In this document: piece after piece, positions 1 to 64,000 of the stretch
Layout: every line of letters starts with the position of its first letter
Position numbering within the stretch: position 1 is the first letter of the stretch
Assembly: GCA_963712165.1 (NCBI GenBank)
Contig: CAVQGY010000002.1
Coordinates: 134,611-198,610 of the forward strand
DNA length: 64,000 nucleotides
Origin: an uncultured Chloroflexia bacterium
GTDB taxonomy: Bacteria; Chloroflexota; Anaerolineae; Anaerolineales; UBA11858
Direction: 5' to 3'
The notes under the pieces: generated by a model
The model's database searches: none
Seen by the model: the letters and a program-made list of their open reading frames with translations, nothing else
Told to the model about the DNA's origin: nothing
Made by a program: the position numbers and the translations under genes

Positions 1-257
1 AATAGATCGAATACTTCCTGGGATGATCCTGCTTTCAGATATTCAAAATCAGGTAGTCCGGGACGTGCCAACATAGTACCTCCTGCTGAAAACCTGTGAA
101 AAAGACTATTCCTTAACAAATTAAAGAGATTTTCTGATTATACACTGCTCAACCATTCTTTATAGGTAATAAATTTCCTGTTCTTCTGGACTGGTTTTAT
201 TAAAGAAAAAGGCATCCACTTGAAGTGGATGCCTTTTCTTAAGCTGATTTTACTGAA

Positions 258-1610
258 TTACATATCTGCTACTTCCGAGGGTTTGAAGATCAAGAAGATG
301 GCATTGATGAGGATGCCCAGCACTGCAGCTGTCGCGATGGATGGAAGTCCGCTGGGGAAAACACCCTGCAGAACGGGGATGGGCAGGAAGCCACCGGCAT
401 AACCGATGTTTCCACCAATACCCACAACCATGATCACCGCACCTACTGCCAGATTGCGGGGATTGAAAAGACTGACCTTATTCTCCACCATCAGGGCGAT
501 ACCCTGCATGCCGATCACACCAAAGAGGTAGATCGCCAGGCCGCCGCTAACAGCCACAGGAACAGTATTTACCAGCGCCTCAAGTTTGCCGATGAAACCC
601 AGCACCATGGAGAGCGCGCCTGCAGCGATCAGGACCGGTCCGGAGTAGTTGAGGGTAATGGCCATCAGGGAGTTGTTCTCACCGTAGTTGGTTCCTGCGG
701 TGGAGCCGAACAGACCGTTGATGAAGTCACCGATGCCGTCCAGGATCAGGTTGAAACCGATGTGCTCATCCAAATGGTAGGGCTCTTCCCCTATCGATTC
801 AGCATAGCGATCCACGTAAAGGCTGATCTGGTACAGGTGGGCGGTTGATTCCGGGATGGTGGCGATGGCCATGATCGAGATGCTGAAAATAGCCGTTACA
901 ACCATCGCTCCAGTGAAGCTCGGGAAAGTGAAGTGTGGCACTACAAACCAGTTGGCAGCAGCGACTCCGGACATGTTGATCAAATCAAAGGGAATCGAAA
1001 CCAAGTAACCGACGATTGCGCCCAACAGGATGGGGATCATGCCCAAAAAGCCTTTGCCGCGCAGGTAAACCGAAAGAAGGATGGTTACCAGGAGGGTGAC
1101 GATCGAAACCACCCAATTTGCCTCAGCCATACCGAGGGCTGCAAAACCAAGGCCGAAACCGATGATGGCAGCAACGGATCCGGTGACAATCGGAGGAAGG
1201 ACCTTGTCAACAGCCTGCTTTCCGACAGCCTTGATGATCAGGCCGACCACGATGTTGATCAATCCAGTGACCAGGATGCCGGCCTGCATGGTGCTGATCA
1301 GCTCATCGCTGGCAGGTACGCCCCACTCAGCGCCAGTGATGGCCAGGTAAGCAGCCAGATAGCTGAAGCTCGAGCCATAAAAAAGAGGAATGAACTTGCC
1401 AATTCCGATCTTGGACAGGACCAGGGCCACAATCGTCGCTAGACCGGCAACAAACAGCACTGTCGAGACGTGGAACCCGGTAAGCATGGCACACAAGACC
1501 GTTGCCGGGAACATGGTCAGCACATGCTGAAAACCCAAGATGATCATCTTTCCAAATGGAGGAACTTCGTTTGGAAGATAACCAGGTATCTTCCTTCCTT
1601 CAGTAGCCAT
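258..1610 (-). CDS. NCS2-family nucleobase:cation symporter (uracil/xanthine permease type)
   Basis: 450-aa hydrophobic multi-TM ORF. FGKMIILGFQHVLTMFPATVL and TNYGENNSLMAIT segments are typical of NCS2 permeases. AAGGAGAG Shine-Dalgarno lies directly upstream of the ATG at 1610. Confidence 0.85.
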   Translation of the reverse strand: MATEGRKIPGYLPNEVPPFGKMIILGFQHVLTMFPATVLCAMLTGFHVSTVLFVAGLATIVALVLSKIGIGKFIPLFYGSSFSYLAAYLAITGAEWGVPASDELISTMQAGILVTGLINIVVGLIIKAVGKQAVDKVLPPIVTGSVAAIIGFGLGFAALGMAEANWVVSIVTLLVTILLSVYLRGKGFLGMIPILLGAIVGYLVSIPFDLINMSGVAAANWFVVPHFTFPSFTGAMVVTAIFSISIMAIATIPESTAHLYQISLYVDRYAESIGEEPYHLDEHIGFNLILDGIGDFINGLFGSTAGTNYGENNSLMAITLNYSGPVLIAAGALSMVLGFIGKLEALVNTVPVAVSGGLAIYLFGVIGMQGIALMVENKVSLFNPRNLAVGAVIMVVGIGGNIGYAGGFLPIPVLQGVFPSGLPSIATAAVLGILINAIFLIFKPSEVADM

Positions 1611-1788
1611 TAATTCTCTCCTTAACTAATGATATTGACCATTCTATTGAAAAATGAATACGAGTAGATCTGCGAAATATTCCCCTTCACCTCCTTCTCC
1701 AGGCAATTCCATTTCCTTCGACTAAGATATTTAACCCGGATTATAGTAAGTAGTAATGCATCTCCGGTACATTCCTTAAGATTTTAAT

Positions 1789-1814
1789 CAAAAAAGAACC
1801 ACCAAAATGGTTCT
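1789..1814 (-). terminator. Intrinsic terminator ending the Mo-hydroxylase operon
   Basis: On the minus strand, an AGAACCA-TTTTGG-TGGTTCT hairpin is followed by a T-run. It lies about 170 nt downstream of the coxG-like stop and upstream of the permease gene. Confidence 0.55.
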
Positions 1815-1986
1815 TTCTCACTCCTTCAAGGTTTATAATCCCGAACGGTTAAAATCCAACCCCGGTGCTTTTGAAGATTTGAAATCCTCTTGTGTGTCCC
1901 CATATCAATCTTCATTCTAATCAATCCTTGGATTGTGTCAATGATTGATTCCACCACAAAACTCCCATTAAATGGCAATCAATGGA

Positions 1987-2595
1987 TCAGGTCAAGCTGA
2001 ACAGCAAGATCAAGCCAATCACTGCCAGGATGCCAATCCCCACAGCCCATTTCACCCAGGGAGCTCCCAATAAATCCCGAGCCACTGCAGCTGCATAATC
2101 ACTTTCAGCGGCCTTTTGATACGAAACCTCCCGATCTTCCTCAGCAGCGGCCACACGTTCTGCCAAAACATTATCGAGTGTCTCAAAAGCCTGGCTGATG
2201 ATACTTTTAGCCACTGTATCGATCAAACGTTGCCCAACAGCAGCCAATTTACCCCCGATCTGAACTTCTCCAGTGTAGCCCATTAGGGTTTGATTATTGC
2301 TTTGAGGAGTAAGAGTAACATCCCCGGTTCCTTTCATGAAGCCTGGTTTTCCGCGCCCCTCAACTGTCATGGTATAGCTGACAGGGTGATCCTCATTGGA
2401 GATCACCAGCTGACCAGAGAACTCCCCCGCCACTGGACCTACGCGGACGTTCATGACCGCTTCGTAGGTATTTTCTCCAACCAGTTCCATCTTTTTTGTG
2501 CCCGGAAGGGCCGCAGCCATCACCTCGGTATCTCTGAACAGATCCCAGACTTGCTGCTGGGTGCCAATAAATATATGTTCTCCATCAACTTTCAT
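1987..2595 (-). CDS. CoxG-like SRPBCC protein with C-terminal membrane anchor
   Basis: MKVDGEHIFIGTQQQVWDLF...GPVAGEFSG is CoxG/SRPBCC-like, and the hydrophobic tail is WAVGIGILAVIGLILLFSL. I place the start at 2595, where GGAGGGAGGAAGAAG precedes the ATG. The ORF-track start at 2625 has no such site. Confidence 0.8.
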   Translation of the reverse strand: MKVDGEHIFIGTQQQVWDLFRDTEVMAAALPGTKKMELVGENTYEAVMNVRVGPVAGEFSGQLVISNEDHPVSYTMTVEGRGKPGFMKGTGDVTLTPQSNNQTLMGYTGEVQIGGKLAAVGQRLIDTVAKSIISQAFETLDNVLAERVAAAEEDREVSYQKAAESDYAAAVARDLLGAPWVKWAVGIGILAVIGLILLFSLT

Positions 2596-4942
2596 CTTCT
2601 TCCTCCCTCCGGTGGAGCAGCTCATATAGTCGATTTGGGCTCAGCGGCGTTTCCGTGATCTCCAGGCCAAATTCCTCGAAAGCGTTTTCCAGGGCCTGGG
2701 CAAAAGCAGCCGGCACGGGAATGGCTCCTGCTTCTCCTACCCCCTTTGTCCCTAATTTGTTATTGGGAGCTGGGGTATTTTCATGATAGACCTCAATTTT
2801 GGGCGGCATTTCTGTCGCGAATATTAACAGGTAATCCGCAAGGCTGGCATTCATCAGCTGACCATTCTCATCATAATGCAGCTTCTCATAATAAGCATTA
2901 CCTATACCCATGGATACACCGCCGTGGATCTGGCCTTCCACCACCAATGGGTTAAGCATGGTACCGCAGTCTTCCACGGTGATATATTTAAGGATCTTGA
3001 TCATCATCGTTTCCGGGTCCACTTCCAGGATCATGCCATGGACACCAAAAGCGGTCGCGCCGTAAGCAGGTCCAAAGTACTTGGTGGATTCCAGTCCCGG
3101 TTCAGTACCTGGCTCCACCGCTCCCCGGAAGGGATTGGCCAGTACGGCCAATTCTCCCAGGCTGATGGATTTTTCAGGGATATCAGCCACTCGAACCAGC
3201 CCATCCTCCAACTCCAGTTCCCCTTCCGGCGTTTCCAGGATCTTGCTGGCCAGCTTAAGGACTTTGATCCGCACGTCACTGGCAGCTGCCAAGACTGCAT
3301 TCCCGGCCACAACAGCTCCCCGGCTGGCAAAGGTACCAGTGCCCCAATGAATTTCCGCTGTATCACCAGAAACCAGGCTGACATCTTCCACTTCCACACC
3401 CAGCTGCTCGGCAATGATCTGGGCAAAGGAGGTCATATGGGATTGCCCCTGGGTGCCAACACCCGTGGCGGCGCTGATCTTTCCGCTTGGCTCAATGGCT
3501 ACCCGGGCTCCTTCATAAGGACCCACACCTGTGGTTTCAATGAAAGGCACCAGCCCAATTCCGACATATTTTCCTTCTGCGCGTAACCGGGGCTGCTCCT
3601 CTTTGATGAATTTTTCATATTCGATCTTTTCAACCGCTTTGTCATAAGCTGGCTGGTAGTTCCCGGAATCAAAGACCAGGTTGGTAAATGCCTGGTCAAT
3701 AATCTCATGGTCATATGGGAACTGGTCCGACTTGATGAAATTCAACCTCCGCACTTCGATGGGATCCAAGCCTAATTCTCTGCAGCCGATATCCAGCATG
3801 CGCTCAACAATATAGATCCCCTGGGGGCGGCCAGCACCCCGAACTGGTGTGGTGATGATCTTGTTCGTGAAAACTACCGAAAGCTCACTGGAGTAGTTCT
3901 TGACATCATAAGGTCCCATGGAATGAGACTGGGTATTGAGCGGGATCGTCAACCCATAGGGATCGTACGCGCCAGTATCATGAATGATGGATTGTTTGAT
4001 ACCCAGGATACGTCCCTCCTCGGAAAGGGCCATTTCTACTTCCTGGATTTGCTCCCGCTCCTGGGTTGTGGCGTAAAAGTTCTCCTTGCGGTCCTCGATC
4101 CACTTCACAGGCCGATCCAGCTTCATGGTCAGCCAGGGCAGCACCATTTCTTCAGCATAGAACATCATGATCTTTGGCCCAAAACCGCCCCCAACAAATG
4201 GCGCCACAACTCGCACCTGGTGGGTTCTCAATCCCAGGCGGGAGGCCAAACCGTTGCGGATGGGGATGGGAGACTGGGTCGCGTCCCAGACCATTAAATG
4301 TTGATTCTTCTTATCCCAATCCACCACTATGCCGCGGTTTTCCATGGCGGCCGCAGCTCCCCGGTCCAATTTGAATTTCCTTTTGAAGACCAGAGCTGCT
4401 TCTTTTTTCGCGGCTTCATAGTCTCCCTTATTCTGGACCAGGTGGGCAGCCAGGTTGGATTCCAGGTCGTCATGAACCAGGGTATGACCCGGCTCGAGGC
4501 ATTTTTCCAGATCGGTCACTGCCGGAAGCGGTGAATATTCAACATGTACCTCTTCCACCGCGTCTTCAGCGATATAGCGGCTTTCAGCCACCACAACAGC
4601 AATGATCTCACCCGCATGTTTGACCTTATCTTTAACCAAAGGAACCTGCCTGCGGGAATGGAAGACCACATCTTTCAGAGTAGGCGGCGGAGATACCAGC
4701 GGTGGACCGGGTTCCCAGTCATCCCCCATATCTTCTGCCGTAAAGATCCCCACCACTCCGGGAATCTCTTGGGCCTGGCTGATATCAATGCTTTTTATTC
4801 TCGCGTGGGCATAATCACTACGCACAAATGCGGCATGCAGCATATTGGGAAGATTGATATCTCCCACAAATAGCGCTCCCCCGGTCAACAGGCGGGGATC
4901 CTCTACTCGTTTCACTCGTTTGCCTATCACTTTGTAATTCAC
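2585..4942 (-). CDS. Molybdopterin-binding large subunit of a xanthine dehydrogenase/CoxL-family Mo-hydroxylase (form-II-like; substrate unknown)
   Basis: 785 aa with N-terminus MNYKVIGKRVKRVEDPRLLTG. The active-site loop reads PVRGAGRPQG (AYRGAGR-type), not the AYxCSFR loop of true CO dehydrogenases. It sits next to the 2Fe-2S and FAD subunits. Confidence 0.9.
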   Translation of the reverse strand: MNYKVIGKRVKRVEDPRLLTGGALFVGDINLPNMLHAAFVRSDYAHARIKSIDISQAQEIPGVVGIFTAEDMGDDWEPGPPLVSPPPTLKDVVFHSRRQVPLVKDKVKHAGEIIAVVVAESRYIAEDAVEEVHVEYSPLPAVTDLEKCLEPGHTLVHDDLESNLAAHLVQNKGDYEAAKKEAALVFKRKFKLDRGAAAAMENRGIVVDWDKKNQHLMVWDATQSPIPIRNGLASRLGLRTHQVRVVAPFVGGGFGPKIMMFYAEEMVLPWLTMKLDRPVKWIEDRKENFYATTQEREQIQEVEMALSEEGRILGIKQSIIHDTGAYDPYGLTIPLNTQSHSMGPYDVKNYSSELSVVFTNKIITTPVRGAGRPQGIYIVERMLDIGCRELGLDPIEVRRLNFIKSDQFPYDHEIIDQAFTNLVFDSGNYQPAYDKAVEKIEYEKFIKEEQPRLRAEGKYVGIGLVPFIETTGVGPYEGARVAIEPSGKISAATGVGTQGQSHMTSFAQIIAEQLGVEVEDVSLVSGDTAEIHWGTGTFASRGAVVAGNAVLAAASDVRIKVLKLASKILETPEGELELEDGLVRVADIPEKSISLGELAVLANPFRGAVEPGTEPGLESTKYFGPAYGATAFGVHGMILEVDPETMMIKILKYITVEDCGTMLNPLVVEGQIHGGVSMGIGNAYYEKLHYDENGQLMNASLADYLLIFATEMPPKIEVYHENTPAPNNKLGTKGVGEAGAIPVPAAFAQALENAFEEFGLEITETPLSPNRLYELLHRREEEDES

Positions 4943-4995
4943 TTCAGCACCTCATCTGGATATCTCATCAGACCAACTTTGGGTTTGTTCGGATC

Positions 4996-5469
4996 CTACC
5001 TCGCCTTTTCTGCGGCCAGTTTGACAGCATCAACGATATGCTGGTAGCCAGTGCAGCGGCAGAGAACTGTGGAAACCGCTTTCCGGATCTCTTCATCCGT
5101 CGGATCGGGGTTTTCTTCTAACCAGGGCACAAGTGTGGTCAGGAAACCTGGAGTGCAGAAGCCGCACTGGAGGGCATGAGCCTCACGGAATGCTTCCTGG
5201 AGAGGGTGCATATCATCAATAGTGCCTAACCCTTCCACAGTCAAGATCTCCTGGTTGTGGACCTGGGGCGCAAAAATCAGGCAGGACCGCACCGGAAATC
5301 CATTCAGCAGTACAGTGCAGGCACCGCAGACACCATGTTCACATCCCACGTGTGTCCCGGTCAAGCCTAAATCATTCCGGAGAAAATCGCTTAACAAGGT
5401 TCGGGGGTCCACAGTCTCTTGATAGACCACGCCATTTACCGTGACGGAAAGTTCAAATGTGTTTTCCAT
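4996..5469 (-). CDS. (2Fe-2S)-binding small subunit of Mo-hydroxylase (CoxS-like)
   Basis: 157 aa with two Cys clusters: CEHGVCGACTV and CGFCTPG...CRCTGY. Confidence 0.9.
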   Translation of the reverse strand: MENTFELSVTVNGVVYQETVDPRTLLSDFLRNDLGLTGTHVGCEHGVCGACTVLLNGFPVRSCLIFAPQVHNQEILTVEGLGTIDDMHPLQEAFREAHALQCGFCTPGFLTTLVPWLEENPDPTDEEIRKAVSTVLCRCTGYQHIVDAVKLAAEKAR

Positions 5470-5478
5470 GGTTATCTC

Positions 5479-6357
5479 CTATTTTCCGCCCTTTGCCCGT
5501 TGAAAAGCCTCTTCCAGAGCTCTCCGGGTGAGGATATTTGCCAGGTGGCGCCGGAAGTCAGCTGTGGCATGGATATCGCTGCCGGGATCGATCTCATCTG
5601 TGGAAGCCTTTTCTGCAGCGGCCTCGATCAGTTCGGAAGTCACCTCTTCTCCAATCAACATACTTGCCGAGCCAGGGGCAGAAACTGGACCATCTCCTGC
5701 GCTGAGATAAACCAGGCGGGCATTTGTGGGGCGATCCTTTTTGTCCAACGTGAGCAGAGCTGCCACACCCAGAAGGGCAAAATCATGGGACCGGCGAGAG
5801 ACTTCTTTGATAGACCAGCCAGATCGAATCGGCAGCGGAGGAATTTCAATTTCTACCAGCAATTCTTCCGGTTCCATGACAGTCATCAGCAAACCTACAA
5901 AAAATTCGCTGGCAGGGACCACGCGTTCAGCTCCCTGTTTCAATATCTTAAACTTTGCCTCCAGGGCAGTTGAGACAACAACCAGTTCTGCGGAAGCATC
6001 CGCATGGGCCAGGCTTCCTCCTATCGTCCCTCGATTTCTGATCTGGGTGGTAGCGATCAGGGGCATACTTTCATGGATCAGAGGAGCTATATCTTTCACA
6101 AGATCACTTCTTTCAAGTGAAGCATGACGGACCATAGCGCCCAACCGTAAATGATTCTTATCCTCCTGGATCTGGGCAAGCTCTGGGATCTGATTGATGT
6201 CCACCAGCACTTCTGGCTGGACCAACCGGAAATTCATCATCGGAACCAGGCTCTGACCGCCGGCAAGTACTTTGGCGTCATAGCCATGTTCAGCCAGCAG
6301 TGACAGCGCCTCTGGTACAGATCTGGGAGCATAATACTTAAAAGGTGCAGGTTTCAT
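5479..6357 (-). CDS. FAD-binding medium subunit of Mo-hydroxylase (CoxM-like)
   Basis: 292 aa. MKPAPFKYYAPRSVPEALSLL...AGGQSL...RNRGTIGGSLAHAD is typical of FAD_binding_5/CO-dehydrogenase flavoprotein subunits. Confidence 0.9.
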   Translation of the reverse strand: MKPAPFKYYAPRSVPEALSLLAEHGYDAKVLAGGQSLVPMMNFRLVQPEVLVDINQIPELAQIQEDKNHLRLGAMVRHASLERSDLVKDIAPLIHESMPLIATTQIRNRGTIGGSLAHADASAELVVVSTALEAKFKILKQGAERVVPASEFFVGLLMTVMEPEELLVEIEIPPLPIRSGWSIKEVSRRSHDFALLGVAALLTLDKKDRPTNARLVYLSAGDGPVSAPGSASMLIGEEVTSELIEAAAEKASTDEIDPGSDIHATADFRRHLANILTRRALEEAFQRAKGGK

Positions 6358-6414
6358 ATTGCCTCTCCATGCGTTTCAAGCCCTATTCAATTATTTATTT
6401 CTAAACCACAGTAC

Positions 6415-7285
6415 TCAGCCCACATCCAGCAGTGAGATCTCCCTCTGCAGGCAGTCTTCCAGGGAAGTCGGCTGTCTTCCCAGCAGCCAGTGCAGCATAC
6501 GGGGGTTGCCGGAAAATCCATGGTTCTGATAATGCAGGAACATTTTAACCAAAGTGGAGACCTGATAGGAACCCAGGCCAGATCTGGGATACCTGCTCCT
6601 GCCAATCCTCCAGAGAGATCTGCTCAGCCTGGATCTCTTTGCCCAGCAGTCTTCCAAGCAGAGAAGCGATCTCTTCTTGGGATGTTAATCCAGTACCGAC
6701 CAGCTGATAGACAGCCCCGGCATGGGTCCCTTCAGTCAGCACGATCGCTGCAACATCAGCAACATCGTGAAGATCCACCAGGCAGAGCCTGGTGCTAACG
6801 GAGTAGGGCACCTGGTAAATGCCCTCCCGACTGATCCTATCCAGCTGGTTTGTGATGTTCTGCATATAAGCGGTTGGCTGGAGAATGGTGAACGGAAGCC
6901 CGGAAGCGATCAACTGCTCTTCCACGCGCAGCTTCAACCAATGATGGGGCATATCCTCCAGCTGGGGATGCAAGACGGAATGGTAAACGAAGTGGTCCAC
7001 ACATTCACGGAAGGCTTCCTGGATGACAATTTGGCCGATTTCCACTTCTCGGGGATGAATATTGGGAGGAATATGATAAACCGCTTGCACACCCTGCATC
7101 GCGTTTTGCAGGTCCTCTTCACTCAGCAGGTCACCCAGAAGGGCATTCTCCGCTCCAGCCTCGATCACACTCGAACGGTGTTCCTCCTGGTGGATCAACC
7201 CCCGCACCCGGACCCCTCTGGCTGCCAATGATCGGATGACAGCTAAACCTGTTTTCCCGGCTGCACCGGTTACCAGTATCATCAT
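6415..7285 (-). pseudogene. NmrA-like NAD(P)-binding protein interrupted by a frameshift
   Basis: The N-terminal 246-aa ORF (6545..7285) has a Rossmann motif, ILVTGAAGKTGLAV. The conserved family C-terminus (GLGSYQVSTLVKMFLHYQNHGFSGNPRMLHWLLGRQPTSLEDCL) continues in another frame (6415..6657). The frame change maps to about 6560-6600. Confidence 0.7.
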
Positions 7286-7292
7286 CTACCCC

Positions 7293-8966
7293 TTATTCAG
7301 ATTCCTTGAAGGCTACAAACCTGGCCCAACAAGACGCCAATTCCATACCTTTTTGGATAAAACAGCCAATATAATAGCGTCCACTTTCCATCTTTGCCAG
7401 ATCGGTTCCCAGGTTTTCAGCATGGATAATGCCTTTCGGGAACAGATTCAGATGCATGTCCTGGTAATACTTATCGAGGGGATAGATCTCATCCCAACCA
7501 GCCCCATACTGCTCGATCAGTTTTTGATTGGCTTCCTCGAAGGTCTTGGGGTGCCAGATACGCTGTATGGTGTTCATGGGATGTTCCATAGCCACGCAGT
7601 CCACTGCCAGCCATTTGATATCCTTCTCGATGCACCAGTCTGCGAAATCGGGAGAGGGGCCTGGATGACGGATCATATAGCGGAATTCATCCGAATCCGG
7701 GCTGTTCCAACCATATTGGTGGTACCCGGTTTTGATCACGAGGATATCGCCTTTCCTGACATCCACAACCTGCTGGATCATTTCCGGCGTGTACACGCTG
7801 GTATCGGAGACGAACTTGGAAATATCCGCTACAACGCCCGGGCCAAACCATTTTTCAAATTTCGTTTCACCGATCGTTGAACCTGCCGCGTGAAAGTGCT
7901 TCTCGCCATCCATATGAGTTGCCAGGTGGAAGCTGGCCCGGCAGTGGGCATTATTACGGCCCAATCCGAAATACTGGCCGCCCACCCTTTTGGTGTAATT
8001 CACTGAAAGAGGCACATAATTCGCCCATTGAGGGGTTTGCACACTGAAGGGCAGGGTCATATCCAGCATGTGGATCTCTTTCATGCTGGCAAGGAATTCC
8101 TTTTCCTCCATGTCTTCCGGTGCCTGGAGAGCAACTGCCCGGCACCAGGAAGATTCCACTTCCATAAATGGAATGGGGAAGATCATGATCCAGGCCCTCT
8201 GATTGGCCAACTTACTAATCTGGCCGCCCAAGGATTCAGCCAGCAAAAGACCTGCTTTGGGCATGGTGATATGGGTCAACTTGTGATATTCCTCTGGTGG
8301 GAATAACTCATCCCAGCTGGCTCCATGGGTTACTTTTAATTTAGCTTCCGCTTTATCGAACTCCCGGGCATGCATATAGCGCAAATTGGTGTTCATGGGA
8401 TGCTCGGCGCTGCCGCAGTCTACTCCGATCAATTTCAGTTTTAAATCCAGGGCCCACTGAAAGAAATCCGGTGATGGGCCTGGGTGGCGCAGATAATATC
8501 CAAATTCCTTGTTCTCTATGCCGCCCTGTGCATCCGGATTGGGCACATCAGGCTGGTCCCAGCCGTGCTTATGATAGCCGGTGTTGATGATCAGGATATC
8601 GCTTTCTTTCACTTCAACCTTCGCGGTGATCATCTCCGGAGTATACAGGCTGTAATCCGAGACTTCCTCCGAGATATCGACCACCACTCCCTCACCGGAG
8701 AGATCAGTCAGGGGGATATCGGCGATCGCCCGGGCACCAGAGTGGAAAGCACGCGGACCTACCAGGTGGGTCCCGGTGTTATTGGACCACTCGATCTGTT
8801 GTCCATTGGCTCCCATTCCTCCCCCAAAGGACCCGGTCAATCTCTTGAAGAAATGCACCTGGAGCGGCATCTCCCCCGGATAAGGCGGTGTGAAGATGCT
8901 CATCGCCTGGGTCAAATCGTACATCCGGGCTTCATTCAGTAAATTGATAACATTCTCTCGTTTCAT
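7293..8966 (-). CDS. Tandem double cyclase-family (kynurenine-formamidase-like) metal hydrolase
   Basis: There are two homologous halves (VVVDISEEVSDYSLYTPEMI...RHPGPSPDFFQWA...VDCGSAEHPMNT versus VVADISKFVSDTSVYTPEMI...RHPGPSPDFADWC...VDCVAMEHPMNT). I place the start at 8966 (GGGGAGGAAAGAA precedes ATG MKRENV) rather than the ORF-track start at 9011. Confidence 0.8.
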   Translation of the reverse strand: MKRENVINLLNEARMYDLTQAMSIFTPPYPGEMPLQVHFFKRLTGSFGGGMGANGQQIEWSNNTGTHLVGPRAFHSGARAIADIPLTDLSGEGVVVDISEEVSDYSLYTPEMITAKVEVKESDILIINTGYHKHGWDQPDVPNPDAQGGIENKEFGYYLRHPGPSPDFFQWALDLKLKLIGVDCGSAEHPMNTNLRYMHAREFDKAEAKLKVTHGASWDELFPPEEYHKLTHITMPKAGLLLAESLGGQISKLANQRAWIMIFPIPFMEVESSWCRAVALQAPEDMEEKEFLASMKEIHMLDMTLPFSVQTPQWANYVPLSVNYTKRVGGQYFGLGRNNAHCRASFHLATHMDGEKHFHAAGSTIGETKFEKWFGPGVVADISKFVSDTSVYTPEMIQQVVDVRKGDILVIKTGYHQYGWNSPDSDEFRYMIRHPGPSPDFADWCIEKDIKWLAVDCVAMEHPMNTIQRIWHPKTFEEANQKLIEQYGAGWDEIYPLDKYYQDMHLNLFPKGIIHAENLGTDLAKMESGRYYIGCFIQKGMELASCWARFVAFKESE

Positions 8967-9014
8967 TTCTTTCCTCCCCAATCGGATAACCCTGGACTGA
9001 GCCAGAGGCAATCT

Positions 9015-10259
9015 TTACCCTATCTTGTAATGCTCCGCGAACGCTACCAGGGCTTCCTGGAACAGGCTGATCGGAGGCCGGACCAGTCCAGCACCTACCT
9101 GGCCAATGCCAGCTTCCTTGTGGGCGATCCCGGTATTGATCCGCGGGGTGATATTCTTTTCAACAATCTTGCGAAGATCCATCCCGGTAGGCGTACCCCT
9201 GAAGTCTAGGGGTGGGATAGTGAAATATTTATGCTCCGCGAAGGTGATCTCATACATTTCCAGAGTGGTATTGATAGCATCCTTGGGTGTTCCGCTGACA
9301 AAGTTAACGATTGCCGGCGCACTGGCCATGGCAAAACCACCTATGCCAGCTGATTCTGTGATGGTGCTGTCCCCAATATCCCCACTGGAGTCCTCTTCCG
9401 TATAACCCGGGAAATAAAGTCCCTTCGGAGTCGGTACCGGGGCGGTGAACCAGCGCTCTCCCAAACCGCTGATCCGGATCCCAAAATCCGTGCCATTACG
9501 GGCCATAACACTGACGATCGTGCTGCCCTCGATTCCGTGAGCGACATCGGACATGGCTTTGCAGGCAGCCATGACAGGATTGAGCACACTCAGCGCGTTT
9601 TCTCCCAGGAATGCCAGGACTTTTGAAGCCGCCTTGTTATCTTTAGCAACCGCGGTGATCAGGGGGGCCAGCTTGGCGGTGAACAGGATCGAGCCGGCTT
9701 TATTGCGGTTGTGGCCTTCATCGCCCATGTGCAGCGATTCCGCCAGCAGGGCCCGGATATCGATGCCCTCGCTGGACTCGATCGCATCCTTCAGCAAAGG
9801 AGCCATGACATCTTCCATCCAGCGCAGCTTGGCAATCACTTCTTCTGAATAGGCGCCATAGCGCAGCACCTTGCCGTAGCCTTCATTAAGGTTGGAATAG
9901 GTCTTATTTCCATGAGTTTTATTTTCCAGGATGTAGACCGACATCGATGGGCTGGTCAAACCTGCCATCGGCCCTACAGCCTGGTGGTGGTGGCAAGGCT
10001 CTAATTCAATCTCGCCGGACTCGACCAGTTTTTGGGCCTCTTTCATATCCTTGGCTTTGCCCTCGAAGATCAACGCTCCGGTGATTGCTCCCCGCATCGG
10101 GCCTGAAGCGCGGTCCCAACTAATGGGAGGTCCTGCATGCAGCAGTAGGTTGTCCCGCATTCCCGGGATAACATCGATGGCTTTGCCCATTCCAACCCAG
10201 ACGGGACGGGCCTCCATCATTCGTTCAACTGCTTCCTGATTGGCTTTTTCTATATCCAT
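9015..10259 (-). CDS. DUF1116 protein, YlbE/AllG homologue
   Basis: 414 aa. LLHAGPP...PCHHHQAVGPMAG...NLNEGYGKVLRYGAY...GIRISGLGERWFTAP...INTGIAHKEAGIGQVGAG closely tracks the E. coli YlbE pattern as I recall it. Confidence 0.85.
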   Translation of the reverse strand: MDIEKANQEAVERMMEARPVWVGMGKAIDVIPGMRDNLLLHAGPPISWDRASGPMRGAITGALIFEGKAKDMKEAQKLVESGEIELEPCHHHQAVGPMAGLTSPSMSVYILENKTHGNKTYSNLNEGYGKVLRYGAYSEEVIAKLRWMEDVMAPLLKDAIESSEGIDIRALLAESLHMGDEGHNRNKAGSILFTAKLAPLITAVAKDNKAASKVLAFLGENALSVLNPVMAACKAMSDVAHGIEGSTIVSVMARNGTDFGIRISGLGERWFTAPVPTPKGLYFPGYTEEDSSGDIGDSTITESAGIGGFAMASAPAIVNFVSGTPKDAINTTLEMYEITFAEHKYFTIPPLDFRGTPTGMDLRKIVEKNITPRINTGIAHKEAGIGQVGAGLVRPPISLFQEALVAFAEHYKIG

Positions 10260-10297
10260 TCCCAGCTCCTTTTCAACCAGACTAAGGCATTAAACTA

Positions 10298-11191
10298 TCA
10301 AGAATCCTTTTTTGTATATCGTTTACCCGGCTCGAACTTGGAGCGGGCTTCTTTCAGAATTTCCTCATAGAGGGCCAGGTTGCGGTCCTCGAGGTGATCG
10401 AACGGCTGAGGGCTCTTGCTGCCCCAGGTGATGTAGCGCAGGGGATCCGGATCCAATTTAGCGGCAATGATCTCCTCTGTACCCCGGGCCTGGGCCAGCC
10501 GCCAGGCAATCGGGTTAACGATCATGCTGTGTCCGAAATAATAATTGCCACCTGCATCCGGTCCAACCATATTCGTGCTGACCATATAGACATGGTTATC
10601 ATATGCCCGGGCGCAGTTTGTGATATACCAGATATCAAAGGACCGCAGCAATGCTGAGGGCCGGACAATCACTTCGGCTCCCTTTACAGCTAAGAGGCGC
10701 GACAGTTCCGGAAAATCCCCATCATAACAAATGATCATACCGATCATGCCCAATTCGGTTTCATAGACCTCGGCGCTGGTTCCAACTTCAGTCCAGCCCC
10801 CGAATTCCTTCCTCTCTCCCGGAAAGGGATGGGTCTTATCATAGATGCCGATGATCTGGCCATCAGGACCGATCAGAATCGACGCGTTCAGGATCCGTCC
10901 TTTTTCCCCAGCCCTGCGGTATGTTGGCCAGACCACATGAACACCCAGTTTCTGAGCCCTTTCCTGGATGGTTTCGGTCAAACTACCCGGAACCTCATCT
11001 ACCAGTTCCCATAAAGCATCAGCTGAGAGCCCAGTATCAAATCCGGTAGTCACCGTTTCAGGGAAGACCACCAGATCAGCCTGGTAATCTTCAACTGCTT
11101 TATCCAGCCATTTGACGCATTTGGCAATATTTTCCTGGGGTTTATTGGGAGTTATTGCGATCTGGACACAGGCGGCTGTAAATTCTTTCAT
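10298..11191 (-). CDS. Carbon-nitrogen hydrolase (nitrilase superfamily; amidase or N-carbamoyl hydrolase type)
   Basis: 297 aa with Glu in VVFPETV and the catalytic Cys context GMIICYDGDFPE. Confidence 0.85.
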   Translation of the reverse strand: MKEFTAACVQIAITPNKPQENIAKCVKWLDKAVEDYQADLVVFPETVTTGFDTGLSADALWELVDEVPGSLTETIQERAQKLGVHVVWPTYRRAGEKGRILNASILIGPDGQIIGIYDKTHPFPGERKEFGGWTEVGTSAEVYETELGMIGMIICYDGDFPELSRLLAVKGAEVIVRPSALLRSFDIWYITNCARAYDNHVYMVSTNMVGPDAGGNYYFGHSMIVNPIAWRLAQARGTEEIIAAKLDPDPLRYITWGSKSPQPFDHLEDRNLALYEEILKEARSKFEPGKRYTKKDS

Positions 11192-11207
11192 CAGGAAGTA
11201 TCTCCTT

Positions 11208-12941
11208 TTATCCTTTCATCTTTTCAAGCAGGGCAGCCAAATCAGTATTCCCGCCGGCTGCTGGTTTCCAATCAACCTGGATCACATCCCTTTCCTGGTC
11301 CTTCAGGGACTCGGTAAAGGATTCCAAACCAACGTTAATGGCTGCAAAGGGGCCGTTCACAGTCTCCAGGTCGATCCCGCTGAAATCCTTCTCGTCCTTG
11401 ACCAGATCCACTCCCTCAAGCCCACCCACCAGCTTTCCCGCATATCTAACCGCCTGGTCGCTGCTCAGGTAAACCTTTCCGCCAGCCTTTTCCAGAACTT
11501 CCCGTTGGGCAGCCATATCCTGGGGATCGAGGTCAGTCCCGGAGAGGGTGATCACCACATCCAGGCGCCGATTATTTTTACTCGCGCTCTTGATCGCAGA
11601 TTCGATCGCCGGCGCCAGCTCGCTGGCTGGATCGGGGTGAGAGCCATAACCCAGCACGACATCCAGCAGGATCAGGGCCACTTCGGGGTCAGCGGCTTCT
11701 GTTTCCAGACGCTGGATGCGGAGTTCGTTATCCATCATCGGATGCAAGCGTCCTACAGTGAATTCATCTTCCCCAAGGTCGACGATCGTATGCTCCTGAC
11801 TGATCAGTGAGTTCTCCAGCTTCTTTTCTTTGTTAATTGGCACATTGGAATAAAGATTGGGCAGCGTCTTATCAAGAATCAGCAGGGCTTCATAAGCCAG
11901 GGTGCCGCCAGAATACAACCCGCGCAAGTAACGCTGGCTGGGGTTGAATCCACCCAGATCCATCTCACCCTCCGCCAGCGGTGTTTCCGAATCGCTTTCG
12001 AGGGCCACCGCGGCCGCCGCAGTATCGTCAAAGGTGGAGGCGAAATAGAGATTATCGATCTCTTTTAAATTAGTCTGATAACCGATAAAATTCACCACGA
12101 CCGGTTTGGACAGCTCCCTGGCATAGGACAGGATACGGTCAGCAGTTACAGTATCGGGCGGCTTGGAGATCAGGACGATCACCTTCGTATCCGGGTCACG
12201 GTCCAGTAAATCCAGGGCCATGCGGGTGGTGATGCCGCCTACTTTGGAGGACAGATCCCGGCCGCCTGTCCCAATGGCATGGGTCAGTCCCCCGCCGTAG
12301 TGGTGGATGCGGATCGAGACCTGCTGCAATCCGGTTCCGGAAGCGGCCACCAGACCGATCGCTCCTGCCCGGGTTCGGTTGGCGAAGCCCAATCCTGTAC
12401 TCTTGACGATGGCTGTGCCGCAGTCCGGTCCCATTACAAGCAGGCCTTTACTCGCGCCCAGTTCTTTCAATTCGATCTCTTCCTCCACAGTGACGTTGTC
12501 ACTGTAAAGGAAAACGTGTTTTCCCAAACGCAAAGCCTCGCGAGAAACCCCGGCGGCATAACGTCCTGGGACAGAGATCAAGACCCAGTTTGCACCGGGC
12601 AGGGATTTGTCAGCTGACTCAAGGCTTTTGGGCAGGAAATCCTCCCCGGCACCTTCCCTGCTGCGCCGGGCAGTCACCAGTTCATCGACTTTGGAGATTG
12701 CATTTCGCGCTATTTTTTCGTCCTTGGCTTTGACCACGATCACCAGATCGTCGGCTTTGGCGACTTTGATCTCATCCACCAGGAGGCCGGTTTGGCCTAA
12801 TAGTTCTAGGTTGGCCTCCGTGCCCATCACTACCCCGGCGTCTTCTACGCCAGGAAGCTCAGCCAGGGAACGCTGAAGCTGCATCAGGACTACAGAATCA
12901 AAATATGCACCAGTGCGGATCTCAGTTTGAATAAATACCAT
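11208..12941 (-). CDS. FdrA/AllF-like protein (succinyl-CoA-synthetase-alpha fold)
   Basis: 577 aa. The N-terminus MVFIQTEIRTGAYFDSVVLMQLQRSL is characteristic of FdrA, and CoA-ligase-like GPDCGT and GTGLQQ segments are present. Confidence 0.85.
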   Translation of the reverse strand: MVFIQTEIRTGAYFDSVVLMQLQRSLAELPGVEDAGVVMGTEANLELLGQTGLLVDEIKVAKADDLVIVVKAKDEKIARNAISKVDELVTARRSREGAGEDFLPKSLESADKSLPGANWVLISVPGRYAAGVSREALRLGKHVFLYSDNVTVEEEIELKELGASKGLLVMGPDCGTAIVKSTGLGFANRTRAGAIGLVAASGTGLQQVSIRIHHYGGGLTHAIGTGGRDLSSKVGGITTRMALDLLDRDPDTKVIVLISKPPDTVTADRILSYARELSKPVVVNFIGYQTNLKEIDNLYFASTFDDTAAAAVALESDSETPLAEGEMDLGGFNPSQRYLRGLYSGGTLAYEALLILDKTLPNLYSNVPINKEKKLENSLISQEHTIVDLGEDEFTVGRLHPMMDNELRIQRLETEAADPEVALILLDVVLGYGSHPDPASELAPAIESAIKSASKNNRRLDVVITLSGTDLDPQDMAAQREVLEKAGGKVYLSSDQAVRYAGKLVGGLEGVDLVKDEKDFSGIDLETVNGPFAAINVGLESFTESLKDQERDVIQVDWKPAAGGNTDLAALLEKMKG

Positions 12942-12959
12942 AAATGATCTCTCAAGTCT

Positions 12960-14168
12960 TTAGATTATTTTTTTCGCCTCAAAATCGGCGACCTGCTCTG
13001 GGGAGTAGCCCAGCAGGTCGATCAAGATTTGATGGTTATGTTCTCCCAGGACTGGAGGTGGATGATGCACCTCAGCTGGCGTTCGGGAGAGTTTATATGG
13101 GAAGCCGGTCAGGGGGATCAGGCCGGCAGTGTTATGTTCCACTCTCTGTATAAATCCTCTATCCTCGCTCTGGGGGTGTTCAAAAACCTCTGGCAGGGAG
13201 TTGATCGGGCCGCAGGGCAGGCCAGCCTCCCGGATCAGAGCTAGCCAGTCCTCGGCATCCTTCTCCTTGAAAATCCCATTCAGAGTCGCAATTAGATCTG
13301 ATCGGTTCTTGACTCGTTCCTGGTTGGTCAGGAAGCGGGGATCTTCTTTTAATTGGGGATGGCTGATCGCATCACAAAGCTTTTCCCACTGGCGCTGGTT
13401 GGCTGCGCCCAGCACAAACCCTTTATCACGAGCCTGGAAGGGCTCATAGGGAGCGATATTGGGATGAGCATTGCCAACTCTCTCTGGCGCCTGGCCGCTG
13501 ACCAGATAATTCGAGGCAACATTGGCAAGCAGGGCTGCCTGGGTATCCAAAAGGGAGATATCGATCTGCTGCCCTTCCCCGGATTCCATCCGTTCATAGA
13601 TGGCAGCCAGAATGGCAGATGCGGCGAACATGCCGGAGGTGATATCGATGATCGGGATTCCCACCCGGGAGGGCGGTCCCTCTTTGGGTCCGGTGATGCT
13701 CATCATTCCCCCTTCCGCCTGGACAATGGCATCGTAACCCGGACGATCTTTATCAGGACCAGTGCGGCCGTAACCGCTGATCGAGCAGTAGATCAAACCC
13801 GGGTTGCCCTCTTTCAGGGCTTCATATCCCAGACCCATCTCATCCAAAACGCCGGTGCGGAAATTTTCGATAAAAATATCAGAAACCCGGACCAGTTTAC
13901 GGATGATCTCCAGTCCAGCAGGGTCCTTCAGATTGACTGTCAGGCTTCTTTTATTGCGATTTGCAGAGAGGAAATAGGCTGATTCACCGGGATAGGGCCC
14001 ATAGGGGTCACCTACAAAGGGAGGTCCCCAGCCGCGGCTTTCATCCCCCGCGCCAGGGAGCTCGATCTTGATCACATCCGCGCCAAAATCCCCCAGCATC
14101 ATGGTGCAGTAGGGACCAGCCATGGCCCGGGTAATGTCTACGATCCGGATATTTTTGAGGGCAGCCAC
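12960..14168 (-). CDS. Family III CoA-transferase (CaiB/BaiF type)
   Basis: 402 aa with RIVDITRAMAGPYCTMMLGDFGADVIKIE. It has a GTG start preceded by AAGGAG. Confidence 0.9.
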   Translation of the reverse strand: MAALKNIRIVDITRAMAGPYCTMMLGDFGADVIKIELPGAGDESRGWGPPFVGDPYGPYPGESAYFLSANRNKRSLTVNLKDPAGLEIIRKLVRVSDIFIENFRTGVLDEMGLGYEALKEGNPGLIYCSISGYGRTGPDKDRPGYDAIVQAEGGMMSITGPKEGPPSRVGIPIIDITSGMFAASAILAAIYERMESGEGQQIDISLLDTQAALLANVASNYLVSGQAPERVGNAHPNIAPYEPFQARDKGFVLGAANQRQWEKLCDAISHPQLKEDPRFLTNQERVKNRSDLIATLNGIFKEKDAEDWLALIREAGLPCGPINSLPEVFEHPQSEDRGFIQRVEHNTAGLIPLTGFPYKLSRTPAEVHHPPPVLGEHNHQILIDLLGYSPEQVADFEAKKII

Positions 14169-14293
14169 GGATCTCTCCTTGTAATAGCGGTGATGGATGT
14201 ATCTCCCCGCTCTGGGAAGTAAATTTAGTATACCTTAATTGGCCTTTATCAATGAGGTTATCCACGGTTTTTATTAAGGGCAGTAATCAATTA

Positions 14294-14302
14294 TGCTATA
14301 CT
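14294..14302 (+). promoter_or_regulatory. Candidate extended -10 element (TGCTATACT)
   Basis: A TGnTATACT match lies about 120 nt upstream of the acetyltransferase ATG. No convincing -35 box was seen. Confidence 0.3.
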
Positions 14303-14424
14303 GCGATTAAAGTCCTGAAAACCGGGCCGGAAATCCGAACTTGTCCCCCCTTTTTCAGGTTTTTTTCCTACTCAAAGCCTAATCATCAGGACCAAATTTG
14401 TATTTGAGAAAATGAGGAGTTTCT

Positions 14425-14985
14425 ATGTCCGCCCGAACAGAAAAAGAGAAAATGCTGGCAAGCGAGGTTTATAACTGCCTTGATCCAGATCTGAAGCGGT
14501 TCCGCCAGGTAGTGAAAACAAAACTCAGAGTATATAATGAGTCGGATGAGGAAGATGACCGGCGTTCTCTGCTGGAGGATCTACTGGGGAATATTGGTGA
14601 AAACCTCATCATCTGGCCCCCATTCAACTGCATATACGGCGAAAATATCTACATCGGGAACAATGTTTTCCTCAATTTGAACTGCATGATCATTGATAAT
14701 AACCGGGTTGAGATCGGGGATCATGCCATGGTTGGGCCCGGGGTCCAGATCTACACTGCTGCCCATCCGCTGGATGCAGAGTCGCGCAAGCTGGGCTGGG
14801 AGGTGGCCAAACCGGTCACGATCGGGAACAGCGTCTGGATCGGGGGCAGCGCCATCCTCCTTCCCGGGGTGAAGATCGGAGAGCGATCGGTTGTGGGTGC
14901 TGGCGCGGTGGTGACCAAGGATGTACTGCCAGGGGTCGTCGTTGCCGGAAATCCAGCCCGGATCATTCGTGAGATTGAAGGATAA
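14425..14985 (+). CDS. Maltose/galactoside O-acetyltransferase-type hexapeptide-repeat acyltransferase
   Basis: 186 aa. It has the Mac-type N-terminus (MLASEVYNCLDPDL) and left-handed beta-helix repeats ending GNPARIIREI. Confidence 0.85.
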   Translation: MSARTEKEKMLASEVYNCLDPDLKRFRQVVKTKLRVYNESDEEDDRRSLLEDLLGNIGENLIIWPPFNCIYGENIYIGNNVFLNLNCMIIDNNRVEIGDHAMVGPGVQIYTAAHPLDAESRKLGWEVAKPVTIGNSVWIGGSAILLPGVKIGERSVVGAGAVVTKDVLPGVVVAGNPARIIREIEG

Positions 14986-15076
14986 CCTGGAGCAAAGCTT
15001 GAAACAATGGAAATTTTGATCTGGATGAATATGACATAAACGTCCCCCCGGATAGGGATCAATTCTAGCGAGAGGC

Positions 15077-15105
15077 TTGACAAAAACCCACCACCCATAT
15101 AGACT
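15077..15105 (+). promoter_or_regulatory. Candidate sigma-70 promoter of the metG leader
   Basis: TTGACA (15077-15082), a 17-nt spacer, then TAGACT (15100-15105). Confidence 0.45.
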
Positions 15106-15132
15106 TAGGGAAAGTTTTAGAAAGGAAAAAAT

Positions 15133-15153
15133 ATGTACCTGATCAGTGTGTGA
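15133..15153 (+). CDS. Mini-ORF MYLISV, possible entry ORF for the leader peptide
   Basis: AAAGGA lies 6 nt upstream of the ATG. Its TGA stop overlaps the leader ATG (gtgTGATGatg). Confidence 0.25.
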   Translation: MYLISV

Positions 15154-15242
15154 TGATGGCTGTGATGATGATGGTCATGCGGATGGGCCGCAAGAGCCCA
15201 CCCCCTCGCCTGGCAGCCGTGCGTGTTAAAAAAGATCACTGA
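15153..15242 (+). CDS. Met-rich leader peptide MMAVMMMVMRMGRKSPPPRLAAVRVKKDH
   Basis: This 29-codon ORF has 7 ATG codons in its first 11. It lies between the candidate promoter and the terminator that precedes metG. Confidence 0.5.
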   Translation: MMAVMMMVMRMGRKSPPPRLAAVRVKKDH

Positions 15243-15263
15243 AACACGAACTTCGAACTATCC

Positions 15264-15290
15264 GAGCTGTCCAGATGGACAGCTCTTTTT
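15264..15290 (+). terminator. Intrinsic terminator (candidate attenuator) immediately upstream of metG
   Basis: A 9-bp stem, GAGCTGTCC/GGACAGCTC, with a 4-nt loop is followed by TTTTTATTT. It lies 27 nt before the metG ATG. Confidence 0.75.
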
Positions 15291-15316
15291 ATTTACTATT
15301 CAAATTGGAGCGAATC

Positions 15317-17098
15317 ATGAGCAAGAACATCCTCGTCGCCGTAGCCTGGCCTTACGCCTCAGCTGATATCCATGTGGGCAATATGACCGGATCTTATTTG
15401 CCGGCTGATATCTATGCCCGCTTCCACCGCTTACAAGGGAATAAGGTATTAATGGTATCTGGATCGGATTCCCACGGCACGCCGATCACTGTCCGGGCTG
15501 ATCAGGAAAATAAATCGCCGGAAGAAGTCTATCAGGAGTACCATACCAGGTTCCTGGGTCTATTTCAAAAATCAGGGTTAAGCTATGACCTGTACACCAG
15601 CACTCACACACAGAATCATTTTAAGGTTGCCCAGACCATGTTCAGCGCGCTTAAAGAAAAGGGCTACCTTTATGCGGAAACCCAGAAACAGTGGTATTCA
15701 ACTACTCAGGAACGGTTCCTGCCCGACCGCTACGTGGAAGGCACCTGTTATATCTGCGGTTATGAAAACGCCCGGGGGGACCAGTGCGACCAATGCGGTA
15801 ATCTTTTAGAAGCTAATGGCTTGATCAATCCCCGCTCCAAGATGGATGGTTCAACCCCGGAGCTGCGGGAGACAGAGCACTTTTACCTCGATCTGAGTGC
15901 CCTTCAATCTCAGATAGTTGAGTTCCTTAAAGACCGGGAGGATTACTGGCGGCCCAATGTGCTGCGTCAATCCCTGGGTCAGATCCTGGCTCAAGACCTG
16001 CACGGCCGGGCTATCACCCGGGACCTTCAGTGGGGCATTCCTGTACCCGTTCCCGGGTGGGAGGAAAAACGCCTCTACGTCTGGTTCGAGGCCGTTATCG
16101 GTTATCTTTCGGCCGCGATTGAATGGGCTGCCCTGACCGGAGAGGAAGAAAGCTGGAAAGATTGGTGGTACAACCCGGAAGCCCGGGCCTATTACTTCAT
16201 CGGCAAGGATAATATCCCATTCCACGCTGTGATCTGGCCGGCTGAACTGGCCGGTGTGGGCAGCACTTTCGGCGCCTTTTTCGACGAGGATGACTCACGC
16301 GAACTGGTTCTGCCTTATGACGTACCCGCTAATGAGTTCCTCAATATGGAGGGCCAAAAGATTTCCGGCAGCCGTAATTGGGTGGTGGATGCCCTTGATT
16401 TCCTATCCCGCTACGATCCAGATCCCCTGCGCTACTATCTGACCGCCAACATGCCTGAGACCCGTGATACAGATTGGGAGTGGAGTGAATTTGTCACCCG
16501 GAATAACAACGAACTGGTCGCAACCTGGGGCAATCTAGTAAATCGAGTGCTTTCATTCGCGCATAGGACTTGGGACGGGAAAATACCTGATCCCGGGGAT
16601 CTGAGGCCGGAAGACGAAGAGATCATCAAGGTAGTCGAAACTGGATTTGAGACGGTCGCTGATCTCTATGACAGGGTAAAATTGCGGGCAGCCCTGACCG
16701 AGACCATGCGCCTGGCCAGTGAGGTCAATAAATACCTCGATGGAAAAGCTCCCTGGTTTGAGATCAAGGAAGATCAGGACAGCGCCGCAAAATCCGTTTA
16801 CACCGCCATTCGGGCCATCGATTCACTTAAGATCCTCTTTTCTCCCGTTCTGCCATTCACCTGCGAGCAGCTTCACCAAATCTTGGGCTACGACAAGCCT
16901 CTCTTTGGAGAACAATATACCGAAGAGATTGAGGATAACTTGGGGACACATACCGTGCTGCGCTACCGCGCTGGGGAGGTCTGCTGCGATTGGCGCCCGA
17001 GCGAGATCAAAGCTGGACAAGAGTTCAATCAACCGACTCCGTTATTCAAGAAACTGGATCCGGAAGTTGCGGAACAGGAGCTGGAACGGATGGGTTAA
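15317..17098 (+). CDS. metG: Methionine--tRNA ligase
   Basis: HIGH-type motif ADIHVGN, zinc knuckles CYICGYENARGDQCDQCG and KMSKS-type KISGSRN are present. I place the start at 15317 (GGAG 7 nt upstream). The ORF-track ATG at 15275 lies inside the terminator hairpin. Confidence 0.95.
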   Translation: MSKNILVAVAWPYASADIHVGNMTGSYLPADIYARFHRLQGNKVLMVSGSDSHGTPITVRADQENKSPEEVYQEYHTRFLGLFQKSGLSYDLYTSTHTQNHFKVAQTMFSALKEKGYLYAETQKQWYSTTQERFLPDRYVEGTCYICGYENARGDQCDQCGNLLEANGLINPRSKMDGSTPELRETEHFYLDLSALQSQIVEFLKDREDYWRPNVLRQSLGQILAQDLHGRAITRDLQWGIPVPVPGWEEKRLYVWFEAVIGYLSAAIEWAALTGEEESWKDWWYNPEARAYYFIGKDNIPFHAVIWPAELAGVGSTFGAFFDEDDSRELVLPYDVPANEFLNMEGQKISGSRNWVVDALDFLSRYDPDPLRYYLTANMPETRDTDWEWSEFVTRNNNELVATWGNLVNRVLSFAHRTWDGKIPDPGDLRPEDEEIIKVVETGFETVADLYDRVKLRAALTETMRLASEVNKYLDGKAPWFEIKEDQDSAAKSVYTAIRAIDSLKILFSPVLPFTCEQLHQILGYDKPLFGEQYTEEIEDNLGTHTVLRYRAGEVCCDWRPSEIKAGQEFNQPTPLFKKLDPEVAEQELERMG

Positions 17099-17123
17099 AA
17101 CCAAAATCCCCACCCATTAACAA

Positions 17124-17165
17124 CCAAACTCCACATCTGTCATCCAAACTCCACAACTCTGTCAT
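17124..17165 (+). repeat. Tandem direct repeat CCAAACTCCACA(T/ACT)CTGTCAT x2
   Basis: A 20-nt copy and a 22-nt copy are followed by a partial third copy (CCAAAC) that runs into the IS-end hairpin. Confidence 0.7.
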
Positions 17166-17167
17166 CC

Positions 17168-17739
17168 AAACAAGCTCCCGGCTAAAACCGGGAGCTTGTT
17201 TCAACCCAAGGCGCCCTAAAGGGCGCTTTCTATTTCTATGGAAGTTCCCACTGGTTGCTGAGAGGTCCTAATTGATGGTGTTCTTTTTGATTGATTATGT
17301 ACTTGATTAATCCAGGAAGATCCCGTTTTGAGACCGAAAACGCTCCATAACCTCCCTGCCAGCGAAATCCCAATTCAGGCCTGATCTGATTAGCAATGAC
17401 AAATGAAGTATATCCTTTTACTTCACCCACAATCACTGATACGCTAGCTGATGGATGAAGTTTGAAAAGTAGATGGACATGATCACCTGTGCAACCAAAA
17501 GCAAGTAACTCGGATTTAGCAGTCAATAATCTTTCCCGGATCATACTATCCAAGAATTTTTCGATTTCATTATCTATCCACTGATATCTTTTATAGGTTG
17601 TCCACACAATGTGAAAGTACAACTGAAGATAGGATGATCCCATTGATAACCCCCTTATCTGATACTTCCATCATACAAAAAACCAAGCCCCTCTTCCAGG
17701 GGGGCTTGGTTCGAATTAGCCCGCGGATTCATTCGCGGG
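17168..17739 (-). mobile_element. IS200-like (Y1 transposase) unit, copy 1, with sub-terminal hairpins
   Basis: tnpA is flanked downstream by hairpins at 17168-17201 (14-bp stem) and 17211-17226. Upstream hairpins lie at 17681-17711 and 17720-17739. The same four-hairpin architecture recurs at 19227-19781. Confidence 0.6.
17236..17643 (-). CDS. IS200/IS605-family Y1 (HUH) transposase-like protein
   Basis: 135 aa with HUH motif DHVHLLF, tyrosine motif WQGGYGAFSV and C-terminal KYIINQKEHH. Confidence 0.85.
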   Translation of the reverse strand: MGSSYLQLYFHIVWTTYKRYQWIDNEIEKFLDSMIRERLLTAKSELLAFGCTGDHVHLLFKLHPSASVSVIVGEVKGYTSFVIANQIRPELGFRWQGGYGAFSVSKRDLPGLIKYIINQKEHHQLGPLSNQWELP

Positions 17740-17782
17740 TGCTGAACAAGCTGGAGTTTGTCAGTGTTACTTATAATCAAAA

Positions 17783-17808
17783 AGCGGGATCCTTGTGGAT
17801 CCCGCTTC
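17783..17808 (-). terminator. Hairpin downstream of the serpin gene (probable terminator)
   Basis: AAGCGGGATCC-acaa-GGATCCCGCTT on the minus strand is followed by TTTTGATT. A degenerate copy lies at 19205-19229. Confidence 0.5.
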
Positions 17809-17815
17809 TTACGTA

Positions 17816-19130
17816 TTAGGGACTGACTACCCGCCCCATAAAGAGAATTGAATTGGTCTGGTGATCCCTGATAGCAAACAGGAACGGTCGGTCCACCGTC
17901 AGCTGGATCGGATTCTCAGGTGCAGACGTCAGTTTCATGATCACCGCTGTCGCTGCGGCTGCCTCTGTGCCCTCTTCATCCACCCCAATATAAGCTTTAT
18001 GGAAGACGTCTGAGATGAACAGGTCCTTATCTCCAGTCATACCAGAAAAATCTGCTGCGCCGCTGAAGGCTTCCGGCATGCCCATGGCTGCCAGGATCTT
18101 CGCCAGGCTGATCTCGGTCTCAAACTCGAATTTTGGGAATATCAATTGGACGGGGGCATATGTCATTTCAGAGATGATGTTTTCCAACTCCCGGCTGGAA
18201 AAACCACCCTCGAAATCCTTGAACGATCCCTCGTCTGGCATTAAAACCAGCATGGATACCTGTCCGCCCAGATAAGGAAGAGCCACGGCCTGGAAACCTT
18301 CTCCCTGGTAGTAGGGCAAACTAGCATCCGACCCCAGCCTCATCATTGGCACATCCAGCTCCTCTCCGTCCAGGCCATAGAAGATGCCATTTTCAGTGAG
18401 GGATTCCTCAAAAGGTTCCATCCAGGTCGCCTTGAAGTAGATAGCGTTGCTGAGCACCAGGCGGGTATCGGTTGTCACAGCACCCTCTGGGATCAAGTCC
18501 CTGATCTTTTCTTTGGTCTGATCACTAACCCAGCTGTTTATGGTTAGGCGGGATTCTTCTGGTGCCTGGATATAATCAAGCAGGCGCAGGCCGGCACCGT
18601 AGTTGACCGCCAGGGTATCCAGAAAACTCTCCTCAAATTGGAAATCCTTTTGACCCCAAATCGAATTGGCAATATTCAGCTGGAAGGGATCTCCTTGATC
18701 GTTCGGGATATCCAGCTCGGCCAGTCCCTCCAGGTATTGAGCCAGGGCGTTAAAACCGGCATGGAGTTGGCCATCATTTTCGAGGAAATGGAATACCGCG
18801 GCCATTTCCCTGGCCGTGTTCCCTTCTGCGCCGGCATAGGTCATCGCCAGAGCGGAGGAAATGCTGTAGGGTGAATAGAACAGGTTGCCTTTCAGGGAGG
18901 ACAGCTGTTGGTAAAGGTCCACAGCAAAAGCGTTGTTGCCTTCAGCCAGCTCAGCCAACTCATCCAGAGGATAAGTCCGCCAGATCTTCCCGAGAGAGCT
19001 CGGAAATGACTTCCTGGGGTTTATTTCCTTCCGGCAGAACGGAGCTCCCCTCTGAACAGCCAGACAGGACCATGATCCAAATTCCTGCCAGGACAAGATA
19101 GATGATATTTGATTGCTTTTGGGTCTTCAT
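17816..19130 (-). pseudogene. Serpin (serine protease inhibitor) with lipoprotein signal peptide, interrupted by a frameshift
   Basis: The serpin body (NLFYSPYSISSALAMTYAGAEGNT...GVDEEGTEAAAATAVI...VDRPFLFAIRD...FMGRVVSP) is in one frame. The signal/lipobox (MKTQKQSNIIYLVLAGIWIMVLSGC) is in another frame (18960..19142). The switch occurs between about 18962 and 19010. Confidence 0.75.
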
Positions 19131-19226
19131 TTTATTCTCCATAATAAGTTGATTACTTCCTAAAGTAGGACGTATTTTTTATGGATTTTGTTCCCCTTTA
19201 AGGAAGCGGGATCCTTGAAGGGGTCC

Positions 19227-19781
19227 GCTCCCGGCTGAAACCGGGAGCTATTCCAACCCAAACCACCCTGAAGGGTGATTTCTATGATTCCCATTCCATT
19301 TGTAGATCATCAGACCGATGGTGTTCTTTTTGATTCTCAATATATTTGATCAATCTCGGAATCTCTTTCCGGGAAACTGTAAGCGCACCAAAACCACCCT
19401 GCCAGCGAAAACCACCATCAGGATGAATCTGGTTAGCAATCACATAAGATGAATATCCTTTTATCTCACCGATAATCTCCGAAACACTGATAGCTGGGTG
19501 CATTTTTATCAGGAGGTGAACATGGTCTCTAGTACAACCAAAACAGATCACCTCGGATTGCTTTTCAATTACCTTCTCGTTGATCAATCTCCTTAGATCA
19601 TTCTCTAAATCGTCTGTAATCATTTCAAAGCGCTTATAAGTGCCCCAAATGAAGTGAACAAATAATTGATGATATGTAGATCCCATAAATACCCCCATTT
19701 CAACTATTAATCACAATACAATAAACCAAGTCACTCTTCTAGGGTGGCTTGGTTCGAAAAGGCCGGGGATTCATTCCCGGC
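19227..19781 (-). mobile_element. IS200-like (Y1 transposase) unit, copy 2
   Basis: Hairpins lie at 19227-19248 and 19264-19277 (downstream of tnpA) and at 19724-19754 and 19762-19781 (upstream). The unit is bracketed by the 16-nt direct repeat AACCGGGAGCTATTCC (19239-19254 and 19818-19833). Confidence 0.55.
19282..19686 (-). CDS. IS200-like Y1 transposase paralogue with Phe at the expected tyrosine position
   Basis: The HUH motif DHVHLLI is present, but the motif reads WQGGFGALTV (codon 19390-19392 is TTT). The start is set at the ATG homologous to copy 1 (GGGGGT then ATGGGATC). Confidence 0.8.
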   Translation of the reverse strand: MGSTYHQLFVHFIWGTYKRFEMITDDLENDLRRLINEKVIEKQSEVICFGCTRDHVHLLIKMHPAISVSEIIGEIKGYSSYVIANQIHPDGGFRWQGGFGALTVSRKEIPRLIKYIENQKEHHRSDDLQMEWES

Positions 19782-19826
19782 TGATCAATACAAGGTGGAT
19801 TAAAACGAATTCCAAATAACCGGGAG

Positions 19827-22211
19827 CTATTCCCCGAAGTTCACTACGGTCACGCCATCTCCCCCTTCTCCTTCCTTGCCTCGCTCAAAATGGTCCACTT
19901 GAGGATGATCTTTGAGGGCTTGGCGCACCGCCGAGCGTAATTTCCCGGTGCCCATGCCGTGTATGATCCGGACCCAGGGCATCCGGGCCAGGAATGCTTT
20001 ATCCAGGAAGAATCCCAGATTTTCCAACGCTTCATCAACCTGCTGCCCGCGCAGATCCAGCTCCATTCCCGGCGATTCCACTTCAGTTGGTGTGTAAACT
20101 ACGGATTGGGAAGTTATTTCCAATTTGGGTTCCTCCCCCGCGGGCGTGTGTTCCAGATCCGATTTGCTAGCTCTTACCCTGATATTGCCAACCTGGATTT
20201 CCACATCATTCCCATTGATCGAGAGGACCTTCCCTTTTTTGCCCAATGACCGGAGGTAAACCGTATCTCCTTCGAGAACAGGACCCGAAGGATACGGCAT
20301 AGGGATCTCGGTCCGTTTACCAGGCACAGGCTCAGCCAGGATATCTTCGATTTGCTGGGCTTCCTCTTCTAGGGCATTTACTTCACCCTCAGGCTGATTC
20401 CCCCGATCCATTTCGGAGCGGACAGCTTCCAAACCCTTGCGGAGTTCTATTAATTCATCCTTGGCCTCACGGCGGGTCTTTTCCAGCAAATCAACCCGCT
20501 CATTTTCAATCTCCTGAATGCGGTCTATCAGCTGCCGGCGCAGGGCTTCTGCATCCTTCTGTGCACTTTCAGAGGCCTGCCGGGCACCTTCGGCCAATTT
20601 TCGTTGGCGGCGGATCTCGTCCAGCAGATCATCCGCCTGCAGGTCATCCGGATCAATTGTGCCGCGGGCAGCCTGAATGATCTCCTCCGGCAGCCCAAGC
20701 CGGCTGGCAATCGCCAGGGCATTGGATCTGCCTGGTAAACCAATCGTCAAATGATAGGTGGGTCTCAAGCTTTCGAGGTCAAATTCAACCGAGGCATTTA
20801 CCACTCCTGAATTGGCATGGGCATATGCCTTTAGATCCGGGTGGTGGGTGGTCACCAGGGTAGTGATTCCGCGCTCCAAGAGATGGGACATCAATGAACG
20901 CGCCAGGGCAGCCCCTTCCTGGGGATCGGTACCGGCCCCCAATTCATCAAGGATCACCAGGGATCGGCGATCCATTCTGGCAAGGATATTGATGATATTG
21001 GTAATGTGGCCAGAAAAAGTGGATAGGGACTGTTCAATCGATTGTTCGTCCCCAATATCTGCATAAAGGTTGGAGAATAGGCTGATCTCGGATTTTCCTT
21101 CAGCCGGAATATGCAGCCCGGTCTGGGCCATCAGGACCAGCAATCCCACGGTCTTTAAAGTGACTGTCTTCCCGCCAGTATTGGGGCCGGTGATGATCAT
21201 TGCATAGGTCTGGTCATCTAAAACAACATCGATAGGAACCACATTTTTAGGATCCAACAGCGGATGGCGAGCGCCAAATAACCGCAGGATCACACCGGGG
21301 TGTCCTTTTTCCTGTTTTTTCGGAAAGGGATGGATTTCCGGCCGGTACGCTTTCAGGGCCAAAGCATATCTCCCCCGGGCGAACGCCAGGTCAAGGCGGG
21401 TAAGCACATCCACCATTTCCGCCAGGACCTCTCCATTCTCGGCCACCCGGGCAGTCAGATCAGCCAGGATCCGCCGAATCTCATCCCGTTCATCCAATTC
21501 AAGTTTCCGGAAGAGGTTATTTGCATCCACCATGGCCTGGGGTTCCACATATAATGTCGCTCCGGAAGTGGATTGATCATGTACAATGCCTGGAACGCTG
21601 GCTCTGGCATCCGCTTTGATGGGCAGAACATATCTGCCATTGCGTTGGGTAATTATGGCTTCCTGGAGATGTTTGGCCACATCCGGTCTTTTCAGCAGCT
21701 GGTTCATGCGGGTTTTAAGCCTGCCATGCTGGACATTCAAGTCCTTCCGGATCTGCGCCAGCTTATCAGAAGCACTATCCAGAATCTCTTCCTGGTCTGA
21801 GATCACCCTTGTGATCGAGCTGATCAGTCCCAGGGAATCAGGCAGCTCCTGCACCATGGCTTCCAGGGTTGGGTAATCCCAGTTCTCCCTGTGGAAAATT
21901 CGTTTCAGGCTGCGAACGGCTACCAGTGAATCCTTCACCTCTAAGAGCCTGTTGGGCTCAAGGACCATACCCCTCATCGCATCCGCCACAATTGGCCTCA
22001 GATCCCTGGCTCCACCGACGGTCATCCCGGGGTGCAGGGTAAACAGATCCAGCGCTTCAGCAGTCTCCTGCTGCAGAAGATTGACCTCTTCCAGACCGGT
22101 CGAAGGGACCAGCTCAAGGGCTAGTTCTCGGGCAGGATTAAAGTGACACTGATCTGCCAGTGCCTCCAGGATGCGGGGATATTCCAGGGTTTTTAGAGCT
22201 TTTTGATCCAT
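19827..22211 (-). CDS. mutS2: Endonuclease MutS2
   Basis: 794 aa with Walker A ITGPNTGGKTV, DELGAGTDP and a C-terminal Smr domain (LDLRGQQVDEALENL...IIHGMGTGKLR). Confidence 0.95.
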   Translation of the reverse strand: MDQKALKTLEYPRILEALADQCHFNPARELALELVPSTGLEEVNLLQQETAEALDLFTLHPGMTVGGARDLRPIVADAMRGMVLEPNRLLEVKDSLVAVRSLKRIFHRENWDYPTLEAMVQELPDSLGLISSITRVISDQEEILDSASDKLAQIRKDLNVQHGRLKTRMNQLLKRPDVAKHLQEAIITQRNGRYVLPIKADARASVPGIVHDQSTSGATLYVEPQAMVDANNLFRKLELDERDEIRRILADLTARVAENGEVLAEMVDVLTRLDLAFARGRYALALKAYRPEIHPFPKKQEKGHPGVILRLFGARHPLLDPKNVVPIDVVLDDQTYAMIITGPNTGGKTVTLKTVGLLVLMAQTGLHIPAEGKSEISLFSNLYADIGDEQSIEQSLSTFSGHITNIINILARMDRRSLVILDELGAGTDPQEGAALARSLMSHLLERGITTLVTTHHPDLKAYAHANSGVVNASVEFDLESLRPTYHLTIGLPGRSNALAIASRLGLPEEIIQAARGTIDPDDLQADDLLDEIRRQRKLAEGARQASESAQKDAEALRRQLIDRIQEIENERVDLLEKTRREAKDELIELRKGLEAVRSEMDRGNQPEGEVNALEEEAQQIEDILAEPVPGKRTEIPMPYPSGPVLEGDTVYLRSLGKKGKVLSINGNDVEIQVGNIRVRASKSDLEHTPAGEEPKLEITSQSVVYTPTEVESPGMELDLRGQQVDEALENLGFFLDKAFLARMPWVRIIHGMGTGKLRSAVRQALKDHPQVDHFERGKEGEGGDGVTVVNFGE

Positions 22212-22335
22212 CGCTGTCAGTTTACCATACCAATCGAACGGCTACGCCCTTTTATTACTGACATCCACTGAAAGACCACAAATGGGGTTATAATCGTAAA
22301 TCATTATTCAGGATCAACATACATCGTACAAAATC

Positions 22336-23151
22336 ATGAGCCGTCCAGTCTGGTTTGTCAACTTACTCAAGCGTGTTTATCCCACCCGGCGGCCGATTGC
22401 CCGGCTTACCAAGCTGCCTCTGATCGGGGACCTGGTCGATCACCTGGTATTCCGTGGTGATGAGATGTATGTTCTTCCCAAGGACCAGACGATTCAGATC
22501 CATGCCCCCCTCGACTCCCCAGAAAGCACCGTTATCCCTTCTCAACTGGTCGAGCACTTCATCGAGCAAGCCAACCATCATTGGATCATGGACTTTTGCA
22601 TCTGCCGGGAGGGAGATGGATGCCAGGATTATCCCCAAGATCTGGGCTGCCTCTTCCTCGGCGAACCCGTTCTGCAAATCAATGCCAAAATGGGCAGACT
22701 TGTGACCAAAGAAGAAGCCCTGGCCCATGCCCAGCGCTGCCGGGAAGCAGGCCTGGTGCACCTGATAGGACGTAACCGTCTCGATACGATTTGGTTGGGA
22801 ACTTCCCCATCCGAGGAATTGATGACGATCTGTAACTGCTGCCCTTGCTGCTGTTTGTGGGGATTGGTCACCGACCTCACACCAAAGATCAGCCATAAGA
22901 TCACCAGTATGCCCGGCGTTGAGGTGGTGGTCAATGAGGATTGCACAGGTTGCAGCCTTTGCGCAGACGGCATTTGTTTTGCTGATGCCATTCAGATCAT
23001 CAACGACCGGGCAGAGATCAGCCTGGAATGCCGCGGCTGCGGTCGCTGCGTTGAGGTCTGTCCTGAAAACGCGATCAGCCTGACCATCGAGGGGGTAGAA
23101 AAATACCAGGAAATCCTTCAGCGGCTGGATCAGCTGGTTGATCTGGGGTGA
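22336..23151 (+). CDS. Cys-rich 4Fe-4S dicluster domain protein
   Basis: 271 aa with a CNCCPCCC motif plus CTGCSLCADGIC and CRGCGRCVEVCP ferredoxin motifs. Confidence 0.65.
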   Translation: MSRPVWFVNLLKRVYPTRRPIARLTKLPLIGDLVDHLVFRGDEMYVLPKDQTIQIHAPLDSPESTVIPSQLVEHFIEQANHHWIMDFCICREGDGCQDYPQDLGCLFLGEPVLQINAKMGRLVTKEEALAHAQRCREAGLVHLIGRNRLDTIWLGTSPSEELMTICNCCPCCCLWGLVTDLTPKISHKITSMPGVEVVVNEDCTGCSLCADGICFADAIQIINDRAEISLECRGCGRCVEVCPENAISLTIEGVEKYQEILQRLDQLVDLG

Positions 23152-23179
23152 ATCAGGATCGGATCCTTCGTTCGCTTAT

Positions 23180-23554
23180 CTAAACTTCAAACGAATCTTC
23201 CGGCACCCAGGGGGGCACACATACTGCCAGAAAAATCAGGTCACTCTCCCCCTGATTCTTTATCTGATGAATTTCTTCGGGTTCAATATGGCAAGCTTGA
23301 CCGGATCTTAGTCTAATATCCTCCCCGTCCACACTCATCTGGCCTTCACCCTCTAGAATAAAATATGTCTCCTGGGAAACCTTATGGTAATGCGCCTCGC
23401 TGGATTTTCCTTTGGGGATCACGATCCGGGCCAGGCTGTGGTTGGCATCGGGGGTGGATGCTACCGCCTTCCCGATCAACTCATAGATGATCTCGCCAGT
23501 TCTTGTTTTGAGTGGTTGATTGTCGGTATTGATAGGGGTCAGATACATAATCAA
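23180..23554 (-). CDS. Cupin-domain protein
   Basis: 124 aa with the cupin motifs HYHKVSQETYFILEGEG and HIEPEEIHQIKN. Confidence 0.75.
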   Translation of the reverse strand: MIMYLTPINTDNQPLKTRTGEIIYELIGKAVASTPDANHSLARIVIPKGKSSEAHYHKVSQETYFILEGEGQMSVDGEDIRLRSGQACHIEPEEIHQIKNQGESDLIFLAVCVPPWVPEDSFEV

Positions 23555-23572
23555 GATTCCTTTCCTGTTCGA

Positions 23573-23920
23573 TCAGGACAGATCCGCATAGAGCAATTCA
23601 GTCCTCGCTGCCATAATAAAATCATTCTCGTGCAGCCTCTTGTAAACAAAGGTCCACCAGCGTACTGTGCACTTTCCCCAACTGATCATTAGATCCGGGT
23701 GATGGTCAGCCTCTTCGGATATCCCCGCAACCTTGTTGGCAAAGTTTAACGCCCCCAAAAAATCATCAAACACAAAAATTCGCTCAATGCGCGGATTGCC
23801 TTCCTGGTAAATCATCCTCCATTTGGGCAGCTTTGTTAAGTATCCAGCGATTTGTTCTTCTGTCAATGGCTCATTATATTTTGTGTAACTAAGAATTGAT
23901 TGCTTAGCCAGGTTCTCCAT
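23573..23920 (-). CDS. Pterin-4a-carbinolamine dehydratase-like protein
   Basis: 115 aa with the core FDDFLGALNFANKVAGISEEADHHPDL. Confidence 0.75.
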   Translation of the reverse strand: MENLAKQSILSYTKYNEPLTEEQIAGYLTKLPKWRMIYQEGNPRIERIFVFDDFLGALNFANKVAGISEEADHHPDLMISWGKCTVRWWTFVYKRLHENDFIMAARTELLYADLS

Positions 23921-24410
23921 TTTGATCCTCCATAATAAGTTTTTCCAATTGGGAAAAATGAATATCTACCAGTTCCCGCACAAATCCACCCTTGATCTCA
24001 AATCCCAGTCCCTGGAAAGTTCGCAGCGAACGCTGATTAAAATCTGCAATGGTAACCCTGAAAACCTTTGGCTGATAGCAGACCGCTCCGTAATCCAAAA
24101 CCGCTCCCACAAAATTAGCCCCCAACCCCTGGCCCGTCAGTCCCGGGTGCATGCCTACGCCCACATCCAGGACCTCTGGCTCACCGCAGGAAAAATCCCC
24201 TCCCGGCACCTGGGCATCCATTCCATAGCAGCAATAACCCACCAATTCACCCTCAAGGTCCAGCACGTGGTGATAGCGGTATTCCGGATTCATCAGTCCC
24301 TCCAGGTCTTCAGGACTGAGATCATAAATATCATAAGGAGTCTGGTAGTTCCAGCGAATGATCTCCTCAGCTTTCTCTCTGGTAATGGGAATGATTTGAT
24401 AATCAGCCAA
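23904..24410 (-). CDS. GNAT-family N-acetyltransferase
   Basis: 168 aa with a GNAT-like acetyl-CoA loop, HPGLTGQGLGANFV. It overlaps the downstream gene by 17 nt. Confidence 0.7.
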   Translation of the reverse strand: MADYQIIPITREKAEEIIRWNYQTPYDIYDLSPEDLEGLMNPEYRYHHVLDLEGELVGYCCYGMDAQVPGGDFSCGEPEVLDVGVGMHPGLTGQGLGANFVGAVLDYGAVCYQPKVFRVTIADFNQRSLRTFQGLGFEIKGGFVRELVDIHFSQLEKLIMEDQNGEPG

Positions 24411-24465
24411 AAGAATCCAGCTCCATTCATCAGTGAGTTGAAAAAGTCAAAAGGGAGTCCTTATT

Positions 24466-25623
24466 TCAAACGCTTGTCAGAATATGGGAAATGACCGTTG
24501 CTCCGCTTCCACCAATATTCTGAGTGAGTGCAACTTTTGCCCCATCGATCTGGGCTTTTCCTGCTTCGCCGCGAAGCTGCTGGACGGCTTCCACAACCTG
24601 GTACATCCCAGTCGCACCCACAGGATGTCCCCGAGCTTTTAATCCCCCCAAGGTAGCAATAGGGATCCTGCCTTTTGGTGTTATCTCACCATCCAATGCC
24701 AGGCGAGGCCCCTGGCCGCGTTCAGCAAATCCGCAAGCTTCAAGTGATAGGGCTGCCATGATCGAGAAGGCGTCATGGATCTCAAAGAAATCGATTTGAT
24801 CTGGACCCAGGCCAGCCTGGCGGTAAACCTCCCGGGCTGATAATTCCGCGGCAGTCAGCCAGAGCGGATCATGCCGATCGTGAACCGCCAAACTGTCCGT
24901 CGCGACAGCTGATCCGGCAATTTTCACAACCCGTTTCTGGCTCATCCCTTTGACCAGGTCCAGCGGGACCACGATCGCAGCCGCTGCGCCGTCCCCAATC
25001 GGCGAAGCATCCATCAAATTGATCGGATCAGCCACCATCGTGGCTTTGCTGTATATTTCTTCTGTGATCGGTGATTGGAAGCGGGCATTGGGATTGTTGA
25101 CCCCATTGGCATGAGCATTGATCGAAAATGGTGCGAAGTCCTTGTGCACCCAACCGTATTCATACATATATCTGCGCATGATCAAGGCATTTAGCCCCAC
25201 AAATGTGACCCCGTGAATCCCTTCCCAGTCAGCGCTAGCTGCTGTAGCCAGGGCTGCTGTGGTTTCGCTGGGAGAAGTGTCCGTCATCTTTTCCACTCCC
25301 ACAGCAAGGGCGCTTGAAACCAGACCTGAGCCGACCGCGATCATTGCGGTCCTTAATGCCAGGGCGCCTGAACCACAAGCGGCTTCAACCGTCATAGCCT
25401 CAATACCCCGGAATCCGATCCAGTCGGAAATCAAGGCTCCCAAGTGGCTCTGTTTGTCAAGCTGTCCGGCCATCATATTGCCAACATACAGCGCCTCGAC
25501 CCTACTTATATCGGCATCTTCCAGGGCAGCGAAAATGGCATCGCCGGCCAATTCAACCAGCCGTTTGTCCCAGTGCTCCCCAACAGGCACCTGTCCGATT
25601 CCCAGTATGGCAATTTCCCGCAT
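24466..25623 (-). CDS. Thiolase-domain protein (SCP-x / archaeal-type acetyl-CoA C-acyltransferase)
   Basis: 385 aa with the active-site context VEAACGSGALAL and C-terminal NIGGSGAT. Confidence 0.85.
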   Translation of the reverse strand: MREIAILGIGQVPVGEHWDKRLVELAGDAIFAALEDADISRVEALYVGNMMAGQLDKQSHLGALISDWIGFRGIEAMTVEAACGSGALALRTAMIAVGSGLVSSALAVGVEKMTDTSPSETTAALATAASADWEGIHGVTFVGLNALIMRRYMYEYGWVHKDFAPFSINAHANGVNNPNARFQSPITEEIYSKATMVADPINLMDASPIGDGAAAAIVVPLDLVKGMSQKRVVKIAGSAVATDSLAVHDRHDPLWLTAAELSAREVYRQAGLGPDQIDFFEIHDAFSIMAALSLEACGFAERGQGPRLALDGEITPKGRIPIATLGGLKARGHPVGATGMYQVVEAVQQLRGEAGKAQIDGAKVALTQNIGGSGATVISHILTSV

Positions 25624-25790
25624 AGGTCAATCATCCTTCACCAGCCCTGCGGGCTGGCCGAATCCAAGCTTCTATCCCCTATTATGGTTATCTATTCTCT
25701 CAAATTCTATCAGATTCATGAATCTACTCTCCGTCACCCTCCTGACAGACAGATCCAAAACACCTTGTTTAACGAAAACACTACAAGGAT

Positions 25791-25970
25791 CTAGGCAAAA
25801 AGGACCATGATGTTGGCCAGGACGATCAGGGCCAAAGCAAAACCCATTCCAACCTGGCTGCCTGACTCCGCCATTGGATAGAGTATCAGGGCTGGAAGGA
25901 TCAGGAGCAGAAAGAGGACCAGGAAAAAACGAGCAGGGCGAGACCGGATGGACTGTATGATTCTATTCAT
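25791..25970 (-). CDS. Small (59-aa) two-TM membrane protein, translationally coupled to the lactate permease gene
   Basis: The sequence is MNRIIQSIRSRPARFFLVLFLLLILPALILYPMAESGSQVGMGFALALIVLANIMVLFA. Its ATG overlaps the upstream stop (ATGA). It is below the 60-aa ORF-track cutoff. Confidence 0.4.
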   Translation of the reverse strand: MNRIIQSIRSRPARFFLVLFLLLILPALILYPMAESGSQVGMGFALALIVLANIMVLFA

Positions 25971-27496
25971 GAGATCAACACCGCCAGTAAGGTTATAAAG
26001 CTGATCACCAGCAGCAGGACACAGATCACAGGTAAAAGCTTGCGCAAGATCTCACCTTCCCTGCCTTCCATTCCAGCCGTGCTGGCTCCCACAATCACTT
26101 TGGTAGGCGCCGCGACGGATCCCAGCGCACCACCGGTTGTTTGGGCAGCCAGGATGATTGCTGCTGGTAGTCCCAGGATTTCAGCTGTACGCTGCTGAAG
26201 GGCTGAGAATACAAGATTGGAATTGGCGTTGCTTCCCGTCATTACTGCCCCCAGGGCACCAATCCAGGGTGAAACTACAGGGTAGAACCAGCCAATTGCA
26301 CTCGAGAAACCCTGGGCCAGAGTATCTGTCATACCAGCATGTCCCATGATCACTGCCATCATCACGATCGAGGTAATGCCCACACTGGAGGAGATCACCC
26401 GCTGACCGGTGCTCTTTAGGATCCTGCTCAAAGCTCCATCCTCATACCAACCTGCGGCCCGGAAGATCAAAAAAGCTGCCAGGGACGAGATCAAGAGGAT
26501 CATGCCCGCATGTCTGAGGATATAAAGCTGGCGGCCAGGGCCAGCTGGCACCATAAAACCAGTCCCCGTGACCGTGGCTGGAAAGTCAAGACCGATCCGT
26601 ATCTGGCTGAGGAAAGTCTTTACACCTGGGACTAGTTGGATCACCAGGGTTAACCCTACCAGCACTCCGTAGCCAGCCAGGGAGATTAACAGCTCACGCC
26701 AAGGGATTTTGCCCTCAAACTGATGATCCTTACGCAGTACCCAGGCCAGGGGAATGCCAACAACCAGGCCCACACTTCCTCCTATCAAGCCGCCAATATT
26801 CCATAAACCTGACCTCACAGTCAGGTACTGAGCTGCAGACATACTAGTACCAATGATCAGGATAGGCAGCCAGAGCCGTGCCAAGGTTTTCCAACCCCCG
26901 GTCACCAGCGCCACAGACCCTCCAACCAGCACTCCGGTTATTCCCAGGAAAATGGCTGCCGGGCCAGCAAGGACTTCCCACCCCAATCCGGTCGCTGCCA
27001 TCATGGCATTAAAGGAAGCTCCAAGAGAACCAAAAGTCACCGCCCAGGTGTGGCCCAGCGAAGGTATAACCACGGCAAGCAGCGGAGAAAACCCCAGGCC
27101 TACCAGAATAGGGGCAATAACCGCAGTTGGTACACCAAAACCACCCACACCCTGCAAGAAAGAAGCAAAGATCCAGCCGATCAGCAAGGCTTGAAGACCT
27201 TTATCGCGTGTGAGCAGGGGCATGGTTCTACTTAAGACTTCGATCCCTCCCGCTTCAGCAACGACCCGGTAAAGTAGGAAGGCCGTCCAGATGATCAGCA
27301 ATACATCCATAATCAAAAATACCGACTTGGCGTGGGCATAGGCCAGAGTGGGCAAATTGATCTTGAACCATATCCAGGCGATCAGCAGGGCTGCCAGGTA
27401 GCCAGCCCCTCCAGCCTGGGAAGCTTTCCATCGAAAGCCTACCATCAGGATCAGGATGATAAGAATAGGAGCGAGCGCGAGAATGAACATGGACAC
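25967..27496 (-). CDS. L-lactate permease (LctP family)
   Basis: 509-aa polytopic membrane protein. The N-terminus ILALAPILIILILMVGFRWKASQAG is typical of the LctP/LldP family. Confidence 0.8.
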   Translation of the reverse strand: MSMFILALAPILIILILMVGFRWKASQAGGAGYLAALLIAWIWFKINLPTLAYAHAKSVFLIMDVLLIIWTAFLLYRVVAEAGGIEVLSRTMPLLTRDKGLQALLIGWIFASFLQGVGGFGVPTAVIAPILVGLGFSPLLAVVIPSLGHTWAVTFGSLGASFNAMMAATGLGWEVLAGPAAIFLGITGVLVGGSVALVTGGWKTLARLWLPILIIGTSMSAAQYLTVRSGLWNIGGLIGGSVGLVVGIPLAWVLRKDHQFEGKIPWRELLISLAGYGVLVGLTLVIQLVPGVKTFLSQIRIGLDFPATVTGTGFMVPAGPGRQLYILRHAGMILLISSLAAFLIFRAAGWYEDGALSRILKSTGQRVISSSVGITSIVMMAVIMGHAGMTDTLAQGFSSAIGWFYPVVSPWIGALGAVMTGSNANSNLVFSALQQRTAEILGLPAAIILAAQTTGGALGSVAAPTKVIVGASTAGMEGREGEILRKLLPVICVLLLVISFITLLAVLIS

Positions 27497-27604
27497 TGGT
27501 TTTATTGATTAAAAATTCAAACCTAATTGTAGCATGGATGAACAGGGAGGATTCAGGTTACCAGATCCCACGGCACTCCCGCTTGCAGCTGTAGGGCTCA
27601 ATGG

Positions 27605-28465
27605 TCAGGCGCCTGATAGGTTCTGATCCAAAAAATCAAGTACCGTGGCGGCCACCTGTTCCGGAGCTTCCAAAGGCAGCAAGTGCCCAACTGATGGGAT
27701 AGTCACCGCCTGGCCTCTCGGCAATCTCTGGGCGATCCGCTGCAGAGTCTTCTCACTCACTGTGTCGGACAATTCCCCCCGCAGAACCAGGACAGGACAC
27801 TCGACTCGCCCCAAATTCTTCCAGACATAGCGGTCCGCCGAACCGGCAGTCTCATACACTCGCCCTTCCCACTGAGGTGTATATTTCAGGCTGATCCTGC
27901 CGTTCTCCTCAGCCAAGGCCAACCCAGTGACATAATCTCTCAACACCAGGTCCGGGATAGCCGCGAAAATCGCTTTTTCGCGATAATTCTGAAACATGCT
28001 TTCCTTGTCTGGGAAACTGGTCCTTCGTCTCAGCGTTCTGCGGACCAGAGGGTGGAAATAGGGCAAAAGGTTTAACAGTGAAAAGCTCCGCATCAGGAAC
28101 CCCTTCCAAACAGGGAAAAGTGTGGGCTCAATCAGAACCAGAGCCCGGAATCTTCCCGGTTGCTCTATCGCTGCCATCAAGGATGTCATCCCTCCCAGGG
28201 AATGGCCCATACCAATCAAAGTCTCTCCCGCCTTGAGGTGAGATGGCAGGTCATTTAAATAATCATCCCGGAACAGCCTCCAATCATGAAGAGAATCTGG
28301 ATCAGCCCCCGGCCAGAATGGTCGCAAATAAACAGCCCTGGTCCGATAGGTATCCAGAAAGTGGTCCAGGAACGATCGGTAAGCCTCGGGCGGGTACCCA
28401 TTGGCATGCGCATACAGCAGCAAAGGACCCAAATCGCTCAGGACCAGAGGGTCAAGGCCTTTCAT
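27605..28465 (-). CDS. Alpha/beta-fold hydrolase
   Basis: 286 aa with nucleophile elbow GHSLGG and C-terminal VGHLLPLEAPE. Confidence 0.8.
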   Translation of the reverse strand: MKGLDPLVLSDLGPLLLYAHANGYPPEAYRSFLDHFLDTYRTRAVYLRPFWPGADPDSLHDWRLFRDDYLNDLPSHLKAGETLIGMGHSLGGMTSLMAAIEQPGRFRALVLIEPTLFPVWKGFLMRSFSLLNLLPYFHPLVRRTLRRRTSFPDKESMFQNYREKAIFAAIPDLVLRDYVTGLALAEENGRISLKYTPQWEGRVYETAGSADRYVWKNLGRVECPVLVLRGELSDTVSEKTLQRIAQRLPRGQAVTIPSVGHLLPLEAPEQVAATVLDFLDQNLSGA

Positions 28466-28682
28466 CGGTTCCTTCCCCCTTTTTTCTACCTGGGAATTGA
28501 AATGGATTCACCCGGTCTTTTTTACGCCTTCCTAGACGCTTGATCAGAAGTCCCAGGGCGATAAAACCTATCCCTCCTAGCAGGAACCTGTCCTCGTCTA
28601 CCAGAAAGGCAGAGGAGGAAAAGTAGATAACCTGGCACGCCAAGCCGATCACCAGACTACAGTTGCCCAGTTTCTTTATCAT
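28452..28682 (-). CDS. Small membrane protein, hypothetical
   Basis: 76 aa with two hydrophobic segments and a basic tail. It overlaps the downstream hydrolase start by 14 nt. Confidence 0.4.
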   Translation of the reverse strand: MIKKLGNCSLVIGLACQVIYFSSSAFLVDEDRFLLGGIGFIALGLLIKRLGRRKKDRVNPFQFPGRKKGEGTDERP

Positions 28683-28725
28683 TCATCCCCTGTAAATTGA
28701 ATTGAAATAATGGGGAAAAATACTA

Positions 28726-30150
28726 TCACTCTACATAATCCTCTAATTTGTAGGAAACTGTAGGACTGCGAAGTTTACGTAAAGCTGTGGCTTCAATCTG
28801 CCGGATCCTTTCCCGGGTAACATCAAAATATGCCCCAACTTCTTCGAGTGTATGGACCTTACCATCCATCAATCCGAAACGGAGTTCAAGGACCTGGCGC
28901 TCTCGGACCGAAAGGTTATCCAGTGCTTTGCCGAGTTGGTCCCGCATCATCTCTGCTGCTGTAGCCTCAATAGGTGAAGCAGCATCCTCATCCCGGATGA
29001 AATCCTCCAGCTGGTTGTCATCCTCATCGCCAACCGGCCTGTCCAGGGACATGGGATCTTCCGCTGCGCGCAAATAGCGGTGAACTTTGGCGGTTGCTTC
29101 GCGCCAGTTGCGCAGCAGTTCTGGTGGAAGAGCTTCCTCCCGCTCCTCCTGAAGATGTTCCTTGATGGCTTTTTTATCCTTTCGGGAAAGATAATCGGTC
29201 TCCAGGGCTATTTCCTTTAATGTTGGCTCGTGTTCCAATTCCTGGGTCAATCTCCGGCGGATCCTGAGCAGTTGGGTCACGGTTTCGAAGACATGCACGG
29301 GAATGCGGATGGTCCTGGCCTGATCGGCAATGGACCTGCTGACAGACTGGCGGATCCACCAGGTAGCATAGGTACTGAATTTAAAACCCCGGGTGGGGTC
29401 GAATTTAGATACTGCCCTCAGAAGCCCGACATTGCCTTCCTGGATCAGGTCAAGGAAGGAATTACCCCGGCCAATATAATGTTTGGCGACACTGACCACT
29501 AATTTTAGATTGCGCTGGATCAGGGCTTGATAGGCTTCATAATACCGACTCCAGAGATCTTCGATCTCTATTCTTAATACCTCCTCATCAGGCAGCTGAT
29601 CCTGGAATTTCTTTAGAGGGGGCAGGCTGTTCTTGTCCAGCAGCCAGGGCTTAAGCCAGTCAGCCACAGGGTCCGGGAAAGAATAAAATGAGACAAAGAA
29701 GTGGAAAATGTTCCGGGCCACACAACCCCATTCCTCATTTTCTCCCCACAGGCCATTGTCAAGGTATTCACGGGTATAGGAGGGTGGATCAAGGTGCCAC
29801 TTCTTCCGCAGTTCCCGGGATTCATTAAAAATGGCTTCCCAATCCGGACACTCCATTTTCAACCGCTTCGCGTCTTCCCGTATGCGGCGGTAGATCACCA
29901 CCAGGTCTCCATAGATTGCAGAATAAAGATCAAAATCGGAAGGGTTTTCCATCTCCACCAGGGGTTGCTCATGTTTCAAGCGGTCCATCCGTCGGGTGGA
30001 AAGCAGACGCGCACCCAGCCAGAACTCCTGGTGCACATCCAGCAGATCGATGGTCCCGATATCATTCAGGTACATCTGAACTGGGTCGTCCCGGTGGGCA
30101 GCCCTGATATTTGCGCCTTCCTGTTCTGGATTCGTATGTTCGTTCTGCAT
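28726..30150 (-). CDS. rpoD: RNA polymerase sigma factor, RpoD/SigA type
   Basis: 474 aa with region 2 ([37 protein letters not shown]) and region 4.2 ([28 protein letters not shown]). It lies directly downstream of dnaG. Confidence 0.9.
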
Positions 30151-30219
30151 TGGCTTTCACCCCAAATAGGTCAGTAAAAGCTGTGATTTATAACATACTC
30201 AATATTGGCCTTTTCATCC

Positions 30220-32151
30220 TCAGGAATCAAAGGTCGAAGTCCGGCTGGTGTAGCGCTTCATCGCTTTATCTATTTTATGCTTTTCCTGCAAATAGTGGGA
30301 GATATTTCCGTGATGTTCTGCGGCTTTGTAATCACCATTTTCATGGTCCCGCTCCTGCAGGAAGCGGTAGTGGTCATTATGTTTGGCAATTTGCCATTTC
30401 CGCAAATTCAGAAAAGCTCGCATCAGGTCTTCCAGGACTTTGTCAGAGTTCGAAGCCAGGTCACCTGTCATCACCAGCAGCTCATCGACAATTTCTTCGA
30501 AGTTTTCGGGCAGATGAGCGATGATATAATCGCGCGGTTCTTCCTCCGCCTGAGCCAGAGCATCCTTGATAATTCTGATCAGGATCTGGAAATTTGCATT
30601 CTGAAAATCCTTCTCGTCGAATCGTGCTAATCCATCCCGGCTGAGAGCCCGATCGACCTTGTAGATCAATTCCGGTTCACGCAGCAGGATGCCCACACAA
30701 TGTTTTTCATACATCTCCCCGTCCCGGCGGATCTTCTTCTGGGCAGGGGGTTGCTGGGCCTGGATAGCCCCTCCCCGGGTCAAGGACACCGGGCGTCTTC
30801 TTTTCCGTTCAGGACGAAAGCGAAGCAGGGCATTCTCGTTGATTTCCAGCAGGCGGGAAAGTCGCTGGGTATATACATCCCTTTCGATCGAATTTGGCAG
30901 ATCATCGATCAATGGAAGCACCTGGGTGGCAATGGCGCTTTTTACTTTGGGATCATCCAGGTCTTGATCCCTGGCCAGGGCATCCATAACATGCACTACC
31001 ACCGGGCGGGCTTTTTCGATGAGAGATCTCCACAATTCCGGATCCTGATTGGTGACATCGTCGGGGTCCATCCCTGGCGGCAGGGTTAACACACGGATAT
31101 CCGCATTCAGACGGCCTTCCTGCTGAAGAAGTCCACGAGCGTCAAATGCCATTTCCTGAGTGCGGTCCAGCGCTTCGCGTGCGATCTGTAAACCGCGCAG
31201 GGTAGCTTTTTGTCCAGCAGCATCGCTGTCCATAGCAATGATGAATTTATCTGTATACTTCTTGAGCACTCTCAGCTGGTATTCGGTGAGGGCCGTTCCC
31301 ATCTGGGCAACGATATTCCGGAAGCCATACTGGTAAGGGCCGATCACGCCCATATATCCTTCCACGATCACCACCTGATCCAGGTCCCGAATCGGTTTGC
31401 GGGCGGCATCCAGTCCAAAGAGCAGGCGGCTTTTATCAAATACAGCCGTTTGGGGTGAGTTGAGATACTTGGGCATATCCTCAGGGTCGAGTGCCCGAGC
31501 CCCAAAACCAGCCATAGCGCCGTTCCGGTTCCGGATGGGGATCATTAAACGGTGGCGGAAGCGGTCATAGACTCCCCCATCATCCTTTACTGAGACCAGC
31601 CCTGCCTCCTTAATCTCGTCCAGGCTGAATCCCTTCTCCCGAAGATGGTTCAGAGAGGATTCCCAGGAATTCGGGGAATACCCCAACCCGAAAACCTCTC
31701 CTGTTTCTTCATTAAGGCCTCGTTTATGAAGATAATCCCGGGCCATCTCTCCCCCCGGGGTTTCCAGCAGGCAGTAGCGGTAAAACGATACCGCCTCTTC
31801 CAGCAGGGAACGAACGCGTTCTCCGGCTTCTTTCTCTTGCTGGGCTTCTGGTGTGAGAGTTTTTAGCTGCACGCCTGCGCGTTCAGCCAGTTCCCGGAGA
31901 GCTTCAGCAAAGTCCCAGCCCTCCCTTTTCATCACATAGCTGAATACATCTCCCCCTTCATCACATTCTCCGAAACATTTCCAGGTTTGTGTATCAGGGA
32001 AGACCACAAAGGATGGTGTGTTCACATTATGGTGAAAAGGACAGAAACCAGAATAGTTTCGCCCTGCCCGCCGCAGTTCGACACTCTCTGACACCAGGTC
32101 AACGATATCAATCCGGTCTTTGATCTCGTCAGTCACGCTCATAGATTGCAC
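30220..32151 (-). CDS. dnaG: DNA primase
   Basis: 643 aa with zinc finger [26 protein letters not shown] and TOPRIM motifs [10 protein letters not shown] and [12 protein letters not shown]. Confidence 0.95.
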   Translation of the reverse strand: [643 protein letters not shown]

Positions 32152-32202
32152 CAGTTTAAATGGGTTCAGAACAGATTATACCAAGTGGAATTGGGGATAC
32201 CG

Positions 32203-32245
32203 GTAAAATATCCATCCCTATTGAATCTGTAAACCAGGGATGGAT
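32203..32245 (-). terminator. Hairpin/terminator downstream of glyQS
   Basis: A 10-bp stem, ATCCATCCCT/AGGGATGGAT (32210-32219 and 32236-32245), is followed on the minus strand by ATTTTA. Confidence 0.45.
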
Positions 32246-32271
32246 CCTATTTTGGCTTAACAGCAGGCCGG

Positions 32272-35200
32272 CTAAAAACCTTCTAGCCTGGTCATATCCA
32301 GGACTCCCTCAGCTAGTCCGGATATTTCCTGCAGCAATCCGAGGCGGTTCTCCCGGGTCTTCTGGTCCTCATCCATAACCAGCACGTTATCAAAGAAATC
32401 CGTGATCAGAGGAACCAGGGGTGTAAAGATCGCAAAAAATCCTTCCAGGTCACCGGGAGTTATCTTGGACTGGCGAGCTTTTGTTAAGCTCTCACCCAAA
32501 TCCGCCTCTGCTTTTTCAATGAATCTGGCCGGATCAACCGAATATCTTTTTTCAAGATCCCTGGTAATCCTCACACAGCGGGCAAACGAATCCAGTGTGA
32601 GATCCCAGTCATCCTTTTTAACCCATTCAGCGAGGGATTTTACCGCCCGAAAAGCGCTGGCTGGGTTATACCCTTGTGCACTCACTATCGCATCAACCAC
32701 ATCATAGGCATACCCTTCATCTCGAAGGTAGTTATGCAATCGGTCCTGGATGAATCCCAAGCAGTCCTCTCTGGTTTCTGGAGAGAAATCGATGGGCAGG
32801 TTGAGAGCCGCGGCGTCCAGCGCCGAGGACAGGTCCAGATCCAGATCCCAATGAATGAGATTACCCACCAAACCCAGTGCCGCTCGGCGTTGAGCAAAAG
32901 GATCTTTGCTGCCTGTGGGTGCCAGGCCGGCAGCGAATAATCCTGCCAGGGAATCCAGGCGGTCAGCCAAACCCACGACCAGTCCGGGCAGGGTCGATGG
33001 CGCCGGGTCATTCGCGGAAGAGGGCAGATACTGTTCCCGGATAGCCAGGGCAACAGATTCTTGTTCACCTGAACTTCGGGCATAATAATATCCCATTACT
33101 CCCTGGAGAGAAGTCATTTCAACTACCATCTGGGTAGCCAGATCTGCTTTGGATAGTTCAGCTGCCCGGCGGCTGGTCTCCAGATCTCCCTCTGCCAGGC
33201 CAACCAGGTCAGCGAGTTTATCCACTAGACCCCGCACACGTTTGGTTTTATCACCCATCGATCCCAGGTCAACCTGGAAGGTGAGGGTATCAAGAGCTGG
33301 CAGGTAATCCGCCAGGGGTTTTTCACGATCAGCTTTCACGAAGTATTTCGCATCTGCGAAGCGAGCCAGGATGACATCCGTGTTACCTTGCGTGATCAGG
33401 GGCAGCTGGGGATATTTACCTTCCGGGGATGGTTTATTGGCAATGGTAATAAAATAAGGAAGCAGCGCTCCATCCTTCTCGACCGGGAAATAGCGCTGAT
33501 GCTTTTTCATCACCGAGATCAATACCTCCCGGGGAAGGTCCAGGAAAGCGGGATCAAACTCACCCAGCAGCGCAGTAGGAGCTTCCACCAGGTGGGTCAC
33601 TTCTTCCAATAAGGCTGGATCCTCGGGCACCTCACCACCAACCTTCCCGGCAAGGTGCTGGACATCTTTGAGAATCCTTTGGCGGCGTATATCCTGGTCC
33701 AGGAGGATCCCTTGTTTATCCAGGATCTTAAAGTAATCCTTCGGGGAGGAAACCTCAATATCAGCTCCGTTATCAATGAAGCGCAGGCCTCGTGTATACG
33801 GTCCGGCTTTTAAACCAGCATAGGTGAACGGGATCCAGGAACCCCCATGCAGCGCCAGCAACCAGCGAATGGGTCGTGAAAAGGCCAACTTGGGATCATT
33901 CCAGCGCATGGATTGCCCAAAACGGACAGACCCTATCAAATCCGAAAGCGCACCCATCAAAACCTCATGGGCAGGCAATCCGGCTTTACGTTCCACGGCA
34001 ACCACATATTCTCCGCCGTCAATTTCCTTGACTTCCAGGTCCTCCAGGGATACTCCCTTGGATTTCGCAAAGCCTTCAGCAGCCTTGGTGGGCTGGCCGC
34101 CTTCATCAAAAGCCCTTTCCCGGGGAGGTCCCTTCACCAGCTGCTCGAGATCCTCTTGCTGATGGGCTAATCCGTCCAGGGATAATACCAGCCGGCGGGG
34201 GGTGGCCATCACCCTCAGATTCTCATAAGACAGACGCAGATCAGAGAACATGGCCGGGGCTGCCTGTGTTAGCTGGCGGATCGCATCCTCTACATCCCCC
34301 GAAGGTAATTCCTCAGTGCCGATCTCCAATAAGAAATGCGACGGTGTAGTGGGAGCTTTTCCGGTCGATGCTCCTGTGGTTTTGGCAGCGGCGTCATCTC
34401 CGCTCCCCAGCCAGGGATATTCTAGTTCCATGCGCTCATCCAGATAGGCCTCCGCGACCTGCTTGGAAAGGTCCCGCATGCGGTGGAAGAAACCTGCCCG
34501 TTCAGTCACACCTACAGCACCGCGCGTGTCCAATAGGTTAAAGGTGTGGGAACACTTAAGCACAAAATCATGAGCTGGAAGGGTTTGCTTCATTTCCAGG
34601 CAGCGGAGAGCCTCGCTCTCATAGATTCTGTATAACTCCCGCATATGATCAACATCTGCCAGCTCAAAGGCATATTTACTGAACTGCTGTTCACTTTGCA
34701 GCTGGACATCCCCGTATTTGATATCCTTGGACCAGCGGATATCCTTAAAATCTCGTACTCCTTGCAGCGCCATCGCAATCCGTTCCAATCCGTAGGTGAG
34801 CTCCACAGAAACCGGATCCAACGCCTGGCCTCCGGACTGCTGGAAATAGGTGAATTGAGTGATTTCCAGGCCATTGAGCCAAACTTCCCAGCCCAGCCCC
34901 CAGGCACCCAGAGCGGGGGATTTCCAGTTATCCTCCACAAACCGGATGTCATGTTCAACCGGGTCTATGCCCATAGCTTCCAGGGATCTTAAATACAGCT
35001 CCTGGGGATTGCCAGGATCCGGTTTAAGGATGACCTGGTATTGTGTGTGTTGATAAAAGCGGTTGGGATTTTCACCGTACCGTCCGTCATCCGGCCGGAT
35101 GGAGGGTTCCACGTAGCCAACATTCCAGGGCTCTGGACCCAGTACTCGCAGGGAGGTGGCCGGGTTCATCGTCCCGGCACCGACCTCAGTGTGATAAGGA

Positions 35201-35280
35201 TGCCAGATCAGGCAGCCATTATCCGCCCAGAATTTTTCCAGGGCCATAATGAGAGATTGGAAATCCAGCGCTTCTGTCAT
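32272..35280 (-). CDS. glyQS: Glycine--tRNA ligase, fused alpha-beta (GlyQS) polypeptide
   Basis: This 1002-aa single ORF has a GlyQ-like N-terminus ([24 protein letters not shown]...[12 protein letters not shown]). It continues without a stop into a GlyS-like beta part. Confidence 0.95.
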
Positions 35281-35330
35281 AAATACTCCTGCCTTAGAAG
35301 TGAAACCTCAAACAAAATACTCATCACGAA

Positions 35331-35339
35331 ATTATAACA
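35331..35339 (-). promoter_or_regulatory. Candidate extended -10 (TGTTATAAT) for glyQS
   Basis: A TGnTATAAT match on the minus strand lies about 50 nt upstream of the glyQS ATG, implying only a short leader. Confidence 0.4.
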
Positions 35340-35431
35340 TGGGGGTAATCTCAGTTTATGGGAGAGACAGAGTGACATTTAGACCGGGAGATGAGGAAAA
35401 TTGGATACATCATTCAGTATTCCAATCAATC

Positions 35432-35456
35432 GTAGGGGCGACCTGCCAGGTCGCCC
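35432..35456. repeat. GTAGGGGCGACC...GGTCGCCC hairpin repeat
   Basis: An 8-bp stem, GGGCGACC/GGTCGCCC, has loop TGCCA. A related longer copy lies at 43059-43106. It is followed by a GTCATTGCGAGGA-type element (35463-35505). Confidence 0.7.
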
Positions 35457-35606
35457 GATCATGTCATTGCGAGGAATCGATCAGAGGATTGTGACGCAAT
35501 AATCCCATGGTCTCCCGGTCACAGAGTCCCCACTTCCCCTGACTTAATGTATAATGCCTAACTCAGCAATTATTAACCTAACCATTTATAGAAAAGTGAG
35601 TTTAAC

Positions 35607-37379
35607 ATGACAACCTATCAACAGGAACGCTGGAGTTTGGACGCCCTTTTTCCGGGGCACGAGACCAAGGAATTCAAGGACGCGATGAGTGGCCTGGAAA
35701 GTGGCATTGATTCCTTTGAACAGCACCGCTCCGAGTTAGATGTAGAGATCGATGAAAAGGACTTCCTGGACATTGTCTCTGAATTGGAGGAAATCAATAC
35801 CCAGAGCAATCGTCTGTATGGTTTTGCGGGTTTGTGGTTCGCCGCAGATACCCAGAACCAGGACGCCCAGGCTCTTCAGGCCCGGATCGAGCAGTTTTTG
35901 GTCGGCCTTCAAAATAAGACCCTTTTCTTCAGTTTGTGGTGGAAACAATTGGACCAGGCTACAGCTGACAGGCTGATGGCCGCATCAGGGGACCTGAAAT
36001 ACTGGTTGGAGGAAATGCGCCACTACACTCCTCATACCCTTTCGGAACCGGAAGAGAAGGTCATCAATATCAAAAATGTCACCGGATTCAGCGCCCTGAT
36101 CACCCTCTACGACTCGATCACTAACCGCTACAGTTTCAAGGTGGAGATTGATGGGGAAGTCAGGGATATGACCCGGGGCGAGCTGATGGTCTACGCCCGC
36201 CACCATGATCCCGATCTGCGGGCTGCCATCTACCAGGAGCTGTACAAGGTCTATGGCGACGACGGACCTATCCTGGGACAGATCTACCAGACAGTGGTGC
36301 GGGATTGGGCCAATGAGAATATTGACCTGCGCAAGTACCAGAGCCCAATTGCAGTACGCAACCTGCGTAATGACATACCGGATAAAGCCGTGGATGCCTT
36401 GCTGGGTGTATGTGAAAAGAATACCCCTGTTTTCCAGCGCTTCTTTAACCTCAAAGCCAAATGGATCAATACCGACCAGCTGCGCCGCTACGATATCTAC
36501 GCACCGGTTGCCCAGGCTGATAAGACTTATACCTACCAGGAAGGTGTGGACATGGTCTTGGACGCCTTCGGAAATTTTGAACCCCGGATCGGCCAGCTGG
36601 CTGAAAAGATCATCGCCGACGGCCATGTTGACAGCGAGGTTCGTAAAGGTAAACGCGGTGGTGCGTTCTGCTGGTCGGTAGACAAATCCCTTTCCCCCTG
36701 GGTGCTTTTGAATTACCAGGGCACCGCGGATTCTGTGGCTACCATGGCCCACGAGCTGGGACACGGCATCCATGCCCTTCTGGCCCAGGACCACAGCGTT
36801 TTCACCTACCACTCATCCCTGCCGCTGGCGGAAAACGCCTCCACTTTTGGAGAGATGCTGTTGATCGATAAACTGCTCTCAGAGGAAGCAGACCCGGCTG
36901 TACGGCGGGATATCCTCTTTAAACAAGTCGATGACGCCTACGCTACCATTATGCGCCAATCCTTCTTTGCTCTCTTTGAACGGGAAGCTCATCAAATGAT
37001 CCGGGATGGAGCTATCATCGATGACCTTTCCGAGATGTATCTGAAGAACCTCCAGAAGCAGTTTGGTGACGCGGTTTCGGTCAGTGATGAATTCCGCTGG
37101 GAGTGGGTATCCATCCCCCACTTCCTCCATACACCTTTTTACGTCTATGCCTACGCCTTTGGACAGCTGCTGGTATTCTCTCTCTACCAACGTTTTAAGC
37201 AGGAAGGTGAGAGCTTTAAACCCGGTTATATCAAGATCCTGGAAGCTGGCGGCTCCCAGGCACCCGCTGAGATCCTCTCTGGAGCTGGCATCGATATCAA
37301 CAGCCAGGATTTCTGGCAGGGCGGATTTGATGTGATAGACGGAATGGTGAAAGAACTGGAGGAATTGCCGATCGAGTAG
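35607..37379 (+). CDS. pepF: Oligoendopeptidase F family (M3B) metallopeptidase
   Basis: 590 aa with zinc motif HELGHGIH. A TATAAT box lies at 35550-35555 upstream. Confidence 0.9.
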   Translation: MTTYQQERWSLDALFPGHETKEFKDAMSGLESGIDSFEQHRSELDVEIDEKDFLDIVSELEEINTQSNRLYGFAGLWFAADTQNQDAQALQARIEQFLVGLQNKTLFFSLWWKQLDQATADRLMAASGDLKYWLEEMRHYTPHTLSEPEEKVINIKNVTGFSALITLYDSITNRYSFKVEIDGEVRDMTRGELMVYARHHDPDLRAAIYQELYKVYGDDGPILGQIYQTVVRDWANENIDLRKYQSPIAVRNLRNDIPDKAVDALLGVCEKNTPVFQRFFNLKAKWINTDQLRRYDIYAPVAQADKTYTYQEGVDMVLDAFGNFEPRIGQLAEKIIADGHVDSEVRKGKRGGAFCWSVDKSLSPWVLLNYQGTADSVATMAHELGHGIHALLAQDHSVFTYHSSLPLAENASTFGEMLLIDKLLSEEADPAVRRDILFKQVDDAYATIMRQSFFALFEREAHQMIRDGAIIDDLSEMYLKNLQKQFGDAVSVSDEFRWEWVSIPHFLHTPFYVYAYAFGQLLVFSLYQRFKQEGESFKPGYIKILEAGGSQAPAEILSGAGIDINSQDFWQGGFDVIDGMVKELEELPIE

Positions 37380-37387
37380 CTATTCGT

Positions 37388-38539
37388 TCACAACTGACGT
37401 AACGCAGAATAAGTATCGCCAGCAGGTTCACGATTCGCCGCTGCCAGGGCATTCACCCAGAAACCACCTGAGAAAATGGGGGCGGCGATCCAGGAACCAA
37501 GACCTCTTCCCAGGTTTGCGCTGGCGATTGTTAATGCCATCACTGTTCCCCGGGCTTCTGGAAGCACACCAGTCATCAAGGGGATCAAGCTGACGATGGC
37601 GAACTCAAAGGTCAGATAAAAGACGAATAACCCCAAATATGCCCCCGCGGTTGACCCGCCAACCAGGGGCAGCAAAAGGGAAGAAAGAACACTGGCGATC
37701 AATCCATAAGCCACTGCCTTCCGCATGCCAATCCTGTCAGCAATAGCACTGACCCCACCTTCACCCAACAGCTCAGCGATGCCGATCAGCGCGGATGCTC
37801 CCCCCAGGGCAGCGATCTGCATTCCAAAGGATTGGTTCAGCCACACTCCAAAAACCACATTCACCAGCTGATTGGCCGTGCAGATCATGAGCATCACGCC
37901 CAATCCGGCCAGGGCGGTTCCAGATCGGATCACCAATTGGAAATTCTTCAGGATGCCCTGGGATTTGGTGTGCGCCTTCGTATCCGGTGGAATGATAACC
38001 AGGGTGACCAGGATGGACAGAACGGTGAGGGCTGTTAAAAACAGGAAGGGAGACAACAAACCCACCCGATCCAATAAAAAACCTATAATGGGCATGCCCA
38101 GAAAAAAGGATAGGGACCAGCTGGTCTCGGTGATGCCTAAGACAAATCCGCGCCTCTCATAAGGGATCGTATCCCCAAAATAGGCCTGGTTGGAGGGATC
38201 GAAGATCGCCTTTCCTAACATGGAAAGGATCAGGAAGAGCAGAAACCCCAGGCTGGTAGGAAAGAGGCTGACCACTAAAGTGCCAAGGCCAAACAGGATC
38301 AAACCGGAGAGCATGCCTGTCCTGCGCCCCCGGGTGTCAGCCAAAGAGGCCAAAAAGGGGCTGATGAAGCCCACCAGGGATTGGCCAGCATACATGCGGG
38401 TAATAGTTAGCAGGCTGATCCCCAGGCCTTCCATTAATATAGGCTGAAAGGGAAAGACCATCCTGAAACCGGTATTGGTCACCGTCCGGATTAGGGTGGT
38501 GCTGGATATCTGCAGCCAGGTTTTCCGGGAGAGTTTCAT
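37388..38539 (-). CDS. MFS transporter
   Basis: 383 aa with about 12 hydrophobic segments and the MFS loop motif LADTRGRR. Confidence 0.8.
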   Translation of the reverse strand: MKLSRKTWLQISSTTLIRTVTNTGFRMVFPFQPILMEGLGISLLTITRMYAGQSLVGFISPFLASLADTRGRRTGMLSGLILFGLGTLVVSLFPTSLGFLLFLILSMLGKAIFDPSNQAYFGDTIPYERRGFVLGITETSWSLSFFLGMPIIGFLLDRVGLLSPFLFLTALTVLSILVTLVIIPPDTKAHTKSQGILKNFQLVIRSGTALAGLGVMLMICTANQLVNVVFGVWLNQSFGMQIAALGGASALIGIAELLGEGGVSAIADRIGMRKAVAYGLIASVLSSLLLPLVGGSTAGAYLGLFVFYLTFEFAIVSLIPLMTGVLPEARGTVMALTIASANLGRGLGSWIAAPIFSGGFWVNALAAANREPAGDTYSALRQL

Positions 38540-38572
38540 ATTCCCTGAATCATACCAGCAAAACTCTCAGGG

Positions 38573-38620
38573 AAATAAAAAGGATGCCCCCGCACATCAG
38601 GAGAGGCCATCCTTTTTATT
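38573..38620. terminator. Bidirectional-looking hairpin terminator
   Basis: AAAAAGGATG...CATCCTTTTT arms are flanked by A/T runs on both sides. It lies downstream of the lipoprotein gene on the minus strand. Confidence 0.5.
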
Positions 38621-38649
38621 TATAGATCTGCAGCGTGGGTAAATCCGGG

Positions 38650-39375
38650 TTAATCTCCCGGCAAAGGCGATCCCGTCGTTTCGCCATGGATCGCCCAGGT
38701 CTTATTGTACATAAACTGACCAGTGAGGTCCGGGTCAGCCGACTCTGATGCCTCCGCTCCGCCAATCTTAATTTGGAAATCCCTGGTCGTTCTCGAGAAG
38801 GGGAAGAATGGAAAATAAGGTTGAGAGGTCTGCGGGCAGTTCATAGCCCCAGTTCCTGTATCAGGATTAATGGTCTCCACTATGGTCATCGTGACCACCC
38901 CATCTGAACAAGAAGCATCCTCAATGCTTACCAAAGCCTCTCCGCTGGCAGTGATATCACAGGGACCGGCGTCCGTCTGGATAAACCCCGTGTTAGTGAT
39001 CGGCACATGGCATTCCTCCATGATCACAGTTGACCCGGCAACGCTGAACGGGCAGGGAGACGAAGGCTCGGTTTGGCCGTTAACTTTCATTAATTCCAGT
39101 TCCCGATTAGGACTGAAATCCCAGGTGTGGGAAAGGAACAGCACAAACTCGGTCAATTCACTCGGACAGGCCAGGGCTACTGGCTCCAATCCAGAATCGT
39201 CAACTGGCAGATCATCATCACCATCACCTGAGTCCAGGGCTTGTCCCTGGGAAGTGTACTGGCCGTCAGGATCAGCCGGGGCGCCGAGGATGCCACATCC
39301 TCCAATTATTAAGCTGAGACCTAAGATAATGCTCAGGACCAGGATCAACCTGGATTGATGAATTGAGAGTGACAT
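38650..39375 (-). CDS. Hypothetical lipoprotein
   Basis: 241 aa with a signal peptide and lipobox (LSLIIGGC). The mature part is Asp/Gly-rich, with no family recognised. Confidence 0.65.
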   Translation of the reverse strand: MSLSIHQSRLILVLSIILGLSLIIGGCGILGAPADPDGQYTSQGQALDSGDGDDDLPVDDSGLEPVALACPSELTEFVLFLSHTWDFSPNRELELMKVNGQTEPSSPCPFSVAGSTVIMEECHVPITNTGFIQTDAGPCDITASGEALVSIEDASCSDGVVTMTIVETINPDTGTGAMNCPQTSQPYFPFFPFSRTTRDFQIKIGGAEASESADPDLTGQFMYNKTWAIHGETTGSPLPGD

Positions 39376-39554
39376 AGATTTCTCCTTTGAATTATGTTAA
39401 TCCAACGAATCAGCCAATCCCACCACTAATCACCCCTCAAATATGCTTTTATTGTACCCGTAAAATGAAATGGCTCAAGCAGGGCTTGGGGTTCTCCTCT
39501 TATGGTTTTGACTGGGAAGAACTCCTAAATGCGATCATCCCTTGGCGCTCTTCA

Positions 39555-39574
39555 CCCACAGATCAATCTGTGGG
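39555..39574. repeat. CCCACAG-N6-CTGTGGG hairpin repeat
   Basis: A 7-bp stem. A second copy with a different loop lies at 43324-43343. Confidence 0.65.
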
Positions 39575-39789
39575 CTGAAGGTCCTGACTGGCTTTTATAT
39601 ACCTCTGGTCAGAATTCCTGGTGACTAGATAAATAAAAGCCCCGCTTAAGCAGGGCTTGGTTATCTCAGCCCACGGTTTTGCGCAGCACCCCGAGCCATC
39701 GCGAGGGGTTAACCGTGGGGAAAAAAAATAAAAGGGACCATCCCGGATTCCTTTTACATCAGTCTCCGGGTCACGCGAGGGGCGCGCTT

Positions 39790-40779
39790 CTAAATCTGCA
39801 GCTCGACCACATCCTCGTCCTCGAGCACATGGTCGCGGCTAACCATCTGGCCCGGGAAATCTGCGCTGGTCCCCCAGATCTTGGCAGTTTTGAGGTTTTC
39901 CTGGAAATCCTTGTGCACCTTACCCGCGAAATCCGCCAGCTGGATGCCTTTCCCAACTACGAAGGGCGCGGTTTTATCGGGCTCTTTTCCAGGCGCTTTG
40001 GAGTAGACCCGAATCACACCCAGTTTTTCGAAGATGCTTTTCTTTAACACCTCAAGATTGAACCCGGTAGCAACGGACGCCGGGATCAAAGGATGTTCAT
40101 CCTCCAGCAGTTGCTGGAAGATCTCATAATGTTCCCCATATTCCTCACTGTCATACTTGTTGACCAGAACCAGGCAGGGTACATAAAGGAGAAAACCTTC
40201 GCCTTCTATCCTTCCACGCAAATAATCAGGCGCGATGCGGTTTTCCAGCAGTTTTCCGATCACAAACTCCAGTTCCTTGACCGGATTGGCATGGAGATCG
40301 ATCATGATCAAAACCAGATCCACCCTCCGGATCAAATTCAAGAATTCCGGATCGATATACTCCTCGCTGAAGGGAGGGGTATCGATCAGCTGGACCTGGA
40401 TATTTTCGATCATCATCATTCCAGGCGTCGGAGTCCAGGTAGTGAAAGGCACTGCTGAAACCTCTGGGTCAGCGTTGGTTTGGGCTGCCACCAGGGTGGA
40501 TTTTCCGGCGTTTGTGCAGCCGATGATCACGATCTGTCCTGCCCCTTCCTTGTTGATATGGTAGGGAGAAATCTGCTTTTTACCGCCCTTCTTTGAGGTT
40601 GTGGCAGCTTTCAATTTGGAAAGTTTTTTACGCAGATCCGCTCGAAGGTGATCCGTACCCTTATGTTTGGGAATAGTGCTGAGCATTTCCTCCAAGTACT
40701 TGACCTTGTCTTCTGTCGTGGTCGCGGACCGGAAGCGCTCCTCTGCGTTGAAATAGTCAGCTGGAAGGTTGGTTGGCAT
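39790..40779 (-). CDS. DRG/Rbg-type OBG-family GTPase with C-terminal TGS domain
   Basis: 329 aa. An N-terminal helical region (KHKGTDHLRADLRKKLSKLK) is followed by G1 IIGCTNAGKST, G2/G3 PFTTWTPTPG...LIDTPP and a TGS-like tail ending DEDVVELQI. Confidence 0.8.
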   Translation of the reverse strand: MPTNLPADYFNAEERFRSATTTEDKVKYLEEMLSTIPKHKGTDHLRADLRKKLSKLKAATTSKKGGKKQISPYHINKEGAGQIVIIGCTNAGKSTLVAAQTNADPEVSAVPFTTWTPTPGMMMIENIQVQLIDTPPFSEEYIDPEFLNLIRRVDLVLIMIDLHANPVKELEFVIGKLLENRIAPDYLRGRIEGEGFLLYVPCLVLVNKYDSEEYGEHYEIFQQLLEDEHPLIPASVATGFNLEVLKKSIFEKLGVIRVYSKAPGKEPDKTAPFVVGKGIQLADFAGKVHKDFQENLKTAKIWGTSADFPGQMVSRDHVLEDEDVVELQI

Positions 40780-40909
40780 AAGATTCTTCTATGTAATGTG
40801 TAGCTCCATTTTACCCCAAGGAATTCGAGTTGACCTCTTTTACCTTACATTATTCTTAAGCACTGATATTGATAATCATCTACAATGTGTGTAGCAAGGA
40901 AAACAAGCT

Positions 40910-41527
40910 ATGATCAAACTATTACTGGCGTCCAACAACCAAGGGAAGTTGGCAGAACTCCGGTCGCTTTTTAGCGGCCTTGAGCTTGAGCTTCTCTCCC
41001 CTGCGGACCTGGGTCTGGACCTGAAGGTCGAGGAACGGGGATTGAATTACATGGAGAACGCGGTCCTTAAAGCTGCCATTTTCGCAGACGCAGCACAAAT
41101 GTGGACCCTGGCTGATGACTCCGGGCTTGAAGTCGATCTCCTGGATGGGGCTCCTGGCTTACGCTCTGCTCGTTACGCGCCGGATCCGAATGCTACAGAC
41201 AAAGACCGAAGGTTATTCCTGGTTCAGAATCTTAAAGAATTCACCAGGCCCTGGAAAGCAGTCTTTCAATGTGTTCTCGCGCTGGTAGGGCCGGAAGGCT
41301 CGCCAATTGTCACTCGCGGTACCTGTTCGGGTGATATTATCCCTATCGATCGGGGGCATGGTGGTTTTGGGTATGACAAGATCTTTCGCCTGGAAGCAAA
41401 CGGGCTGACCATGGCTGAGCTCACTCCGGAGCTGAAGAACCAGCTCAGCCACCGGGCACTGGCCGCCGCCAAACTGATCCCTGTGCTGGAGACTTTATTT
41501 GCTAACAGTTTTTCTCAGTTAGAATGA
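40910..41527 (+). CDS. rdgB: Non-canonical purine NTP pyrophosphatase (RdgB/HAM1 family)
   Basis: 205 aa with LLLASNNQGKLAEL, GGFGYDKIF and SHRALA. Confidence 0.9.
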   Translation: MIKLLLASNNQGKLAELRSLFSGLELELLSPADLGLDLKVEERGLNYMENAVLKAAIFADAAQMWTLADDSGLEVDLLDGAPGLRSARYAPDPNATDKDRRLFLVQNLKEFTRPWKAVFQCVLALVGPEGSPIVTRGTCSGDIIPIDRGHGGFGYDKIFRLEANGLTMAELTPELKNQLSHRALAAAKLIPVLETLFANSFSQLE

Positions 41528-41622
41528 GGGCCAGGTCTCGGCTGACAGGCCATCCGGCACAGTGAAAAGTTATCGGTTTTGAGTTATGATATGGGTATTA
41601 CGCTTAGCAAACTGGATTGTTG

Positions 41623-42981
41623 ATGGTATCAGTAAATGAGTTCTGGATCATCCTGGGTTTAGCAGTTATCATTTCCCTGCTGCTTGGAGCAGGTGGGGCG
41701 TATTTCCTGCTTCCTAAACCGAAACCCAGCGATGCAGAAACCCCTTCACCCAAAAAACGAAAAGGACAGGACAAAGCCAAAGAGCGTATCAGGCGCATGT
41801 ATGCCCTGATCACTGACCTGACCGTGACCCTGAACTATTCCCGGGTGCTTGAAAAAAGTCTTGACGCGTCCTTCCTGGCACTGCGCATCCTTGATATGCC
41901 CACAGATCGACTGATCAGCGTCGTACTGCTGTTCGCAGAAGAGGAAATGGCTGTGCCGGATCTGGTAGTAGCCTATGGCCGGGGCTTACCCCGCCCGGAC
42001 CTGGCCATCCGTATTCGCGGCGTCTCTGGCCTGTTGGAGCGTGTGATCGAATCCGGTGACCCCCATGTCACCAACGAGCTCGGGAAGGATCCTGAACTAA
42101 AGCAGTTCATCTCTTTCCGGGCCTGCCGCGCTGGCTACTGCGTTCCGCTTCGGGCCGGCCTGGACACCTTTGGCGTGATCCTTTTCGGTCATCCCGATGA
42201 CGATTATTTCAATGCGGATGCCCAGGATGTGATCAACACTATCGCCCACCAAGCCCAGATAGCGATGCAAAACGCTCACCTCTTCCAGGAGCTGAAAACA
42301 GAACGCGACCAGATCATTAAAGCTCAGTCCGAGGCCCAGCGCAGACTGGCCCGGGCCTTACATGACGGACCCACCCAGACAGTGGCAGCCATCCCCATGC
42401 AGATCAGCCGCGCCCGGCATTTGCTAAACAAAGACATCACCGCAGCAGGAGAGGCCCTTTACCAGACCGAGGAACTGGCCCGCCGCACCTCGCGGCAGCT
42501 GCGCCACATGCTCTTCACCCTGCGGCCGCTGGTGCTGGAATCGGAAGGTTTGATCGCCGCCCTGGAATCCATGGCCGAAAAGACCAAGGAAACTTTCGAC
42601 CAAAATGTGATCATCGAGTGTGATGCTGAATTGGTCAAAGAACTGGACATGAACACCCAGACGGTGATCTTCACCATCGCCGAGGAAGCCGTTAATAACG
42701 CCCGTAAACACGCCCAGGCGGAGCACATCTGGGTCAAAGTCACCAGGCTGCAAGCCGACCTGGCTTTCCTGGAGATCGAGGATGACGGCAAGGGCTTCCT
42801 GGTGGAAGGTGTTCTAGAGAATTATGACGGCCGGGGAAGCCTGGGCATGGTCAATATGCGCGAACGCGCTGAACTGGTCCAGGGTGTTTTCCATGTCAAA
42901 TCGATTCCCGGCGAGGGCACCCAGATCCAGGTAGTCCTTCCACTTACACCGGATGCAGCTGATCGCCTGCGGCTAATTTAG
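41623..42981 (+). CDS. Sensor histidine kinase (TM - GAF-like - HisKA_3 - HATPase_c)
   Basis: An H-box LARALHDGPTQ, an N-box EEAVNNARKHA and a G-box DDGKGF...GSLGM are present. The first ATG is at 41623 (the ORF track begins at a TTG at 41617). No adjacent response regulator was found. Confidence 0.85.
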   Translation: MVSVNEFWIILGLAVIISLLLGAGGAYFLLPKPKPSDAETPSPKKRKGQDKAKERIRRMYALITDLTVTLNYSRVLEKSLDASFLALRILDMPTDRLISVVLLFAEEEMAVPDLVVAYGRGLPRPDLAIRIRGVSGLLERVIESGDPHVTNELGKDPELKQFISFRACRAGYCVPLRAGLDTFGVILFGHPDDDYFNADAQDVINTIAHQAQIAMQNAHLFQELKTERDQIIKAQSEAQRRLARALHDGPTQTVAAIPMQISRARHLLNKDITAAGEALYQTEELARRTSRQLRHMLFTLRPLVLESEGLIAALESMAEKTKETFDQNVIIECDAELVKELDMNTQTVIFTIAEEAVNNARKHAQAEHIWVKVTRLQADLAFLEIEDDGKGFLVEGVLENYDGRGSLGMVNMRERAELVQGVFHVKSIPGEGTQIQVVLPLTPDAADRLRLI

Positions 42982-43024
42982 CGCCAATGGAGCGACGGGT
43001 GTGCCCGTTGGGCACGACCGAGGA

Positions 43025-43058
43025 CCGGGGGCTGCTTGGCAGCCGACCGGTTTTTTTT
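43025..43058 (+). terminator. Strong intrinsic terminator of the histidine kinase gene
   Basis: CCGG-G-GGCTGC ttg GCAGCC-GA-CCGG hairpin is followed by T8. Confidence 0.8.
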
Positions 43059-43106
43059 GTAGGGGCGACCCGGCACTGTCCTGAGCGAAGCCGAAGGACG
43101 GTCGCC
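43059..43106. repeat. GTAGGGGCGACC...GGTCGCC long hairpin repeat
   Basis: The outer stem is GGCGACC/GGTCGCC and the inner stem is GTCC/GGAC. The 5' motif is the same as at 35432. Confidence 0.7.
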
Positions 43107-43323
43107 TTTTATTGTTTAGGGAGAAGTCGTTGTTTGCGTCCTGGAAAGACCTAAACATGCAGGACAATCCCCTGCTTGGGGGGCCCCCGGCTGTCCCCTC
43201 GCTAAGGCTCGGGATGCTTCGCAAACCCGGGAGCTGAGGAAACCAAGCCCCGCTAGGGTGGGGCTTTATTACATCAATCTGGGATAATGAGGGAAATAGG
43301 TATATGTCAAGAGTGATAATCAG

Positions 43324-43343
43324 CCCACAGCTGAATCTGTGGG
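43324..43343. repeat. CCCACAG-N6-CTGTGGG hairpin repeat (second copy)
   Basis: It has the same 7-bp stem as 39555-39574, with loop CTGAAT instead of ATCAAT. Confidence 0.65.
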
Positions 43344-43576
43344 TTTGGGGGAAATCGGCCTTGCTGATTTTCCCAAGTCTCCCTGTTAAATAACCTCCTG
43401 GTCACCAAGTCTCCCAATCTCCCTGTCACATGATCCGGTCCTTCAGACCGAGATTGCCGCCCTTCGCTCCACTCTGGGCAGGCTGTCAGTCGTTGCACTC
43501 CTTCCTCACAATGACAAATTGGTCTGACCTCCCTCTCCCAGTCACCCAGTCCCCAGGGAATCCCGCCTCTTTTTTT

Positions 43577-43642
43577 CCGGTCGCGAGCAAGGCGAGCAAC
43601 CGGTCTCTTTACCCCGGTCACGAGCACAGCGAGAAACCGGTC
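43577..43642. repeat. Two 29-nt CCGGTC(G/A)CGAGCA...ACCGGTC hairpin units, 37-nt period
   Basis: The units are CCGGTCGCGAGCAAGGCGAGCAACCGGTC (43577-43605) and CCGGTCACGAGCACAGCGAGAAACCGGTC (43614-43642). Confidence 0.65.
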
Positions 43643-43691
43643 CTCAAGGAAGTGATTCTTCTATCTTTCAATTTACACTTACAATATATCC

Positions 43692-44459
43692 ATGCCATAT
43701 CTCAACGACCTATACTACCAGGCCTACCAGCCCGATGATGCTGATCGCTGGCCGCTGGCCCTGATCCACGGCGCGGGTGGGGATCACCTTTCCTGGCCCA
43801 GCCAGCTCCGGAGAATGAGCGGTTACCGGATCTTCACTCCTGATCTGCCCGGTCATGGCAAATCCAGAGGACACGGCCTGCAGGGGATCTCTTCCTATGG
43901 GAAATCCACGGCCGCCTGGATCCAGAGCCTGGAACTGCCCAAAGTCTTCCTGGCCGGGCATTCCATGGGCGGGGCGATCGCACTCTGGCTGGCCCTTCAC
44001 CATCCCGAACTGGTCCGCGCCCTGGTATTGATCAGCACCGGAGCCAGGCTGCCAGTCAACCTCAGCCTGATCGAGGAGCTGGCCACCCAGGTAGGTTTTC
44101 CGATCGCGGTGGAGAAGATCACCAACTGGTCTTTCAGCTCCCGGGTTGAGCCGGCGCTGATTGAAAACGCAAAGAGGCAATTATTGAACACCCGGCCATC
44201 CGTGCTGGCTGGGGACTTCCGCGCCTGCGACAGTTTCGATCTCAACGAGCGGCTGGGGGAGATCCAGGTGCCGACCCTCGTCCTGGTGGGAGATGAGGAC
44301 AAGATGACTCCGGAACGTTTCGCGGAAGGGTTGGCAGGTGGCATCTCGGGGGCAGATCTGAAGGTCATCCCCGGGGCGGGGCATATGCTGCCGCTGGAGC
44401 AGCCCGCTGCGGTGTCTGGTGCCATGCGGGGCTTCCTGGAGCGGGTCCTGGATGGATAA
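43692..44459 (+). CDS. Alpha/beta-fold hydrolase
   Basis: 255 aa with nucleophile elbow GHSMGG and C-terminal GAGHMLPLEQP. Confidence 0.8.
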   Translation: MPYLNDLYYQAYQPDDADRWPLALIHGAGGDHLSWPSQLRRMSGYRIFTPDLPGHGKSRGHGLQGISSYGKSTAAWIQSLELPKVFLAGHSMGGAIALWLALHHPELVRALVLISTGARLPVNLSLIEELATQVGFPIAVEKITNWSFSSRVEPALIENAKRQLLNTRPSVLAGDFRACDSFDLNERLGEIQVPTLVLVGDEDKMTPERFAEGLAGGISGADLKVIPGAGHMLPLEQPAAVSGAMRGFLERVLDG

Positions 44460-44487
44460 AACCATTGCCTAATCCCATTCCAGGTTG

Positions 44488-44493
44488 TATAAT
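44488..44493 (+). promoter_or_regulatory. Candidate -10 box (TATAAT) for tRNA-Val
   Basis: A perfect TATAAT lies 10 nt upstream of the tRNA 5' end. Confidence 0.35.
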
Positions 44494-44503
44494 ATTTTCC
44501 CAC

Positions 44504-44577
44504 GGGCGGTTAGCTCAGCTGGTTAGAGCGTTGCGTTGACATCGCAAAGGTCGTTGGTTCGAGTCCAATACCGCCCA
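44504..44577 (+). tRNA. tRNA-Val (anticodon GAC)
   Basis: I folded a 74-nt cloverleaf by hand: acceptor GGGCGGT/ACCGCCC, D arm GCTC/GAGC, anticodon stem TTGCG/CGCAA with loop TTGACAT, T arm GTTGG-TTCGAGT-CCAAT and discriminator A. No CCA is encoded. Confidence 0.93.
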
Positions 44578-44584
44578 CTTCTCT

Positions 44585-44609
44585 AAACCGCTTTCGGGCG
44601 GTTTTTTTC
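44585..44609 (+). terminator. Intrinsic terminator after tRNA-Val
   Basis: AAACCGC-tttcgg-GCGGTTT is followed by a T-run. Confidence 0.7.
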
Positions 44610-44708
44610 TGTCTCGGGTTTAATCCCCCTGAATAGCCTGGTTTTTTCGGATATTTGCATGCTATGATTGTAGTAAAGGTGCATTCTATGTAAACAAGGA
44701 GGTTTGGT

Positions 44709-44837
44709 GTGGGCGAGAAAGGAAAACGTGACAAAGGCAAACGGGAATCGAAAAAGAAAGCGAAACTCACCATAAAAGAAAAACGCCGGGAAAAAAAAGA
44801 GAATACCCAGTCCGGGAGCAAACTATCCCAATCATGA
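44709..44837 (+). CDS. Small (42-aa) Lys/Arg-rich hypothetical protein
   Basis: The sequence is VGEKGKRDKGKRESKKKAKLTIKEKRREKKENTQSGSKLSQS. A perfect AAGGAGG lies 8 nt upstream of the GTG. It is below the ORF-track cutoff. Confidence 0.4.
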   Translation: MGEKGKRDKGKRESKKKAKLTIKEKRREKKENTQSGSKLSQS

Positions 44838-45384
44838 TCTAAGCCCCTCTTGGACTTTCTAGCACGTTGTCAGCGGACATTTGCTCAATATAAAAAAGTC
44901 GAAAATCATCTGAAGAAGTGATCAGGTTTGATAACCCATATCGATCTAGAAGTCCGGGTACGCCCCCTGCCATGAACCCACCTACATCCTCATTCGAAGG
45001 GCTTTTGCTTCGGTGAGATTGAGGTGGGTTTTGTATTAAATGGATTGGATATGTTCAAATCACTCTATGCCTGAAATTGAGGATCCTGAGTGATAACCAG
45101 ATAGGGGCATCCACTTTCCCAGCAAACCGGGATCGATTCGGGTATTTTTTGGCCTACTGGACCATAGATAAATCATCCTTTTAGAGTACCCAAACCATCC
45201 CTTTGTTGGGAGCAAGTTATCTCACTTATTGTTATACTTCCCATAGATGAAATCCTTATCGAGGCTTCATCTCTATCCGTAAACACATCTCGTGGAAGTG
45301 GAAAAGATAGTTTCAATACCGTTGGATAGACAGGCGAAAGGTGTGAGAATTTAATCCGGACTTAGTTAGAAAAAGGAACCAGCC

Positions 45385-46284
45385 ATGCACCCCATTGAAG
45401 TTACCCAAATCGCAAAATCGTTCGGCGATACACATGCGGTTGTTGATGTTTCATTTGATGTGAGAAGTGGTGAGATCTTTGGCCTGCTCGGCCCCAACGG
45501 AGCAGGGAAAACCACAGCGATCCGGATCATGCTGGACATATTCCAACCTGACCGGGGTGAAGTCTCTATTTTAGGTGGACCTATGTCCGAAGGGAAAAAG
45601 GACCATATCGGATATATGCCGGAAGAACGCGGTTTATATCAGGATATCCCTCTGGAGCGCTGCCTGCTCTATTTGGCTTCACTCAAAGGGGTCCCTGATC
45701 AAAAAGCCCGCCAAAATCTGGAGGTATATCTAGACCGGTTTGACCTGGCCGCCCATAAGAGCAAGAAGATCAAAGAGCTCAGCAAGGGGATGCAGCAAAA
45801 AGCCCAGATCATCAACACCATCATTCATGAGCCAGAGCTGATCATCATCGATGAACCGTTCACCGCGCTGGACCCACTGAACCTGCAACTTGTCAAGGAC
45901 GTTATGTTGGAGCTGCGCGATCGGGGCGTGACCATCATCATGTCGACCCACCAGATGCAGCAGGTAGAAGAGTTATGTGACCGCATCCTTTTGATTAACG
46001 ACGGGGAGAATGTACTGTATGGGGACCTAGATGAAATTCGGCGGCGGTTCTCCGGTCATGCTGTTTTAGTTCGGGCCGAAGGCAAACTGCCAGAAATGCC
46101 AGGCGTGAAGGATGTCATCTCTCACAATGGTGATCTCAAACTCTCCCTGGATGAAAATACATCACCTCAAGATGTATTGAAATCCCTGGCCGATAGAGAC
46201 ATTAACGTTGAGAAATTTGAGATCGCTGTCCCGGCCCTAAACGAGATCTTCATCCGCGTGGTTGAGGAGGGCGACTCCAAATGA
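45385..46284 (+). CDS. ABC transporter ATP-binding protein (ABC-2/NatA type)
   Basis: Walker A GPNGAGKTT, signature LSKGMQQK and Walker B LIIIDEP are present. Confidence 0.9.
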   Translation: MHPIEVTQIAKSFGDTHAVVDVSFDVRSGEIFGLLGPNGAGKTTAIRIMLDIFQPDRGEVSILGGPMSEGKKDHIGYMPEERGLYQDIPLERCLLYLASLKGVPDQKARQNLEVYLDRFDLAAHKSKKIKELSKGMQQKAQIINTIIHEPELIIIDEPFTALDPLNLQLVKDVMLELRDRGVTIIMSTHQMQQVEELCDRILLINDGENVLYGDLDEIRRRFSGHAVLVRAEGKLPEMPGVKDVISHNGDLKLSLDENTSPQDVLKSLADRDINVEKFEIAVPALNEIFIRVVEEGDSK

Positions 46285-47492
46285 ATAGGGTCTTGCGCGT
46301 CGCTCAACATGAATACCAGCGAAATGTCTTCAAAAAAAGCTTCCTGCTGACCCTGTTGAGCATACCATTTATGGTTGCTTTTAGTGTGGGCGTGGGATTC
46401 TTTATGGTTTCCTTGGAGAATAATGATCTGCCTGTTGGCTATCTTGACCAGGCAGGGATATTTGAAAACCCTATCCCGGCGCCTGTCTCGGGAGGGGATG
46501 AACCCGTTGATTTCATTTCCTACCAGACCGAAGAAGAGGCCCTGGCGTCCCTGAAAGCCAATGAGATCCAGGCTTATTATATACTTCCAACTGACTACTT
46601 GGAGACCCGGAGGATTGAGATAGTCTATATAGATAAACCCGCAGACAATGCCAACAGACAGTGGTGGGATTACCTTCAGATCAACCTGCTTTCTGATCAA
46701 CCAACAGAGATCGCTTACCGATCTGCTTCTGGGGCAGATGTGACCGTGCGCTCACTGGATGGTAAACGTTCCGTGGCTGACAGCGGTCCCACCTTCGGCA
46801 ATATGATGCCCTTATTCATCACCTTGGCTTTTTTAGCACTGATCTTGATGAGTTCCGGATTTCTGATGGGAGCTGTTGCCGAGGAAAAAGAGAACCGCAC
46901 CATGGAAATCATGGTCACCTCAATCTCTCCCCTGCAGATGATCGGCGGTAAGCTTTTAGGCATCGTCGCCATAGCGTTGACCTTGCTGGTTTCATGGACC
47001 CTGATCGTAGTCCTGGGCATATTTGCAGCCCGTGTAATGGGGATCGGGTGGTTCCAGAACTTAGGAATGGACTGGGGCGTTGTCCTGGCAACAGTTGCCA
47101 TCGCCGCCCCTGCCTATGTGCTGGTATCAGCCTTGATGATAGCAATCGGCACGATGGTCACCTCTACCCAGGAAGGGCAGTCGTTTAGCTCAGTCTTTAT
47201 CATTTTCCATTTGATCCCTCTCTATATCAGTTTCGCATTTGTGAATGACCCGCAGAGTTCTCTGGCCGTCACACTGAGTATTCTGCCATTCACATCCCTG
47301 ATGACGACTGCCATGCGCAACCTGTTCTACTCCGTTCCCTCCTGGCAGATCGCCGTGAGTGCTTGTGTGCAAACATTCTGCGCTGTGATAGCACTCTGGC
47401 TGGCAAGCCGGGCTTTTCGGCTGGGCATGCTGCGTTATGGTCAACGGCTTCGTTGGCGTAGTTTATTCCAATTGCGGGAGTCTGGTGAGTGA
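46281..47492 (+). CDS. ABC-2 type transporter permease (NatB-like)
   Basis: 403 aa with one N-terminal TM, a large loop and a C-terminal cluster of TM helices. It overlaps the ATPase gene by 4 nt (ATGA). Confidence 0.8.
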   Translation: MNRVLRVAQHEYQRNVFKKSFLLTLLSIPFMVAFSVGVGFFMVSLENNDLPVGYLDQAGIFENPIPAPVSGGDEPVDFISYQTEEEALASLKANEIQAYYILPTDYLETRRIEIVYIDKPADNANRQWWDYLQINLLSDQPTEIAYRSASGADVTVRSLDGKRSVADSGPTFGNMMPLFITLAFLALILMSSGFLMGAVAEEKENRTMEIMVTSISPLQMIGGKLLGIVAIALTLLVSWTLIVVLGIFAARVMGIGWFQNLGMDWGVVLATVAIAAPAYVLVSALMIAIGTMVTSTQEGQSFSSVFIIFHLIPLYISFAFVNDPQSSLAVTLSILPFTSLMTTAMRNLFYSVPSWQIAVSACVQTFCAVIALWLASRAFRLGMLRYGQRLRWRSLFQLRESGE

Positions 47493-47502
47493 GGGTAATA
47501 CA

Positions 47503-48792
47503 ATGAAAAAAATATTAAAGATCATTCGCCAGGAACTAATCATTACTTTCAGCCGCCCATCTTTTCTGGTTGTTGCGGTTGGCATTCCCCTTCTGGGTGT
47601 TTTGATCCTTGCCGGAGTAAAAGTGATCCAGGACCGTTCTGGTGATGCTGACCCAACATCCGACTCCTCAGCAGAAGAATGGCAAATGGAAATCGAAGGT
47701 TATATCGATCAGGCTGATCTGATCCAGGTCATCCCCCCAGATCTCCCTGAGGGGCATTTGATAGCCTATGAAAACGAGGATCAGGCCAAAGAAGCCCTGG
47801 CAGCAGGGGAGATCTCTGCTTACTACATCATTCCAGTTGATTTTGTGGAAGAAGGGGAGGTTATCTATGTCTTTCCGGATTCCAAACCCTTGATCGAAGA
47901 TGGTCAGAAATGGGTCATAAGGTGGACCTTGCTGGTTAATCTTCAGGGAGGGGATCTGGAAAAAGCAGAGCGAATCTGGAATCCGGTTGGGGAGTTGGAA
48001 GAGCGGGTTATCTCATCCTCGGCGGTGATAGAAAGCCCGGATGCCAGCGAAGCGTGCTCCCGTCCCGGATCCGCCTGCCAATCCAATGATCTGGTGCGTT
48101 ACATACCCTCCATTATGGCCGCCCTCTTCTATATATCCTTCATGTTCAGCAGCACGATGCTCTTCACCAGTGTTGGCATAGAAAAAGAAAACCGCACCCT
48201 GGAAGTGCTGTTGCTGTCGATCAGCCCGAGACAGCTGCTGACTGGGAAAACGATTGGATTGGGCATAGCAGGGCTGATCCAAACCCTGGTCTGGTTAGGC
48301 GCGGTCTATACCATATTCAACCTGGGTGGATCAACACTGAGCCTGCCAGAGAATTTTTCCTTTCCCGTAGATATCTTGATCTGGAGTTTGATCTTTTTCC
48401 TGAGTGGATATGGGGTTTATGCCAGCATGATGGCTGGAGCAGGAGCCCTGGCGCCGAAGATGAAGGATGCTGGGGGTGCTAACTTCATTGCCATGAGTCC
48501 CCTCTTGATCGGTTATATAGTTGGGATCCTGGCACCATTGGCTGAATCCGCCGAGGCAGCCCTGCCGATCATCCTCAGTTTCTTTCCCCTCACATCGCCG
48601 ATCGTAATGGTCATGCGCTTAACGAACAGCATCGTTCCTCTCTGGCAATTATTACTGTCAGCTGGTTTATTAATTGCCACAAATATATTGATCATCCGGG
48701 CAACCGCATCCATGTTCCATGCCCAGCATCTACTTTCGGGTCAACCCTTTTCGATAAAACGCTATTTCAGGATATTATTTTCAGGAAACTGA
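47503..48792 (+). CDS. ABC-2 type transporter permease, second paralogue
   Basis: It has the same architecture as the preceding gene, including the shared EKENRT motif. I place the start at ATG 47503 (MKKILKII, GAGG upstream) rather than the ORF-track start at 47437. Confidence 0.8.
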   Translation: MKKILKIIRQELIITFSRPSFLVVAVGIPLLGVLILAGVKVIQDRSGDADPTSDSSAEEWQMEIEGYIDQADLIQVIPPDLPEGHLIAYENEDQAKEALAAGEISAYYIIPVDFVEEGEVIYVFPDSKPLIEDGQKWVIRWTLLVNLQGGDLEKAERIWNPVGELEERVISSSAVIESPDASEACSRPGSACQSNDLVRYIPSIMAALFYISFMFSSTMLFTSVGIEKENRTLEVLLLSISPRQLLTGKTIGLGIAGLIQTLVWLGAVYTIFNLGGSTLSLPENFSFPVDILIWSLIFFLSGYGVYASMMAGAGALAPKMKDAGGANFIAMSPLLIGYIVGILAPLAESAEAALPIILSFFPLTSPIVMVMRLTNSIVPLWQLLLSAGLLIATNILIIRATASMFHAQHLLSGQPFSIKRYFRILFSGN

Positions 48793-48840
48793 TAAAAATT
48801 AAATAAGCTGGAATAGAGACGCTATTTATCAATACAACAA

Positions 48841-48878
48841 AACCGCTCTTCATTCTGAAGAGCGGTTCTTATTTTTTT
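48841..48878. terminator. Terminator between convergent genes
   Basis: A 12-bp stem, AACCGCTCTTCA/TGAAGAGCGGTT, with loop TTC is followed by a T-rich run. Confidence 0.8.
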
Positions 48879-48889
48879 CAACCGGGATG

Positions 48890-49513
48890 TTAGTTCGTGA
48901 CTGTAACAGCTTTACCAATCAATTGATTCTCTTTCAGTTCTTTGAGGATCAGGTCCGCCACATCAGCCCGGGCAATGGTGGATTTCTTGGCGAGGATATT
49001 CTCCCCATACTCATAGACACCCGTTCTGGGTGAGTCCTGCAAGCCGCTGGGGCGAATGATGGTCCAATCCAACCCGCTGCCTTTGACCGCAGCCTCCTGG
49101 GATTCGTGGTCCACCCGTGAGCTCTTTAACAGGGTGGCAAAGAAGGCTTTATTGACCAGCGACAAAGTATCCCAACTATCACCTACTCCCATGGCAGTGA
49201 TAACCACCAACCGGGAGAGGTTATATTTCTCCATGCTGTTGATGATATGGATCGTGCCAGTGGTGCGCACAGTTGTCTTTCCCAGGTCATTTCCAACACC
49301 CAGGGCGCAGATGACGGCCTCCTGGCCTTCAACTGCCTGGTCGACAGCAGATGGATCAAAGACATCACCTGTCAAGACCCTTAAGCTTTTATCCTCAAAT
49401 GGGATCCGGGCAGGATCGCGCACAAAAGCGGTCACTTCATGACCAACTTCCAGGGCATGTTTGAGAATTTCAATTCCGGTTCTGCCGCTTGCTCCAAAGA
49501 TAACGATCTTCAT
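48890..49513 (-). CDS. NAD(P)H-binding atypical SDR (BVR-B/flavin-reductase-like)
   Basis: 207 aa with MKIVIFGASGRTGIEILKHAL. Confidence 0.8.
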   Translation of the reverse strand: MKIVIFGASGRTGIEILKHALEVGHEVTAFVRDPARIPFEDKSLRVLTGDVFDPSAVDQAVEGQEAVICALGVGNDLGKTTVRTTGTIHIINSMEKYNLSRLVVITAMGVGDSWDTLSLVNKAFFATLLKSSRVDHESQEAAVKGSGLDWTIIRPSGLQDSPRTGVYEYGENILAKKSTIARADVADLILKELKENQLIGKAVTVTN

Positions 49514-49639
49514 TTAAAATTTTCTCCATGATGTTTTTCAAAGGATCAAGGAAGATGATAGCATACAGGGGGCTCAGCCCATGTTATAACTCTATAAGAT
49601 TAACATAGGGTCAAACTGATTAAATTCCAAGGACCTGAC

Positions 49640-50566
49640 ATGCCTTCGAAAACAATAAACTCCAAAAACACCTTGATCCTGGCTTTAGTAGTGGGCTTAT
49701 CCCTTTTAACGATCACCATCTTGTCCTTTCAATTCAGGACCAACGGAAAGATCATCTCAAGCGGACGGACACGGAAATTCCTGATCTATGTCCCGGAATC
49801 TTATGATCCTGAAATGCCAACGCCCCTGGTTTTCAGCATCCATGGATTTGTACAGTGGCCCAATCACCAGAGAGCCATGACAGGATGGAATGACCTGGCA
49901 GATGAATATGGATTCCTGGTCGTATATCCCCAGGGCACCGGCTTCCCGCTCCGCTGGAATGCCTCGCCTATTTATGGTGATACAAAATCCATGGACGAGG
50001 AACTGCAGTTCTTTGCGGACCTGATCGACCATCTTGAAAGGACCTATAACATCGATCCCTCCCGGGTCTATGCCAACGGCATGTCCAATGGTGCCGGGAT
50101 GACCGATCTGCTGGCCTGTGAACTGTCCGACAGGTTCGCAGGAGTCGGCGGTGTGGCAGGGGCATATCTATTTCCCCAAGAAGACTGCCATCCATCCCGG
50201 CCAGTACCGGTGATCGCTTTCCACGGAGTAGACGATCCGGTCGTTCCTTATCTAGGCGGTCCCAGTCCCCGGGATGATCGATTATTCTTCCCGGCAGTTG
50301 AGGATTGGGCTAAAAACTGGGCGTTAATGAATTCCTGCGATAATAGCCCTGAGAAAATCCAAATAACAGAAGACATCATGAGAATGACCTATTCAGTATG
50401 CGAGGGTGAAGCTCCGGTGATCTTTTACAGAGTTGAAGGCGCCGGGCACACCTGGCCGGGCGGTGAAAAACTACCGGTCTGGATCACTGGTCCGACAAAC
50501 CGGGATATTAATGCCTCAGCATTGATGTGGGAATTCTTCAGCGAATATCCGGCAGAGAAGGAATAA
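49640..50566 (+). CDS. PHB-depolymerase-family esterase (LpqC-like), secreted or membrane-anchored
   Basis: 308 aa with an N-terminal TM/signal segment, LVFSIHGF, a nucleophile context YANGMSNGAGM and AFHGVDDPVVPY. Confidence 0.8.
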   Translation: MPSKTINSKNTLILALVVGLSLLTITILSFQFRTNGKIISSGRTRKFLIYVPESYDPEMPTPLVFSIHGFVQWPNHQRAMTGWNDLADEYGFLVVYPQGTGFPLRWNASPIYGDTKSMDEELQFFADLIDHLERTYNIDPSRVYANGMSNGAGMTDLLACELSDRFAGVGGVAGAYLFPQEDCHPSRPVPVIAFHGVDDPVVPYLGGPSPRDDRLFFPAVEDWAKNWALMNSCDNSPEKIQITEDIMRMTYSVCEGEAPVIFYRVEGAGHTWPGGEKLPVWITGPTNRDINASALMWEFFSEYPAEKE

Positions 50567-50632
50567 TAAATGGCGATTCTGGCAGAGCTTTTCGGCGATA
50601 TCAAATTCATCTTCTCCTACCGGAGGGTGCTG

Positions 50633-51229
50633 ATGAAAAGACAGCTGGGCCTGGATAAACTAGCTCCCAAGGCCGGTGACCTGGCGCTAGATTTCACCCT
50701 CTCGGATATCTCAGGTACGGAATCGATCACCCTGTCCGATTTCCAGGGGAAAAAGCCGGTGGCGCTGATCTTTGGCAGCTTCACCTGACCTCCCTATGTC
50801 AAGGGTACCGTGAGTATCAAGGAGCTCTATGAGAAATATCACGACCAGGTCCAGTTCCTGAGCATCTATATCCGCGAAGCCCATCCCATTGACGGTTGGT
50901 GGTTGGGCCGGCGCCTGACCAGGGGGTTGATGAAGATGTTTGAACCCAGGGCATCCCAAGAGCACTATGATCCCCAGACCATGGAGGAACGCAGGTCGGT
51001 GGCAGGGGAGTGCGAGACTGCTCTCCAATATGGGATCCGCACCTATGTAGACGAGATGGATGACAGGGTAAACGACACTTACGCCGCCTGGCCGACCCGA
51101 TTGTACCTAATTGGCCTGGATGGAGTGGTCGTTTATGCCGGCGGGATGGGGCCATATGATTTCCGCCCGGCAAAACTGGAAAAGGCCATTGAGACCTATT
51201 TGGCCAGCCAGCAAAATCTTAGCAGCTGA
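50633..51229 (+). CDS. Deiodinase-like thioredoxin-fold protein with in-frame UGA (probable selenocysteine) at 50786-50788
   Basis: ORFs 50570..50788 and 50810..51229 are in the same frame. Read through, the site is ALIFGSFT-TGA-PPYV, followed by FLSIYIREAHPIDGWW. GGAGGG lies 5 nt upstream of ATG 50633; ATG 50570 is an alternative start. Confidence 0.75.
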
Positions 51230-51262
51230 TAGTTACAAAGTAATGGATCTGATTTTGGAATA

Positions 51263-51292
51263 AACCTCCCCAAAGGGGAGGTTATTTTTATT
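51263..51292 (+). terminator. Intrinsic terminator after the selenoprotein gene
   Basis: AACCTCCCC-aaa-GGGGAGGTT is followed by ATTTTTATT. Confidence 0.8.
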
Positions 51293-51363
51293 ATGCTATA
51301 CTGAAAAAGGCATTGATCTCGGCAGGATCGAAATGATTTCCACCATATTGAACGGAGGTCCAC

Positions 51364-52947
51364 ATGAAGGTATTTCAAGGAAAGATCATCTCCCTCGATT
51401 CAGATAGTAATATCTATCAATACCTGGTGGAGGATCAAGGGAGAATCGAATATTTGGGAGACAGTTTACCTCCTGAATACCAGAACGGAAAACCGTTGAT
51501 CGACCTGGGCGACCAAGCCCTGATTCCGGCCTTCGGGGATGGACACCTGCACTTTTCAAATTGGGCTTTGTTCGCCGCTTCTTTTTTTGATGTGCGCGAG
51601 GCCCGAAATATCCCGGAGATCCAGGAACAAATCAAGGAATATCTCAAAGGAAAAAGCCGCCAGAGAATTGTCATCGGATTTGGCGTCTCCAAATACAGCG
51701 TCAGCGAAAGGAGATTGATCAACAAGGAAGAACTGGATCAGGTCTGTCCAGACAATCCTCTGGTCCTGGTCTGTTATGATGGGCACTCTGCGATATTCAA
51801 CAGCGCCATGCTGGATAAGTTTCCAGATACCGTGAAGCAGCTGCCTGGATTCGATGCAGATCAAGGCCATCTGTTCCACGAAGCATTTTTCGAAGGGATA
51901 GATTTTGCAACCTCCCTGATCCCTCCTCTGCAGCTGATCAAAAGCATCATCAAAGGATACGATCTGCTGGCTGCTTATGGTGTTGGAACCATCCATGCCA
52001 CCGAAGGAGTCGGATTCCCGAATGATCTGGATGTTACCCTGGTCAGCCTCATCGCCAAAGCCCGGGGAAAAAAGAATAACTTTCAAACCCGGCTATTTTT
52101 CCAAACCATGGATGTTGGGAAGGTCCTTAAGCGAGGCTTGCCACGCATCGGAGGATGTTTTGCTACTGCTCTTGACGGCTGCTTTGGGGCCACCGATGCT
52201 GCCCTGCATGAAGCCTACAGCCATGATCCTGGAAACAAGGGTATTCTCTTTCACGAGGAAGAAGAGGTCTTTGAATTTGCCAGAAAGGCAAACCGGGAAG
52301 GATTGCAGATCGAAATGCATGCGATCGGGGATGCAGCTGTCACGAGAGCAGTCGATGCTATCGAGGGGGCATTGCAGGATACACCGCGGGAAGACCACAG
52401 ACATACGATCATCCATGCCTGCCTGATCAAACCCGGGGATCTGCAGCGGATCGCCTCGCTGGGAATCGCCATCACTTTGCAGCCCGGTTTCCTGATCAGT
52501 CCCCTGGAACCGGTGGAATACCTGGAAGAGATCCTGGGAGACAGGATCTTCAGCAGTTCTCCTTTAAGATCGATCATTGACGCTGGCATTCATCTCAGTG
52601 GAGGTTCGGACGCACCTGTAACTCATCCCGACCCGATCGAAGGGATATATGGTGCATGCAACCATCCCTATGACACCTCTCAATCCGTTTCGATCGAAGA
52701 AGCGTTAAGGATGTACACCTATGAAGTCGCCTGGACCTGTTTTGATGAAAAAGAACGCGGCTCATTGGAAGTTGGAAAAATGGCCGACTTGGTCATACTC
52801 AACCAGGATCCCCTGTCGCTAGACCCCAGTGATCTGCGGTCCCTGAAGGTTAACAAACTCTATCTGGGTGGTGATGAATTCGAAGGGGGAATGAATATTC
52901 CCGGCATGCTTTGGAACAGCCTGGCAGGGAGCAAAGTTCCTGTCTAA
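51364..52947 (+). CDS. Amidohydrolase-family metal hydrolase (YtcJ-like)
   Basis: 527 aa with the HxH motif FGDGHLHF, later HAIGD and GSDAPV. GGAGG lies upstream, and a candidate TGCTATACT -10 lies at 51294-51302. Confidence 0.85.
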   Translation: MKVFQGKIISLDSDSNIYQYLVEDQGRIEYLGDSLPPEYQNGKPLIDLGDQALIPAFGDGHLHFSNWALFAASFFDVREARNIPEIQEQIKEYLKGKSRQRIVIGFGVSKYSVSERRLINKEELDQVCPDNPLVLVCYDGHSAIFNSAMLDKFPDTVKQLPGFDADQGHLFHEAFFEGIDFATSLIPPLQLIKSIIKGYDLLAAYGVGTIHATEGVGFPNDLDVTLVSLIAKARGKKNNFQTRLFFQTMDVGKVLKRGLPRIGGCFATALDGCFGATDAALHEAYSHDPGNKGILFHEEEEVFEFARKANREGLQIEMHAIGDAAVTRAVDAIEGALQDTPREDHRHTIIHACLIKPGDLQRIASLGIAITLQPGFLISPLEPVEYLEEILGDRIFSSSPLRSIIDAGIHLSGGSDAPVTHPDPIEGIYGACNHPYDTSQSVSIEEALRMYTYEVAWTCFDEKERGSLEVGKMADLVILNQDPLSLDPSDLRSLKVNKLYLGGDEFEGGMNIPGMLWNSLAGSKVPV

Positions 52948-53121
52948 TCCTTCTCTGAGTATGAGTAGTTTGTCCTTAATATAGACAAGACCTCACCATA
53001 GTATGATGTAAGAACATCATCGATCACGCGATCCCACGCTTCCAAAATCATGCTATGAACACTGCCAAAGTATTGCGGCAGTGTTTTATTTGATTTAGCG
53101 ATTAATTTCCCAACCAAACTC

Positions 53122-53152
53122 AGACTCCCCTGCTAGTTCAGCAGGGGAGTCT
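53122..53152. terminator. 12-bp hairpin between convergent genes
   Basis: AGACTCCCCTGC/GCAGGGGAGTCT with a 7-nt loop is followed on the plus strand by ATTTTA. Confidence 0.4.
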
Positions 53153-53155
53153 ATT

Positions 53156-54190
53156 TTAAGCAGACGAAAGGCGAAGCGGGAAGGAAATATTCATCGAGCC
53201 CGGTGCTGCAGCCCTCAGGCTGGCTGCTGTGATCGAGCGCTGGACCTGCTCCGCTCGGGAACCGGTCAGCTCAATCCGGACCACAGCATCGGGCTTGACC
53301 AGGGACAGCTGCCCCCGGATGTGAGCCAGCACCTGCTCGGGAGCGAAATCCTGGACCGGGACTGTGACTTTCACCATCGGTCGGGCAGGAAGGGGATGGG
53401 TTTCCAGTTCCTGGGTCAATTGCCCATCTTCCCAGTGAAGAGTGACCAAAACAAAGGACTTTGCCTCAAACCGTTCCGCGACCGAAGTGCGCTCGATCGA
53501 TCCCGGATAGATCACTGGAGTGTGGAGAGGCTCTCCACCCAGGGTTTGAGTCAGCTGTTGAGCCCGGTGGATATGGCCGGATAACACCGCTTGAAAACGG
53601 TCTGGCACCCACTCAGGTGGGATATTATCCGGTCCATCCCGGAAAGTGAAATCTGCTGGCCCCACCTGGGCACCCTCAAAGGTCTGGTGGGTGCACAGGT
53701 AATGGGCATCTGCCGAGACCTCCTCCCATCCGGTCTGGCCCAAGAGGGACTGGAACCTTTCTTTGGCTTTCCTCGCAAAAGGAAAACCGGACAGGGCAAC
53801 CGATCGATCTCCCAACTGGACAAGATAGGTTTGAGGTTTGTCGAAGATCTTGATATTTTCATGCGCCAGATACAGGTGCGCTGGCAGCCTGGACCGTTCA
53901 TGATTGCCCGGGACAATAAAGATCGGGATTCCCCTCTTGGCGACCTCGAAGAGCGGTTCGTAGGCCCGATCAACGATAGCTGGATGTACCTGGCTGCGGG
54001 AAAAGAGATCCCCGCCGTGGACAATAAGGTTGACCTTCTGCCTGCGAGCAAAATCCAAGATGAATTGATAATTAGAAAAGAAGTCCTCCCCCCGCCTGCG
54101 GCGCTCAATCCGGGGTTGGATAGGCAGGTCGAACCCCAGATGGGTATCAGCCAGGATCAGAATTTTGATGTGTTCTGTCATAAGTTCCAT
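53156..54190 (-). CDS. Calcineurin-like metallophosphoesterase (SbcD/Mre11-like), no SbcC partner nearby
   Basis: 344 aa with the motifs LADTHLG, HGGDLF, PGNHE and SGHIH. Confidence 0.8.
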   Translation of the reverse strand: MELMTEHIKILILADTHLGFDLPIQPRIERRRRGEDFFSNYQFILDFARRQKVNLIVHGGDLFSRSQVHPAIVDRAYEPLFEVAKRGIPIFIVPGNHERSRLPAHLYLAHENIKIFDKPQTYLVQLGDRSVALSGFPFARKAKERFQSLLGQTGWEEVSADAHYLCTHQTFEGAQVGPADFTFRDGPDNIPPEWVPDRFQAVLSGHIHRAQQLTQTLGGEPLHTPVIYPGSIERTSVAERFEAKSFVLVTLHWEDGQLTQELETHPLPARPMVKVTVPVQDFAPEQVLAHIRGQLSLVKPDAVVRIELTGSRAEQVQRSITAASLRAAAPGSMNISFPLRLSSA

Positions 54191-54316
54191 TCCGATTGAA
54201 AGAGGATCCGGTCCTCAATCCTATTATAGCACAAATGTTCTACTTTTCCAGGGATATTTCCTTCCTTCGTGTGGCTCACCTTCAGGATAAGAAAACCTAT
54301 CTTCCTGCCAACCGCG

Positions 54317-54347
54317 ACAAACTCCACCTGGTGTGGGTGGAGTTTGT
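54317..54347. repeat. ACAAACTCCACC hairpin (12-bp stem)
   Basis: The hairpin is ACAAACTCCACC-tggtgtg-GGTGGAGTTTGT. It shares the CAAACTCCAC core with the tandem repeat at 17124-17165. Confidence 0.65.
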
Positions 54348-54402
54348 ATTCTTATGCCTCTAGGAATTAATAAGTCTTTCTAATCTTTCCTCACTGTTTA
54401 GA

Positions 54403-55641
54403 TCAAGTTTCGACCTCCGAGAGCACAGCCGGCTGGAACCTTTTCCGCTTCCCCAGCCAGAGGTGAAGCAGATAGAATCCTCCCACGGCAACCAGCGCGA
54501 TCCCCGCATCCAGGTACCAGAGGGTGAAGGGGTTAAAGTTATCCAGGACATAGCCCGATGCGCTTGGTCCAATGATGGATGGCAAAGACCAGGCCAGTCC
54601 AAAGACAGCCATGTAGCGTCCCCGCATGTCCTCGGGTGCGAAATTGGCCGCCAAAGCCTGAGAAGTGGGCATAACGATCATTTCCCCTATGGTTATCACC
54701 ACCAAAGCCAAGGCAAACAGCCAGATAGTATTCACAAAACCGAACATTCCAAAGCCGAGCATGTAGAAGAAACTGCCCAGACCCATCATTAAGAACGGGG
54801 GACGATATTTTATCAACCGCGTGGTTGAGAACTGAAAAAGGATCACGGTTATGGCACTGGCAGTCATCACAAAACCATATACCTGGGGAGTGATGCCATG
54901 CACATCGCGCAGAAAGACAGAAAGGGGACCGTACATTTGCAGGTAGACCAGCAACATCAGCATGGATGCAAACATGAATGCCACATAAGCATAATCCTTG
55001 AGCACAGTACCATATCCCTGATATGTCTTCAGCATGCTCTCCGACTCCTGGCCTGTCTCAGGTTTGGTTTCCGGGATCTTCCGGAAAACCAGGTAAGCCA
55101 CCAGGCAGCTGACTACCGCGTCGATCACAAAAAGTGTGAAAAAATTTCGGTTGGCGATAAAGCCGCCGATGATGGGCCCGATGATCCAGGTCAGGTTCGC
55201 AGATACTCTTAAGATACCAAAACCTTCCTGGCGCTTCTCTTCCGGTAGGACATCAGCCACCATGGCTTGGTGGGCGGGACCAGCCACCCTGCCCAGCAGC
55301 CCGATCAAAGCTGCCAAGGGGATCAAGATAGAAAACTCATTAACAAGGCCCAGGGTCAATGTGCTGAGGGCGCTGAAGATCAATCCCCCGAGGATGATGT
55401 TCTTTCGGCCGAACTTGTCGGTCAAACCCCCGCCGATGATATTCCCCACCAATCCAAAAGCTGACATGGTTCCCAGAACAAGTCCTGCCTGGGTCATACC
55501 TACGCCGAAGTGATCGGTGATATAGAGCGAAAAGAAGGGAAAGAGCATATTCCCTCCCAGTCGGTCAATAAAGGAAACAGCCACCACAGTCCAGAACAAT
55601 CGCGGGAAGCTGTTATAGGTATCTTTCAATCGATTCAACAT
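54403..55641 (-). CDS. MFS transporter
   Basis: 412 aa, 12-TM-like, with the MFS motif GGGLTDKFGRK. Confidence 0.85.
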   Translation of the reverse strand: MLNRLKDTYNSFPRLFWTVVAVSFIDRLGGNMLFPFFSLYITDHFGVGMTQAGLVLGTMSAFGLVGNIIGGGLTDKFGRKNIILGGLIFSALSTLTLGLVNEFSILIPLAALIGLLGRVAGPAHQAMVADVLPEEKRQEGFGILRVSANLTWIIGPIIGGFIANRNFFTLFVIDAVVSCLVAYLVFRKIPETKPETGQESESMLKTYQGYGTVLKDYAYVAFMFASMLMLLVYLQMYGPLSVFLRDVHGITPQVYGFVMTASAITVILFQFSTTRLIKYRPPFLMMGLGSFFYMLGFGMFGFVNTIWLFALALVVITIGEMIVMPTSQALAANFAPEDMRGRYMAVFGLAWSLPSIIGPSASGYVLDNFNPFTLWYLDAGIALVAVGGFYLLHLWLGKRKRFQPAVLSEVET

Positions 55642-55704
55642 AGCGGATCCGGTATAGTTTTATCCTGTATAAGAATCTAGCATTGGTTGTGATCTAACTA
55701 TGCC

Positions 55705-56769
55705 CTAAAATCGGATAACATCCCCGCAATACTCGCAGGATAGGCTGTCCATGCCCCGCAGGATGGGCTGGTTGATCGCCCCTCCACAGGACGGGCATTT
55801 TGTGGGAGCGTTCTTGACCCCCTCAAGGACAGCATCATCGATGGGGATGGCCCGGGCCAGGTCGAAATCACCAGCCCTGGCGCGGTTGACCAGCGCCACC
55901 CACTCGTCCCCCCGCTGCCAGATATGCAGGTGGACCTTGTTCATAGGCGCCCGGCTGTCAAATAATAGCTCCAGGTAATCGTCCTTGTTCAAAAATCCCT
56001 CTTTGGAGGACTTCGCCTCTTCTACCAGCACTACAGGGATCTCCCACAGCGTTTCCTGGACCAATTCCTTCTCGGTGGCCACAAAAAGCACTTTCTTTGT
56101 GGCTACTTTTTCTTTCTGCTCAAAGATCAATCGTTGGTCGGTCAGGTAGAGCACGCCCTCTGGGTCCTCCTTGGTCTGTTTGCCTTCTCGAGCCCAGACC
56201 GCCTTTACCGCCATGATCCCGGATTCAGCTGCCAGGAGTTGGAAGCTGGCTTCACTGAGCTCTGTTATCATCCACTCCAGTCGCCCCAAATGGTATTCGA
56301 GTTTGCTGACATCACTCTGGAACTGGTCATAGGCGCCGCGAATATTATCCTCAACAGCCTTGATCCGCCCCTCCAGGTTCTCTACTTCGGCCTTCAGTCG
56401 TTCCGCCTTAGGAAGGAGGAGTGCCGGTGCCCCACCGGCTCCGGACAGTTCTGCAAGTTGGCTTTCCAAAGGACTTAGTGACCTCGCCAGAGAGGAAGCT
56501 TCCCTTGAGATCTCACGCTCGATGCCCGGAGCGATATCCGCCCAGCCTTTGGCAAAATCCGCCGCCTTTTCTTCTAGCTCCTTCTCGAAAGCATAGCCTT
56601 TATTCCGCAGGGCCAAAATGCGCTGCTCCAGGCTGCTGATGGATCCCCCCAGATCCTCCACGCGATCCCGCAGGTCTGTCAGGCGGGCAGAAGACTGCAT
56701 GTCTCGCAATGAGGAAGTCAGCTCCTGCATATGGCTTTTCAGTTTTGCGGAAGAGGTCTCGTTTGCCAT
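55705..56769 (-). CDS. Hypothetical protein: long coiled coil + PH/GRAM-like domain + C-terminal zinc ribbon
   Basis: 354 aa. An N-terminal heptad-rich 190 aa is followed by GVLYLTDQRLIFEQKEK (bacterial PH-like) and a C-terminal CPSCGG...CEYCG. AAGGAG lies upstream of the ATG. Confidence 0.7.
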   Translation of the reverse strand: MANETSSAKLKSHMQELTSSLRDMQSSARLTDLRDRVEDLGGSISSLEQRILALRNKGYAFEKELEEKAADFAKGWADIAPGIEREISREASSLARSLSPLESQLAELSGAGGAPALLLPKAERLKAEVENLEGRIKAVEDNIRGAYDQFQSDVSKLEYHLGRLEWMITELSEASFQLLAAESGIMAVKAVWAREGKQTKEDPEGVLYLTDQRLIFEQKEKVATKKVLFVATEKELVQETLWEIPVVLVEEAKSSKEGFLNKDDYLELLFDSRAPMNKVHLHIWQRGDEWVALVNRARAGDFDLARAIPIDDAVLEGVKNAPTKCPSCGGAINQPILRGMDSLSCEYCGDVIRF

Positions 56770-57230
56770 ACAAACTCCTTTTCAAGCTATGAATAGTTAA
56801 ATTCTAACTGATTTTTCTGTAACACTTGAATATTCAGGAAGCGAGGTGGTCTTTTCCATTTTTTTATCGCGGTAATTGTAAATTGGCTTTCTTCCGCGTC
56901 TGGGGGCTCAACCCGCTCCTGCTGTATTTGCTGGCTTTCCCGTTCAGCGCGTTTTTTGTTCTGCCAGGGATCCCTTGGTGGTATGAAATTGCCCCACTCT
57001 GGCTGGTCGGGCTCCAGGAATTGATCCTGCTCCTGACTCTGAGCGCTCCGGCAATCTACTTGGAGAAGAAAGACTTTTGCTTCTCTATCTGATCTAGGTA
57101 AGACCAGTTCAAGACAGGCCATCTTTAAAGAATGGCAGTTCAGACCATGGGGAAGAATCGGCCCTGCCATTTTCCAGACCTATATTTGCTACAATATAAC
57201 TAACTTTTAAGAACACCTAGAGGAGGAACG

Positions 57231-58085
57231 ATGGAGTTTTTTGGACTGGCTTTCCTATTAATCATAATCTTTATCATGGGGATAAAGATCATCCGCCCAG
57301 TGGAAGTCGGCATTATTGAGTTCCTGGGCAGATATATCCGGACTGCAACTTCCGGGTTCAATTGGATCGTACCAGGGCTCTTCCGGATAATCCGGGTGAA
57401 TATCACCGAGCGCCGGGTAGATATTGACCCCCAGTCTATCATCACCAAGGATAAACTCAATGCAGTGGTGGACGGTGTGGTCTATTACAAAGTAGTGGAC
57501 GCCCAGATGGCGATCTACAACGTGGATAGTTACACGACATCGGTCCCCTCACTGGCCAAAACCACCCTCAGGGCCGTGATCGGAAAAATGACCCTGACCG
57601 AAGCCAACGAGAACCGAGATTCCATTAACTTGGAAGTGGAAAAGATCCTCTCCCGGGAAGTGGATAAATGGGGCATCTCCGTTGTCCGGGTCGAGCTGCA
57701 GCGCATTGAACCTCCGCCCGATGTGCAGGATGCCATGAACCGGGTCGTCAAAGCTGAAAACGAGAAGATTGCTGCCCTGGATCTGGCCACAGCGATTGAG
57801 ACCAAAGCTGACGGCGAACGCCGGGCCGAGATCAAAAAAGCTGAGGGTATAGCAGCGGCTATCAGACTTAAAGCTGATGCCGATGGCGATGCAATCAAGA
57901 CCGTTAATGAAGCGGCTGAGAAATTCTTCGTTGGAAACGCCGTGGTGCTTAAAAAACTGGAAACGGTCAGTGAAGCGCTGAAAGATAACGCCAAGATTGT
58001 CATCCCCACGGATAGCAGCCTCATCAATATCATCGGCGATCTGGCCGGGACTGGTGTTTCGATCAAGAAAGATGAGGGAAAATAG
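57231..58085 (+). CDS. SPFH/Band-7 (stomatin/prohibitin-like) membrane protein
   Basis: 284 aa with an N-terminal TM and then an SPFH core (VPGLFRIIRVNITERRVDIDPQSIITKDK...RIEPPPDVQDAMN). GAGGAGG lies upstream, and a candidate TGCTACAAT -10 lies at 57187-57195. Confidence 0.9.
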   Translation: MEFFGLAFLLIIIFIMGIKIIRPVEVGIIEFLGRYIRTATSGFNWIVPGLFRIIRVNITERRVDIDPQSIITKDKLNAVVDGVVYYKVVDAQMAIYNVDSYTTSVPSLAKTTLRAVIGKMTLTEANENRDSINLEVEKILSREVDKWGISVVRVELQRIEPPPDVQDAMNRVVKAENEKIAALDLATAIETKADGERRAEIKKAEGIAAAIRLKADADGDAIKTVNEAAEKFFVGNAVVLKKLETVSEALKDNAKIVIPTDSSLINIIGDLAGTGVSIKKDEGK

Positions 58086-58251
58086 CCAGAATTGATCACT
58101 GGTAGTTCATCCTAATCAAGGGTCGGATTGTCCGCCAGATCTAACTCAGGGGTTTTTATGAATTTATGACCATTAGGGTGTCTGGTCTGGTAAATATTAT
58201 CAATATTTGGTACTTTATATACAGCATTTCCACTAACCAAAGGAGAAACTG

Positions 58252-58923
58252 ATGAGAAAATCCCTCTTAATCCTGGTGGCTCTGTCCCTGCTCCTGGTTC
58301 TAACAGCCTGTACCGGGTCCGCTGAGAAGGATGCGGAAATAGTCGATGAAATTCTGGAAGAGGTGGAAGATCCCGCTCCCACAGACCCACCACCTACCCC
58401 CGAACCCACGGCAACTGAAGAAATGGTGATGCTGCCCGTGTCAATGGTCTCGGCTCCACTGGGCGAGGATTTTAATGCCTATAAAAACTCCCTGCCGGGA
58501 TTTGCCCCCCTGGATTTTGAGGAGAGCGAACTACCCGCTCCCCCCGGATCTGTAACCGCCAACTGGTTCACTTCAGGCGGTTATTATGTTGTGGCATACT
58601 ACGGTCTGGACCTCGAGAATGCGGGCCCACTCTGCCCGGGCAACTCGATCCTTACCGGAGGAACCTGGGTGCATGTCTCCAATGCGCCCACCGAGGAAGG
58701 CGCCTGTGAAAGTTTCCCGACCCTGACCGATGATCCAGCTGTGGGGCCGATCGACTGCCATGGGGTCCTCTTCTACCGCACTGCCATACCCAGCGACCTG
58801 CAGGGAACGTTGTTTGGCACGATCGAAATGCTGGATGCAGACGGCAACCTGGTAGGCATCACCAGCCAGGCAGAAAGTAATCCCGAGATGTTGGAGATCG
58901 ATCTGGAAGCAACCTGTAATTAG
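58252..58923 (+). CDS. Hypothetical lipoprotein
   Basis: 223 aa with signal peptide and lipobox LVLTAC, followed by a Pro/Thr/Glu-rich linker. Confidence 0.7.
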   Translation: MRKSLLILVALSLLLVLTACTGSAEKDAEIVDEILEEVEDPAPTDPPPTPEPTATEEMVMLPVSMVSAPLGEDFNAYKNSLPGFAPLDFEESELPAPPGSVTANWFTSGGYYVVAYYGLDLENAGPLCPGNSILTGGTWVHVSNAPTEEGACESFPTLTDDPAVGPIDCHGVLFYRTAIPSDLQGTLFGTIEMLDADGNLVGITSQAESNPEMLEIDLEATCN

Positions 58924-58947
58924 GATTCCAATTAGGAAATAAAGACC

Positions 58948-58987
58948 AAGGGACGAAGCCCTTTCAATGGACTTCGTCCCTTTTTTC
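58948..58987. terminator. Terminator between convergent genes
   Basis: An 11-bp stem, AAGGGACGAAG/CTTCGTCCCTT, is followed by a T-run. Confidence 0.75.
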
Positions 58988-58999
58988 TTGTTCTCAATA

Positions 59000-59938
59000 T
59001 TATCTGGATTTGAATCCCCCTTTGATCTTCTCATAAGGCTGTAGGTTGAAAGGACATACTTTCACGCAGACCGAACAGCCGTGGTATTTGTTGAAATACG
59101 GGAAACACTCATCATTCCGGAGATAGGTTTCCTGGCCGTCCGGGTGCAGCACCGGGTTGTCATAAAATGCATCCGCCGGGCACTCCCGGTGGCAGATCCG
59201 GCAGCTTTTACAGAACTCTCGCACCCAGGTGTGGTTATTGCCTTCGTTGAAGGGCAGATTGGCGATGCTGGTAAAGACCGCCGCCAGCCGCACCCGGGGA
59301 CCATGCTCGGGCGTGATGATCAATCCGTTCAGGCCCATCCAGCCCAGCCCGGCCATCTGTGCCAGCGGCGGATAGAGCGCCAGTCCGTTCAGAGGATGCC
59401 CGGCATGGGCGCCATATCCCCTTTCTCGTAGGAATGTGGCCAATGAGTTATTGATCCGGCCCAGGTCTCGGTAGGTTTCCATCACTGTCCGCATGCAGGC
59501 AATGCTGGGCGCGCTGTTGATGCCATCCGCATCCATCTCCATCGACACTACAATTGCGTTATCGTACAACACCGCCTTTTCCTGGAAGACCCAGCGCCGG
59601 GGAAGTTTTGTGTAGCCGATGCTGGCAGCGCCCAAATGGAAGGCTTCTGCTTCCAGCTCCTCGATCAATTTCTGGTCTGCCACGATTTTTGGTTGGGGCG
59701 GATTCTCGTCCAGGGTTTCCAAGGATTCTCTGATCCCGGAGAGGCAGGCCAGCATGGTTGGGAGCAATCTCACCGGGGGGCCAGCTTCGCTGCTTTCCAG
59801 CCTGCCCCGGATGATATCAAAGCGTCTGGGAGAAATTTCCGTGAAACGGATGACATCATCTCTTGACTGCAGCTCCTCTTCCAGGGAGAGTGCGGTCTGG
59901 AAGAGCGATGTTTTGTACAACATCTTTGGCAAGCTCAT
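59000..59938 (-). CDS. Fe-S protein of the reductive-dehalogenase / epoxyqueuosine-reductase (RdhA/QueG) superfamily
   Basis: 312 aa with GLGWMGLNGLIITPEHGPRVRLAAVFT, then CKSCRICHRECP and CSVCVKVCP cluster motifs. No Tat signal was seen. Confidence 0.6.
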   Translation of the reverse strand: MSLPKMLYKTSLFQTALSLEEELQSRDDVIRFTEISPRRFDIIRGRLESSEAGPPVRLLPTMLACLSGIRESLETLDENPPQPKIVADQKLIEELEAEAFHLGAASIGYTKLPRRWVFQEKAVLYDNAIVVSMEMDADGINSAPSIACMRTVMETYRDLGRINNSLATFLRERGYGAHAGHPLNGLALYPPLAQMAGLGWMGLNGLIITPEHGPRVRLAAVFTSIANLPFNEGNNHTWVREFCKSCRICHRECPADAFYDNPVLHPDGQETYLRNDECFPYFNKYHGCSVCVKVCPFNLQPYEKIKGGFKSR

Positions 59939-59966
59939 AATTACCTCGATAGTTCTATTGGTTTAA

Positions 59967-60920
59967 TTATCCATAAAGATATTGATAGACAGCATCCAGA
60001 CCAACCAGGGCTGCACTCACCGCGCCTACCAGGGTGATCTCATAGATCATGTCATCCGTATACCCGGCTGCTTTTAAATCCTCCACATCCTCATCGGTAA
60101 TCCGATAAGCATGGAGGGAAAGATTCTTGAGATAATTTCTAAGCTCATCTGGTAGATCAGGAGTTTGTCCACCCTCAACTCTCCATTGGGACATAATATA
60201 TAACTCAATATCCGATCTCATTGCCGGATCCGTCTCACCCTCCACAGAAAGCAGATGCTGACGTCCCGCCTCTACTTCAGGAGGCCGGATCAGGCCATCT
60301 TCTGTTTTCACCCAATCCTCAACTGCTGGTGAGCCTCGTAAGATCCCGCCGGTAAAATTCAACATTCTCGCCAGTCGTTTTTGTTGAACGCCCTGGGGGA
60401 CTGGAAAGCCAAATGCGTCTGCCACCCGGTCGATCAAATTATAATGAAACCCCACATTGGCAGCTTCCTGAATAGCCAGGTTATCTAAACCGGATTTTCG
60501 GATTTCATCCATCAGGTCGTGGTCCATATCCTGGGGATGAACAGTCATCACCTCAAGCATTTTCAAAGCTGCCCGGGTCTTTTCCGGAATATCCGCCTGG
60601 GTCCAATCCTCCAGCACTGCATCAAGAACATTCTGGGGCATATGCAGAGCCGCGACCGCGACATGTGCTTCGAGTCAAAACATACATTGGTTAAGCTTGG
60701 AGACGAAACTGGCAAAAAGCTCGGCTTCCCCTTTGGTCCAGCCTCCTGAACCTGCCATACCACGCACAATATAGGATATAAAATCCTTTTTAAAGAAAGA
60801 CGGTTTGTAGGAGAGGGTCAATGGTGGACCTGGTAATGCTCCCACCCACCATCTGGCAAACCTCAATCCCAGACTCATATACCAAGGCCTGTGACTGCTT
60901 TTCATCAGGTCGATCCGCAT
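59967..60920 (-). CDS. AhpD/carboxymuconolactone-decarboxylase-family protein with in-frame UGA (probable selenocysteine) at 60675-60677
   Basis: ORFs 60675..60983 and 59967..60641 share a frame. Read through, the site is E-LFASFVSKLNQ-C-M-F-TGA-L-E-A-H, which equals the AhpD E-x11-C-x-x-C-x3-H motif with the second Cys replaced by TGA. I place the start at 60920 (GGAGG 6 nt upstream). Confidence 0.75.
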
Positions 60921-60943
60921 AAATTTCCTCCAAGAAACTTCTG

Positions 60944-60955
60944 GTACAGATGTAC
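60944..60955. promoter_or_regulatory. GTACAgaTGTAC palindrome, candidate TetR operator in the divergent promoter region
   Basis: A perfect 5+5 inverted repeat abuts a TATAAT box (60956-60961). A second TGTACA lies at 61000-61005. Confidence 0.4.
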
Positions 60956-61021
60956 TATAATTAATTTGCCCCGACCCGTCCATACCAAATTCTCAACTCT
61001 GTACATAAAAGTGAGATTATC

Positions 61022-61633
61022 ATGCCTCAAACCATATCGAAGGATCCTCGCGCTATCAGAACCAGGACCGCTCTTCAATCCTCATTTAAGAATCTCCTTA
61101 GACACAAACCGTATAATAAAATCTCCATCGCCGATATCGCAAATAAGGCCGGGGTTGCCCGGCATACCTTTTATAACCACTACGAGACCAAACAGGATCT
61201 CTTGTATTTTCTGGTGGATACCATCCTGGAACCATATTATAAAAATCTGGAAAATTGGAGTCCATTCCTGACCAACCCTGAAGAAGAGCAGAGGATGCAT
61301 ACCTCGTTCTTCAAAGCCTGGAAGGATAACGCTGATGTGATCGGTTTATTAGAGTCTGTCGATCTGGATCTGGTCATTGTTGATAGGCTGAAAAGTTTAT
61401 TCAGACGGTTCTATTATGAGAAGGTCTCGTCTGAGATGCCAGGTATCAGCCAGAATTTTGCTAATTACGTGATCAGCTATAACGCTTACACATTGGCTGG
61501 TTTGTTAAAGCCATGGTATGACTCGGGGATGAAAGATTCTCCTGCCGATCTGGGAGGATTTCTGGTGCAGCTTTCTGGAGCCTCTCAGCGGTTCCAGGCT
61601 ATTGAAAAATACAGGCATATACTTGGTGGCTAA
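61022..61633 (+). CDS. TetR/AcrR-family transcriptional regulator
   Basis: 203 aa with N-terminal HTH ISIADIANKAGVARHTFYNHYETKQDL. Confidence 0.9.
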   Translation: MPQTISKDPRAIRTRTALQSSFKNLLRHKPYNKISIADIANKAGVARHTFYNHYETKQDLLYFLVDTILEPYYKNLENWSPFLTNPEEEQRMHTSFFKAWKDNADVIGLLESVDLDLVIVDRLKSLFRRFYYEKVSSEMPGISQNFANYVISYNAYTLAGLLKPWYDSGMKDSPADLGGFLVQLSGASQRFQAIEKYRHILGG

Positions 61634-61741
61634 TGTTGATGGAACAGGCAAAGTAAAAAATGATCGCTGCTGACAACACTGTCAGTGTGGTACAGTCCAT
61701 TAATAACACATTTCATTCAGTGAACGGTTAAAAGGTAAGGC

Positions 61742-62113
61742 GTGGCCCTAAAACCCCTGCATTTCATCGGCCAGGAAGTCCCGGTGGAGTTCGACAAGAA
61801 ACCGGCACTGGAGAAAAAACCCCCTGCCCCGGACCGATTCATTTGGGAGGAAGAGACTTTCCAGGTGGAGTCGGTGCTGAGTGAATGGCAGGATTTTGGC
61901 CGCCGGGGGCGGATGTCCAGTAATATGCGGCCCCACAACGCCGCCAAGGCCCTTCGCCGGGGGTCCTGGGGAGTGGGTCGCTTCTACTTCCGGGTGTTAA
62001 CTATAGGAGGTCGGATCTTTGACATTTACTATGACCGAGCTCCCAAGAACGTTGAAGACCGAAAGGGATCCTGGTTCCTGGACAGGGAAATGGCCCTGGA
62101 TCCTGAGGCATAG
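61742..62113 (+). CDS. Hypothetical protein (DUF6504-like pattern)
   Basis: 123 aa with a GTG start after AAGGTAAGG. The pattern F-W...V..VL..W...G...YFRV...G.IFDIYYD...WFL recalls a small family common in Chloroflexi and Actinobacteria. The family assignment is from memory only. Confidence 0.55.
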   Translation: MALKPLHFIGQEVPVEFDKKPALEKKPPAPDRFIWEEETFQVESVLSEWQDFGRRGRMSSNMRPHNAAKALRRGSWGVGRFYFRVLTIGGRIFDIYYDRAPKNVEDRKGSWFLDREMALDPEA

Positions 62114-62144
62114 GTTTTCGAGAAGGTTTTTTCAGGAGGGAATC

Positions 62145-62603
62145 ATGCTTGGCAAGAAAATGCTCCTAACTGCCTATTCATACACCCATTATCTGGTGAT
62201 GGAAGCGATCCAGGGTCTCACTCATCAGGAGAGCTTGCTCAAACCTCCCGGGGGAGAGAATCCAGCCAACTGGATCCTGGGCCACATCCTGACCAGCCGG
62301 AGCAATGTCCAGGCGATGTTGGATCTGGAACCCATTTGGAACTACGATCGCTGTAAACTTTACCTGCCGGACTCGGAACCAATCACGGCAGAAAGCCTGG
62401 TGGAAAATCTGGAAGATATGCTCGCCGACCTGGAAACGACTCAGGAAGATCTAATGAAGGAACTGCAGGGTCTGAATGATGATCTACTGCTGGAACCTCA
62501 GGGAGATAACAGCCTCGGGGAGGAGCTGTCCGGGTATGCCATCCATGAAGCCTACCACGCCGGCGAGCTAGCGATAATCAGGATTTGGCTCCGGAGATCA
62601 TGA
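62145..62603 (+). CDS. DinB-family protein
   Basis: 152 aa from ATG 62145 (AGGAGGG upstream). DinB-type His motifs are ILGHIL and IHEAYHAGE. Confidence 0.8.
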   Translation: MLGKKMLLTAYSYTHYLVMEAIQGLTHQESLLKPPGGENPANWILGHILTSRSNVQAMLDLEPIWNYDRCKLYLPDSEPITAESLVENLEDMLADLETTQEDLMKELQGLNDDLLLEPQGDNSLGEELSGYAIHEAYHAGELAIIRIWLRRS

Positions 62604-62631
62604 ACGTCCAATCGCTGATAGAGGAAATAAT

Positions 62632-63099
62632 ATGGATCCCAAATCAATAGATTATTTCAACAAATTTCTCTCATCCCCCCTTACAGAGAGGTGGGACAAA
62701 TCCATCAGGTATGATTCCTATTATTTTTGTGCAGATGAGGAAAGCGCTAATCATTGTGCAGATCTTGTGCTAATGGGCGAAAAACGCGCCACAGCCAGTT
62801 TATTATGGAGTTATGAACCGGACAATGAACCCCTGCCAGAAGTGGGACAGCTCAGCGTGATCACCAACTGGGATGGGGAACCTCAGTGTATTGTTGAAGT
62901 CACATCTGTGGAGATCATGCCGTTCAATGAGGTTCCACCTGAATTCGCTTATGAGGAAGGCGAGGGGGATAAATCCCTGGAGTTCTGGCGCCGGGTTCAC
63001 TGGAAATTTTTCAGTATGGAGTGCGTGGAGATTGGAAAATCGCCAATCGAGAATATGCCAGTTGTCCTGGAGAAATTCAAAGTAGTTTGGAAGGGATAG
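62632..63099 (+). CDS. ASCH-domain protein
   Basis: 155 aa with LVLMGEKRATASL...VEVTSVEI..F..V...FAYEEGEGD, typical of ASCH/YqfB-like proteins. Confidence 0.75.
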   Translation: MDPKSIDYFNKFLSSPLTERWDKSIRYDSYYFCADEESANHCADLVLMGEKRATASLLWSYEPDNEPLPEVGQLSVITNWDGEPQCIVEVTSVEIMPFNEVPPEFAYEEGEGDKSLEFWRRVHWKFFSMECVEIGKSPIENMPVVLEKFKVVWKG

Positions 63100-63101
63100 C
63101 T

Positions 63102-63659
63102 ATGAATGCTTCCTCGAGTAAACCGGATGTCCGCATATCAGTTTTTATCGCAATCAGTTTGGACGGATTTATCGCCAGGCCAGATGGGGATGTATCCTGG
63201 CTGGATGAATTTGAGCCCTTCGATGAAGGGGAGGATGGCGGATTTGGCGAACTATTCAACGCCGTCGATGTCATGGTCATGGGCCGGGGGACTTTTGAAA
63301 AGGTCCTGACGTTCGATTGGCCATACGGGGACAAACCTATCACCGTGATGAGCAGCAGCCTGACGCAAGTGCCAGAAAAGATCAGAGGCAGTGTCAGAAT
63401 TGATGATTCTGCCCCCGGAGAGATCCTTCGAAGATTGGAGTCTGAAGGATGCAGGCACATCTATTTGGATGGGGGACAGGTGATCCAATCCTTCATACGT
63501 GACGGCTTGGTGGATGATCTCACCTTGACCATCATTCCGATTCTTCTCGGTCAGGGATTACCACTCTTCGGACATCTGGAAGGGGCTATCAAGCTCAATT
63601 TGATGGAATCCCGCTCCTGGAAGAACGGGTTTGCACAATTGAGATACAAGGTAATTTAA
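63102..63659 (+). CDS. Dihydrofolate-reductase-like RibD C-terminal domain protein
   Basis: 185 aa from ATG 63102, with FIAISLDGFIARPDG and MGRGTFE. Confidence 0.8.
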   Translation: MNASSSKPDVRISVFIAISLDGFIARPDGDVSWLDEFEPFDEGEDGGFGELFNAVDVMVMGRGTFEKVLTFDWPYGDKPITVMSSSLTQVPEKIRGSVRIDDSAPGEILRRLESEGCRHIYLDGGQVIQSFIRDGLVDDLTLTIIPILLGQGLPLFGHLEGAIKLNLMESRSWKNGFAQLRYKVI

Positions 63660-63704
63660 TAAGTCTGAGTGAATCCCTGTTCTTGTAGATCTGTCTTGAG
63701 AATC

Positions 63705-64000
63705 CTAGATTAATAAGGATATGAGCTTTTCCTTGATCTTTTCAACATCCCCTGGTTGGATCCTCTCCTGGGAATATTCCAGCATCAGGCTCAGTTTTCC
63801 AGAACAGGTGACTGCTCCCGCCAGGATATTGACAAAGATCAGCGGATAGGCTCCGCCGGGATTCATGATCAGTCTCTCCAGTTCAAAACCCCCATATTCC
63901 CGGGGGAAATCCATTCGGGTCAGATTAGTTACTGCTGTCCCGATAAGTACGTTCTCGAAAGAATCCATTTTCTCCCGTTTCGCCATGGAGCTGATCACAT
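63705..64000 (-). CDS. C-terminal part of a protein that continues beyond the window edge (unassigned)
   Basis: An open frame runs to the window end and only the last ~97 codons are visible. No confident family call is possible. Confidence 0.35.
   Translation of the reverse strand, partial: VISSMAKREKMDSFENVLIGTAVTNLTRMDFPREYGGFELERLIMNPGGAYPLIFVNILAGAVTCSGKLSLMLEYSQERIQPGDVEKIKEKLISLLI

What the first reader, a model, noticed from the sequence alone, without database searches (positions are those of the whole stretch)
1987..14168. 12-kb single-strand operon combining a non-CODH Mo-hydroxylase with FdrA, DUF1116, nitrilase, double cyclase, NmrA and CoA-transferase: candidate undescribed N-heterocycle catabolic pathway
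Ten consecutive minus-strand genes have gaps of 3-57 nt or overlaps, and they end at a terminator (1789-1814). The order is:
- CaiB-type CoA-transferase
- FdrA-like protein
- C-N hydrolase
- DUF1116/YlbE-like protein
- double cyclase-family hydrolase
- NmrA-like protein
- FAD, 2Fe-2S and MoCo subunits
- CoxG

The large subunit carries PVRGAGRP rather than the AYxCSFR loop, so CO is unlikely to be the substrate. An NCS2 nucleobase permease follows immediately downstream.

Together, a hydroxylating Mo enzyme, ring-opening metal amidohydrolases, an N-carbamoyl/amide hydrolase and CoA activation resemble an oxidative purine, pyrimidine or other aza-arene degradation route. One possible example, offered as speculation, is uracil to barbiturate-type oxidation, followed by ring cleavage, decarbamoylation and CoA-dependent handling of a malonate-like product. 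The enzyme set differs from the known barbiturase/ureidomalonase, Rut, reductive pyrimidine and nicotinate pathways.
Basis: inference. Interest (0 to 1): 0.65.

Follow-up and report, generated by a model that had tools for sequence, protein, structure and literature searches.

The report
Candidate oxidative uracil-degradation operon in Anaerolineae
A conserved ten-gene operon from an uncultured Chloroflexota bacterium most likely oxidises a uracil-like base, opens the ring, and releases the ureido group as carbamoyl phosphate rather than urea; this would be an undescribed variant of the rare oxidative pyrimidine pathway and would suggest genes for steps that may still lack them.

Summary
Ten minus-strand genes (1987-14168) form a tight operon, followed by a nucleobase permease.

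**Corrections**
- The NmrA-like gene carries a frameshift.
- A conserved promoter and a 25-codon micro-ORF sit in front of the "operon terminator".
- FdrA and DUF1116 are now known as AllF and AllG, two of the three subunits of E. coli oxamate carbamoyltransferase.

**Conservation**
- The fused double cyclase occurs in 388 species genomes, almost all Anaerolineae.
- In loci with full flanks, AllG lies next to it in 43 of 48.
- AllF, AllG and the Mo large subunit are all present in 22 of 32, despite gene-order rearrangements.

**Clues to the substrate**
- The permease is UraA-like, and all five uracil-binding residues are conserved.
- In sister clusters the nitrilase-family amidase is replaced by a malonamidase-E2-like amidase.
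- There the CoA-transferase is replaced by a MatB-like malonyl-CoA synthetase.
- Two actinomycete replicons link the closest Mo subunits to AllH-AllF-AllG and NCS2 permeases.

**Best reading (inferred, untested)**
1. Uracil or thymine is oxidised to barbiturate.
2. The ring opens to ureidomalonate.
3. Phosphorolysis gives carbamoyl phosphate plus malonamate.
4. Malonamate is hydrolysed to malonate, which becomes malonyl-CoA.

I found no paper describing this cluster. I rate it a new variant of a known kind, interest about 0.66.

The parts
12960..14168 (-). Family III (CaiB/Frc-type) CoA-transferase. Proposed to activate the dicarboxylate end product (malonate or methylmalonate).
   Evidence: PF02515 at 455 bits. 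The best solved relative is succinate-hydroxymethylglutarate CoA-transferase 9br6 (378 bits); YfdE scores 257 and Frc about 200. It is replaced by a MatB-like ligase in sister clusters.
11208..12941 (-). AllF/FdrA-like subunit, related to succinyl-CoA-synthetase alpha. Proposed catalytic subunit of an acylurea phosphorylase (carbamoyltransferase).
   Evidence: NCBIfam FdrA NF004760 scores 545.6 bits against a cut-off of 433. It is 38% identical to E. coli AllF over the full length, and the THAIGxGGRDLS loop is conserved.
10298..11191 (-). Nitrilase-superfamily (CN_hydrolase) amidase. Proposed malonamate amidase.
   Evidence: PF00795 at 162 bits. Candidate triad residues by my reading of the sequence: E in PETVTTG, K in YDKTHPF, C in ICYDG. 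The only close homologue in 7.3 Gb of plasmids and chromids (51%) sits in the Embleya Mo-hydroxylase/AllHFG cluster. It was never seen in the same locus as the malonamidase-E2-like amidase.
9015..10259 (-). AllG (PF06545, formerly DUF1116) subunit.
   Evidence: PF06545 at 317 bits. 49% identical to E. coli AllG/YlbE. PDB 3clq, an uncharacterised protein, matches at E 1.6e-132.
7293..8966 (-). Fused double PF04199 'cyclase' metal hydrolase (557 aa from the conserved ATG; the ORF can be read from a TTG at 9011). Proposed ring-opening amidohydrolase, a functional analogue of barbiturase.
   Evidence: Two PF04199 stretches. The C-terminal half keeps the H347-x-x-T-H351-x-D353-x-x-x-H357 motif; the N-terminal half is degenerate. 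The AF2 model (pLDDT 70, pTM 0.78) best matches isatin hydrolases and kynurenine formamidases. In a 50%-clustered library of 1.84 billion proteins there is only one other full-length representative close to it.
6415..7285 (-). NmrA-like NAD(P)-binding protein, interrupted by a frameshift near 6588-6596. Role unknown (reductase?). Accessory.
   Evidence: PF05368 at 90 bits. tblastn with the 288-aa homologue from L003 splits into frames -1 and -2. Present in 13 of 32 fully flanked loci; an FMN reductase takes its place in L001/L052.
5479..6357 (-). FAD-binding medium subunit of the Mo-hydroxylase.
   Evidence: PF00941 and PF03450.
4996..5469 (-). 2x[2Fe-2S] small subunit of the Mo-hydroxylase.
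   Evidence: PF01799 and PF00111.
2585..4942 (-). Molybdopterin large subunit. It is not a CO dehydrogenase by its loop motif. Proposed uracil/thymine C6-hydroxylase.
   Evidence: PF01315, PF02738 and PF20256. The loop is PVRGAGRP rather than AYxCSFR. The closest solved relatives are quinoline 2-oxidoreductase 1t3q, CoxL 8uem and KdhL 7dqx. The two best of 184 plasmid/chromid matches are the Embleya and Nonomuraea subunits, which lie next to AllH-AllF-AllG.
1987..2625 (-). CoxG-like SRPBCC protein with a hydrophobic C-terminal tail. The true start is possibly M11 at 2595.
   Evidence: PF06240 at 86 bits. The C-terminus reads GIGILAVIGLILLFSLT.
1914..1941 (-). Conserved sigma-70-like promoter, TTGACA-16-TAGAAT.
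   Evidence: 11 of 12 consensus matches. Both hexamers are conserved in L008, L010, L012, L015 and L016, while the flanks diverge.
1826..1903 (-). 25-codon basic micro-ORF whose ATG starts 10 nt after the -10 box. Possible leader peptide or small protein.
   Evidence: ORFs of 26 codons start at the same position in L008 and L016, with partial peptide similarity; L012 shares the start and the N-terminal sequence but its frame appears to run on. No Rfam family matches.
1789..1814 (-). Intrinsic-terminator-like hairpin followed by a U-run.
   Evidence: A 13-pair stem in the MFE and centroid folds. Conserved in relatives.
258..1610 (-). NCS2 permease of the UraA/RutG (pyrimidine) type.
   Evidence: Best NCBIfam match is uracil permease at 223 bits, against RutG 169 and xanthine permease 131; all are below their cut-offs. 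PDB UraA 3qe7 matches at E 1.5e-44, with F73, E241, H245, G289 and E290 conserved. It follows coxG in 8 related loci at 84-87% identity.

Best explanation
The operon encodes an oxidative catabolic route for a uracil-like nucleobase, most likely uracil and/or thymine. It differs from the classical barbiturase/ureidomalonase route in how the ureido group is removed.

**Proposed steps (every step is inferred; none is shown)**
1. The UraA-like permease takes up the base.
2. The three-subunit Mo-hydroxylase hydroxylates C6 to give barbiturate or 5-methylbarbiturate. Electrons pass through 2Fe-2S and FAD, and probably through membrane-tethered CoxG to quinone.
3. The fused double cyclase, a metal amidohydrolase of the isatin-hydrolase/HpoH type, opens the ring to ureidomalonate (3-oxo-3-ureidopropanoate).
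4. AllF and AllG, with an AllH encoded elsewhere, phosphorolyse this acylurea to carbamoyl phosphate plus malonamate. E. coli AllFGH does the same to oxalurate, the one-carbon-shorter homologue.
5. The nitrilase-family amidase hydrolyses malonamate to malonate and ammonia.
6. The family III CoA-transferase makes malonyl-CoA or methylmalonyl-CoA.

The NmrA-like protein is accessory and of unknown role. The net effect is that both ring nitrogens are released without urea or urease, and one of them leaves as an energy-rich carbamoyl phosphate.
For: **Operon and families:**

**Co-conservation.** The double cyclase was found in 388 species genomes.
- AllG lies beside it in 43 of 48 loci with enough upstream sequence (AllF in 38 of 48).
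- MoL is present in 25 of 32 loci with 9 kb on both sides, and AllF, AllG and MoL together in 22 of 32.
- Two gene orders exist: CoAT-AllF-(CNhyd)-AllG-dCyc-NmrA-FAD-FeS-MoL-CoxG, and FAD-FeS-(CoxG)-(amidase)-AllF-AllG-(single cyclase)-dCyc-MoL-(ligase).

**Substrate class.** The permease matches UraA best and keeps all five uracil-contacting residues.

**AllF/AllG.**
- They are 38% and 49% identical to E. coli AllF and AllG.
- The E. coli enzyme, with AllH, converts oxalurate and phosphate to oxamate and carbamoyl phosphate (PMC11326118).
- A PF11392 AllH gene sits next to the cluster, mostly divergently, in 8 related loci.

**Malonamate and malonate.** I checked both of these after forming the hypothesis.
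- The amidase in 10 sister clusters matches malonamidase E2 best (1ock, E 1.4e-52, 182 bits).
- The ligase directly after MoL in L032, L077, L080 and L081 matches NCBIfam malonyl-CoA synthase best: 528.7 bits against a cut-off of 558, with the next family at 433.
- That ligase also matches MatB structures 4fuq (387 bits) and 3nyq (285 bits).
- The two amidase types never share a locus, and in the fully flanked set the CoA-transferase and ligase counts add without overlap. This pattern fits non-orthologous replacement of the same two steps.

**Ring opening.**
- The double cyclase model matches isatin hydrolase, a lactam hydrolase, best.
- PF04199 proteins are the proposed ring-opening enzymes for 2,3,6-trihydroxypyridine. 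They are HpoH in the Rhodococcus 2-hydroxypyridine pathway and PKC on pAO1, where pkc shares an operon with kdhL and a nitrilase-family omega-amidase follows (PMC6214936).

**Cross-phylum echo.**
- Embleya carries NCS2-FAD-FeS-MoL(44%)-CoxG-CNhyd(51%), then a PucR regulator, then divergent AllH-AllF-AllG(52%).
- A run of carbamate kinase, carboxyltransferase and CoA-transferase (40%) genes on one strand lies 7-11 kb away in Embleya.
- Nonomuraea carries two NCS2 genes, FAD, FeS and MoL (42%) divergent from AllH-AllF-AllG.
- These two MoL proteins are the top two of 184 plasmid/chromid matches to the window's MoL.
Against: - No enzyme activity, metabolite or expression data exist.
- No AllH gene was found by tblastn in the 64-kb window. 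All three subunits were required in E. coli.
- No carbamate kinase is present in the window or in any of the 80 Chloroflexota loci.
- The malonate-specific clues come from sister clusters, not from the window. The window's CoA-transferase is closest to a C5-dicarboxylate enzyme, and its amidase has no specific assignment.
- The malonamidase E2 match exceeds an uncharacterised amidase by only 10 bits. The MatB-like ligase falls just below its family cut-off.
- The actinomycete clusters lack the double cyclase, so its ring-opening role rests on analogy.
- The double cyclase also occurs alone in unrelated neighbourhoods (L042, L085). It is unusually conserved, at 77-90% identity, for a catabolic enzyme.
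- Nothing in the Mo subunit's sequence identifies uracil as its substrate.
- The conserved promoter, micro-ORF and terminator in front of the permease could mean the permease is controlled separately, for example for salvage.
Confidence: 0.45

Rival explanations
1. The logic is the same (hydroxylate, open the ring, phosphorolyse an acylurea, hydrolyse an amide, activate an acid), but the substrate is a different uracil-like or other N-heterocycle. Examples are another substituted or modified pyrimidine, a hydroxypyrimidine, or a hydantoin- or pyridone-type compound. The acid product in the window's version is then not malonate.
For: - The Mo large subunit is closest to quinoline, nicotine-pathway and CoxL-type enzymes and carries no diagnostic residues.
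- The window's CoA-transferase is closest to a glutarate/hydroxymethylglutarate enzyme.
- Many related clusters use a Bmp-type ABC transporter instead of the NCS2 permease.
- Some carry a second, distant Mo-hydroxylase (FeS 45-48%, MoL 28-31%), which suggests two hydroxylations.
- The module of PF04199 cyclase plus nitrilase-family amidase is known from pyridine-ring catabolism.
Against: - The uracil-binding residues of the permease are intact.
- MatB-like and malonamidase-like enzymes occur in orthologous clusters.
- A pyridine ring would leave no ureido group for AllF/AllG.
Confidence: 0.27
2. This is the end of a purine or allantoin-type route. AllF/AllG is a true oxamate carbamoyltransferase acting on oxalurate, the nitrilase-family enzyme hydrolyses oxamate to oxalate, and the CoA-transferase makes oxalyl-CoA. 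The Mo enzyme would be a xanthine or urate-forming dehydrogenase.
For: - AllG is 49% and AllF 38% identical to the E. coli oxalurate enzyme.
- Family III CoA-transferases include the oxalate enzymes Frc and YfdE (257 bits to YfdE).
- AllHFG plus carbamate kinase sits beside xanthine-type permeases and a PucR regulator in Peptoclostridium.
Against: - Uricase, allantoinase, allantoate amidohydrolase, ureidoglycine aminohydrolase and ureidoglycolate dehydrogenase are absent from the operon's Pfam assignments. E. coli AllD found nothing in the window or the loci.
- The permease scores higher for uracil (223 bits) than for xanthine (131 bits).
- The sister-cluster ligase matches MatB (387 bits) far better than oxalate-CoA ligase (252 bits).
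- The Mo subunit is far from xanthine dehydrogenases (about 115-125 bits, against 478 for QorL).
Confidence: 0.1
3. AllF/AllG is not a carbamoyltransferase here. It acts as an ADP-forming acyl-CoA synthetase-like enzyme, either activating a heteroaromatic carboxylate or conserving energy from an acyl-CoA. The Mo enzyme would then act on a CoA thioester, as furoyl-CoA dehydrogenase and 4-hydroxybenzoyl-CoA reductase do.
For: - AllF has CoA-binding and CoA-ligase domains, and NCBI names the family acyl-CoA synthetase FdrA.
- No AllH and no carbamate kinase are present in the window.
- A CoA-transferase heads the operon.
- 4-hydroxybenzoyl-CoA reductase is among the solved relatives of the Mo subunit (255 bits).
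Against: - The only biochemistry on this family shows carbamoyl transfer.
- AllH does accompany the cluster in 8 Chloroflexota loci and both actinomycete loci.
- The CoA-transferase and ligase are accessory, present in 13 of 32 loci.
- A nucleobase-type permease fits a free base better than a carboxylate.
Confidence: 0.1
4. There is no single pathway. A form-II CoxL-type respiratory dehydrogenase (CO or unknown substrate) merely sits next to unrelated hydrolase and transferase genes.
For: - NCBIfam's best match for the large subunit is an aerobic CODH group model (860 bits, below the 950 cut-off), and a CoxG is present.
- The double cyclase can occur alone.
Against: - The CODH active-site loop is absent.
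- Linkage of AllF, AllG, the double cyclase and MoL survives gene-order rearrangement and insertions of toxin-antitoxin and nuclease genes.
- Linkage of MoL with AllHFG recurs in another phylum.
Confidence: 0.03

Closest known systems
Classical oxidative pyrimidine pathway: uracil/thymine dehydrogenase, then barbiturase (AtzD/TrzD family), then ureidomalonase, giving urea and malonate. Described in a few bacteria in the 1950s and later in Rhodococcus (summarised in PMC3758960).
   Same: The proposed intermediates are shared: barbiturate, then 3-oxo-3-ureidopropanoate, ending in malonate. The first step is an oxidation of the base.
   Different: - None of the ten operon products, and none of the other proteins I scanned, was assigned to an AtzD/barbiturase family. 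I ran no targeted barbiturase search.
- Ring opening is assigned to a fused PF04199 protein instead.
- The acylurea is proposed to be split on the other side, by phosphorolysis. This gives carbamoyl phosphate and malonamate rather than urea and malonate, which explains why an extra amidase is needed.
- From memory, no gene has been assigned to the dehydrogenase (EC 1.17.99.4). My searches found no paper naming one.
E. coli oxamate carbamoyltransferase AllF-AllG-AllH with carbamate kinase AllK (PMC11326118).
   Same: - AllF and AllG are homologous over their full length (38% and 49%).
- AllH is present in some related loci.
- The proposed chemistry, phosphorolysis of an N-acylurea, is identical. 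The substrate is one CH2 longer.
   Different: - No AllH and no AllK are present in the window.
- The context is a Mo-hydroxylase, cyclase and amidase rather than the allantoin genes allBCDE.
- The substrate is untested.
PF04199 'cyclase' plus amidase module of pyridine-ring catabolism: HpoH/HpoI in Rhodococcus rhodochrous PY11, and PKC/NIT on pAO1 of Paenarthrobacter nicotinovorans (PMC6214936).
   Same: - A Mo-hydroxylase (KdhL is among the closest solved relatives) produces a polyhydroxylated N-heterocycle.
- A PF04199 hydrolase is proposed to open the ring at a C-N bond.
- A nitrilase-family amidase then releases ammonia.
   Different: - Here the cyclase is a fused two-domain protein, with only one half keeping the full metal motif.
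- The ring is proposed to be a pyrimidine, so AllF/AllG must additionally remove a ureido group.
Non-CO members of the CoxL/Qor/Kdh branch of the xanthine-dehydrogenase family (quinoline 2-oxidoreductase 1t3q; 6-hydroxypseudooxynicotine dehydrogenase 7dqx).
   Same: Three subunits (MoCo, FAD, 2x[2Fe-2S]), a form-II-like RGAGR loop, and an accompanying CoxG.
   Different: - The substrate is unknown.
- The loop reads PVRGAGRP rather than the AYRGAGR that I recall for form II CoxL.
- The closest homologues in the plasmid/chromid collection are the two subunits linked to AllHFG.
Malonamidase E2 (Bradyrhizobium, PDB 1ock) and malonyl-CoA synthetase MatB (PDB 4fuq, 3nyq).
   Same: Sister clusters carry their closest relatives at the positions where the window has the nitrilase-family amidase and the CoA-transferase.
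   Different: The window itself uses unrelated protein families for these two proposed steps. The identities are moderate, and the ligase scores just below its NCBIfam cut-off.

Membership tests
AllFGH oxamate carbamoyltransferase (E. coli type) | AllF/FdrA subunit (HMA-like N-terminal domain, CoA-binding domain, CoA-ligase domain) | tested here: met
   NF004760 scores 545.6 bits against a cut-off of 433. 38% identical to E. coli AllF over 582 columns. PF27530 is recorded on homologues.
AllFGH oxamate carbamoyltransferase (E. coli type) | AllG subunit (PF06545) | tested here: met
   317 bits. 49% identical to E. coli AllG.
AllFGH oxamate carbamoyltransferase (E. coli type) | AllH subunit (PF11392/DUF2877), required for activity in E. 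coli | tested here: not met
   tblastn with E. coli AllH and five Chloroflexota AllH-like proteins finds nothing in the 64-kb window. AllH is present next to the cluster in 8 of 80 related loci (PF11392 at 83.6 bits) and in Embleya and Nonomuraea. It may be encoded elsewhere in this genome.
AllFGH oxamate carbamoyltransferase (E. coli type) | Operon partner carbamate kinase (AllK) | tested here: not met
   E. coli AllK has no tblastn hit in the window or the 80 loci. It is present beside AllHFG in Peptoclostridium and 7 kb away in Embleya.
AllFGH oxamate carbamoyltransferase (E. coli type) | Activity on oxalurate or oxamate with carbamoyl phosphate | not testable with these tools
   Needs an enzyme assay.
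Aerobic CO dehydrogenase (form I CoxL) | Active-site loop AYxCSFR | tested here: not met
   The loop is PVRGAGRP at residues 366-373, with no CSFR. TIGR02416 scores 505 bits against a cut-off of 991.
Xanthine-dehydrogenase-family Mo-hydroxylase | MoCo-binding large subunit, FAD subunit and 2x[2Fe-2S] subunit | tested here: met
   PF01315/PF02738/PF20256, PF00941/PF03450 and PF01799/PF00111.
Classical oxidative pyrimidine pathway | Barbiturase of the AtzD/TrzD ring-opening amidase family | tested here: inconclusive
   No such family appears among the Pfam assignments of the ten operon products or of the other proteins scanned in the window and the Embleya locus. No targeted barbiturase query was run, and window 53-64 kb was not scanned.
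Classical oxidative pyrimidine pathway | Uracil/thymine-oxidising dehydrogenase producing barbiturate | not testable with these tools
   No reference sequence was found. The Mo enzyme is only a candidate.
PF04199 cyclase / kynurenine formamidase / isatin hydrolase family | HxGTHxDxPxH-type metal-binding motif | tested here: met
   The C-terminal half has H347-L-A-T-H351-M-D353-G-E-K-H357, invariant in 20 sequences. The N-terminal half is degenerate (N62-x-G-T-H67-x-V). Fold matches to 5nna, 4j0n, 4m8d and 4cob have E about 1e-10.
NCS2 uracil permease (UraA type) | Uracil-contacting residues F73, E241, H245, G289, E290 (E. coli UraA numbering; which residues contact uracil is from memory) | tested here: met
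   All five align to identical residues. The score of 223 bits is below the equivalog cut-off of 477, so this is a relative and not an assigned orthologue.
Malonyl-CoA synthetase MatB (sister clusters only) | Score at or above the NCBIfam PRK07514 cut-off | tested here: not met
   528.7 bits against 558. It is the best family by 96 bits, and MatB structures are the best PDB matches.

The most novel reading that the evidence does not exclude
This would be a complete, previously unassigned oxidative pyrimidine pathway, widespread in Anaerolineae and echoed in actinomycetes. It would have three new elements:
- The CoxL-like Mo enzyme would be the uracil/thymine dehydrogenase, for which I recall no assigned gene.
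- A fused double 'cyclase' would be a new, non-AtzD barbiturase.
- An AllFG(H) paralogue would be a ureidomalonate phosphorylase. It would conserve the ureido group as carbamoyl phosphate, usable for ATP or biosynthesis, instead of releasing urea.

The AllFGH family would then be a general acylurea-phosphorolysis module for ring-nitrogen catabolism.
Probability: 0.35. Interest if true: 0.8.

Novelty: new variant of a known kind. Interest (0 to 1): 0.66.

Why it matters
- **Genes for an old pathway.** The oxidative route of pyrimidine breakdown has been known biochemically since the 1950s and is described as rare. From memory, its first enzyme has no assigned gene. If the reading is right, the cluster supplies candidate genes for that enzyme and a non-homologous barbiturase.
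- **A second role for AllF/AllG/AllH.** It would also be a second physiological role for this newly described type of carbamoyltransferase, whose only known substrate is oxalurate.
- **Ecology.** Pyrimidine nitrogen could be used without urease, with possible ATP gain through carbamoyl phosphate. The lineage involved, Anaerolineae, is abundant in sludge, sediments and soils.
- **Testable now.** The hypothesis needs five or six recombinant proteins and commercially available substrates.

Tried and rejected
- **Rfam.** Scans of the whole window and of 1500-2100 at a relaxed threshold found no riboswitch or known leader between coxG and the permease. Only a tRNA at 44504-44577 reached threshold.
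- **Exact-sequence lookup of the window's double cyclase** found nothing on record.
- **Homologue search with AllG** returned only relatives at 81% identity or more, so it gave no distant contexts. I used plasmid/chromid tblastn instead.
- **Literature searches** found no paper on this cluster or on the gene for the dehydrogenase. Terms covered FdrA/DUF1116, barbiturase/ureidomalonase, uracil-thymine dehydrogenase, ureidomalonate synonyms, and barbiturate with uracil and gene cluster.
- **AF2 model of the double cyclase.** It is only moderate (pLDDT 70), and the motif regions 23-63 and 307-355 are below 50. I used it for fold class only.
- **R158 of malonamidase E2.** It is conserved in the sister-cluster amidase, but I rejected it as evidence because, as I recall, it is part of the general amidase-signature motif.
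- **Rest of the window (14.4-53 kb).** The genes are housekeeping or unrelated, with no carbamate kinase or AllH.
- **Nonomuraea.** ORFs on the minus strand between MoL and CoxG gave no Pfam hits, probably because I chose wrong frames in high-GC DNA.
- **Other Mo subunits at about 40% identity** (Serratia and Variovorax plasmids) lie in unrelated contexts.
- **Loci where the double cyclase stands alone** (L042, L085) gave no functional hint.
- **One malformed alignment** and **one rejected call with bad coordinates** were repeated correctly.

Full report
**1. What is in the sequence**

Ten ORFs lie head to tail on the minus strand between 1987 and 14168. Pfam and NCBIfam assign them as follows:

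| Gene | Coordinates |
|---|---|
| Family III CoA-transferase | 12960-14168 |
| FdrA-type protein | 11208-12941 |
| Nitrilase-superfamily hydrolase | 10298-11191 |
| PF06545 protein | 9015-10259 |
| Protein with two PF04199 'cyclase' domains | 7293-8966 |
| NmrA-like protein | 6545-7285 |
| FAD subunit of a Mo-hydroxylase | 5479-6357 |
| 2Fe-2S subunit | 4996-5469 |
| MoCo large subunit | 2585-4942 |
| CoxG | 1987-2625 |

- An NCS2 permease follows at 258-1610.
- The large subunit has PVRGAGRP where CO dehydrogenases have AYxCSFR.
- Upstream, on the other strand, lie an acetyltransferase and methionyl-tRNA synthetase. The window up to 53 kb is otherwise housekeeping or unrelated.

- The NmrA-like gene is broken by a frameshift near 6588-6596, in a CCC run. 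The 288-aa homologue from L003 aligns in frame -1 up to 6587 and in frame -2 from about 6600 to 6427. This is either an assembly error or a pseudogene.
- The hairpin with a U-run at 1789-1814 is real. However, it is preceded by a conserved TTGACA-16-TAGAAT promoter at 1941-1914 and by a 25-codon ORF that starts 10 nt after the -10 box.

**2. Whose genome, and how conserved**

- The double cyclase has relatives at 78-90% identity, named mostly from Anaerolineales, Promineifilaceae and other Chloroflexota.
- A scan of one genome per species found 388 genomes that encode it. The 80 best matches are almost all Anaerolineae MAGs, plus one Candidatus Uabimicrobium chromosome.
- In a library of 1.84 billion representatives clustered at 50% identity, only one other full-length close representative exists, along with two distant double-domain proteins at 27%. 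The family is narrow and slowly evolving.
- Twenty members share 84% mean column identity. The C-terminal half keeps an H-x-x-T-H-x-D-x-x-x-H metal motif, and the N-terminal half is degenerate.

**3. Do the genes travel together?**

Yes. I ran tblastn with the window's proteins against the 80 loci.
- AllG lies beside the double cyclase in 43 of 48 loci with at least 6 kb upstream, and AllF in 38 of 48.
- The orthologous large Mo subunit is present in 25 of 32 loci with 9 kb on both sides.
- AllF, AllG and MoL are all present in 22 of 32.

Two gene orders exist.
- **Type A (this window):** CoA-transferase, AllF, (CN-hydrolase), AllG, double cyclase, NmrA, FAD, FeS, MoL, CoxG, then an NCS2 permease or a Bmp-type ABC transporter.
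- **Type B (Promineifilaceae, Ardenticatenaceae):** FAD, FeS, (CoxG), (amidase), AllF, AllG, (single-domain cyclase), double cyclase, (FMN reductase), MoL, (ligase).

Linkage survives insertions of PIN, PD-(D/E)XK, HEPN/nucleotidyltransferase and kinase genes.

In a minority of genomes the double cyclase stands alone in unrelated neighbourhoods (L042, L085 and others).

**4. What FdrA and DUF1116 are**

- Pfam now names PF06545 'oxamate carbamoyltransferase subunit AllG'.
- Kim and Kim (2024, PMC11326118) showed that E. coli FdrA, YlbE and YlbF (AllF, AllG, AllH) together convert oxalurate and phosphate to oxamate and carbamoyl phosphate. All three genes are needed, and carbamate kinase AllK follows in the operon.
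- I fetched the E. coli genes. The window's proteins are 38% (AllF) and 49% (AllG) identical over their full length. A THAIGxGGRDLS loop is conserved in AllF.
- tblastn found no AllH or AllK homologue in the window.
- An AllH gene (PF11392, 83.6 bits) lies next to the cluster, mostly divergently, in 8 related loci.

**5. Clues to the substrate and products**

*Permease.*
- Its best family is uracil permease (223 bits), ahead of RutG (169) and xanthine permease (131). All are below their cut-offs.
- In the alignment to E. coli UraA (3qe7), residues F73, E241, H245, G289 and E290 are all identical. That these residues contact uracil is from my memory of the UraA structure.

*A prediction from the acylurea idea.*
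- AllFGH splits an N-acylurea. Ring opening of barbiturate gives ureidomalonate, which is oxalurate with one more CH2.
- The product of phosphorolysis would then be malonamate, followed by malonate.
- I looked for enzymes of those steps after forming this idea.

*What the type B clusters showed.*
- An amidase-signature enzyme occupies the slot between FeS and AllF in 10 loci. Its best solved relative is malonamidase E2 (1ock, E 1.4e-52, 182 bits, near full length).
- An AMP-forming ligase directly follows MoL in L032, L077, L080 and L081. Its best NCBIfam family is malonyl-CoA synthase (528.7 bits, cut-off 558, next family 433).
- That ligase's best solved relatives are the MatB enzymes 4fuq (387 bits) and 3nyq (285 bits). 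Oxalate-CoA ligase scores 252.
- The malonamidase-like amidase and the window-type CN-hydrolase never share a locus. In the 32 fully flanked loci the ligase and CoA-transferase counts also add without overlap. This is the pattern expected for non-orthologous replacement of one step.
- The window's CoA-transferase is closest to a succinyl-CoA:dicarboxylate transferase (9br6, 378 bits).

*Ring opening.*
- The AF2 model of the double cyclase (pLDDT 70, pTM 0.78) matches isatin hydrolases best, then kynurenine formamidases.
- PF04199 proteins are the proposed ring-opening enzymes for 2,3,6-trihydroxypyridine: HpoH in Rhodococcus PY11, and PKC on pAO1, where pkc shares an operon with kdhL.
- In both cases an amidase follows. 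On pAO1 it is the nitrilase-family omega-amidase NIT (PMC6214936).
- KdhL is one of the three closest solved relatives of the window's Mo subunit.

**6. Echo in another phylum**

tblastn of AllG against annotated plasmids and chromids led to two actinomycete replicons.

*Embleya sp. NBC_00888*
- One strand carries NCS2, FAD, FeS, MoL (44%), CoxG and a CN-hydrolase (51% to the window's).
- A PucR regulator follows, then divergent AllH, AllF and AllG (52%).
- A run of carbamate kinase, carboxyltransferase and family III CoA-transferase (40%) genes on one strand lies 7-11 kb away.

*Nonomuraea gerenzanensis*
- Two NCS2 genes, FAD, FeS and MoL (42%) lie divergent from AllH, AllF and AllG (51%).

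*How specific these matches are*
- These two MoL proteins are the two best of 184 matches to the window's MoL in that collection.
- The Embleya CN-hydrolase is the only close match to the window's in 7.3 Gb.
- Neither actinomycete locus has the double cyclase. The ring-opening step must be done there by something else, and the role of the double cyclase stays the least secure assignment.

*Peptoclostridium acidaminophilum*
- It shows a simpler module: PucR, two xanthine-type permeases, a cysteine hydrolase, then AllH, AllF, AllG and carbamate kinase.
- This fits the view that AllFGH is a reusable module for removing ureido groups in nucleobase catabolism.

**7. Most likely mechanism**

1. Uptake by the UraA-like permease.
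2. C6 hydroxylation of uracil or thymine by the Mo enzyme, with electrons passing to quinone through the membrane-tethered CoxG. The quinone role of CoxG is from my knowledge of recent CoxG work, not tested here.
3. Hydrolytic opening of barbiturate by the double cyclase.
4. Phosphorolysis of ureidomalonate by AllF/AllG(/AllH), giving carbamoyl phosphate and malonamate.
5. Hydrolysis of malonamate.
6. CoA activation of malonate.

All six steps are inferred; none is shown. I put about 0.45 on this specific route. I put about 0.75 on the general statement: oxidative catabolism of a nucleobase-like heterocycle through an acylurea that AllF/AllG cleaves.

**8. Rivals**

- **Another heterocycle with the same logic (0.27).** This cannot be excluded, because nothing in the Mo subunit names its substrate. 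Some clusters add a second Mo enzyme or use a Bmp transporter.
- **A purine/oxalurate route (0.10).** It fits AllF/AllG, but not the permease, the MatB-like ligase, or the absence of allantoin enzymes.
- **An acyl-CoA synthetase role for AllF/AllG (0.10).** It fits the missing AllH and AllK, but not the one biochemical study of the family.
- **Chance juxtaposition with a CO-dehydrogenase-like enzyme (0.03).** The synteny data contradict it.

**9. Comparison with the known, and novelty**

- The classical oxidative pathway uses an AtzD-family barbiturase and a ureidomalonase, and yields urea and malonate (PMC3758960).
- No AtzD/barbiturase family appears among the Pfam assignments here. The predicted cleavage yields carbamoyl phosphate and malonamate instead.
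- Each protein family involved is known. The combination, the fused cyclase, and the proposed substrate of AllF/AllG are not described in any paper I could find. The library covers open-access papers only.
- I file it as a new variant of a known kind.

**10. Limits**

- Everything is comparative.
- The malonate clues come from sister clusters.
- I could not check whole genomes for AllH, carbamate kinase or barbiturase.

Noticed in passing
window 1783-1941 (minus strand): Between coxG and the permease lies a conserved small unit: promoter TTGACA-16-TAGAAT, an ATG 10 nt after the -10 box, a 25-codon basic ORF (MGTHKRISNLQKHRGWILTVRDYKP), and a hairpin with a U-run. L008, L012, L015 and L016 share the layout, with a similar ORF at the same position (26 codons where I translated it, in L008 and L016) and two hairpins with U-runs. 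No Rfam family matches. It could be a leader-peptide or UTP-sensitive attenuator for the uracil-type permease, or a small protein gene.
   Followed up: partly
window 6415-7285 (minus strand), shift near 6588-6596: The NmrA-like gene is split by a frameshift in a CCC run. Homologues are intact at 288 aa. It is either an assembly error or a pseudogene.
   Followed up: yes
window 17236-19698: Two IS200/IS605-type Y1 transposase genes (17236-17643 and 19282-19698) flank a bacterial serpin gene (17816-19096), next to mutS2. A related contig (L002) has the same serpin, Y1 transposase and MutS2 neighbourhood.
   Followed up: no
L087/L091 (Embleya NZ_CP108785.1) and L092 (Nonomuraea NZ_LT559118.1): Actinomycete replicons link the closest Mo-hydroxylase homologues and NCS2 permeases to divergent AllH-AllF-AllG, with a PucR regulator in Embleya. 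Embleya also has carbamate kinase, carboxyltransferase and CoA-transferase genes in a row on one strand, 7-11 kb away. Neither locus has a double cyclase.
   Followed up: partly
L008, L010, L012, L015, L016 downstream of the permease; L028-L031, L033, L037, L038, L041 between the double cyclase and NmrA: A second, distant Mo-hydroxylase (FeS 42-52%, MoL 27-31%, sometimes FAD 26-29%) accompanies many clusters. This hints at a second hydroxylation step or a second substrate. The window ends before the position where it would lie.
   Followed up: no
L001, L043, L055, L072, L028 and others, inside the cluster: Small selfish-looking genes are inserted between cluster genes in many genomes without breaking synteny. 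They include PIN, PD-(D/E)XK, nucleotidyltransferase/HEPN and 23S-rRNA-IVP proteins, and a 1496-aa kinase.
   Followed up: no
L042 (Candidatus Uabimicrobium sp. HlEnr_7 chromosome, 10022-11689): A planctomycete carries the double cyclase at 80% identity to the Chloroflexota proteins, in an unrelated neighbourhood. This suggests horizontal transfer and a function that does not need the cluster.
   Followed up: partly
L089 (Rhodococcus ruber plasmid NZ_CP145321.1): A cyclase-family gene, a nitrilase-related hydrolase, a cupin and Rieske dioxygenase genes lie within 12 kb of two distant DUF1116 genes (about 30% identity). This may be another heterocycle-degradation cluster that uses the same building blocks.
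   Followed up: no
L030, L049, L067, L074, L081; L005 4852-5265; window 24466-25623: SCP-x-type thiolase-like genes (Thiolase_C_1) occur in or beside five related clusters, and a DUF35 (ChsH2-type) gene lies upstream of the cluster in L005. The window has such a thiolase 10 kb away. Any link to malonyl-CoA use is unknown.
   Followed up: no

What the first reader, a model, noticed from the sequence alone, without database searches (positions are those of the whole stretch)
15077..15316. Met-codon-rich leader peptide plus intrinsic terminator in front of metG: candidate Met-tRNA-sensing transcription attenuator
The sequence shows the following, in order:
- A TTGACA-17-TAGACT promoter lies at 15077-15105.
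- A 6-codon mini-ORF (15133-15153) has its stop overlapping the next ATG.
- A 29-codon ORF (15153-15242) begins MMAVMMMVMRM, which is 7 ATG in the first 11 codons.
- A textbook terminator follows at 15264-15290: a 9-bp GC-rich stem, a 4-nt loop and TTTTTATTT.
- The real metG start is at 15317.

Alternative pairings are available:
- CTGGCAGC (15210-15217) can pair with the terminator left arm (15266-15274; 8 bp with one bulge). This would act as an antiterminator.
- ATGGCTG inside the Met run (15156-15162) can pair with CAGCCGT (15214-15220).

This is the logic of leader-peptide attenuation, as in trpL or the Phe-rich pheM leader of E. coli pheST. Here it would report charged tRNA-Met, the direct product of MetRS. 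No T-box sequence is present. I am not aware of a described Met-rich leader controlling metG.
Basis: partly seen in the sequence, partly recalled or inferred. Interest (0 to 1): 0.8.

Follow-up and report, generated by a model that had tools for sequence, protein, structure and literature searches.

The report
Methionine-codon leader attenuator upstream of metG
In front of the methionyl-tRNA synthetase gene lies a short reading frame packed with methionine codons, followed by a transcription terminator. The arrangement is conserved across a whole class of Chloroflexota, and it most likely lets stalled ribosomes switch the gene on when charged methionine-tRNA runs low.

Summary
In order, the sequence has:
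- a promoter (15077-15105);
- a mini-ORF (15133-15153);
- an overlapping ORF with 7 ATG in its first 11 codons (15153-15242);
- a 9-bp terminator (15264-15285 plus T-run);
- metG at 15317.

Of 80 Anaerolineae metG loci, 59-64 carry a short ORF upstream of metG with an in-frame ATG-NNN-ATG core (up to 8 Met codons). That ORF has a stop 16-40 nt before an intrinsic terminator and a segment complementary to the terminator's 5' arm. Twelve metagenomic loci show the same. The surrounding sequence has diverged into at least six groups while this logic is kept.

The evidence that the ATGs are read as codons:
- ATGs fall in the leader frame 276 times, against 18 and 13 in the other frames.
- In 28 leaders the ORF's ATG sits 6-9 nt after the -10 box, so these look leaderless.

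Folding the nascent window RNA with a ribosome placed on the Met codons gives the antiterminator. Without a ribosome the terminator forms.

Rfam has no match, and I found no published Met leader or metG attenuator.

Verdict: a well-supported, apparently undescribed member of the classical leader-peptide attenuators. Function has not been tested experimentally.

The parts
15077..15105 (+). Sigma-70-type promoter TTGACA-17-TAGACT. The inferred transcription start is near 15112.
   Evidence: 10/12 match. The identical TTGACA-17-TAGACT is present in all 16 group-A leaders and in the metagenomic relatives.
15122..15126 (+). Shine-Dalgarno AAGGA for the leader ORF start at 15133.
   Evidence: Relatives have AAGGAA or GAGAGGA 5-8 nt before their leader start codon.
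15133..15153 (+). Mini-ORF MYLISV*. It is the remnant of the N-terminus of the ancestral leader ORF, cut off by a 2-nt (TG) insertion at 15146-15152. Its UGA overlaps AUG 15153.
   Evidence: Relatives have one continuous ORF. That ribosomes restart at 15153 is inferred.
15153..15242 (+). Leader ORF with 7 Met codons in its first 11 codons. The conserved regulatory core is AUG-GUC-AUG at 15171-15179. The stop codon is UGA at 15240-15242.
   Evidence: The ATG-NNN-ATG core is conserved in frame in 59-64 of 80 loci.
15171..15175 (+). Segment 1 (AUGGU). It pairs with 15216-15220 to give the anti-antiterminator 1:2. In this window AUGGCUG at 15156-15162 can also pair with 15214-15220.
   Evidence: 100% of cells are paired in 14 sequences, and only one-sided changes that keep the pair occur. 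One search gives the energies.
15184..15200 (+). Hairpin P2 (UGGGC-CGCAAGA-GCCCA), between the Met codons and segment 2. It may act as an RNA polymerase pause hairpin or as an extension of 1:2.
   Evidence: 87.5% paired, one compensatory pair. An equivalent hairpin with different sequences and compensatory changes is seen in groups B-D. The pausing role is inferred.
15209..15220 (+). Segment 2 (CCUGGCAGCCGU). Its 5' part pairs with the terminator's 5' arm to form the antiterminator. Its 3' part pairs with segment 1.
   Evidence: CUGGCAGCC is nearly invariant in group A.
15222..15248 (+). Small hairpin CGUGUU/AACACG with the leader stop codon in its loop.
   Evidence: Predicted. It is not consistently conserved in group A. 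An analogous stop-containing hairpin was seen by eye in group B sequences.
15264..15294 (+). Intrinsic terminator (segments 3 and 4). The stem is 15264-15272/15277-15285, the loop is AGAT, and the T-run is 15286-15294. Only 22 nt separate it from the metG start codon.
   Evidence: (-15.9 kcal/mol; 100% paired in 16 sequences).
15307..17098 (+). The regulated gene: the metG Shine-Dalgarno (GGAG, 15307-15310) and coding sequence (15317-17098, 593 aa).
   Evidence: (tRNA-synt_1g at E=2e-143, plus the MetRS anticodon-binding domain).

Best explanation
This is a ribosome-mediated (leader-peptide) transcription attenuator that sets metG transcription according to how easily ribosomes read AUG codons, that is, according to the supply of Met-tRNA(Met), the product of MetRS.

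Transcription starts at the promoter at 15077-15105. A ribosome then translates the leader ORF.

- Met-tRNA plentiful: the ribosome runs through the Met codons and over segment 2 (15209-15220) to the stop at 15240. Segment 2 is covered, or re-pairs with segment 1 behind the ribosome. The terminator (15264-15285 plus U-run) forms and most transcripts end about 25 nt before metG.
- Met-tRNA scarce: the ribosome stalls on the Met codons (15153-15185) and covers segment 1. Segment 2 is left free to pair with the terminator's 5' arm as it emerges. The terminator cannot form and RNA polymerase reads into metG.
- No translation: segment 2 is held by upstream sequence and the terminator forms.

What is shown: the sequence elements, their conservation, the reading frame, and the alternative pairings. 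What is inferred: the stalling, the coupling to RNA polymerase, and the regulatory response.
For: 1. Conservation linked to metG.
- 59 of 94 terminator-like hairpins within 600 nt upstream of metG have a Met-cluster ORF in the right geometry. Elsewhere in the same loci the figure is 57 of 1252.
- 59-64 of 80 loci are positive.
- 12 of 17 metagenome pattern hits are the same leader directly before metG.

2. The ATGs are read as codons.
- ATG counts are 276 in the leader frame, against 18 and 13 in the other frames.
- The first stop in the Met frame lies 0-60 nt before the terminator in 63 of 66 leaders, against 17 and 25 in the other frames.
- The middle codon of the core varies (GTC, GCC, GGC, TCC, GAC, CCC, CGA and others) while the two ATGs do not.
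- Extra in-frame Met codons come and go, giving 2 to 8 per leader.

3. Start signals.
- Groups A and B have Shine-Dalgarno-led starts.
- In 28 of 65 leaders, including all 22 of groups D and E, the ATG lies 6-9 nt after a strong -10 box. This implies leaderless translation.

4. Alternative structures.
- Group A: 1:2 is 100% paired, the antiterminator 91.7% and the terminator 100%.
- Group E uses a different antiterminator sequence (GGGACAGACG with CGUCUGUCCC). It is 77% paired against 33-47% when slid, with 4 compensatory pairs, and 0 of 500 shuffles reach that pairing level.
- Groups B-D keep a Met-proximal helix and hairpin P2 through compensatory changes.

5. Folding of the window RNA.
- Nascent RNA to 15276 with a ribosome footprint on the Met codons folds into the antiterminator (15210-17 with 15266-74).
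- Without a ribosome, segment 2 pairs upstream.

6. Promoter layout.
- Only 22 nt separate the terminator T-run from the metG ATG, and no other promoter-like site was found. metG expression must therefore pass through this terminator.

7. No Rfam family matches.
Against: - No transcript, ribosome or reporter data exist for these uncultured organisms.
- At equilibrium the full-length RNA always prefers the terminator (-15.9 against -14.0 kcal/mol). Read-through therefore depends on co-transcriptional kinetics. This is normal for attenuators but untested here.
- In the window's own clade the paired segments are almost invariant, so covariation there is weak.
- The swap test of leader bodies against other groups' terminator arms was specific only for groups A and E.
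- In this window the Met run is out of frame with the Shine-Dalgarno-led start. Its translation needs a restart at the UGAUG overlap, or the extra TG is an assembly error.
- Translating the leader also needs charged initiator tRNA, which MetRS supplies. Severe MetRS shortage could therefore give no leader translation and hence termination.
- About 20% of the related loci lack the leader.
Confidence: 0.8

Rival explanations
1. The short ORF is an independent small-protein gene, possibly for a membrane micro-protein, with its own promoter and terminator. metG is then expressed by constitutive leak-through, and the Met codons are simply part of a hydrophobic peptide.
For: - In the window's clade and in L014 the part of the peptide before the Met core is about 20 mostly hydrophobic residues followed by basic residues. 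This looks like a transmembrane helix.
- The C-terminal ...ILAA(V/I)R(V/L)KK(E/D)R is fairly conserved at the peptide level within that clade.
Against: - The hydrophobic segment is absent in groups B-F, whose peptides share only M-x-M.
- The conserved LAA codons are exactly the antiterminator strand CUGGCAGCC.
- In the window and in L016 the frame to the N-terminal segment is broken, yet the Met core and the RNA elements are intact.
- No Pfam family matches.
- The element is always tied to metG, with no room for a second promoter in group A.
Confidence: 0.06
2. An RNA-only sensor in which the ORF is incidental. Candidates are a riboswitch-like aptamer (for SAM, methionine or another ligand), a T-box-like tRNA(Met) binder using AUG as specifier, or a tRNA-mimic operator bound by MetRS for autoregulation.
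For: - Groups B-D fold into multi-helix structures. These comprise a long-range helix P1, hairpin P2 and a further hairpin that I saw by eye, with compensatory changes in P1 and P2.
- AUGGYCAUGCG is conserved at the nucleotide level.
- AUG is the codon that would pair with the tRNA(Met) anticodon.
Against: - No Rfam hit appears even at E<=10, and none in 19 related loci.
- Outside the helices, the only invariant bases across groups are the two in-frame ATGs.
- UGG after the first AUG (the potential NCCA partner) and CAU (the anticodon mimic) are both lost in several groups, for example AUGCGAAUG.
- An RNA-only model does not explain the frame bias of ATGs, the fixed position of the in-frame stop, or the start codon placed at the transcription start.
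Confidence: 0.06
3. A nascent-peptide arrest element. On this view the conserved M-x-M-R peptide stalls the ribosome in response to some other signal, such as a small molecule or an antibiotic, and not in response to Met-tRNA supply.
For: - Arg (CGN) follows the second Met in most groups.
- Short arrest motifs are known from memory in other leader peptides, such as those of erm genes.
Against: - The residue between the Mets, and in some loci the one after them, varies freely: R, C, P, Y, S.
- The number of Met codons expands to 5-8 in some clades, which fits codon counting better than a fixed arrest motif.
- The CG after AUG takes part in the conserved 1:2 helix in groups C and D.
- The regulated gene is the enzyme that charges tRNA(Met).
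Confidence: 0.04
4. Chance or a neutral feature: an (ATG)n microsatellite that happens to lie between the upstream gene's terminator and metG.
For: - GATGATGATG is a simple repeat prone to slippage.
- The window shows a TG-repeat indel nearby.
Against: - 7 ATG in 11 codons was never reached in 200 resamples.
- The arrangement is conserved in about 75 loci with different upstream genes.
- A strong conserved promoter lies between the upstream gene and the ORF.
Confidence: 0.01

Closest known systems
Classical leader-peptide attenuators of amino-acid operons (E. coli trpL, hisL, pheL, thrL, leuL, ilvL; Rfam His/Leu/Thr/Trp leader families)
   Same: Both have a promoter, then a short ORF with a run of codons for one amino acid. 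Both have mutually exclusive 1:2, 2:3 and 3:4 pairings that end in an intrinsic terminator just before the regulated gene. The antiterminator is weaker than the terminator, so control would be kinetic.
   Different: - The sensed codon is AUG (Met), for which I found no described leader.
- The target is a tRNA synthetase, not a biosynthetic operon.
- The host is Chloroflexota.
- There is no sequence or Rfam similarity.
- The leader stop codon lies about 20 nt beyond segment 2, not before it.
- Many family members appear to be leaderless.
pheM leader of E. coli pheST (attenuation control of phenylalanyl-tRNA synthetase; cited from established knowledge)
   Same: A leader peptide rich in the cognate amino acid controls the gene for the synthetase that charges that amino acid's tRNA. 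The enzyme's own product is therefore what is sensed.
   Different: The amino acid, the phylum and the sequences all differ. pheM is experimentally proven, whereas this element is only predicted.
Predicted classical attenuators upstream of trpS and leuS in Streptomyces (PMC1262725) and the His leader upstream of hisS/hisZ paralogues in bacilli (PMC2965389)
   Same: These are comparative-genomics predictions of leader-peptide attenuation of aminoacyl-tRNA synthetase genes outside Proteobacteria.
   Different: The amino acids and the phyla differ. Neither paper mentions metG or methionine leaders.
Polycysteine leaderless short ORFs of mycobacteria (bioRxiv 10.1101/834739)
   Same: A sensory short ORF starts at the 5' end of a leaderless mRNA. 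Ribosomes pausing on a run of one codon remodel downstream RNA structure. This compares with groups D and E here.
   Different: The mycobacterial ORFs control translation by unmasking a ribosome-binding site, and they sense cysteine. The element here has a canonical intrinsic terminator, which implies transcriptional control.
T-box leaders with a Met (AUG) specifier (established knowledge; T-boxes occur in Chloroflexi, PMC3766115 and PMC2494555)
   Same: The physiological logic is the same: low tRNA(Met) charging leads to antitermination upstream of Met-related genes. Both end in a terminator with an alternative antiterminator.
   Different: A T-box binds uncharged tRNA directly and needs no translation. 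No T-box sequence or structure is present here, and the sensor is an ORF.

Membership tests
Ribosome-mediated (leader-peptide) transcription attenuator | A short ORF with a plausible translation start lies between the promoter and the regulated gene. | tested here: met
   - Window: Shine-Dalgarno AAGGA plus ATG 15133, with a UGAUG overlap into the Met ORF.
- Relatives: continuous ORFs of 20-40 codons that are either Shine-Dalgarno-led or start 6-9 nt after the -10 box.
Ribosome-mediated (leader-peptide) transcription attenuator | The ORF carries a cluster of codons for the amino acid related to the regulated gene, and the cluster is conserved in frame. | tested here: met
   - Window: 7 ATG in 11 codons.
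- An ATG-NNN-ATG core occurs in 59-64 of 80 loci.
- The frame bias of ATGs is 276/18/13.
Ribosome-mediated (leader-peptide) transcription attenuator | An intrinsic terminator lies between the leader ORF and the gene. | tested here: met
   - Window: 15264-15294, -15.9 kcal/mol.
- It is conserved, with 99-100% of cells paired.
- The leader stop lies a median of 26 nt before the stem.
Ribosome-mediated (leader-peptide) transcription attenuator | An antiterminator pairing exists that is mutually exclusive with the terminator. | tested here: met
   - Window: 15210-17 pairs with 15266-74.
- Group A: 91.7% paired.
- Group E: 77% paired, with 4 compensatory pairs, against 33-47% when slid.
- The swap test was inconclusive for groups B, C, D and F.
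Ribosome-mediated (leader-peptide) transcription attenuator | An anti-antiterminator (1:2) overlaps the regulatory codons, so that a stalled ribosome frees segment 2. | tested here: met
   - AUGGY (15171-75) pairs with RCCRU (15216-20), 100% paired in group A.
- A Met-proximal helix is seen in groups B-D.
- Masked folding of the window RNA behaves as expected.
Ribosome-mediated (leader-peptide) transcription attenuator | Read-through responds to the supply of the cognate charged tRNA. | not testable with these tools
   This needs Term-seq, reporter assays or a coupled in vitro system. All the organisms are uncultured MAGs.
T-box riboswitch (RF00230) | Stem I with a specifier loop, and the conserved T-box sequence in the antiterminator bulge. 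| tested here: not met
   - No Rfam match even at E<=10 in 14800-15600.
- No match in the whole window or in 19 related loci.
- The UGGN that could pair with NCCA is not conserved across groups.
Known Rfam leader and riboswitch families (His, Leu, Thr and Trp leaders, Leu/phe leader, SAM riboswitches) | A match to the family covariance model. | tested here: not met
   Searches returned only tRNA hits and two chance-level matches (E=1.7).

The most novel reading that the evidence does not exclude
This would be the first methionine-specific leader-peptide attenuator family. It would be ancestral to much of the class Anaerolineae and would control MetRS itself.

The family has diversified into Shine-Dalgarno-led and leaderless versions, and into simple and three-way-junction versions. 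Because its leader ORF needs both initiator and elongator Met-tRNA, it may read out the balance between the two products of MetRS rather than methionine supply alone.
Probability: 0.55. Interest if true: 0.7.

Novelty: new member of a known kind. Interest (0 to 1): 0.62.

Why it matters
Leader-peptide attenuation is a textbook mechanism. Its documented range, however, is mostly Proteobacteria and Actinobacteria with a few Firmicutes, and it covers amino acids such as Trp, His, Phe, Leu, Thr, Ile/Val and Cys.

A methionine version is of interest for three reasons:
- AUG is a single codon that is shared with initiation.
- It is charged by the very enzyme being regulated.
- I found no Met leader or metG attenuator in the searchable literature.

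If real, the finding would do several things:
- It would give the first cis-regulatory mechanism for metG in Chloroflexota.
- It would extend ribosome-mediated attenuation to a poorly studied phylum where T-boxes were thought to do this job.
- It would provide about 75 natural variants (2-8 Met codons; leaderless versus Shine-Dalgarno-led) for studying how attenuators evolve.
- It would correct the annotation of short 'hypothetical' ORFs or unannotated intergenic regions in hundreds of Anaerolineae MAGs.

Tried and rejected
- T-box, riboswitch or known leader family: rejected. Rfam scans at a permissive threshold over the region, at gathering threshold over the window, and over 19 related loci including those without the leader gave nothing.
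- A MetRS-binding tRNA mimic or T-box-like NCCA pairing based on CAU/UGG in AUGGYCAUG: rejected. Several groups have AUGCGAAUG, AUGUCCAUG and similar cores.
- His-rich ORF on the minus strand (15117-15239): this is simply the reverse complement of the ATG run (CAT). It has no downstream gene in that orientation.
- A second copy or a Met regulon in the window: the geometry scan, the general scan for leader-type codon runs and the covariance model R1 found only the metG leader.
- One covariance model for the whole family: the group-A model recovered only group A, plus L014 weakly at E=0.012. The groups are therefore too diverged for one sequence/structure model, and I could not show formally that they share common descent rather than having converged.
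- Swap test of antiterminator specificity: informative for groups A and E only.
- Equilibrium folding with ribosome masks always keeps the terminator. Only nascent-chain folding shows the switch.
- An exact-match metagenome search for the window's own leader found nothing. I could therefore not check whether the extra TG is real or an assembly error.
- Lopatovskaya et al. 2010, a survey of attenuation of aminoacyl-tRNA synthetase operons, is not in the library. Prior mention of metG there cannot be excluded.
- glyQS (32272-35280, minus strand) has no comparable leader.
Full report
**Observation.** The region reads exactly as described.
- A TTGACA-17-TAGACT promoter lies at 15077-15105. It is the only + strand promoter-like site in 5 kb.
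- An AAGGA Shine-Dalgarno lies at 15122-15126.
- A 6-codon ORF runs from ATG 15133 to UGA 15151-15153.
- ATG 15153 overlaps that stop and opens MMAVMMMVMRMGRKSPPPRLAAVRVKKDH*, which stops at 15240-15242.
- A 9-bp, 4-nt-loop hairpin at 15264-15285 is followed by TTTTTATTT.
- metG has GGAG at 15307-15310 and ATG at 15317. It is a bona fide class I MetRS (Pfam tRNA-synt_1g, E=2e-143).

Seven in-frame ATGs in 11 codons was never reached in 200 Markov resamples of the window. The maximum there was 5, in 2 of 200 resamples. Only 22 nt separate the T-run from the metG start, so metG has no room for a promoter of its own behind the terminator.

**Origin and comparative set.** MetG-based retrieval from one genome per GTDB species gave 80 loci. 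All are uncultured Anaerolineae or Chloroflexota MAGs, with MetG identity of 89% down to 52%. Reading their upstream regions showed the same layout in most of them:
- a promoter;
- a short ORF with an in-frame ATG-NNN-ATG core, usually followed by CGN;
- a hairpin;
- a stretch complementary to the terminator's 5' arm;
- the ORF's stop codon;
- an intrinsic terminator.

**Quantification.**
- A Met cluster whose frame stops 0-70 nt before a terminator-like hairpin is present upstream of metG in 59-64 of 80 loci.
- Among terminator-like hairpins within 600 nt upstream of metG, 59 of 94 have this geometry. Elsewhere in the same loci the figure is 57 of 1252.
- ATG triplets in the leader regions fall in the leader frame 276 times, against 18 and 13 in the other two frames.
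- The first stop in the Met frame lies 0-60 nt before the terminator in 63 of 66 leaders, against 17 and 25 for the other frames.
- A degenerate pattern for the window's type found 17 metagenome contigs. Twelve are the same leader directly upstream of metG with 5-8 Met codons, and five are chance matches inside unrelated genes.

These counts are not phylogenetically independent. Even so, the sequences fall into at least six groups whose peptides share nothing but M-x-M.

**Start signals.**
- The window's clade (group A) keeps an identical TTGACA-17-TAGACT promoter and a Shine-Dalgarno-led start 23-30 nt downstream.
- In all 22 members of groups D and E, and in L040 and L014 (28 of 65 leaders in total), the leader ATG sits 6-9 nt (mostly 7) after a strong TATACT/TACACT -10 box. 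The leader ORF would then begin at the 5' end of a leaderless mRNA.

This fixed geometry is hard to explain unless the ORF is translated.

**The window's two-ORF layout.** Close relatives have one continuous ORF, for example L001 MFYFTLVIMMALMMMVMRKGRVSPSSILAAVRVKKER and L081 VFLICILMMAVMMMVMRMGRLSPPLKLAAVPLKKGR. In the window the Shine-Dalgarno-led ATG 15133 is out of frame with the Met run by two bases, which lie in the GTGTGTG run at 15146-15152. Removing one TG gives a single 35-codon ORF. The mini-ORF is therefore a derived state or an assembly error. The UGAUG overlap would still allow ribosomes to restart; this is inferred. L016 shows a similar frame break with the RNA elements intact.

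**Structure in the window's clade (16 sequences).**
- AUGGY of the conserved core (window 15171-15175) pairs with RCCRU (15216-15220) in 100% of cells. Only pair-preserving one-sided changes occur.
- The P2 hairpin (15184-15200) is 87.5% paired.
- The terminator is 100% paired.
- The antiterminator, CCUGGCAGCC (15209-15218) with the terminator's 5' arm, is 91.7% paired, against 17-45% when slid.

Most of these columns are invariant, so covariation there is weak.

**Structure in the other groups.**
- Group E uses a different antiterminator, GGGACAGACG with CGUCUGUCCC. Individual loci change both strands together (L061, L066, L067). It is 77% paired against 33-47% when slid, four pairs show double changes, and no shuffle reaches the observed pairing. 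Its terminator is 99% paired.
- Group B folds into a long-range helix (CUGCCG/CGGCAG) enclosing hairpin P2.
- Groups C and D fold into a long hairpin whose base includes AUG-CGC.
- Both of these have compensatory changes.

**Tests that were weak or negative.** A swap test of leader bodies against other groups' terminator arms was specific only for groups A and E. A covariance model of group A recovers only group A and, weakly, L014.

**Folding of the window RNA.** The full-length RNA at equilibrium keeps the terminator wherever a ribosome footprint is placed. The terminator is -15.9 kcal/mol and the antiterminator duplex -14.0 kcal/mol, as in classical attenuators where the decision is kinetic. 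Nascent RNA ending at 15276 has the 5' arm out and the 3' arm not yet made. With a ribosome on the Met codons it folds with 15210-15217 paired to 15266-15274.

**Mechanism (inferred).**
- A ribosome stalled for lack of Met-tRNA(Met) on 15153-15185 covers segment 1 and leaves segment 2 free to capture the terminator's 5' arm. RNA polymerase then reads into metG.
- A ribosome that runs on to the stop at 15240 passes over segment 2 and then sits between it and the terminator. The terminator forms.
- With no translation, segment 2 is held upstream and the terminator forms.

The sensed quantity is the product of the regulated enzyme, as in pheM-pheST.

**Rivals.**
- A stand-alone small membrane protein is suggested by the hydrophobic N-terminal half of the peptide in group A and L014. 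That feature is absent in the other groups and the frame is broken in the window. In addition, the conserved LAA codons are the antiterminator strand itself.
- An RNA-only sensor (riboswitch, T-box-like, or MetRS operator) is suggested by the multi-helix folds of groups B-D. It does not explain the frame statistics, the stop position or the start-codon geometry. No Rfam family matches. Neither UGG nor CAU is conserved across groups.
- A peptide-arrest element is possible but fits the variable number of Met codons poorly.
- Chance is excluded by the conservation.

**Comparison with what is known.** The element meets every sequence-level criterion of a classical leader-peptide attenuator. Only the physiological response is untested.
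- The closest analogue in logic is E. coli pheM-pheST.
- Predicted attenuators exist for trpS and leuS in Streptomyces (PMC1262725) and for hisS in bacilli (PMC2965389).
- The leaderless variants recall the polycysteine sORFs of mycobacteria, which act on translation rather than termination (10.1101/834739).
- Six full-text searches found no Met leader peptide or metG attenuator.
- One relevant survey (Lopatovskaya et al. 2010) could not be read.

**Verdict.** This is a new member (Met/metG, Chloroflexota) of a known kind of regulator, conserved across a bacterial class, with leaderless and multi-helix variants. My confidence in the mechanism is about 0.8 and the interest score is 0.62.

Noticed in passing
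window 15146-15152 (GTGTGTG): Two extra bases (one TG unit) put the Shine-Dalgarno-led start at ATG 15133 out of frame with the Met run. This creates the mini-ORF and the UGAUG overlap. All close relatives have one continuous ORF. The cause is either real repeat slippage or an assembly indel.
   Followed up: partly
L048, L050, L053, L056, L057-L076, L040, L014 (about 6-9 nt downstream of the -10 box, upstream of metG): In 28 of 65 leaders the leader ORF's ATG lies 6-9 nt after a strong TATACT/TACACT -10 box. These attenuator ORFs would be translated from leaderless mRNAs. Many begin MNT.../MN...
   Followed up: partly
L026, L028, L030, L034, L035 (group B); L041, L047, L048, L050, L056 (groups C and D), between the Met codons and the terminator: The sequence just after the Met codons (GCUGCCG, or GAGCCG) is complementary to a stretch immediately upstream of the terminator (CGGCAGC, or CGGCUC). 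This closes a three-way junction that competes with the local long hairpin. The role of this second alternative pairing is unclear.
   Followed up: partly
Leader peptides of group A (window relatives L001-L010, L015, L081-L096) and L014: The part of the peptide before the Met core is about 20 mostly hydrophobic residues (I, L, V, F, M) of variable sequence, followed by a basic tail. It looks like a transmembrane helix. It could also reflect decayed Met codons, since AUN, GUG, CUG and UUG are one mutation from AUG. Other groups lack it.
   Followed up: partly
window 15117-15239, minus strand: A His-rich antisense ORF (…HPHDHHHHSHHH…). It is the mirror image of the ATG run (CAT = His). No gene lies downstream in that orientation, so it is almost certainly meaningless.
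   Followed up: yes
L017-L020, L052, L060, L063, L071, L073, L077-L080: About a fifth of the related metG loci have no Met leader and no T-box. In the five that were looked at (L017, L020, L071, L073, L078) a promoter lies close to metG. L068 keeps the terminator and antiterminator-like sequence but has only one AUG, so it may be a decaying copy.
   Followed up: partly
L005 and L016 (both from MAG MFD09964.bin.2.149): One MAG carries two metG loci, each 87% identical to the query and each with the leader. L016 has a frame break. This may be a strain mixture in the bin or a real duplication.
   Followed up: no
window 17174-17229 and 17236-17643 (minus strand): Downstream of metG lie two adjacent terminator-like hairpins, 17174-17195 (called on both strands) and 17208-17229 (+ strand). 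They are followed by an IS200-like Y1 transposase gene on the opposite strand (Pfam Y1_Tnp, E=1.6e-24).
   Followed up: no
window 32272-35280 (minus strand) and its upstream region 35281-35600: A fused glycyl-tRNA synthetase alpha/beta gene (1002 aa, named from reading the translation). A TATAAT box lies about 50 nt upstream. It has no T-box, no terminator and no Gly-rich leader, so the Met leader is not part of a general leader-peptide scheme for synthetase genes in this window.
   Followed up: partly
L060 (labelled Pleurocapsa sp.) and L062 (labelled Oceanobacillus sp.): Two loci have MetG typical of Anaerolineae, and L062 also has a typical group-E Met leader. Both sit in MAGs named as a cyanobacterium and a Firmicute, so the contigs are probably mis-binned.
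   Followed up: no

What the first reader, a model, noticed from the sequence alone, without database searches (positions are those of the whole stretch)
50633..51229. In-frame TGA at the catalytic position of a deiodinase-like thioredoxin-fold protein (FGSFT-U-PPY): probable unannotated selenoprotein
The ORF track splits this gene into 50570..50788 and 50810..51229. Both pieces are in the same frame and are separated only by TGA 50786-50788 plus 7 sense codons.

Read through, the site is KPVALIFGSFT-[TGA]-PPYVKG...FLSIYIREAHPIDGWW. This is the FGS-x-T-(C/U)-PP-(F/Y) redox motif and the following YI.EAHP.DGW block of the iodothyronine-deiodinase-like Trx-fold family (Pfam T4_deiodinase, PF00837). 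Bacterial members with Sec or Cys at this position have been reported from metagenomes.

A small hairpin, UCAAGG-GUA-CCGUGA (50799-50813), starts 10 nt after the UGA and has GU in its loop. That is weakly SECIS-like.

The gene sits 3' of an LpqC-type esterase and is followed by a clean terminator, so it looks like a functional operon member and not a decaying gene.
Basis: partly seen in the sequence, partly recalled or inferred. Interest (0 to 1): 0.7.

Follow-up and report, generated by a model that had tools for sequence, protein, structure and literature searches.

The report
Unannotated bacterial deiodinase-like selenoprotein gene
The apparent stop codon that splits this gene very probably encodes selenocysteine at the active site of a bacterial relative of thyroid-hormone deiodinases, a selenoprotein family known since 2005 whose bacterial function is still unknown.

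Summary
TGA 50786-50788 lies in frame inside one 219-codon gene (50570-51229, +). Read through, the gene matches Pfam T4_deiodinase at 91 bits against a cut-off of 27, and the match spans the TGA.

The codon is conserved as TGA in all 84 relatives whose DNA I read, mostly Anaerolineales MAGs. In more distant relatives it aligns with Cys in 120 of 128 proteins.

A 5-bp hairpin with loop CGUGA (50804-50818) follows the UGA. It is 98% paired across 79 sequences, and one of its pairs occurs as four Watson-Crick types. Synonymous codon choice is frozen exactly there (entropy ratio 0.31 against 0.93, p = 7e-8).

TGA is otherwise a normal stop in this window. A second UGA gene, an AhpD-like CxxU protein at 59967-60920 (-), lies 9 kb away and has its own GGUC-loop hairpin. 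This suggests the organism decodes Sec.

Both families were described as bacterial selenoproteins in 2005, so this is a new member of a known kind. The less ordinary point is that RDH/QueG-like Fe-S genes flank the gene in many close relatives.

The parts
50570..51229 (+). Complete deiodinase-like selenoprotein gene (219 codons plus stop), read through UGA at codon 73
   Evidence: sequence and frame. PF00837, 91.2 bits, residues 20-210. N-terminus conserved from residue 1 in the closest relatives. DIO3 4TR3, E = 3.4e-18. AF2 pLDDT 82, top Foldseek hits 4TR3 and 9H48.
50786..50788 (+). UGA read as selenocysteine (Sec73) in motif FGSFT-U-PPY
   Evidence: TGA at the same column in 84 of 84 relatives' DNA. 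Cys in 120 of 128 distant representatives and W (UGA translated with code 4) in 5.
50804..50818 (+). Conserved SECIS-like hairpin. Pairs G50804-C50818, G50805.U50817, U50806-A50816, A50807-U50815, C50808-G50814; loop CGUGA 50809-50813, with its G and U at +25/+26 counting the U of UGA as +1
   Evidence: 98% of cells paired in 79 sequences; pair 30/40 is GC 62, UA 13, AU 1, CG 1; slid controls 28-59% paired; synonymous entropy ratio 0.31 for these 5 codons against 0.93 +/- 0.115 elsewhere, Mann-Whitney p = 6.6e-8; folds as this hairpin, but the energy is not exceptional.
50555..50563 (+). Shine-Dalgarno-like GAGAAGGAA upstream of ATG 50570, overlapping the end of the esterase gene (its stop is 50564-50566)
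   Evidence: Read directly. Inference only.
49640..50566 (+). Upstream esterase (PHB-depolymerase/LpqC type), probably co-transcribed
   Evidence: PF10503, 39.6 bits; the esterase and the DIO-like fragment share contigs in near-identical relatives.
51263..51293 (+). Intrinsic-terminator-like hairpin AACCTCCCC-AAA-GGGGAGGTT followed by a T-run
   Evidence: 9 pairs, 6 of them G-C. The number of such sites in the region is no higher than in shuffles, so this is a consensus match only.
59967..60920 (-). Supporting feature: second UGA-containing gene. AhpD-like CxxU protein with motif C-M-F-U-LEAH, UGA at 60675-60677
   Evidence: scan. TIGR01926, 84.8 bits against cut-off 81.8; NF041238 '(seleno)protein' weak; 94 homologues, all covering only the part after the UGA. 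TGA conserved in L086, L088, L089, L016 with homology on both sides.
60649..60662 (-). Hairpin GUCGC-GGUC-GCGGC after the second UGA, with the loop's G and U at +22/+23
   Evidence: MFE contains it; kept in 5 loci; the third pair is C-G, U.G, A-U, C-G, with one mismatch in L089.
59000..59938 (-). RDH/QueG-superfamily 2x[4Fe-4S] protein directly downstream of the AhpD-like gene. Relatives of it flank the deiodinase-like gene in other genomes
   Evidence: Fer4 domains. TIGR02486 RDH 84 bits (below cut-off 160), QueG 51.7 bits; adjacent and on the same strand in 15 of 81 loci.

Best explanation
**What it is.** 50570-51229 is one intact gene for a thioredoxin-fold, deiodinase-like selenoprotein. 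UGA 50786-50788 is decoded as selenocysteine.

**How the UGA is decoded (inferred from the E. coli paradigm).** The ribosome reaches the UGA while the 5-bp hairpin 50804-50818 is still folded 15 nt downstream. The hairpin's apical loop, CGUGA, presents a G-U about 25 nt from the UGA. SelB.GTP.Sec-tRNA(Sec) binds this loop and delivers Sec to the A site in competition with RF2.

**How the protein works (inferred).**
- Sec73 sits at the N-end of helix alpha1 in the motif FGS-F-T-U-PPY.
- The Ser70/Thr72/Tyr100/Glu103/His105/Pro106/Trp110 set corresponds to the proton-relay and loop-D edge residues of mammalian DIO2/DIO3.
- Cys148 is invariant in the close relatives and kept in 81 of 120 distant Cys forms. 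It is the likely resolving thiol, forming a selenenylsulfide that an external thiol reductant then reduces, as in a peroxiredoxin cycle.

**Substrate.** Unknown. The two candidates are an electrophile such as a halogen on an aromatic ring (DIO-like reductive dehalogenation) or a peroxide/disulfide.

**Shown here:** gene integrity, family membership, conservation of the UGA, the Sec/Cys pair, and the conserved constrained hairpin.

**Inferred:** SelB recognition, actual Se incorporation, the catalytic cycle and the substrate.
For: **Family and fold.**
- Pfam T4_deiodinase at 91 bits, spanning the UGA.
- DIO3 and DIO2 catalytic cores are the best PDB matches by sequence and by predicted fold.

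**The UGA.**
- Kept in 84 of 84 relatives' DNA while flanking codons vary.
- Cys at the aligned site in 120 of 128 distant representatives.
- TGA ends 21 of 57 long ORFs and the window is 89% coding under code 11, so there is no global reassignment.

**The hairpin.**
- 98% of cells paired, with four Watson-Crick pair types at one position. That position links a Gly third base to the first base of the Leu/Ile/Val/Phe codon.
- Synonymous-site freeze confined to the five hairpin codons.

**Context.**
- A second conserved UGA gene with a GGUC-loop hairpin lies in the same window.
- The family is already listed as a bacterial selenoprotein family (PMC1088965; PMC13188914).
Against: - No selA, selB, selD or tRNA-Sec in the window or in the relatives' 20-kb loci. 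The rest of the genome could not be read.
- The hairpin is short (5 bp including a G.U pair, about -4 kcal/mol). Its single-sequence folding energy is no better than that of shuffles (z = -0.3 to -0.9).
- The 13 U-A variants of the covarying pair belong to one clade, so only about three independent compensatory events are seen.
- No Rfam family matches.
- No labelling or proteomic evidence.
Confidence: 0.9

Rival explanations
1. The TGA is a real stop. The locus is a decaying pseudogene, or the TGA is a sequencing error for TGC/TGT.
For: Gene callers split it, and the database holds the 139-aa piece as a separate protein.
Against: The same TGA is present in 84 independent assemblies at 57-78% protein identity. 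There is strong conservation on both sides, with 36 invariant residues downstream, and no other frame disruption. A pseudogene would not keep one stop at one column.
Confidence: 0.02
2. Two separate functional polypeptides are made: a 72-residue N-terminal peptide ending at TGA, and a 139-residue protein that re-initiates at GTG 50810.
For: An ORF with a GTG start exists 7 codons after the TGA.
Against: - The Trx-fold active-site motif and its beta1-alpha1 unit would be cut in two.
- The downstream 'start' is not conserved. Relatives' called fragments begin at different residues (MSIQ, MGIQ, MRLG, MNGTV, MKGTV).
- GTG 50810 lies inside the hairpin loop and has no Shine-Dalgarno sequence.
- Cys forms are single chains.
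Confidence: 0.03
3. The UGA is read through or recoded as a standard amino acid (Trp, Cys or Gly) without the Sec machinery. This could happen by a suppressor or near-cognate tRNA, with the hairpin acting as a general read-through stimulator.
For: - The Sec machinery is not shown for this genome.
- Database entries show W at the site.
- The hairpin is small.
Against: - The W is an artefact of code-4 translation of short contigs.
- TGA is a normal terminator for 21 of 57 genes here.
- The aligned residue in non-UGA relatives is Cys, the hallmark Sec/Cys pair.
- Both UGA genes in the window belong to families with Sec at exactly this catalytic position (PMC1088965).
- The G-U of the loop is placed about as in the E. 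coli fdhF SECIS (own knowledge: G23/U24).
Confidence: 0.05

Closest known systems
Bacterial deiodinase-like selenoproteins (Pfam PF00837). First reported from the Sargasso Sea metagenome by Zhang, Fomenko and Gladyshev 2005 (PMC1088965); listed in the 2022 and 2026 reviews (PMC9312934, PMC13188914)
   Same: Same Pfam family. In-frame UGA at the Trx-fold active site, Cys-containing homologues, and a bacterial-type stem-loop with a G in the apical loop just downstream of the UGA. Function unknown but presumed to be redox.
   Different: The 2005 set was 4 marine sequences. This one is from an Anaerolineales-like Chloroflexota lineage, where the family is large: 423 loci in species-representative genomes, and several MAGs hold two copies. 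The reviews tabulate the motif as UxxC; here it is U-P-P-Y, with no Cys at +3, and the conserved second Cys is 75 residues away (C148).
Mammalian iodothyronine deiodinases DIO3 (PDB 4TR3) and DIO2 (PDB 9H48)
   Same: - Best sequence and fold matches.
- The FGS-x-T-U-PP-[FY] and Y-I-x-E-A-H-P-x-D-G-W blocks are shared. These hold the Ser/Thr/Tyr/Glu/His relay residues described for DIO2/DIO3 (PMC11592359).
- Sec is the catalytic residue.
   Different: - Only 24-28% identity.
- No hydrophobic N-terminal membrane anchor; the N-terminal helix 2-31 is charged and amphipathic.
- The SECIS lies inside the coding region and is of bacterial type, not a 3'-UTR kink-turn element.
- The candidate resolving Cys is at a different position.
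- Thyroid hormones are not expected substrates.
E. coli fdhF SECIS, the bacterial SelB-dependent Sec insertion element
   Same: A hairpin immediately 3' of the UGA within the reading frame, with a G-U in a small apical loop about 23-26 nt from the UGA.
   Different: Much shorter stem (5-6 bp). No bulged U is evident. The loop is CGUGA rather than GGUC. SelB binding is not tested. The AhpD-like gene's hairpin in this window has the GGUC loop.
ResA/TlpA/peroxiredoxin-like thiol-disulfide oxidoreductases
   Same: Same Trx/Prx-like fold (Foldseek ranks 3-50). Weak Redoxin and AhpC-TSA Pfam hits over residues 34-109.
   Different: These score far below the deiodinase family. They lack the DIO-type insertion and the EAHP-DGW block. 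They use CxxC.

Membership tests
Bacterial deiodinase-like selenoprotein family (PF00837 with Sec) | Significant match to Pfam T4_deiodinase above the gathering threshold | tested here: met
   91.2 bits against cut-off 27, residues 20-210
Bacterial deiodinase-like selenoprotein family (PF00837 with Sec) | In-frame UGA at the catalytic Sec/Cys column, with homology on both sides | tested here: met
   TGA in 84 of 84 relatives.
Bacterial deiodinase-like selenoprotein family (PF00837 with Sec) | Cys-containing homologues aligned with the UGA (Sec/Cys pair) | tested here: met
   120 of the 128 distant representatives that span the site have Cys
Bacterial deiodinase-like selenoprotein family (PF00837 with Sec) | Bacterial SECIS-like stem-loop just downstream of the UGA, with G in a small apical loop | tested here: met
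   Conserved hairpin 50804-50818 with loop CGUGA. 98% paired, with covariation and synonymous constraint. Single-sequence stability is unremarkable.
Bacterial deiodinase-like selenoprotein family (PF00837 with Sec) | Host genome encodes selA, selB, selD and tRNA-Sec | not testable with these tools
   None in the window or in relatives' loci. The source contig (1,297,979 bp) is not retrievable. Indirect support: a second UGA gene in the window.
Bacterial deiodinase-like selenoprotein family (PF00837 with Sec) | Selenium actually incorporated at residue 73 | not testable with these tools
   Needs 75Se labelling or mass spectrometry
NCBIfam NF038285 'deiodinase_rel' (hypothetical equivalog, 347-aa model) | Score at or above the curated cut-off over the full model | tested here: not met
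   178 bits against cut-off 250. Only model positions 163-342 are matched. This protein lacks the N-terminal half of that family.
Animal iodothyronine deiodinases (DIO1-3) | Trx fold with the DIO insertion, plus the conserved Ser/Thr/Sec and Tyr/Glu/His/Pro/Trp blocks | tested here: met
   Alignments to 4TR3 and 9H48. Foldseek top hits with TM 0.66/0.75. Residue roles are taken from PMC11592359.
Animal iodothyronine deiodinases (DIO1-3) | N-terminal transmembrane anchor | tested here: not met
   By direct reading, residues 1-31 (AILAELFGDIKFIFSYRRVLMKRQLGLDK) hold many charged residues and no hydrophobic run of 18 or more. They are predicted as one helix. No dedicated TM predictor was run.
Animal iodothyronine deiodinases (DIO1-3) | Eukaryotic 3'-UTR SECIS | tested here: not met
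   No Rfam SECIS hit. The conserved element lies inside the ORF and is of bacterial type.
Animal iodothyronine deiodinases (DIO1-3) | Reductive deiodination of iodothyronines | not testable with these tools
   Needs an enzymatic assay
AhpD-like CxxU selenoproteins (TIGR01926), for the second gene 59967-60920 | Family match above cut-off, and UGA at the CxxU position conserved in homologues | tested here: met
   84.8 bits against cut-off 81.8. TGA in 5 loci with homology on both sides.

The most novel reading that the evidence does not exclude
In Anaerolineales-type Chloroflexota, the deiodinase-like selenoprotein may be one part of a recurrent module. The other parts are cytoplasmic RDH/QueG-superfamily Fe-S (possibly corrinoid) proteins and an AhpD-like CxxU selenoprotein.

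In L016 the three genes are contiguous on one strand. In the window they lie within 10 kb of each other. RDH-like genes directly flank the deiodinase-like gene in 15 of 81 loci.

On this reading the bacterial protein is a true selenium-dependent dehalogenase, or the redox partner of a dehalogenase-like enzyme, acting on natural organohalides. The animal thyroid-hormone deiodinases would then descend from a bacterial dehalogenation system.
Probability: 0.15. Interest if true: 0.7.

Novelty: new member of a known kind. Interest (0 to 1): 0.35.

Why it matters
**For annotation.** This gene and more than a thousand relatives are stored in public protein sets in one of two wrong forms. Some are ~135-residue fragments, and others carry a spurious Trp at the active site from code-4 translation. 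The catalytic residue is therefore invisible to anyone mining these data.

**For biology.** The family is much larger and more lineage-specific than the four marine sequences that defined it; it is Anaerolineales-rich and often has two copies per genome. The window shows two selenoprotein genes 9 kb apart, which marks the organism as a Sec user.

**For function.** The repeated adjacency to reductive-dehalogenase/QueG-like genes gives the first concrete, testable hint at a function for bacterial deiodinase homologues. Their function has been open since 2005.

Tried and rejected
1. **Sec machinery.** tblastn with E. coli SelA, SelB and SelD, plus ARAGORN for tRNA-Sec, on the window and all fetched loci. 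Nothing relevant was found; the only hit was a weak 29% SelA-like match in L030.
2. **Source contig.** Exact-protein look-ups showed a 1,297,979-bp NCBI/ENA contig, but only short Logan contigs without DNA were returned.
Rejected: 62% paired, and one pair is never formed.
4. **Lower helix extending the conserved hairpin (A2 columns 22-24 with 46-48).** Only 71% paired, so it is not claimed.
5. **Single-sequence folding as evidence.** Not significant.
6. **Rfam.** The gathering scan and the permissive scans at both UGAs gave no SECIS family.
7. **Global TGA reassignment (code 4 or 25).** Rejected, because TGA ends 21 of 57 ORFs and coding density is 89%.
8. **Other in-frame-TGA candidates in the window.** PCD/cupin at 23180-23920 is two ordinary genes that happen to share a frame. 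No other candidate was credible.
9. **A conserved operon partner across the whole family.** None exists. The esterase and amidohydrolase neighbours are specific to this lineage.
10. **NCBIfam deiodinase_rel equivalog membership.** Below cut-off.

Full report
**1. The observation**

The sequence is as described. ORF 50570..50788 ends in TGA (50786-50788). ORF 50810..51229 is in the same frame, 7 codons further on. The read-through translation is a single 219-residue protein with ...KPVALIFGSFT-*-PPYVKGTVSIKELYEKYHDQVQFLSIYIREAHPIDGWW....

With Cys placed at the stop, the protein matches Pfam T4_deiodinase (PF00837) at 91.2 bits, E = 8e-26, against a cut-off of 27. The match covers residues 20-210, on both sides of the TGA. 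Redoxin and AhpC-TSA give only weak partial hits.

The upstream gene (49640-50566) is an Esterase_PHB/LpqC-type hydrolase. It stops 3 nt before ATG 50570, and an AAGGA lies 7 nt upstream of that ATG. A 9-bp G+C-rich hairpin with a T-run follows the gene at 51263-51283.

The true start is 50570 rather than the 50633 given in the finding. The first 21 residues (MAILAELFGDIKFIFSYRRVL) are conserved in the closest relatives.

**2. Is the TGA a stop, an error, or a codon?**

A search of 5.8 billion proteins found 1576 relatives.
- More than 100 of the best 120 are ~135-residue pieces that begin just after the TGA position.
- The few 'full-length' ones carry W exactly there.

Reading the DNA behind one W-form (L001) and one fragment (L002) showed the same in-frame TGA in both. 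The W is therefore an artefact of translating short contigs with genetic code 4.

A scan of one genome per species (GTDB representatives) found 423 loci encoding relatives. Eighty were fetched, nearly all Anaerolineales/Chloroflexota MAGs at 57-78% identity. In every one of them, in the two metagenome loci and in the window, the codon at this column is TGA. That is 84 of 84, including three with variant motifs.

Independent assemblies that keep one stop at one column exclude both a base-call error and a pseudogene. Flanking codons vary freely, and 36 downstream residues are invariant.

TGA is not reassigned in this organism. It ends 21 of the 57 long ORFs, and the window is 89% coding under code 11.

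An exhaustive profile-free search of 1.84 billion cluster representatives gave the classical Sec/Cys pair. Of the 128 distant relatives that span the site, 120 have Cys, 5 have W (again UGA), and 3 have something else.

**3. The RNA element**

I aligned 78 nt around the UGA from 79 distinct sequences.

RNAalifold predicts one helix. In window coordinates it is G50804-C50818, G50805.U50817, U50806-A50816, A50807-U50815 and C50808-G50814, with loop CGUGA (50809-50813).
- Across the alignment, 98% of cells in these five pairs are standard pairs, against 28-59% when the 3' partners are slid by 1-3 columns.
- One pair occurs as G-C (62), U-A (13), A-U (1) and C-G (1). It couples the wobble base of a Gly codon to the first base of the following Leu/Ile/Phe/Val codon, which protein selection alone would not do.
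- The 13 U-A cases form one clade, so I count about three independent compensatory events.

An independent test used a codon alignment of 81 genes. For each conserved residue I computed synonymous-codon entropy relative to the gene-wide entropy for that amino acid.
- The ratio is 0.93 +/- 0.115 over 114 codons.
- It drops to 0.44, 0.36, 0.45, 0.15 and 0.17 at the five consecutive codons 50804-50818 (mean 0.31; Mann-Whitney p = 6.6e-8).
- For example, the Leu there is CUC in 63 of 67 sequences, although six Leu codons are used freely elsewhere in the gene.

Counting the U of UGA as +1, the loop's G and U are at +25/+26. In the E. coli fdhF SECIS the essential G and U are at +23/+24 (own knowledge).

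Only 62% of its cells pair, and one of its pairs essentially never forms.

Caveats:
- The conserved helix is short, about -4 kcal/mol.
- Its single-sequence energy is not better than that of shuffles.
- A possible lower helix is only 71% paired.
- No Rfam family matches.

**4. The protein**

By sequence, the best solved relatives are the mouse DIO3 (4TR3, E = 3.4e-18) and DIO2 (9H48, E = 7e-14) catalytic cores. They align through FGS-x-T-C(Sec)-PP-F and Y-I-x-E-A-H-P-x-D-G-W.

An AlphaFold2 model (pLDDT 82, pTM 0.81) has the same two structures as its top Foldseek hits (TM 0.66/0.75). ResA-type and peroxiredoxin-type Trx folds follow.

Ser70, Thr72, Tyr100, Glu103, His105, Pro106 and Trp110 correspond to the residues described as the proton relay and loop-D edge in DIO2/DIO3 (PMC11592359).

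Cys148 is invariant among the close relatives and kept in 81 of 120 Cys forms. I infer it is the resolving thiol of a Prx-like cycle.

The N-terminal 31 residues form a charged, amphipathic helix and not a membrane anchor.

The protein falls below the cut-off of NCBIfam 'deiodinase_rel' (178 against 250 bits). It matches only the C-terminal half of that longer model.

**5. Does this organism use Sec?**

No selA, selB, selD or tRNA-Sec lies in the window or in the relatives' loci. The window comes from a 1,297,979-bp NCBI/ENA contig, which the tools did not return. The direct test therefore remains open.

A scan of the window for other in-frame TGAs found one more credible case, on the minus strand at 59967-60920.
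- It is an AhpD-like protein: TIGR01926 at 84.8 bits against cut-off 81.8, and a weak hit to NF041238 'alkylhydroperoxidase-related (seleno)protein'.
- UGA 60675-60677 falls in the motif C-M-F-U-LEAH (CxxU).
- All 94 database homologues cover only the part after the UGA.
- The DNA of four other loci shows the same TGA, with homology on both sides.
- A hairpin GUCGC-GGUC-GCGGC, with the loop's G and U at +22/+23, follows the UGA. It is kept with compensatory changes.

Two unrelated genes in 64 kb, each with a conserved UGA at a known Sec position and its own G-U loop hairpin, are hard to explain unless the organism decodes Sec.

**6. Comparison with what is known**

Both families were reported as bacterial selenoproteins from the Sargasso Sea metagenome in 2005. 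That set held 4 deiodinase-like and 27 AhpD-like sequences, with bacterial SECIS elements and Cys homologues noted, and the function was called probably redox (PMC1088965). Both are listed in recent reviews (PMC9312934, PMC13188914).

The finding is therefore a correct detection of an unannotated member of a known family, not a new kind of thing.

**7. Context and a possible lead**

Across 81 loci there is no universal neighbour.

In 15 loci, 14 of them among the 23 closest relatives, one to four genes for 320-350-residue proteins lie immediately upstream or downstream on the same strand. These proteins have two [4Fe-4S] motifs. Their best, sub-threshold NCBIfam matches are reductive dehalogenase (TIGR02486, 72-84 bits against cut-off 160) and QueG.

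In the window the same kind of gene (59000-59938) follows the AhpD-like selenoprotein gene. In L016 the deiodinase-like, RDH-like and AhpD-like genes are contiguous. L090 and L086 also pair AhpD-like with an Fe-S protein of this size.

This may be synteny by descent within one clade. It may instead mark a functional module that links two chemically different 'reductive dehalogenase' folds. I found no paper that connects them. I rate this reading at about 15%.

**8. Verdict**

The remaining doubt rests on the untested Sec machinery and on the lack of protein-level evidence.

Novelty: a new member of a known kind. Interest is modest.

Noticed in passing
window 59967-60920 (-); UGA 60675-60677; hairpin 60649-60662: A second unannotated selenoprotein candidate. 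It is an AhpD-like protein (TIGR01926) with the CxxU motif C-M-F-U-LEAH, split by gene callers into 81/102-aa and 224-aa pieces. The TGA and a GGUC-loop hairpin are conserved in four other loci.
   Followed up: partly
window 59000-59938 (-); L008, L009, L011-L018, L020, L022, L025, L026, L057 next to the deiodinase-like gene; L016 140-2857: Cytoplasmic RDH/QueG-superfamily 2x[4Fe-4S] proteins (sub-threshold TIGR02486 hits) directly flank the deiodinase-like gene in 15 of 81 loci, and follow the AhpD-like gene in the window. In L016 all three families are contiguous on one strand.
   Followed up: partly
protein database entries P0001-P0004, P0006-P0011 etc.; L001 404-406: 'Full-length' homologues in the public protein collection carry Trp at the active site, because short contigs were translated with genetic code 4. 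Most other homologues are ~135-aa fragments that begin after the UGA. The family is systematically mis-annotated.
   Followed up: yes
window 23180-23920 (-): A pterin-4a-carbinolamine dehydratase gene (23573-23920) and a cupin gene (23180-23554) lie in the same frame, separated by a TGA. Each matches its Pfam family completely on its own, so these are two ordinary genes and not a selenoprotein.
   Followed up: yes
L015/L017, L013/L037, L008/L076, L012/L068, L016/L030: Several Anaerolineales MAGs hold two deiodinase-like UGA genes on different contigs: a long-N-terminus form and a short form. The family is multi-copy in this lineage.
   Followed up: no
window 61022-61633 (+): A TetR-family regulator is divergently placed upstream of the AhpD-like/RDH-like gene pair. 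The same arrangement is seen in L086, L088 and L089. It may be the local regulator.
   Followed up: no
window 50777-50785: The two codons just before the UGA also show reduced synonymous variation: Ser is AGY in 79 of 81 sequences and Thr is ACC in 67 of 81 (entropy ratios 0.45 and 0.44). This may be a codon-context effect on UGA decoding, or it may be shared ancestry.
   Followed up: no
window 44504-44578 (+): tRNA-Val (GAC) is the only tRNA in the window. There is no tRNA-Sec.
   Followed up: yes
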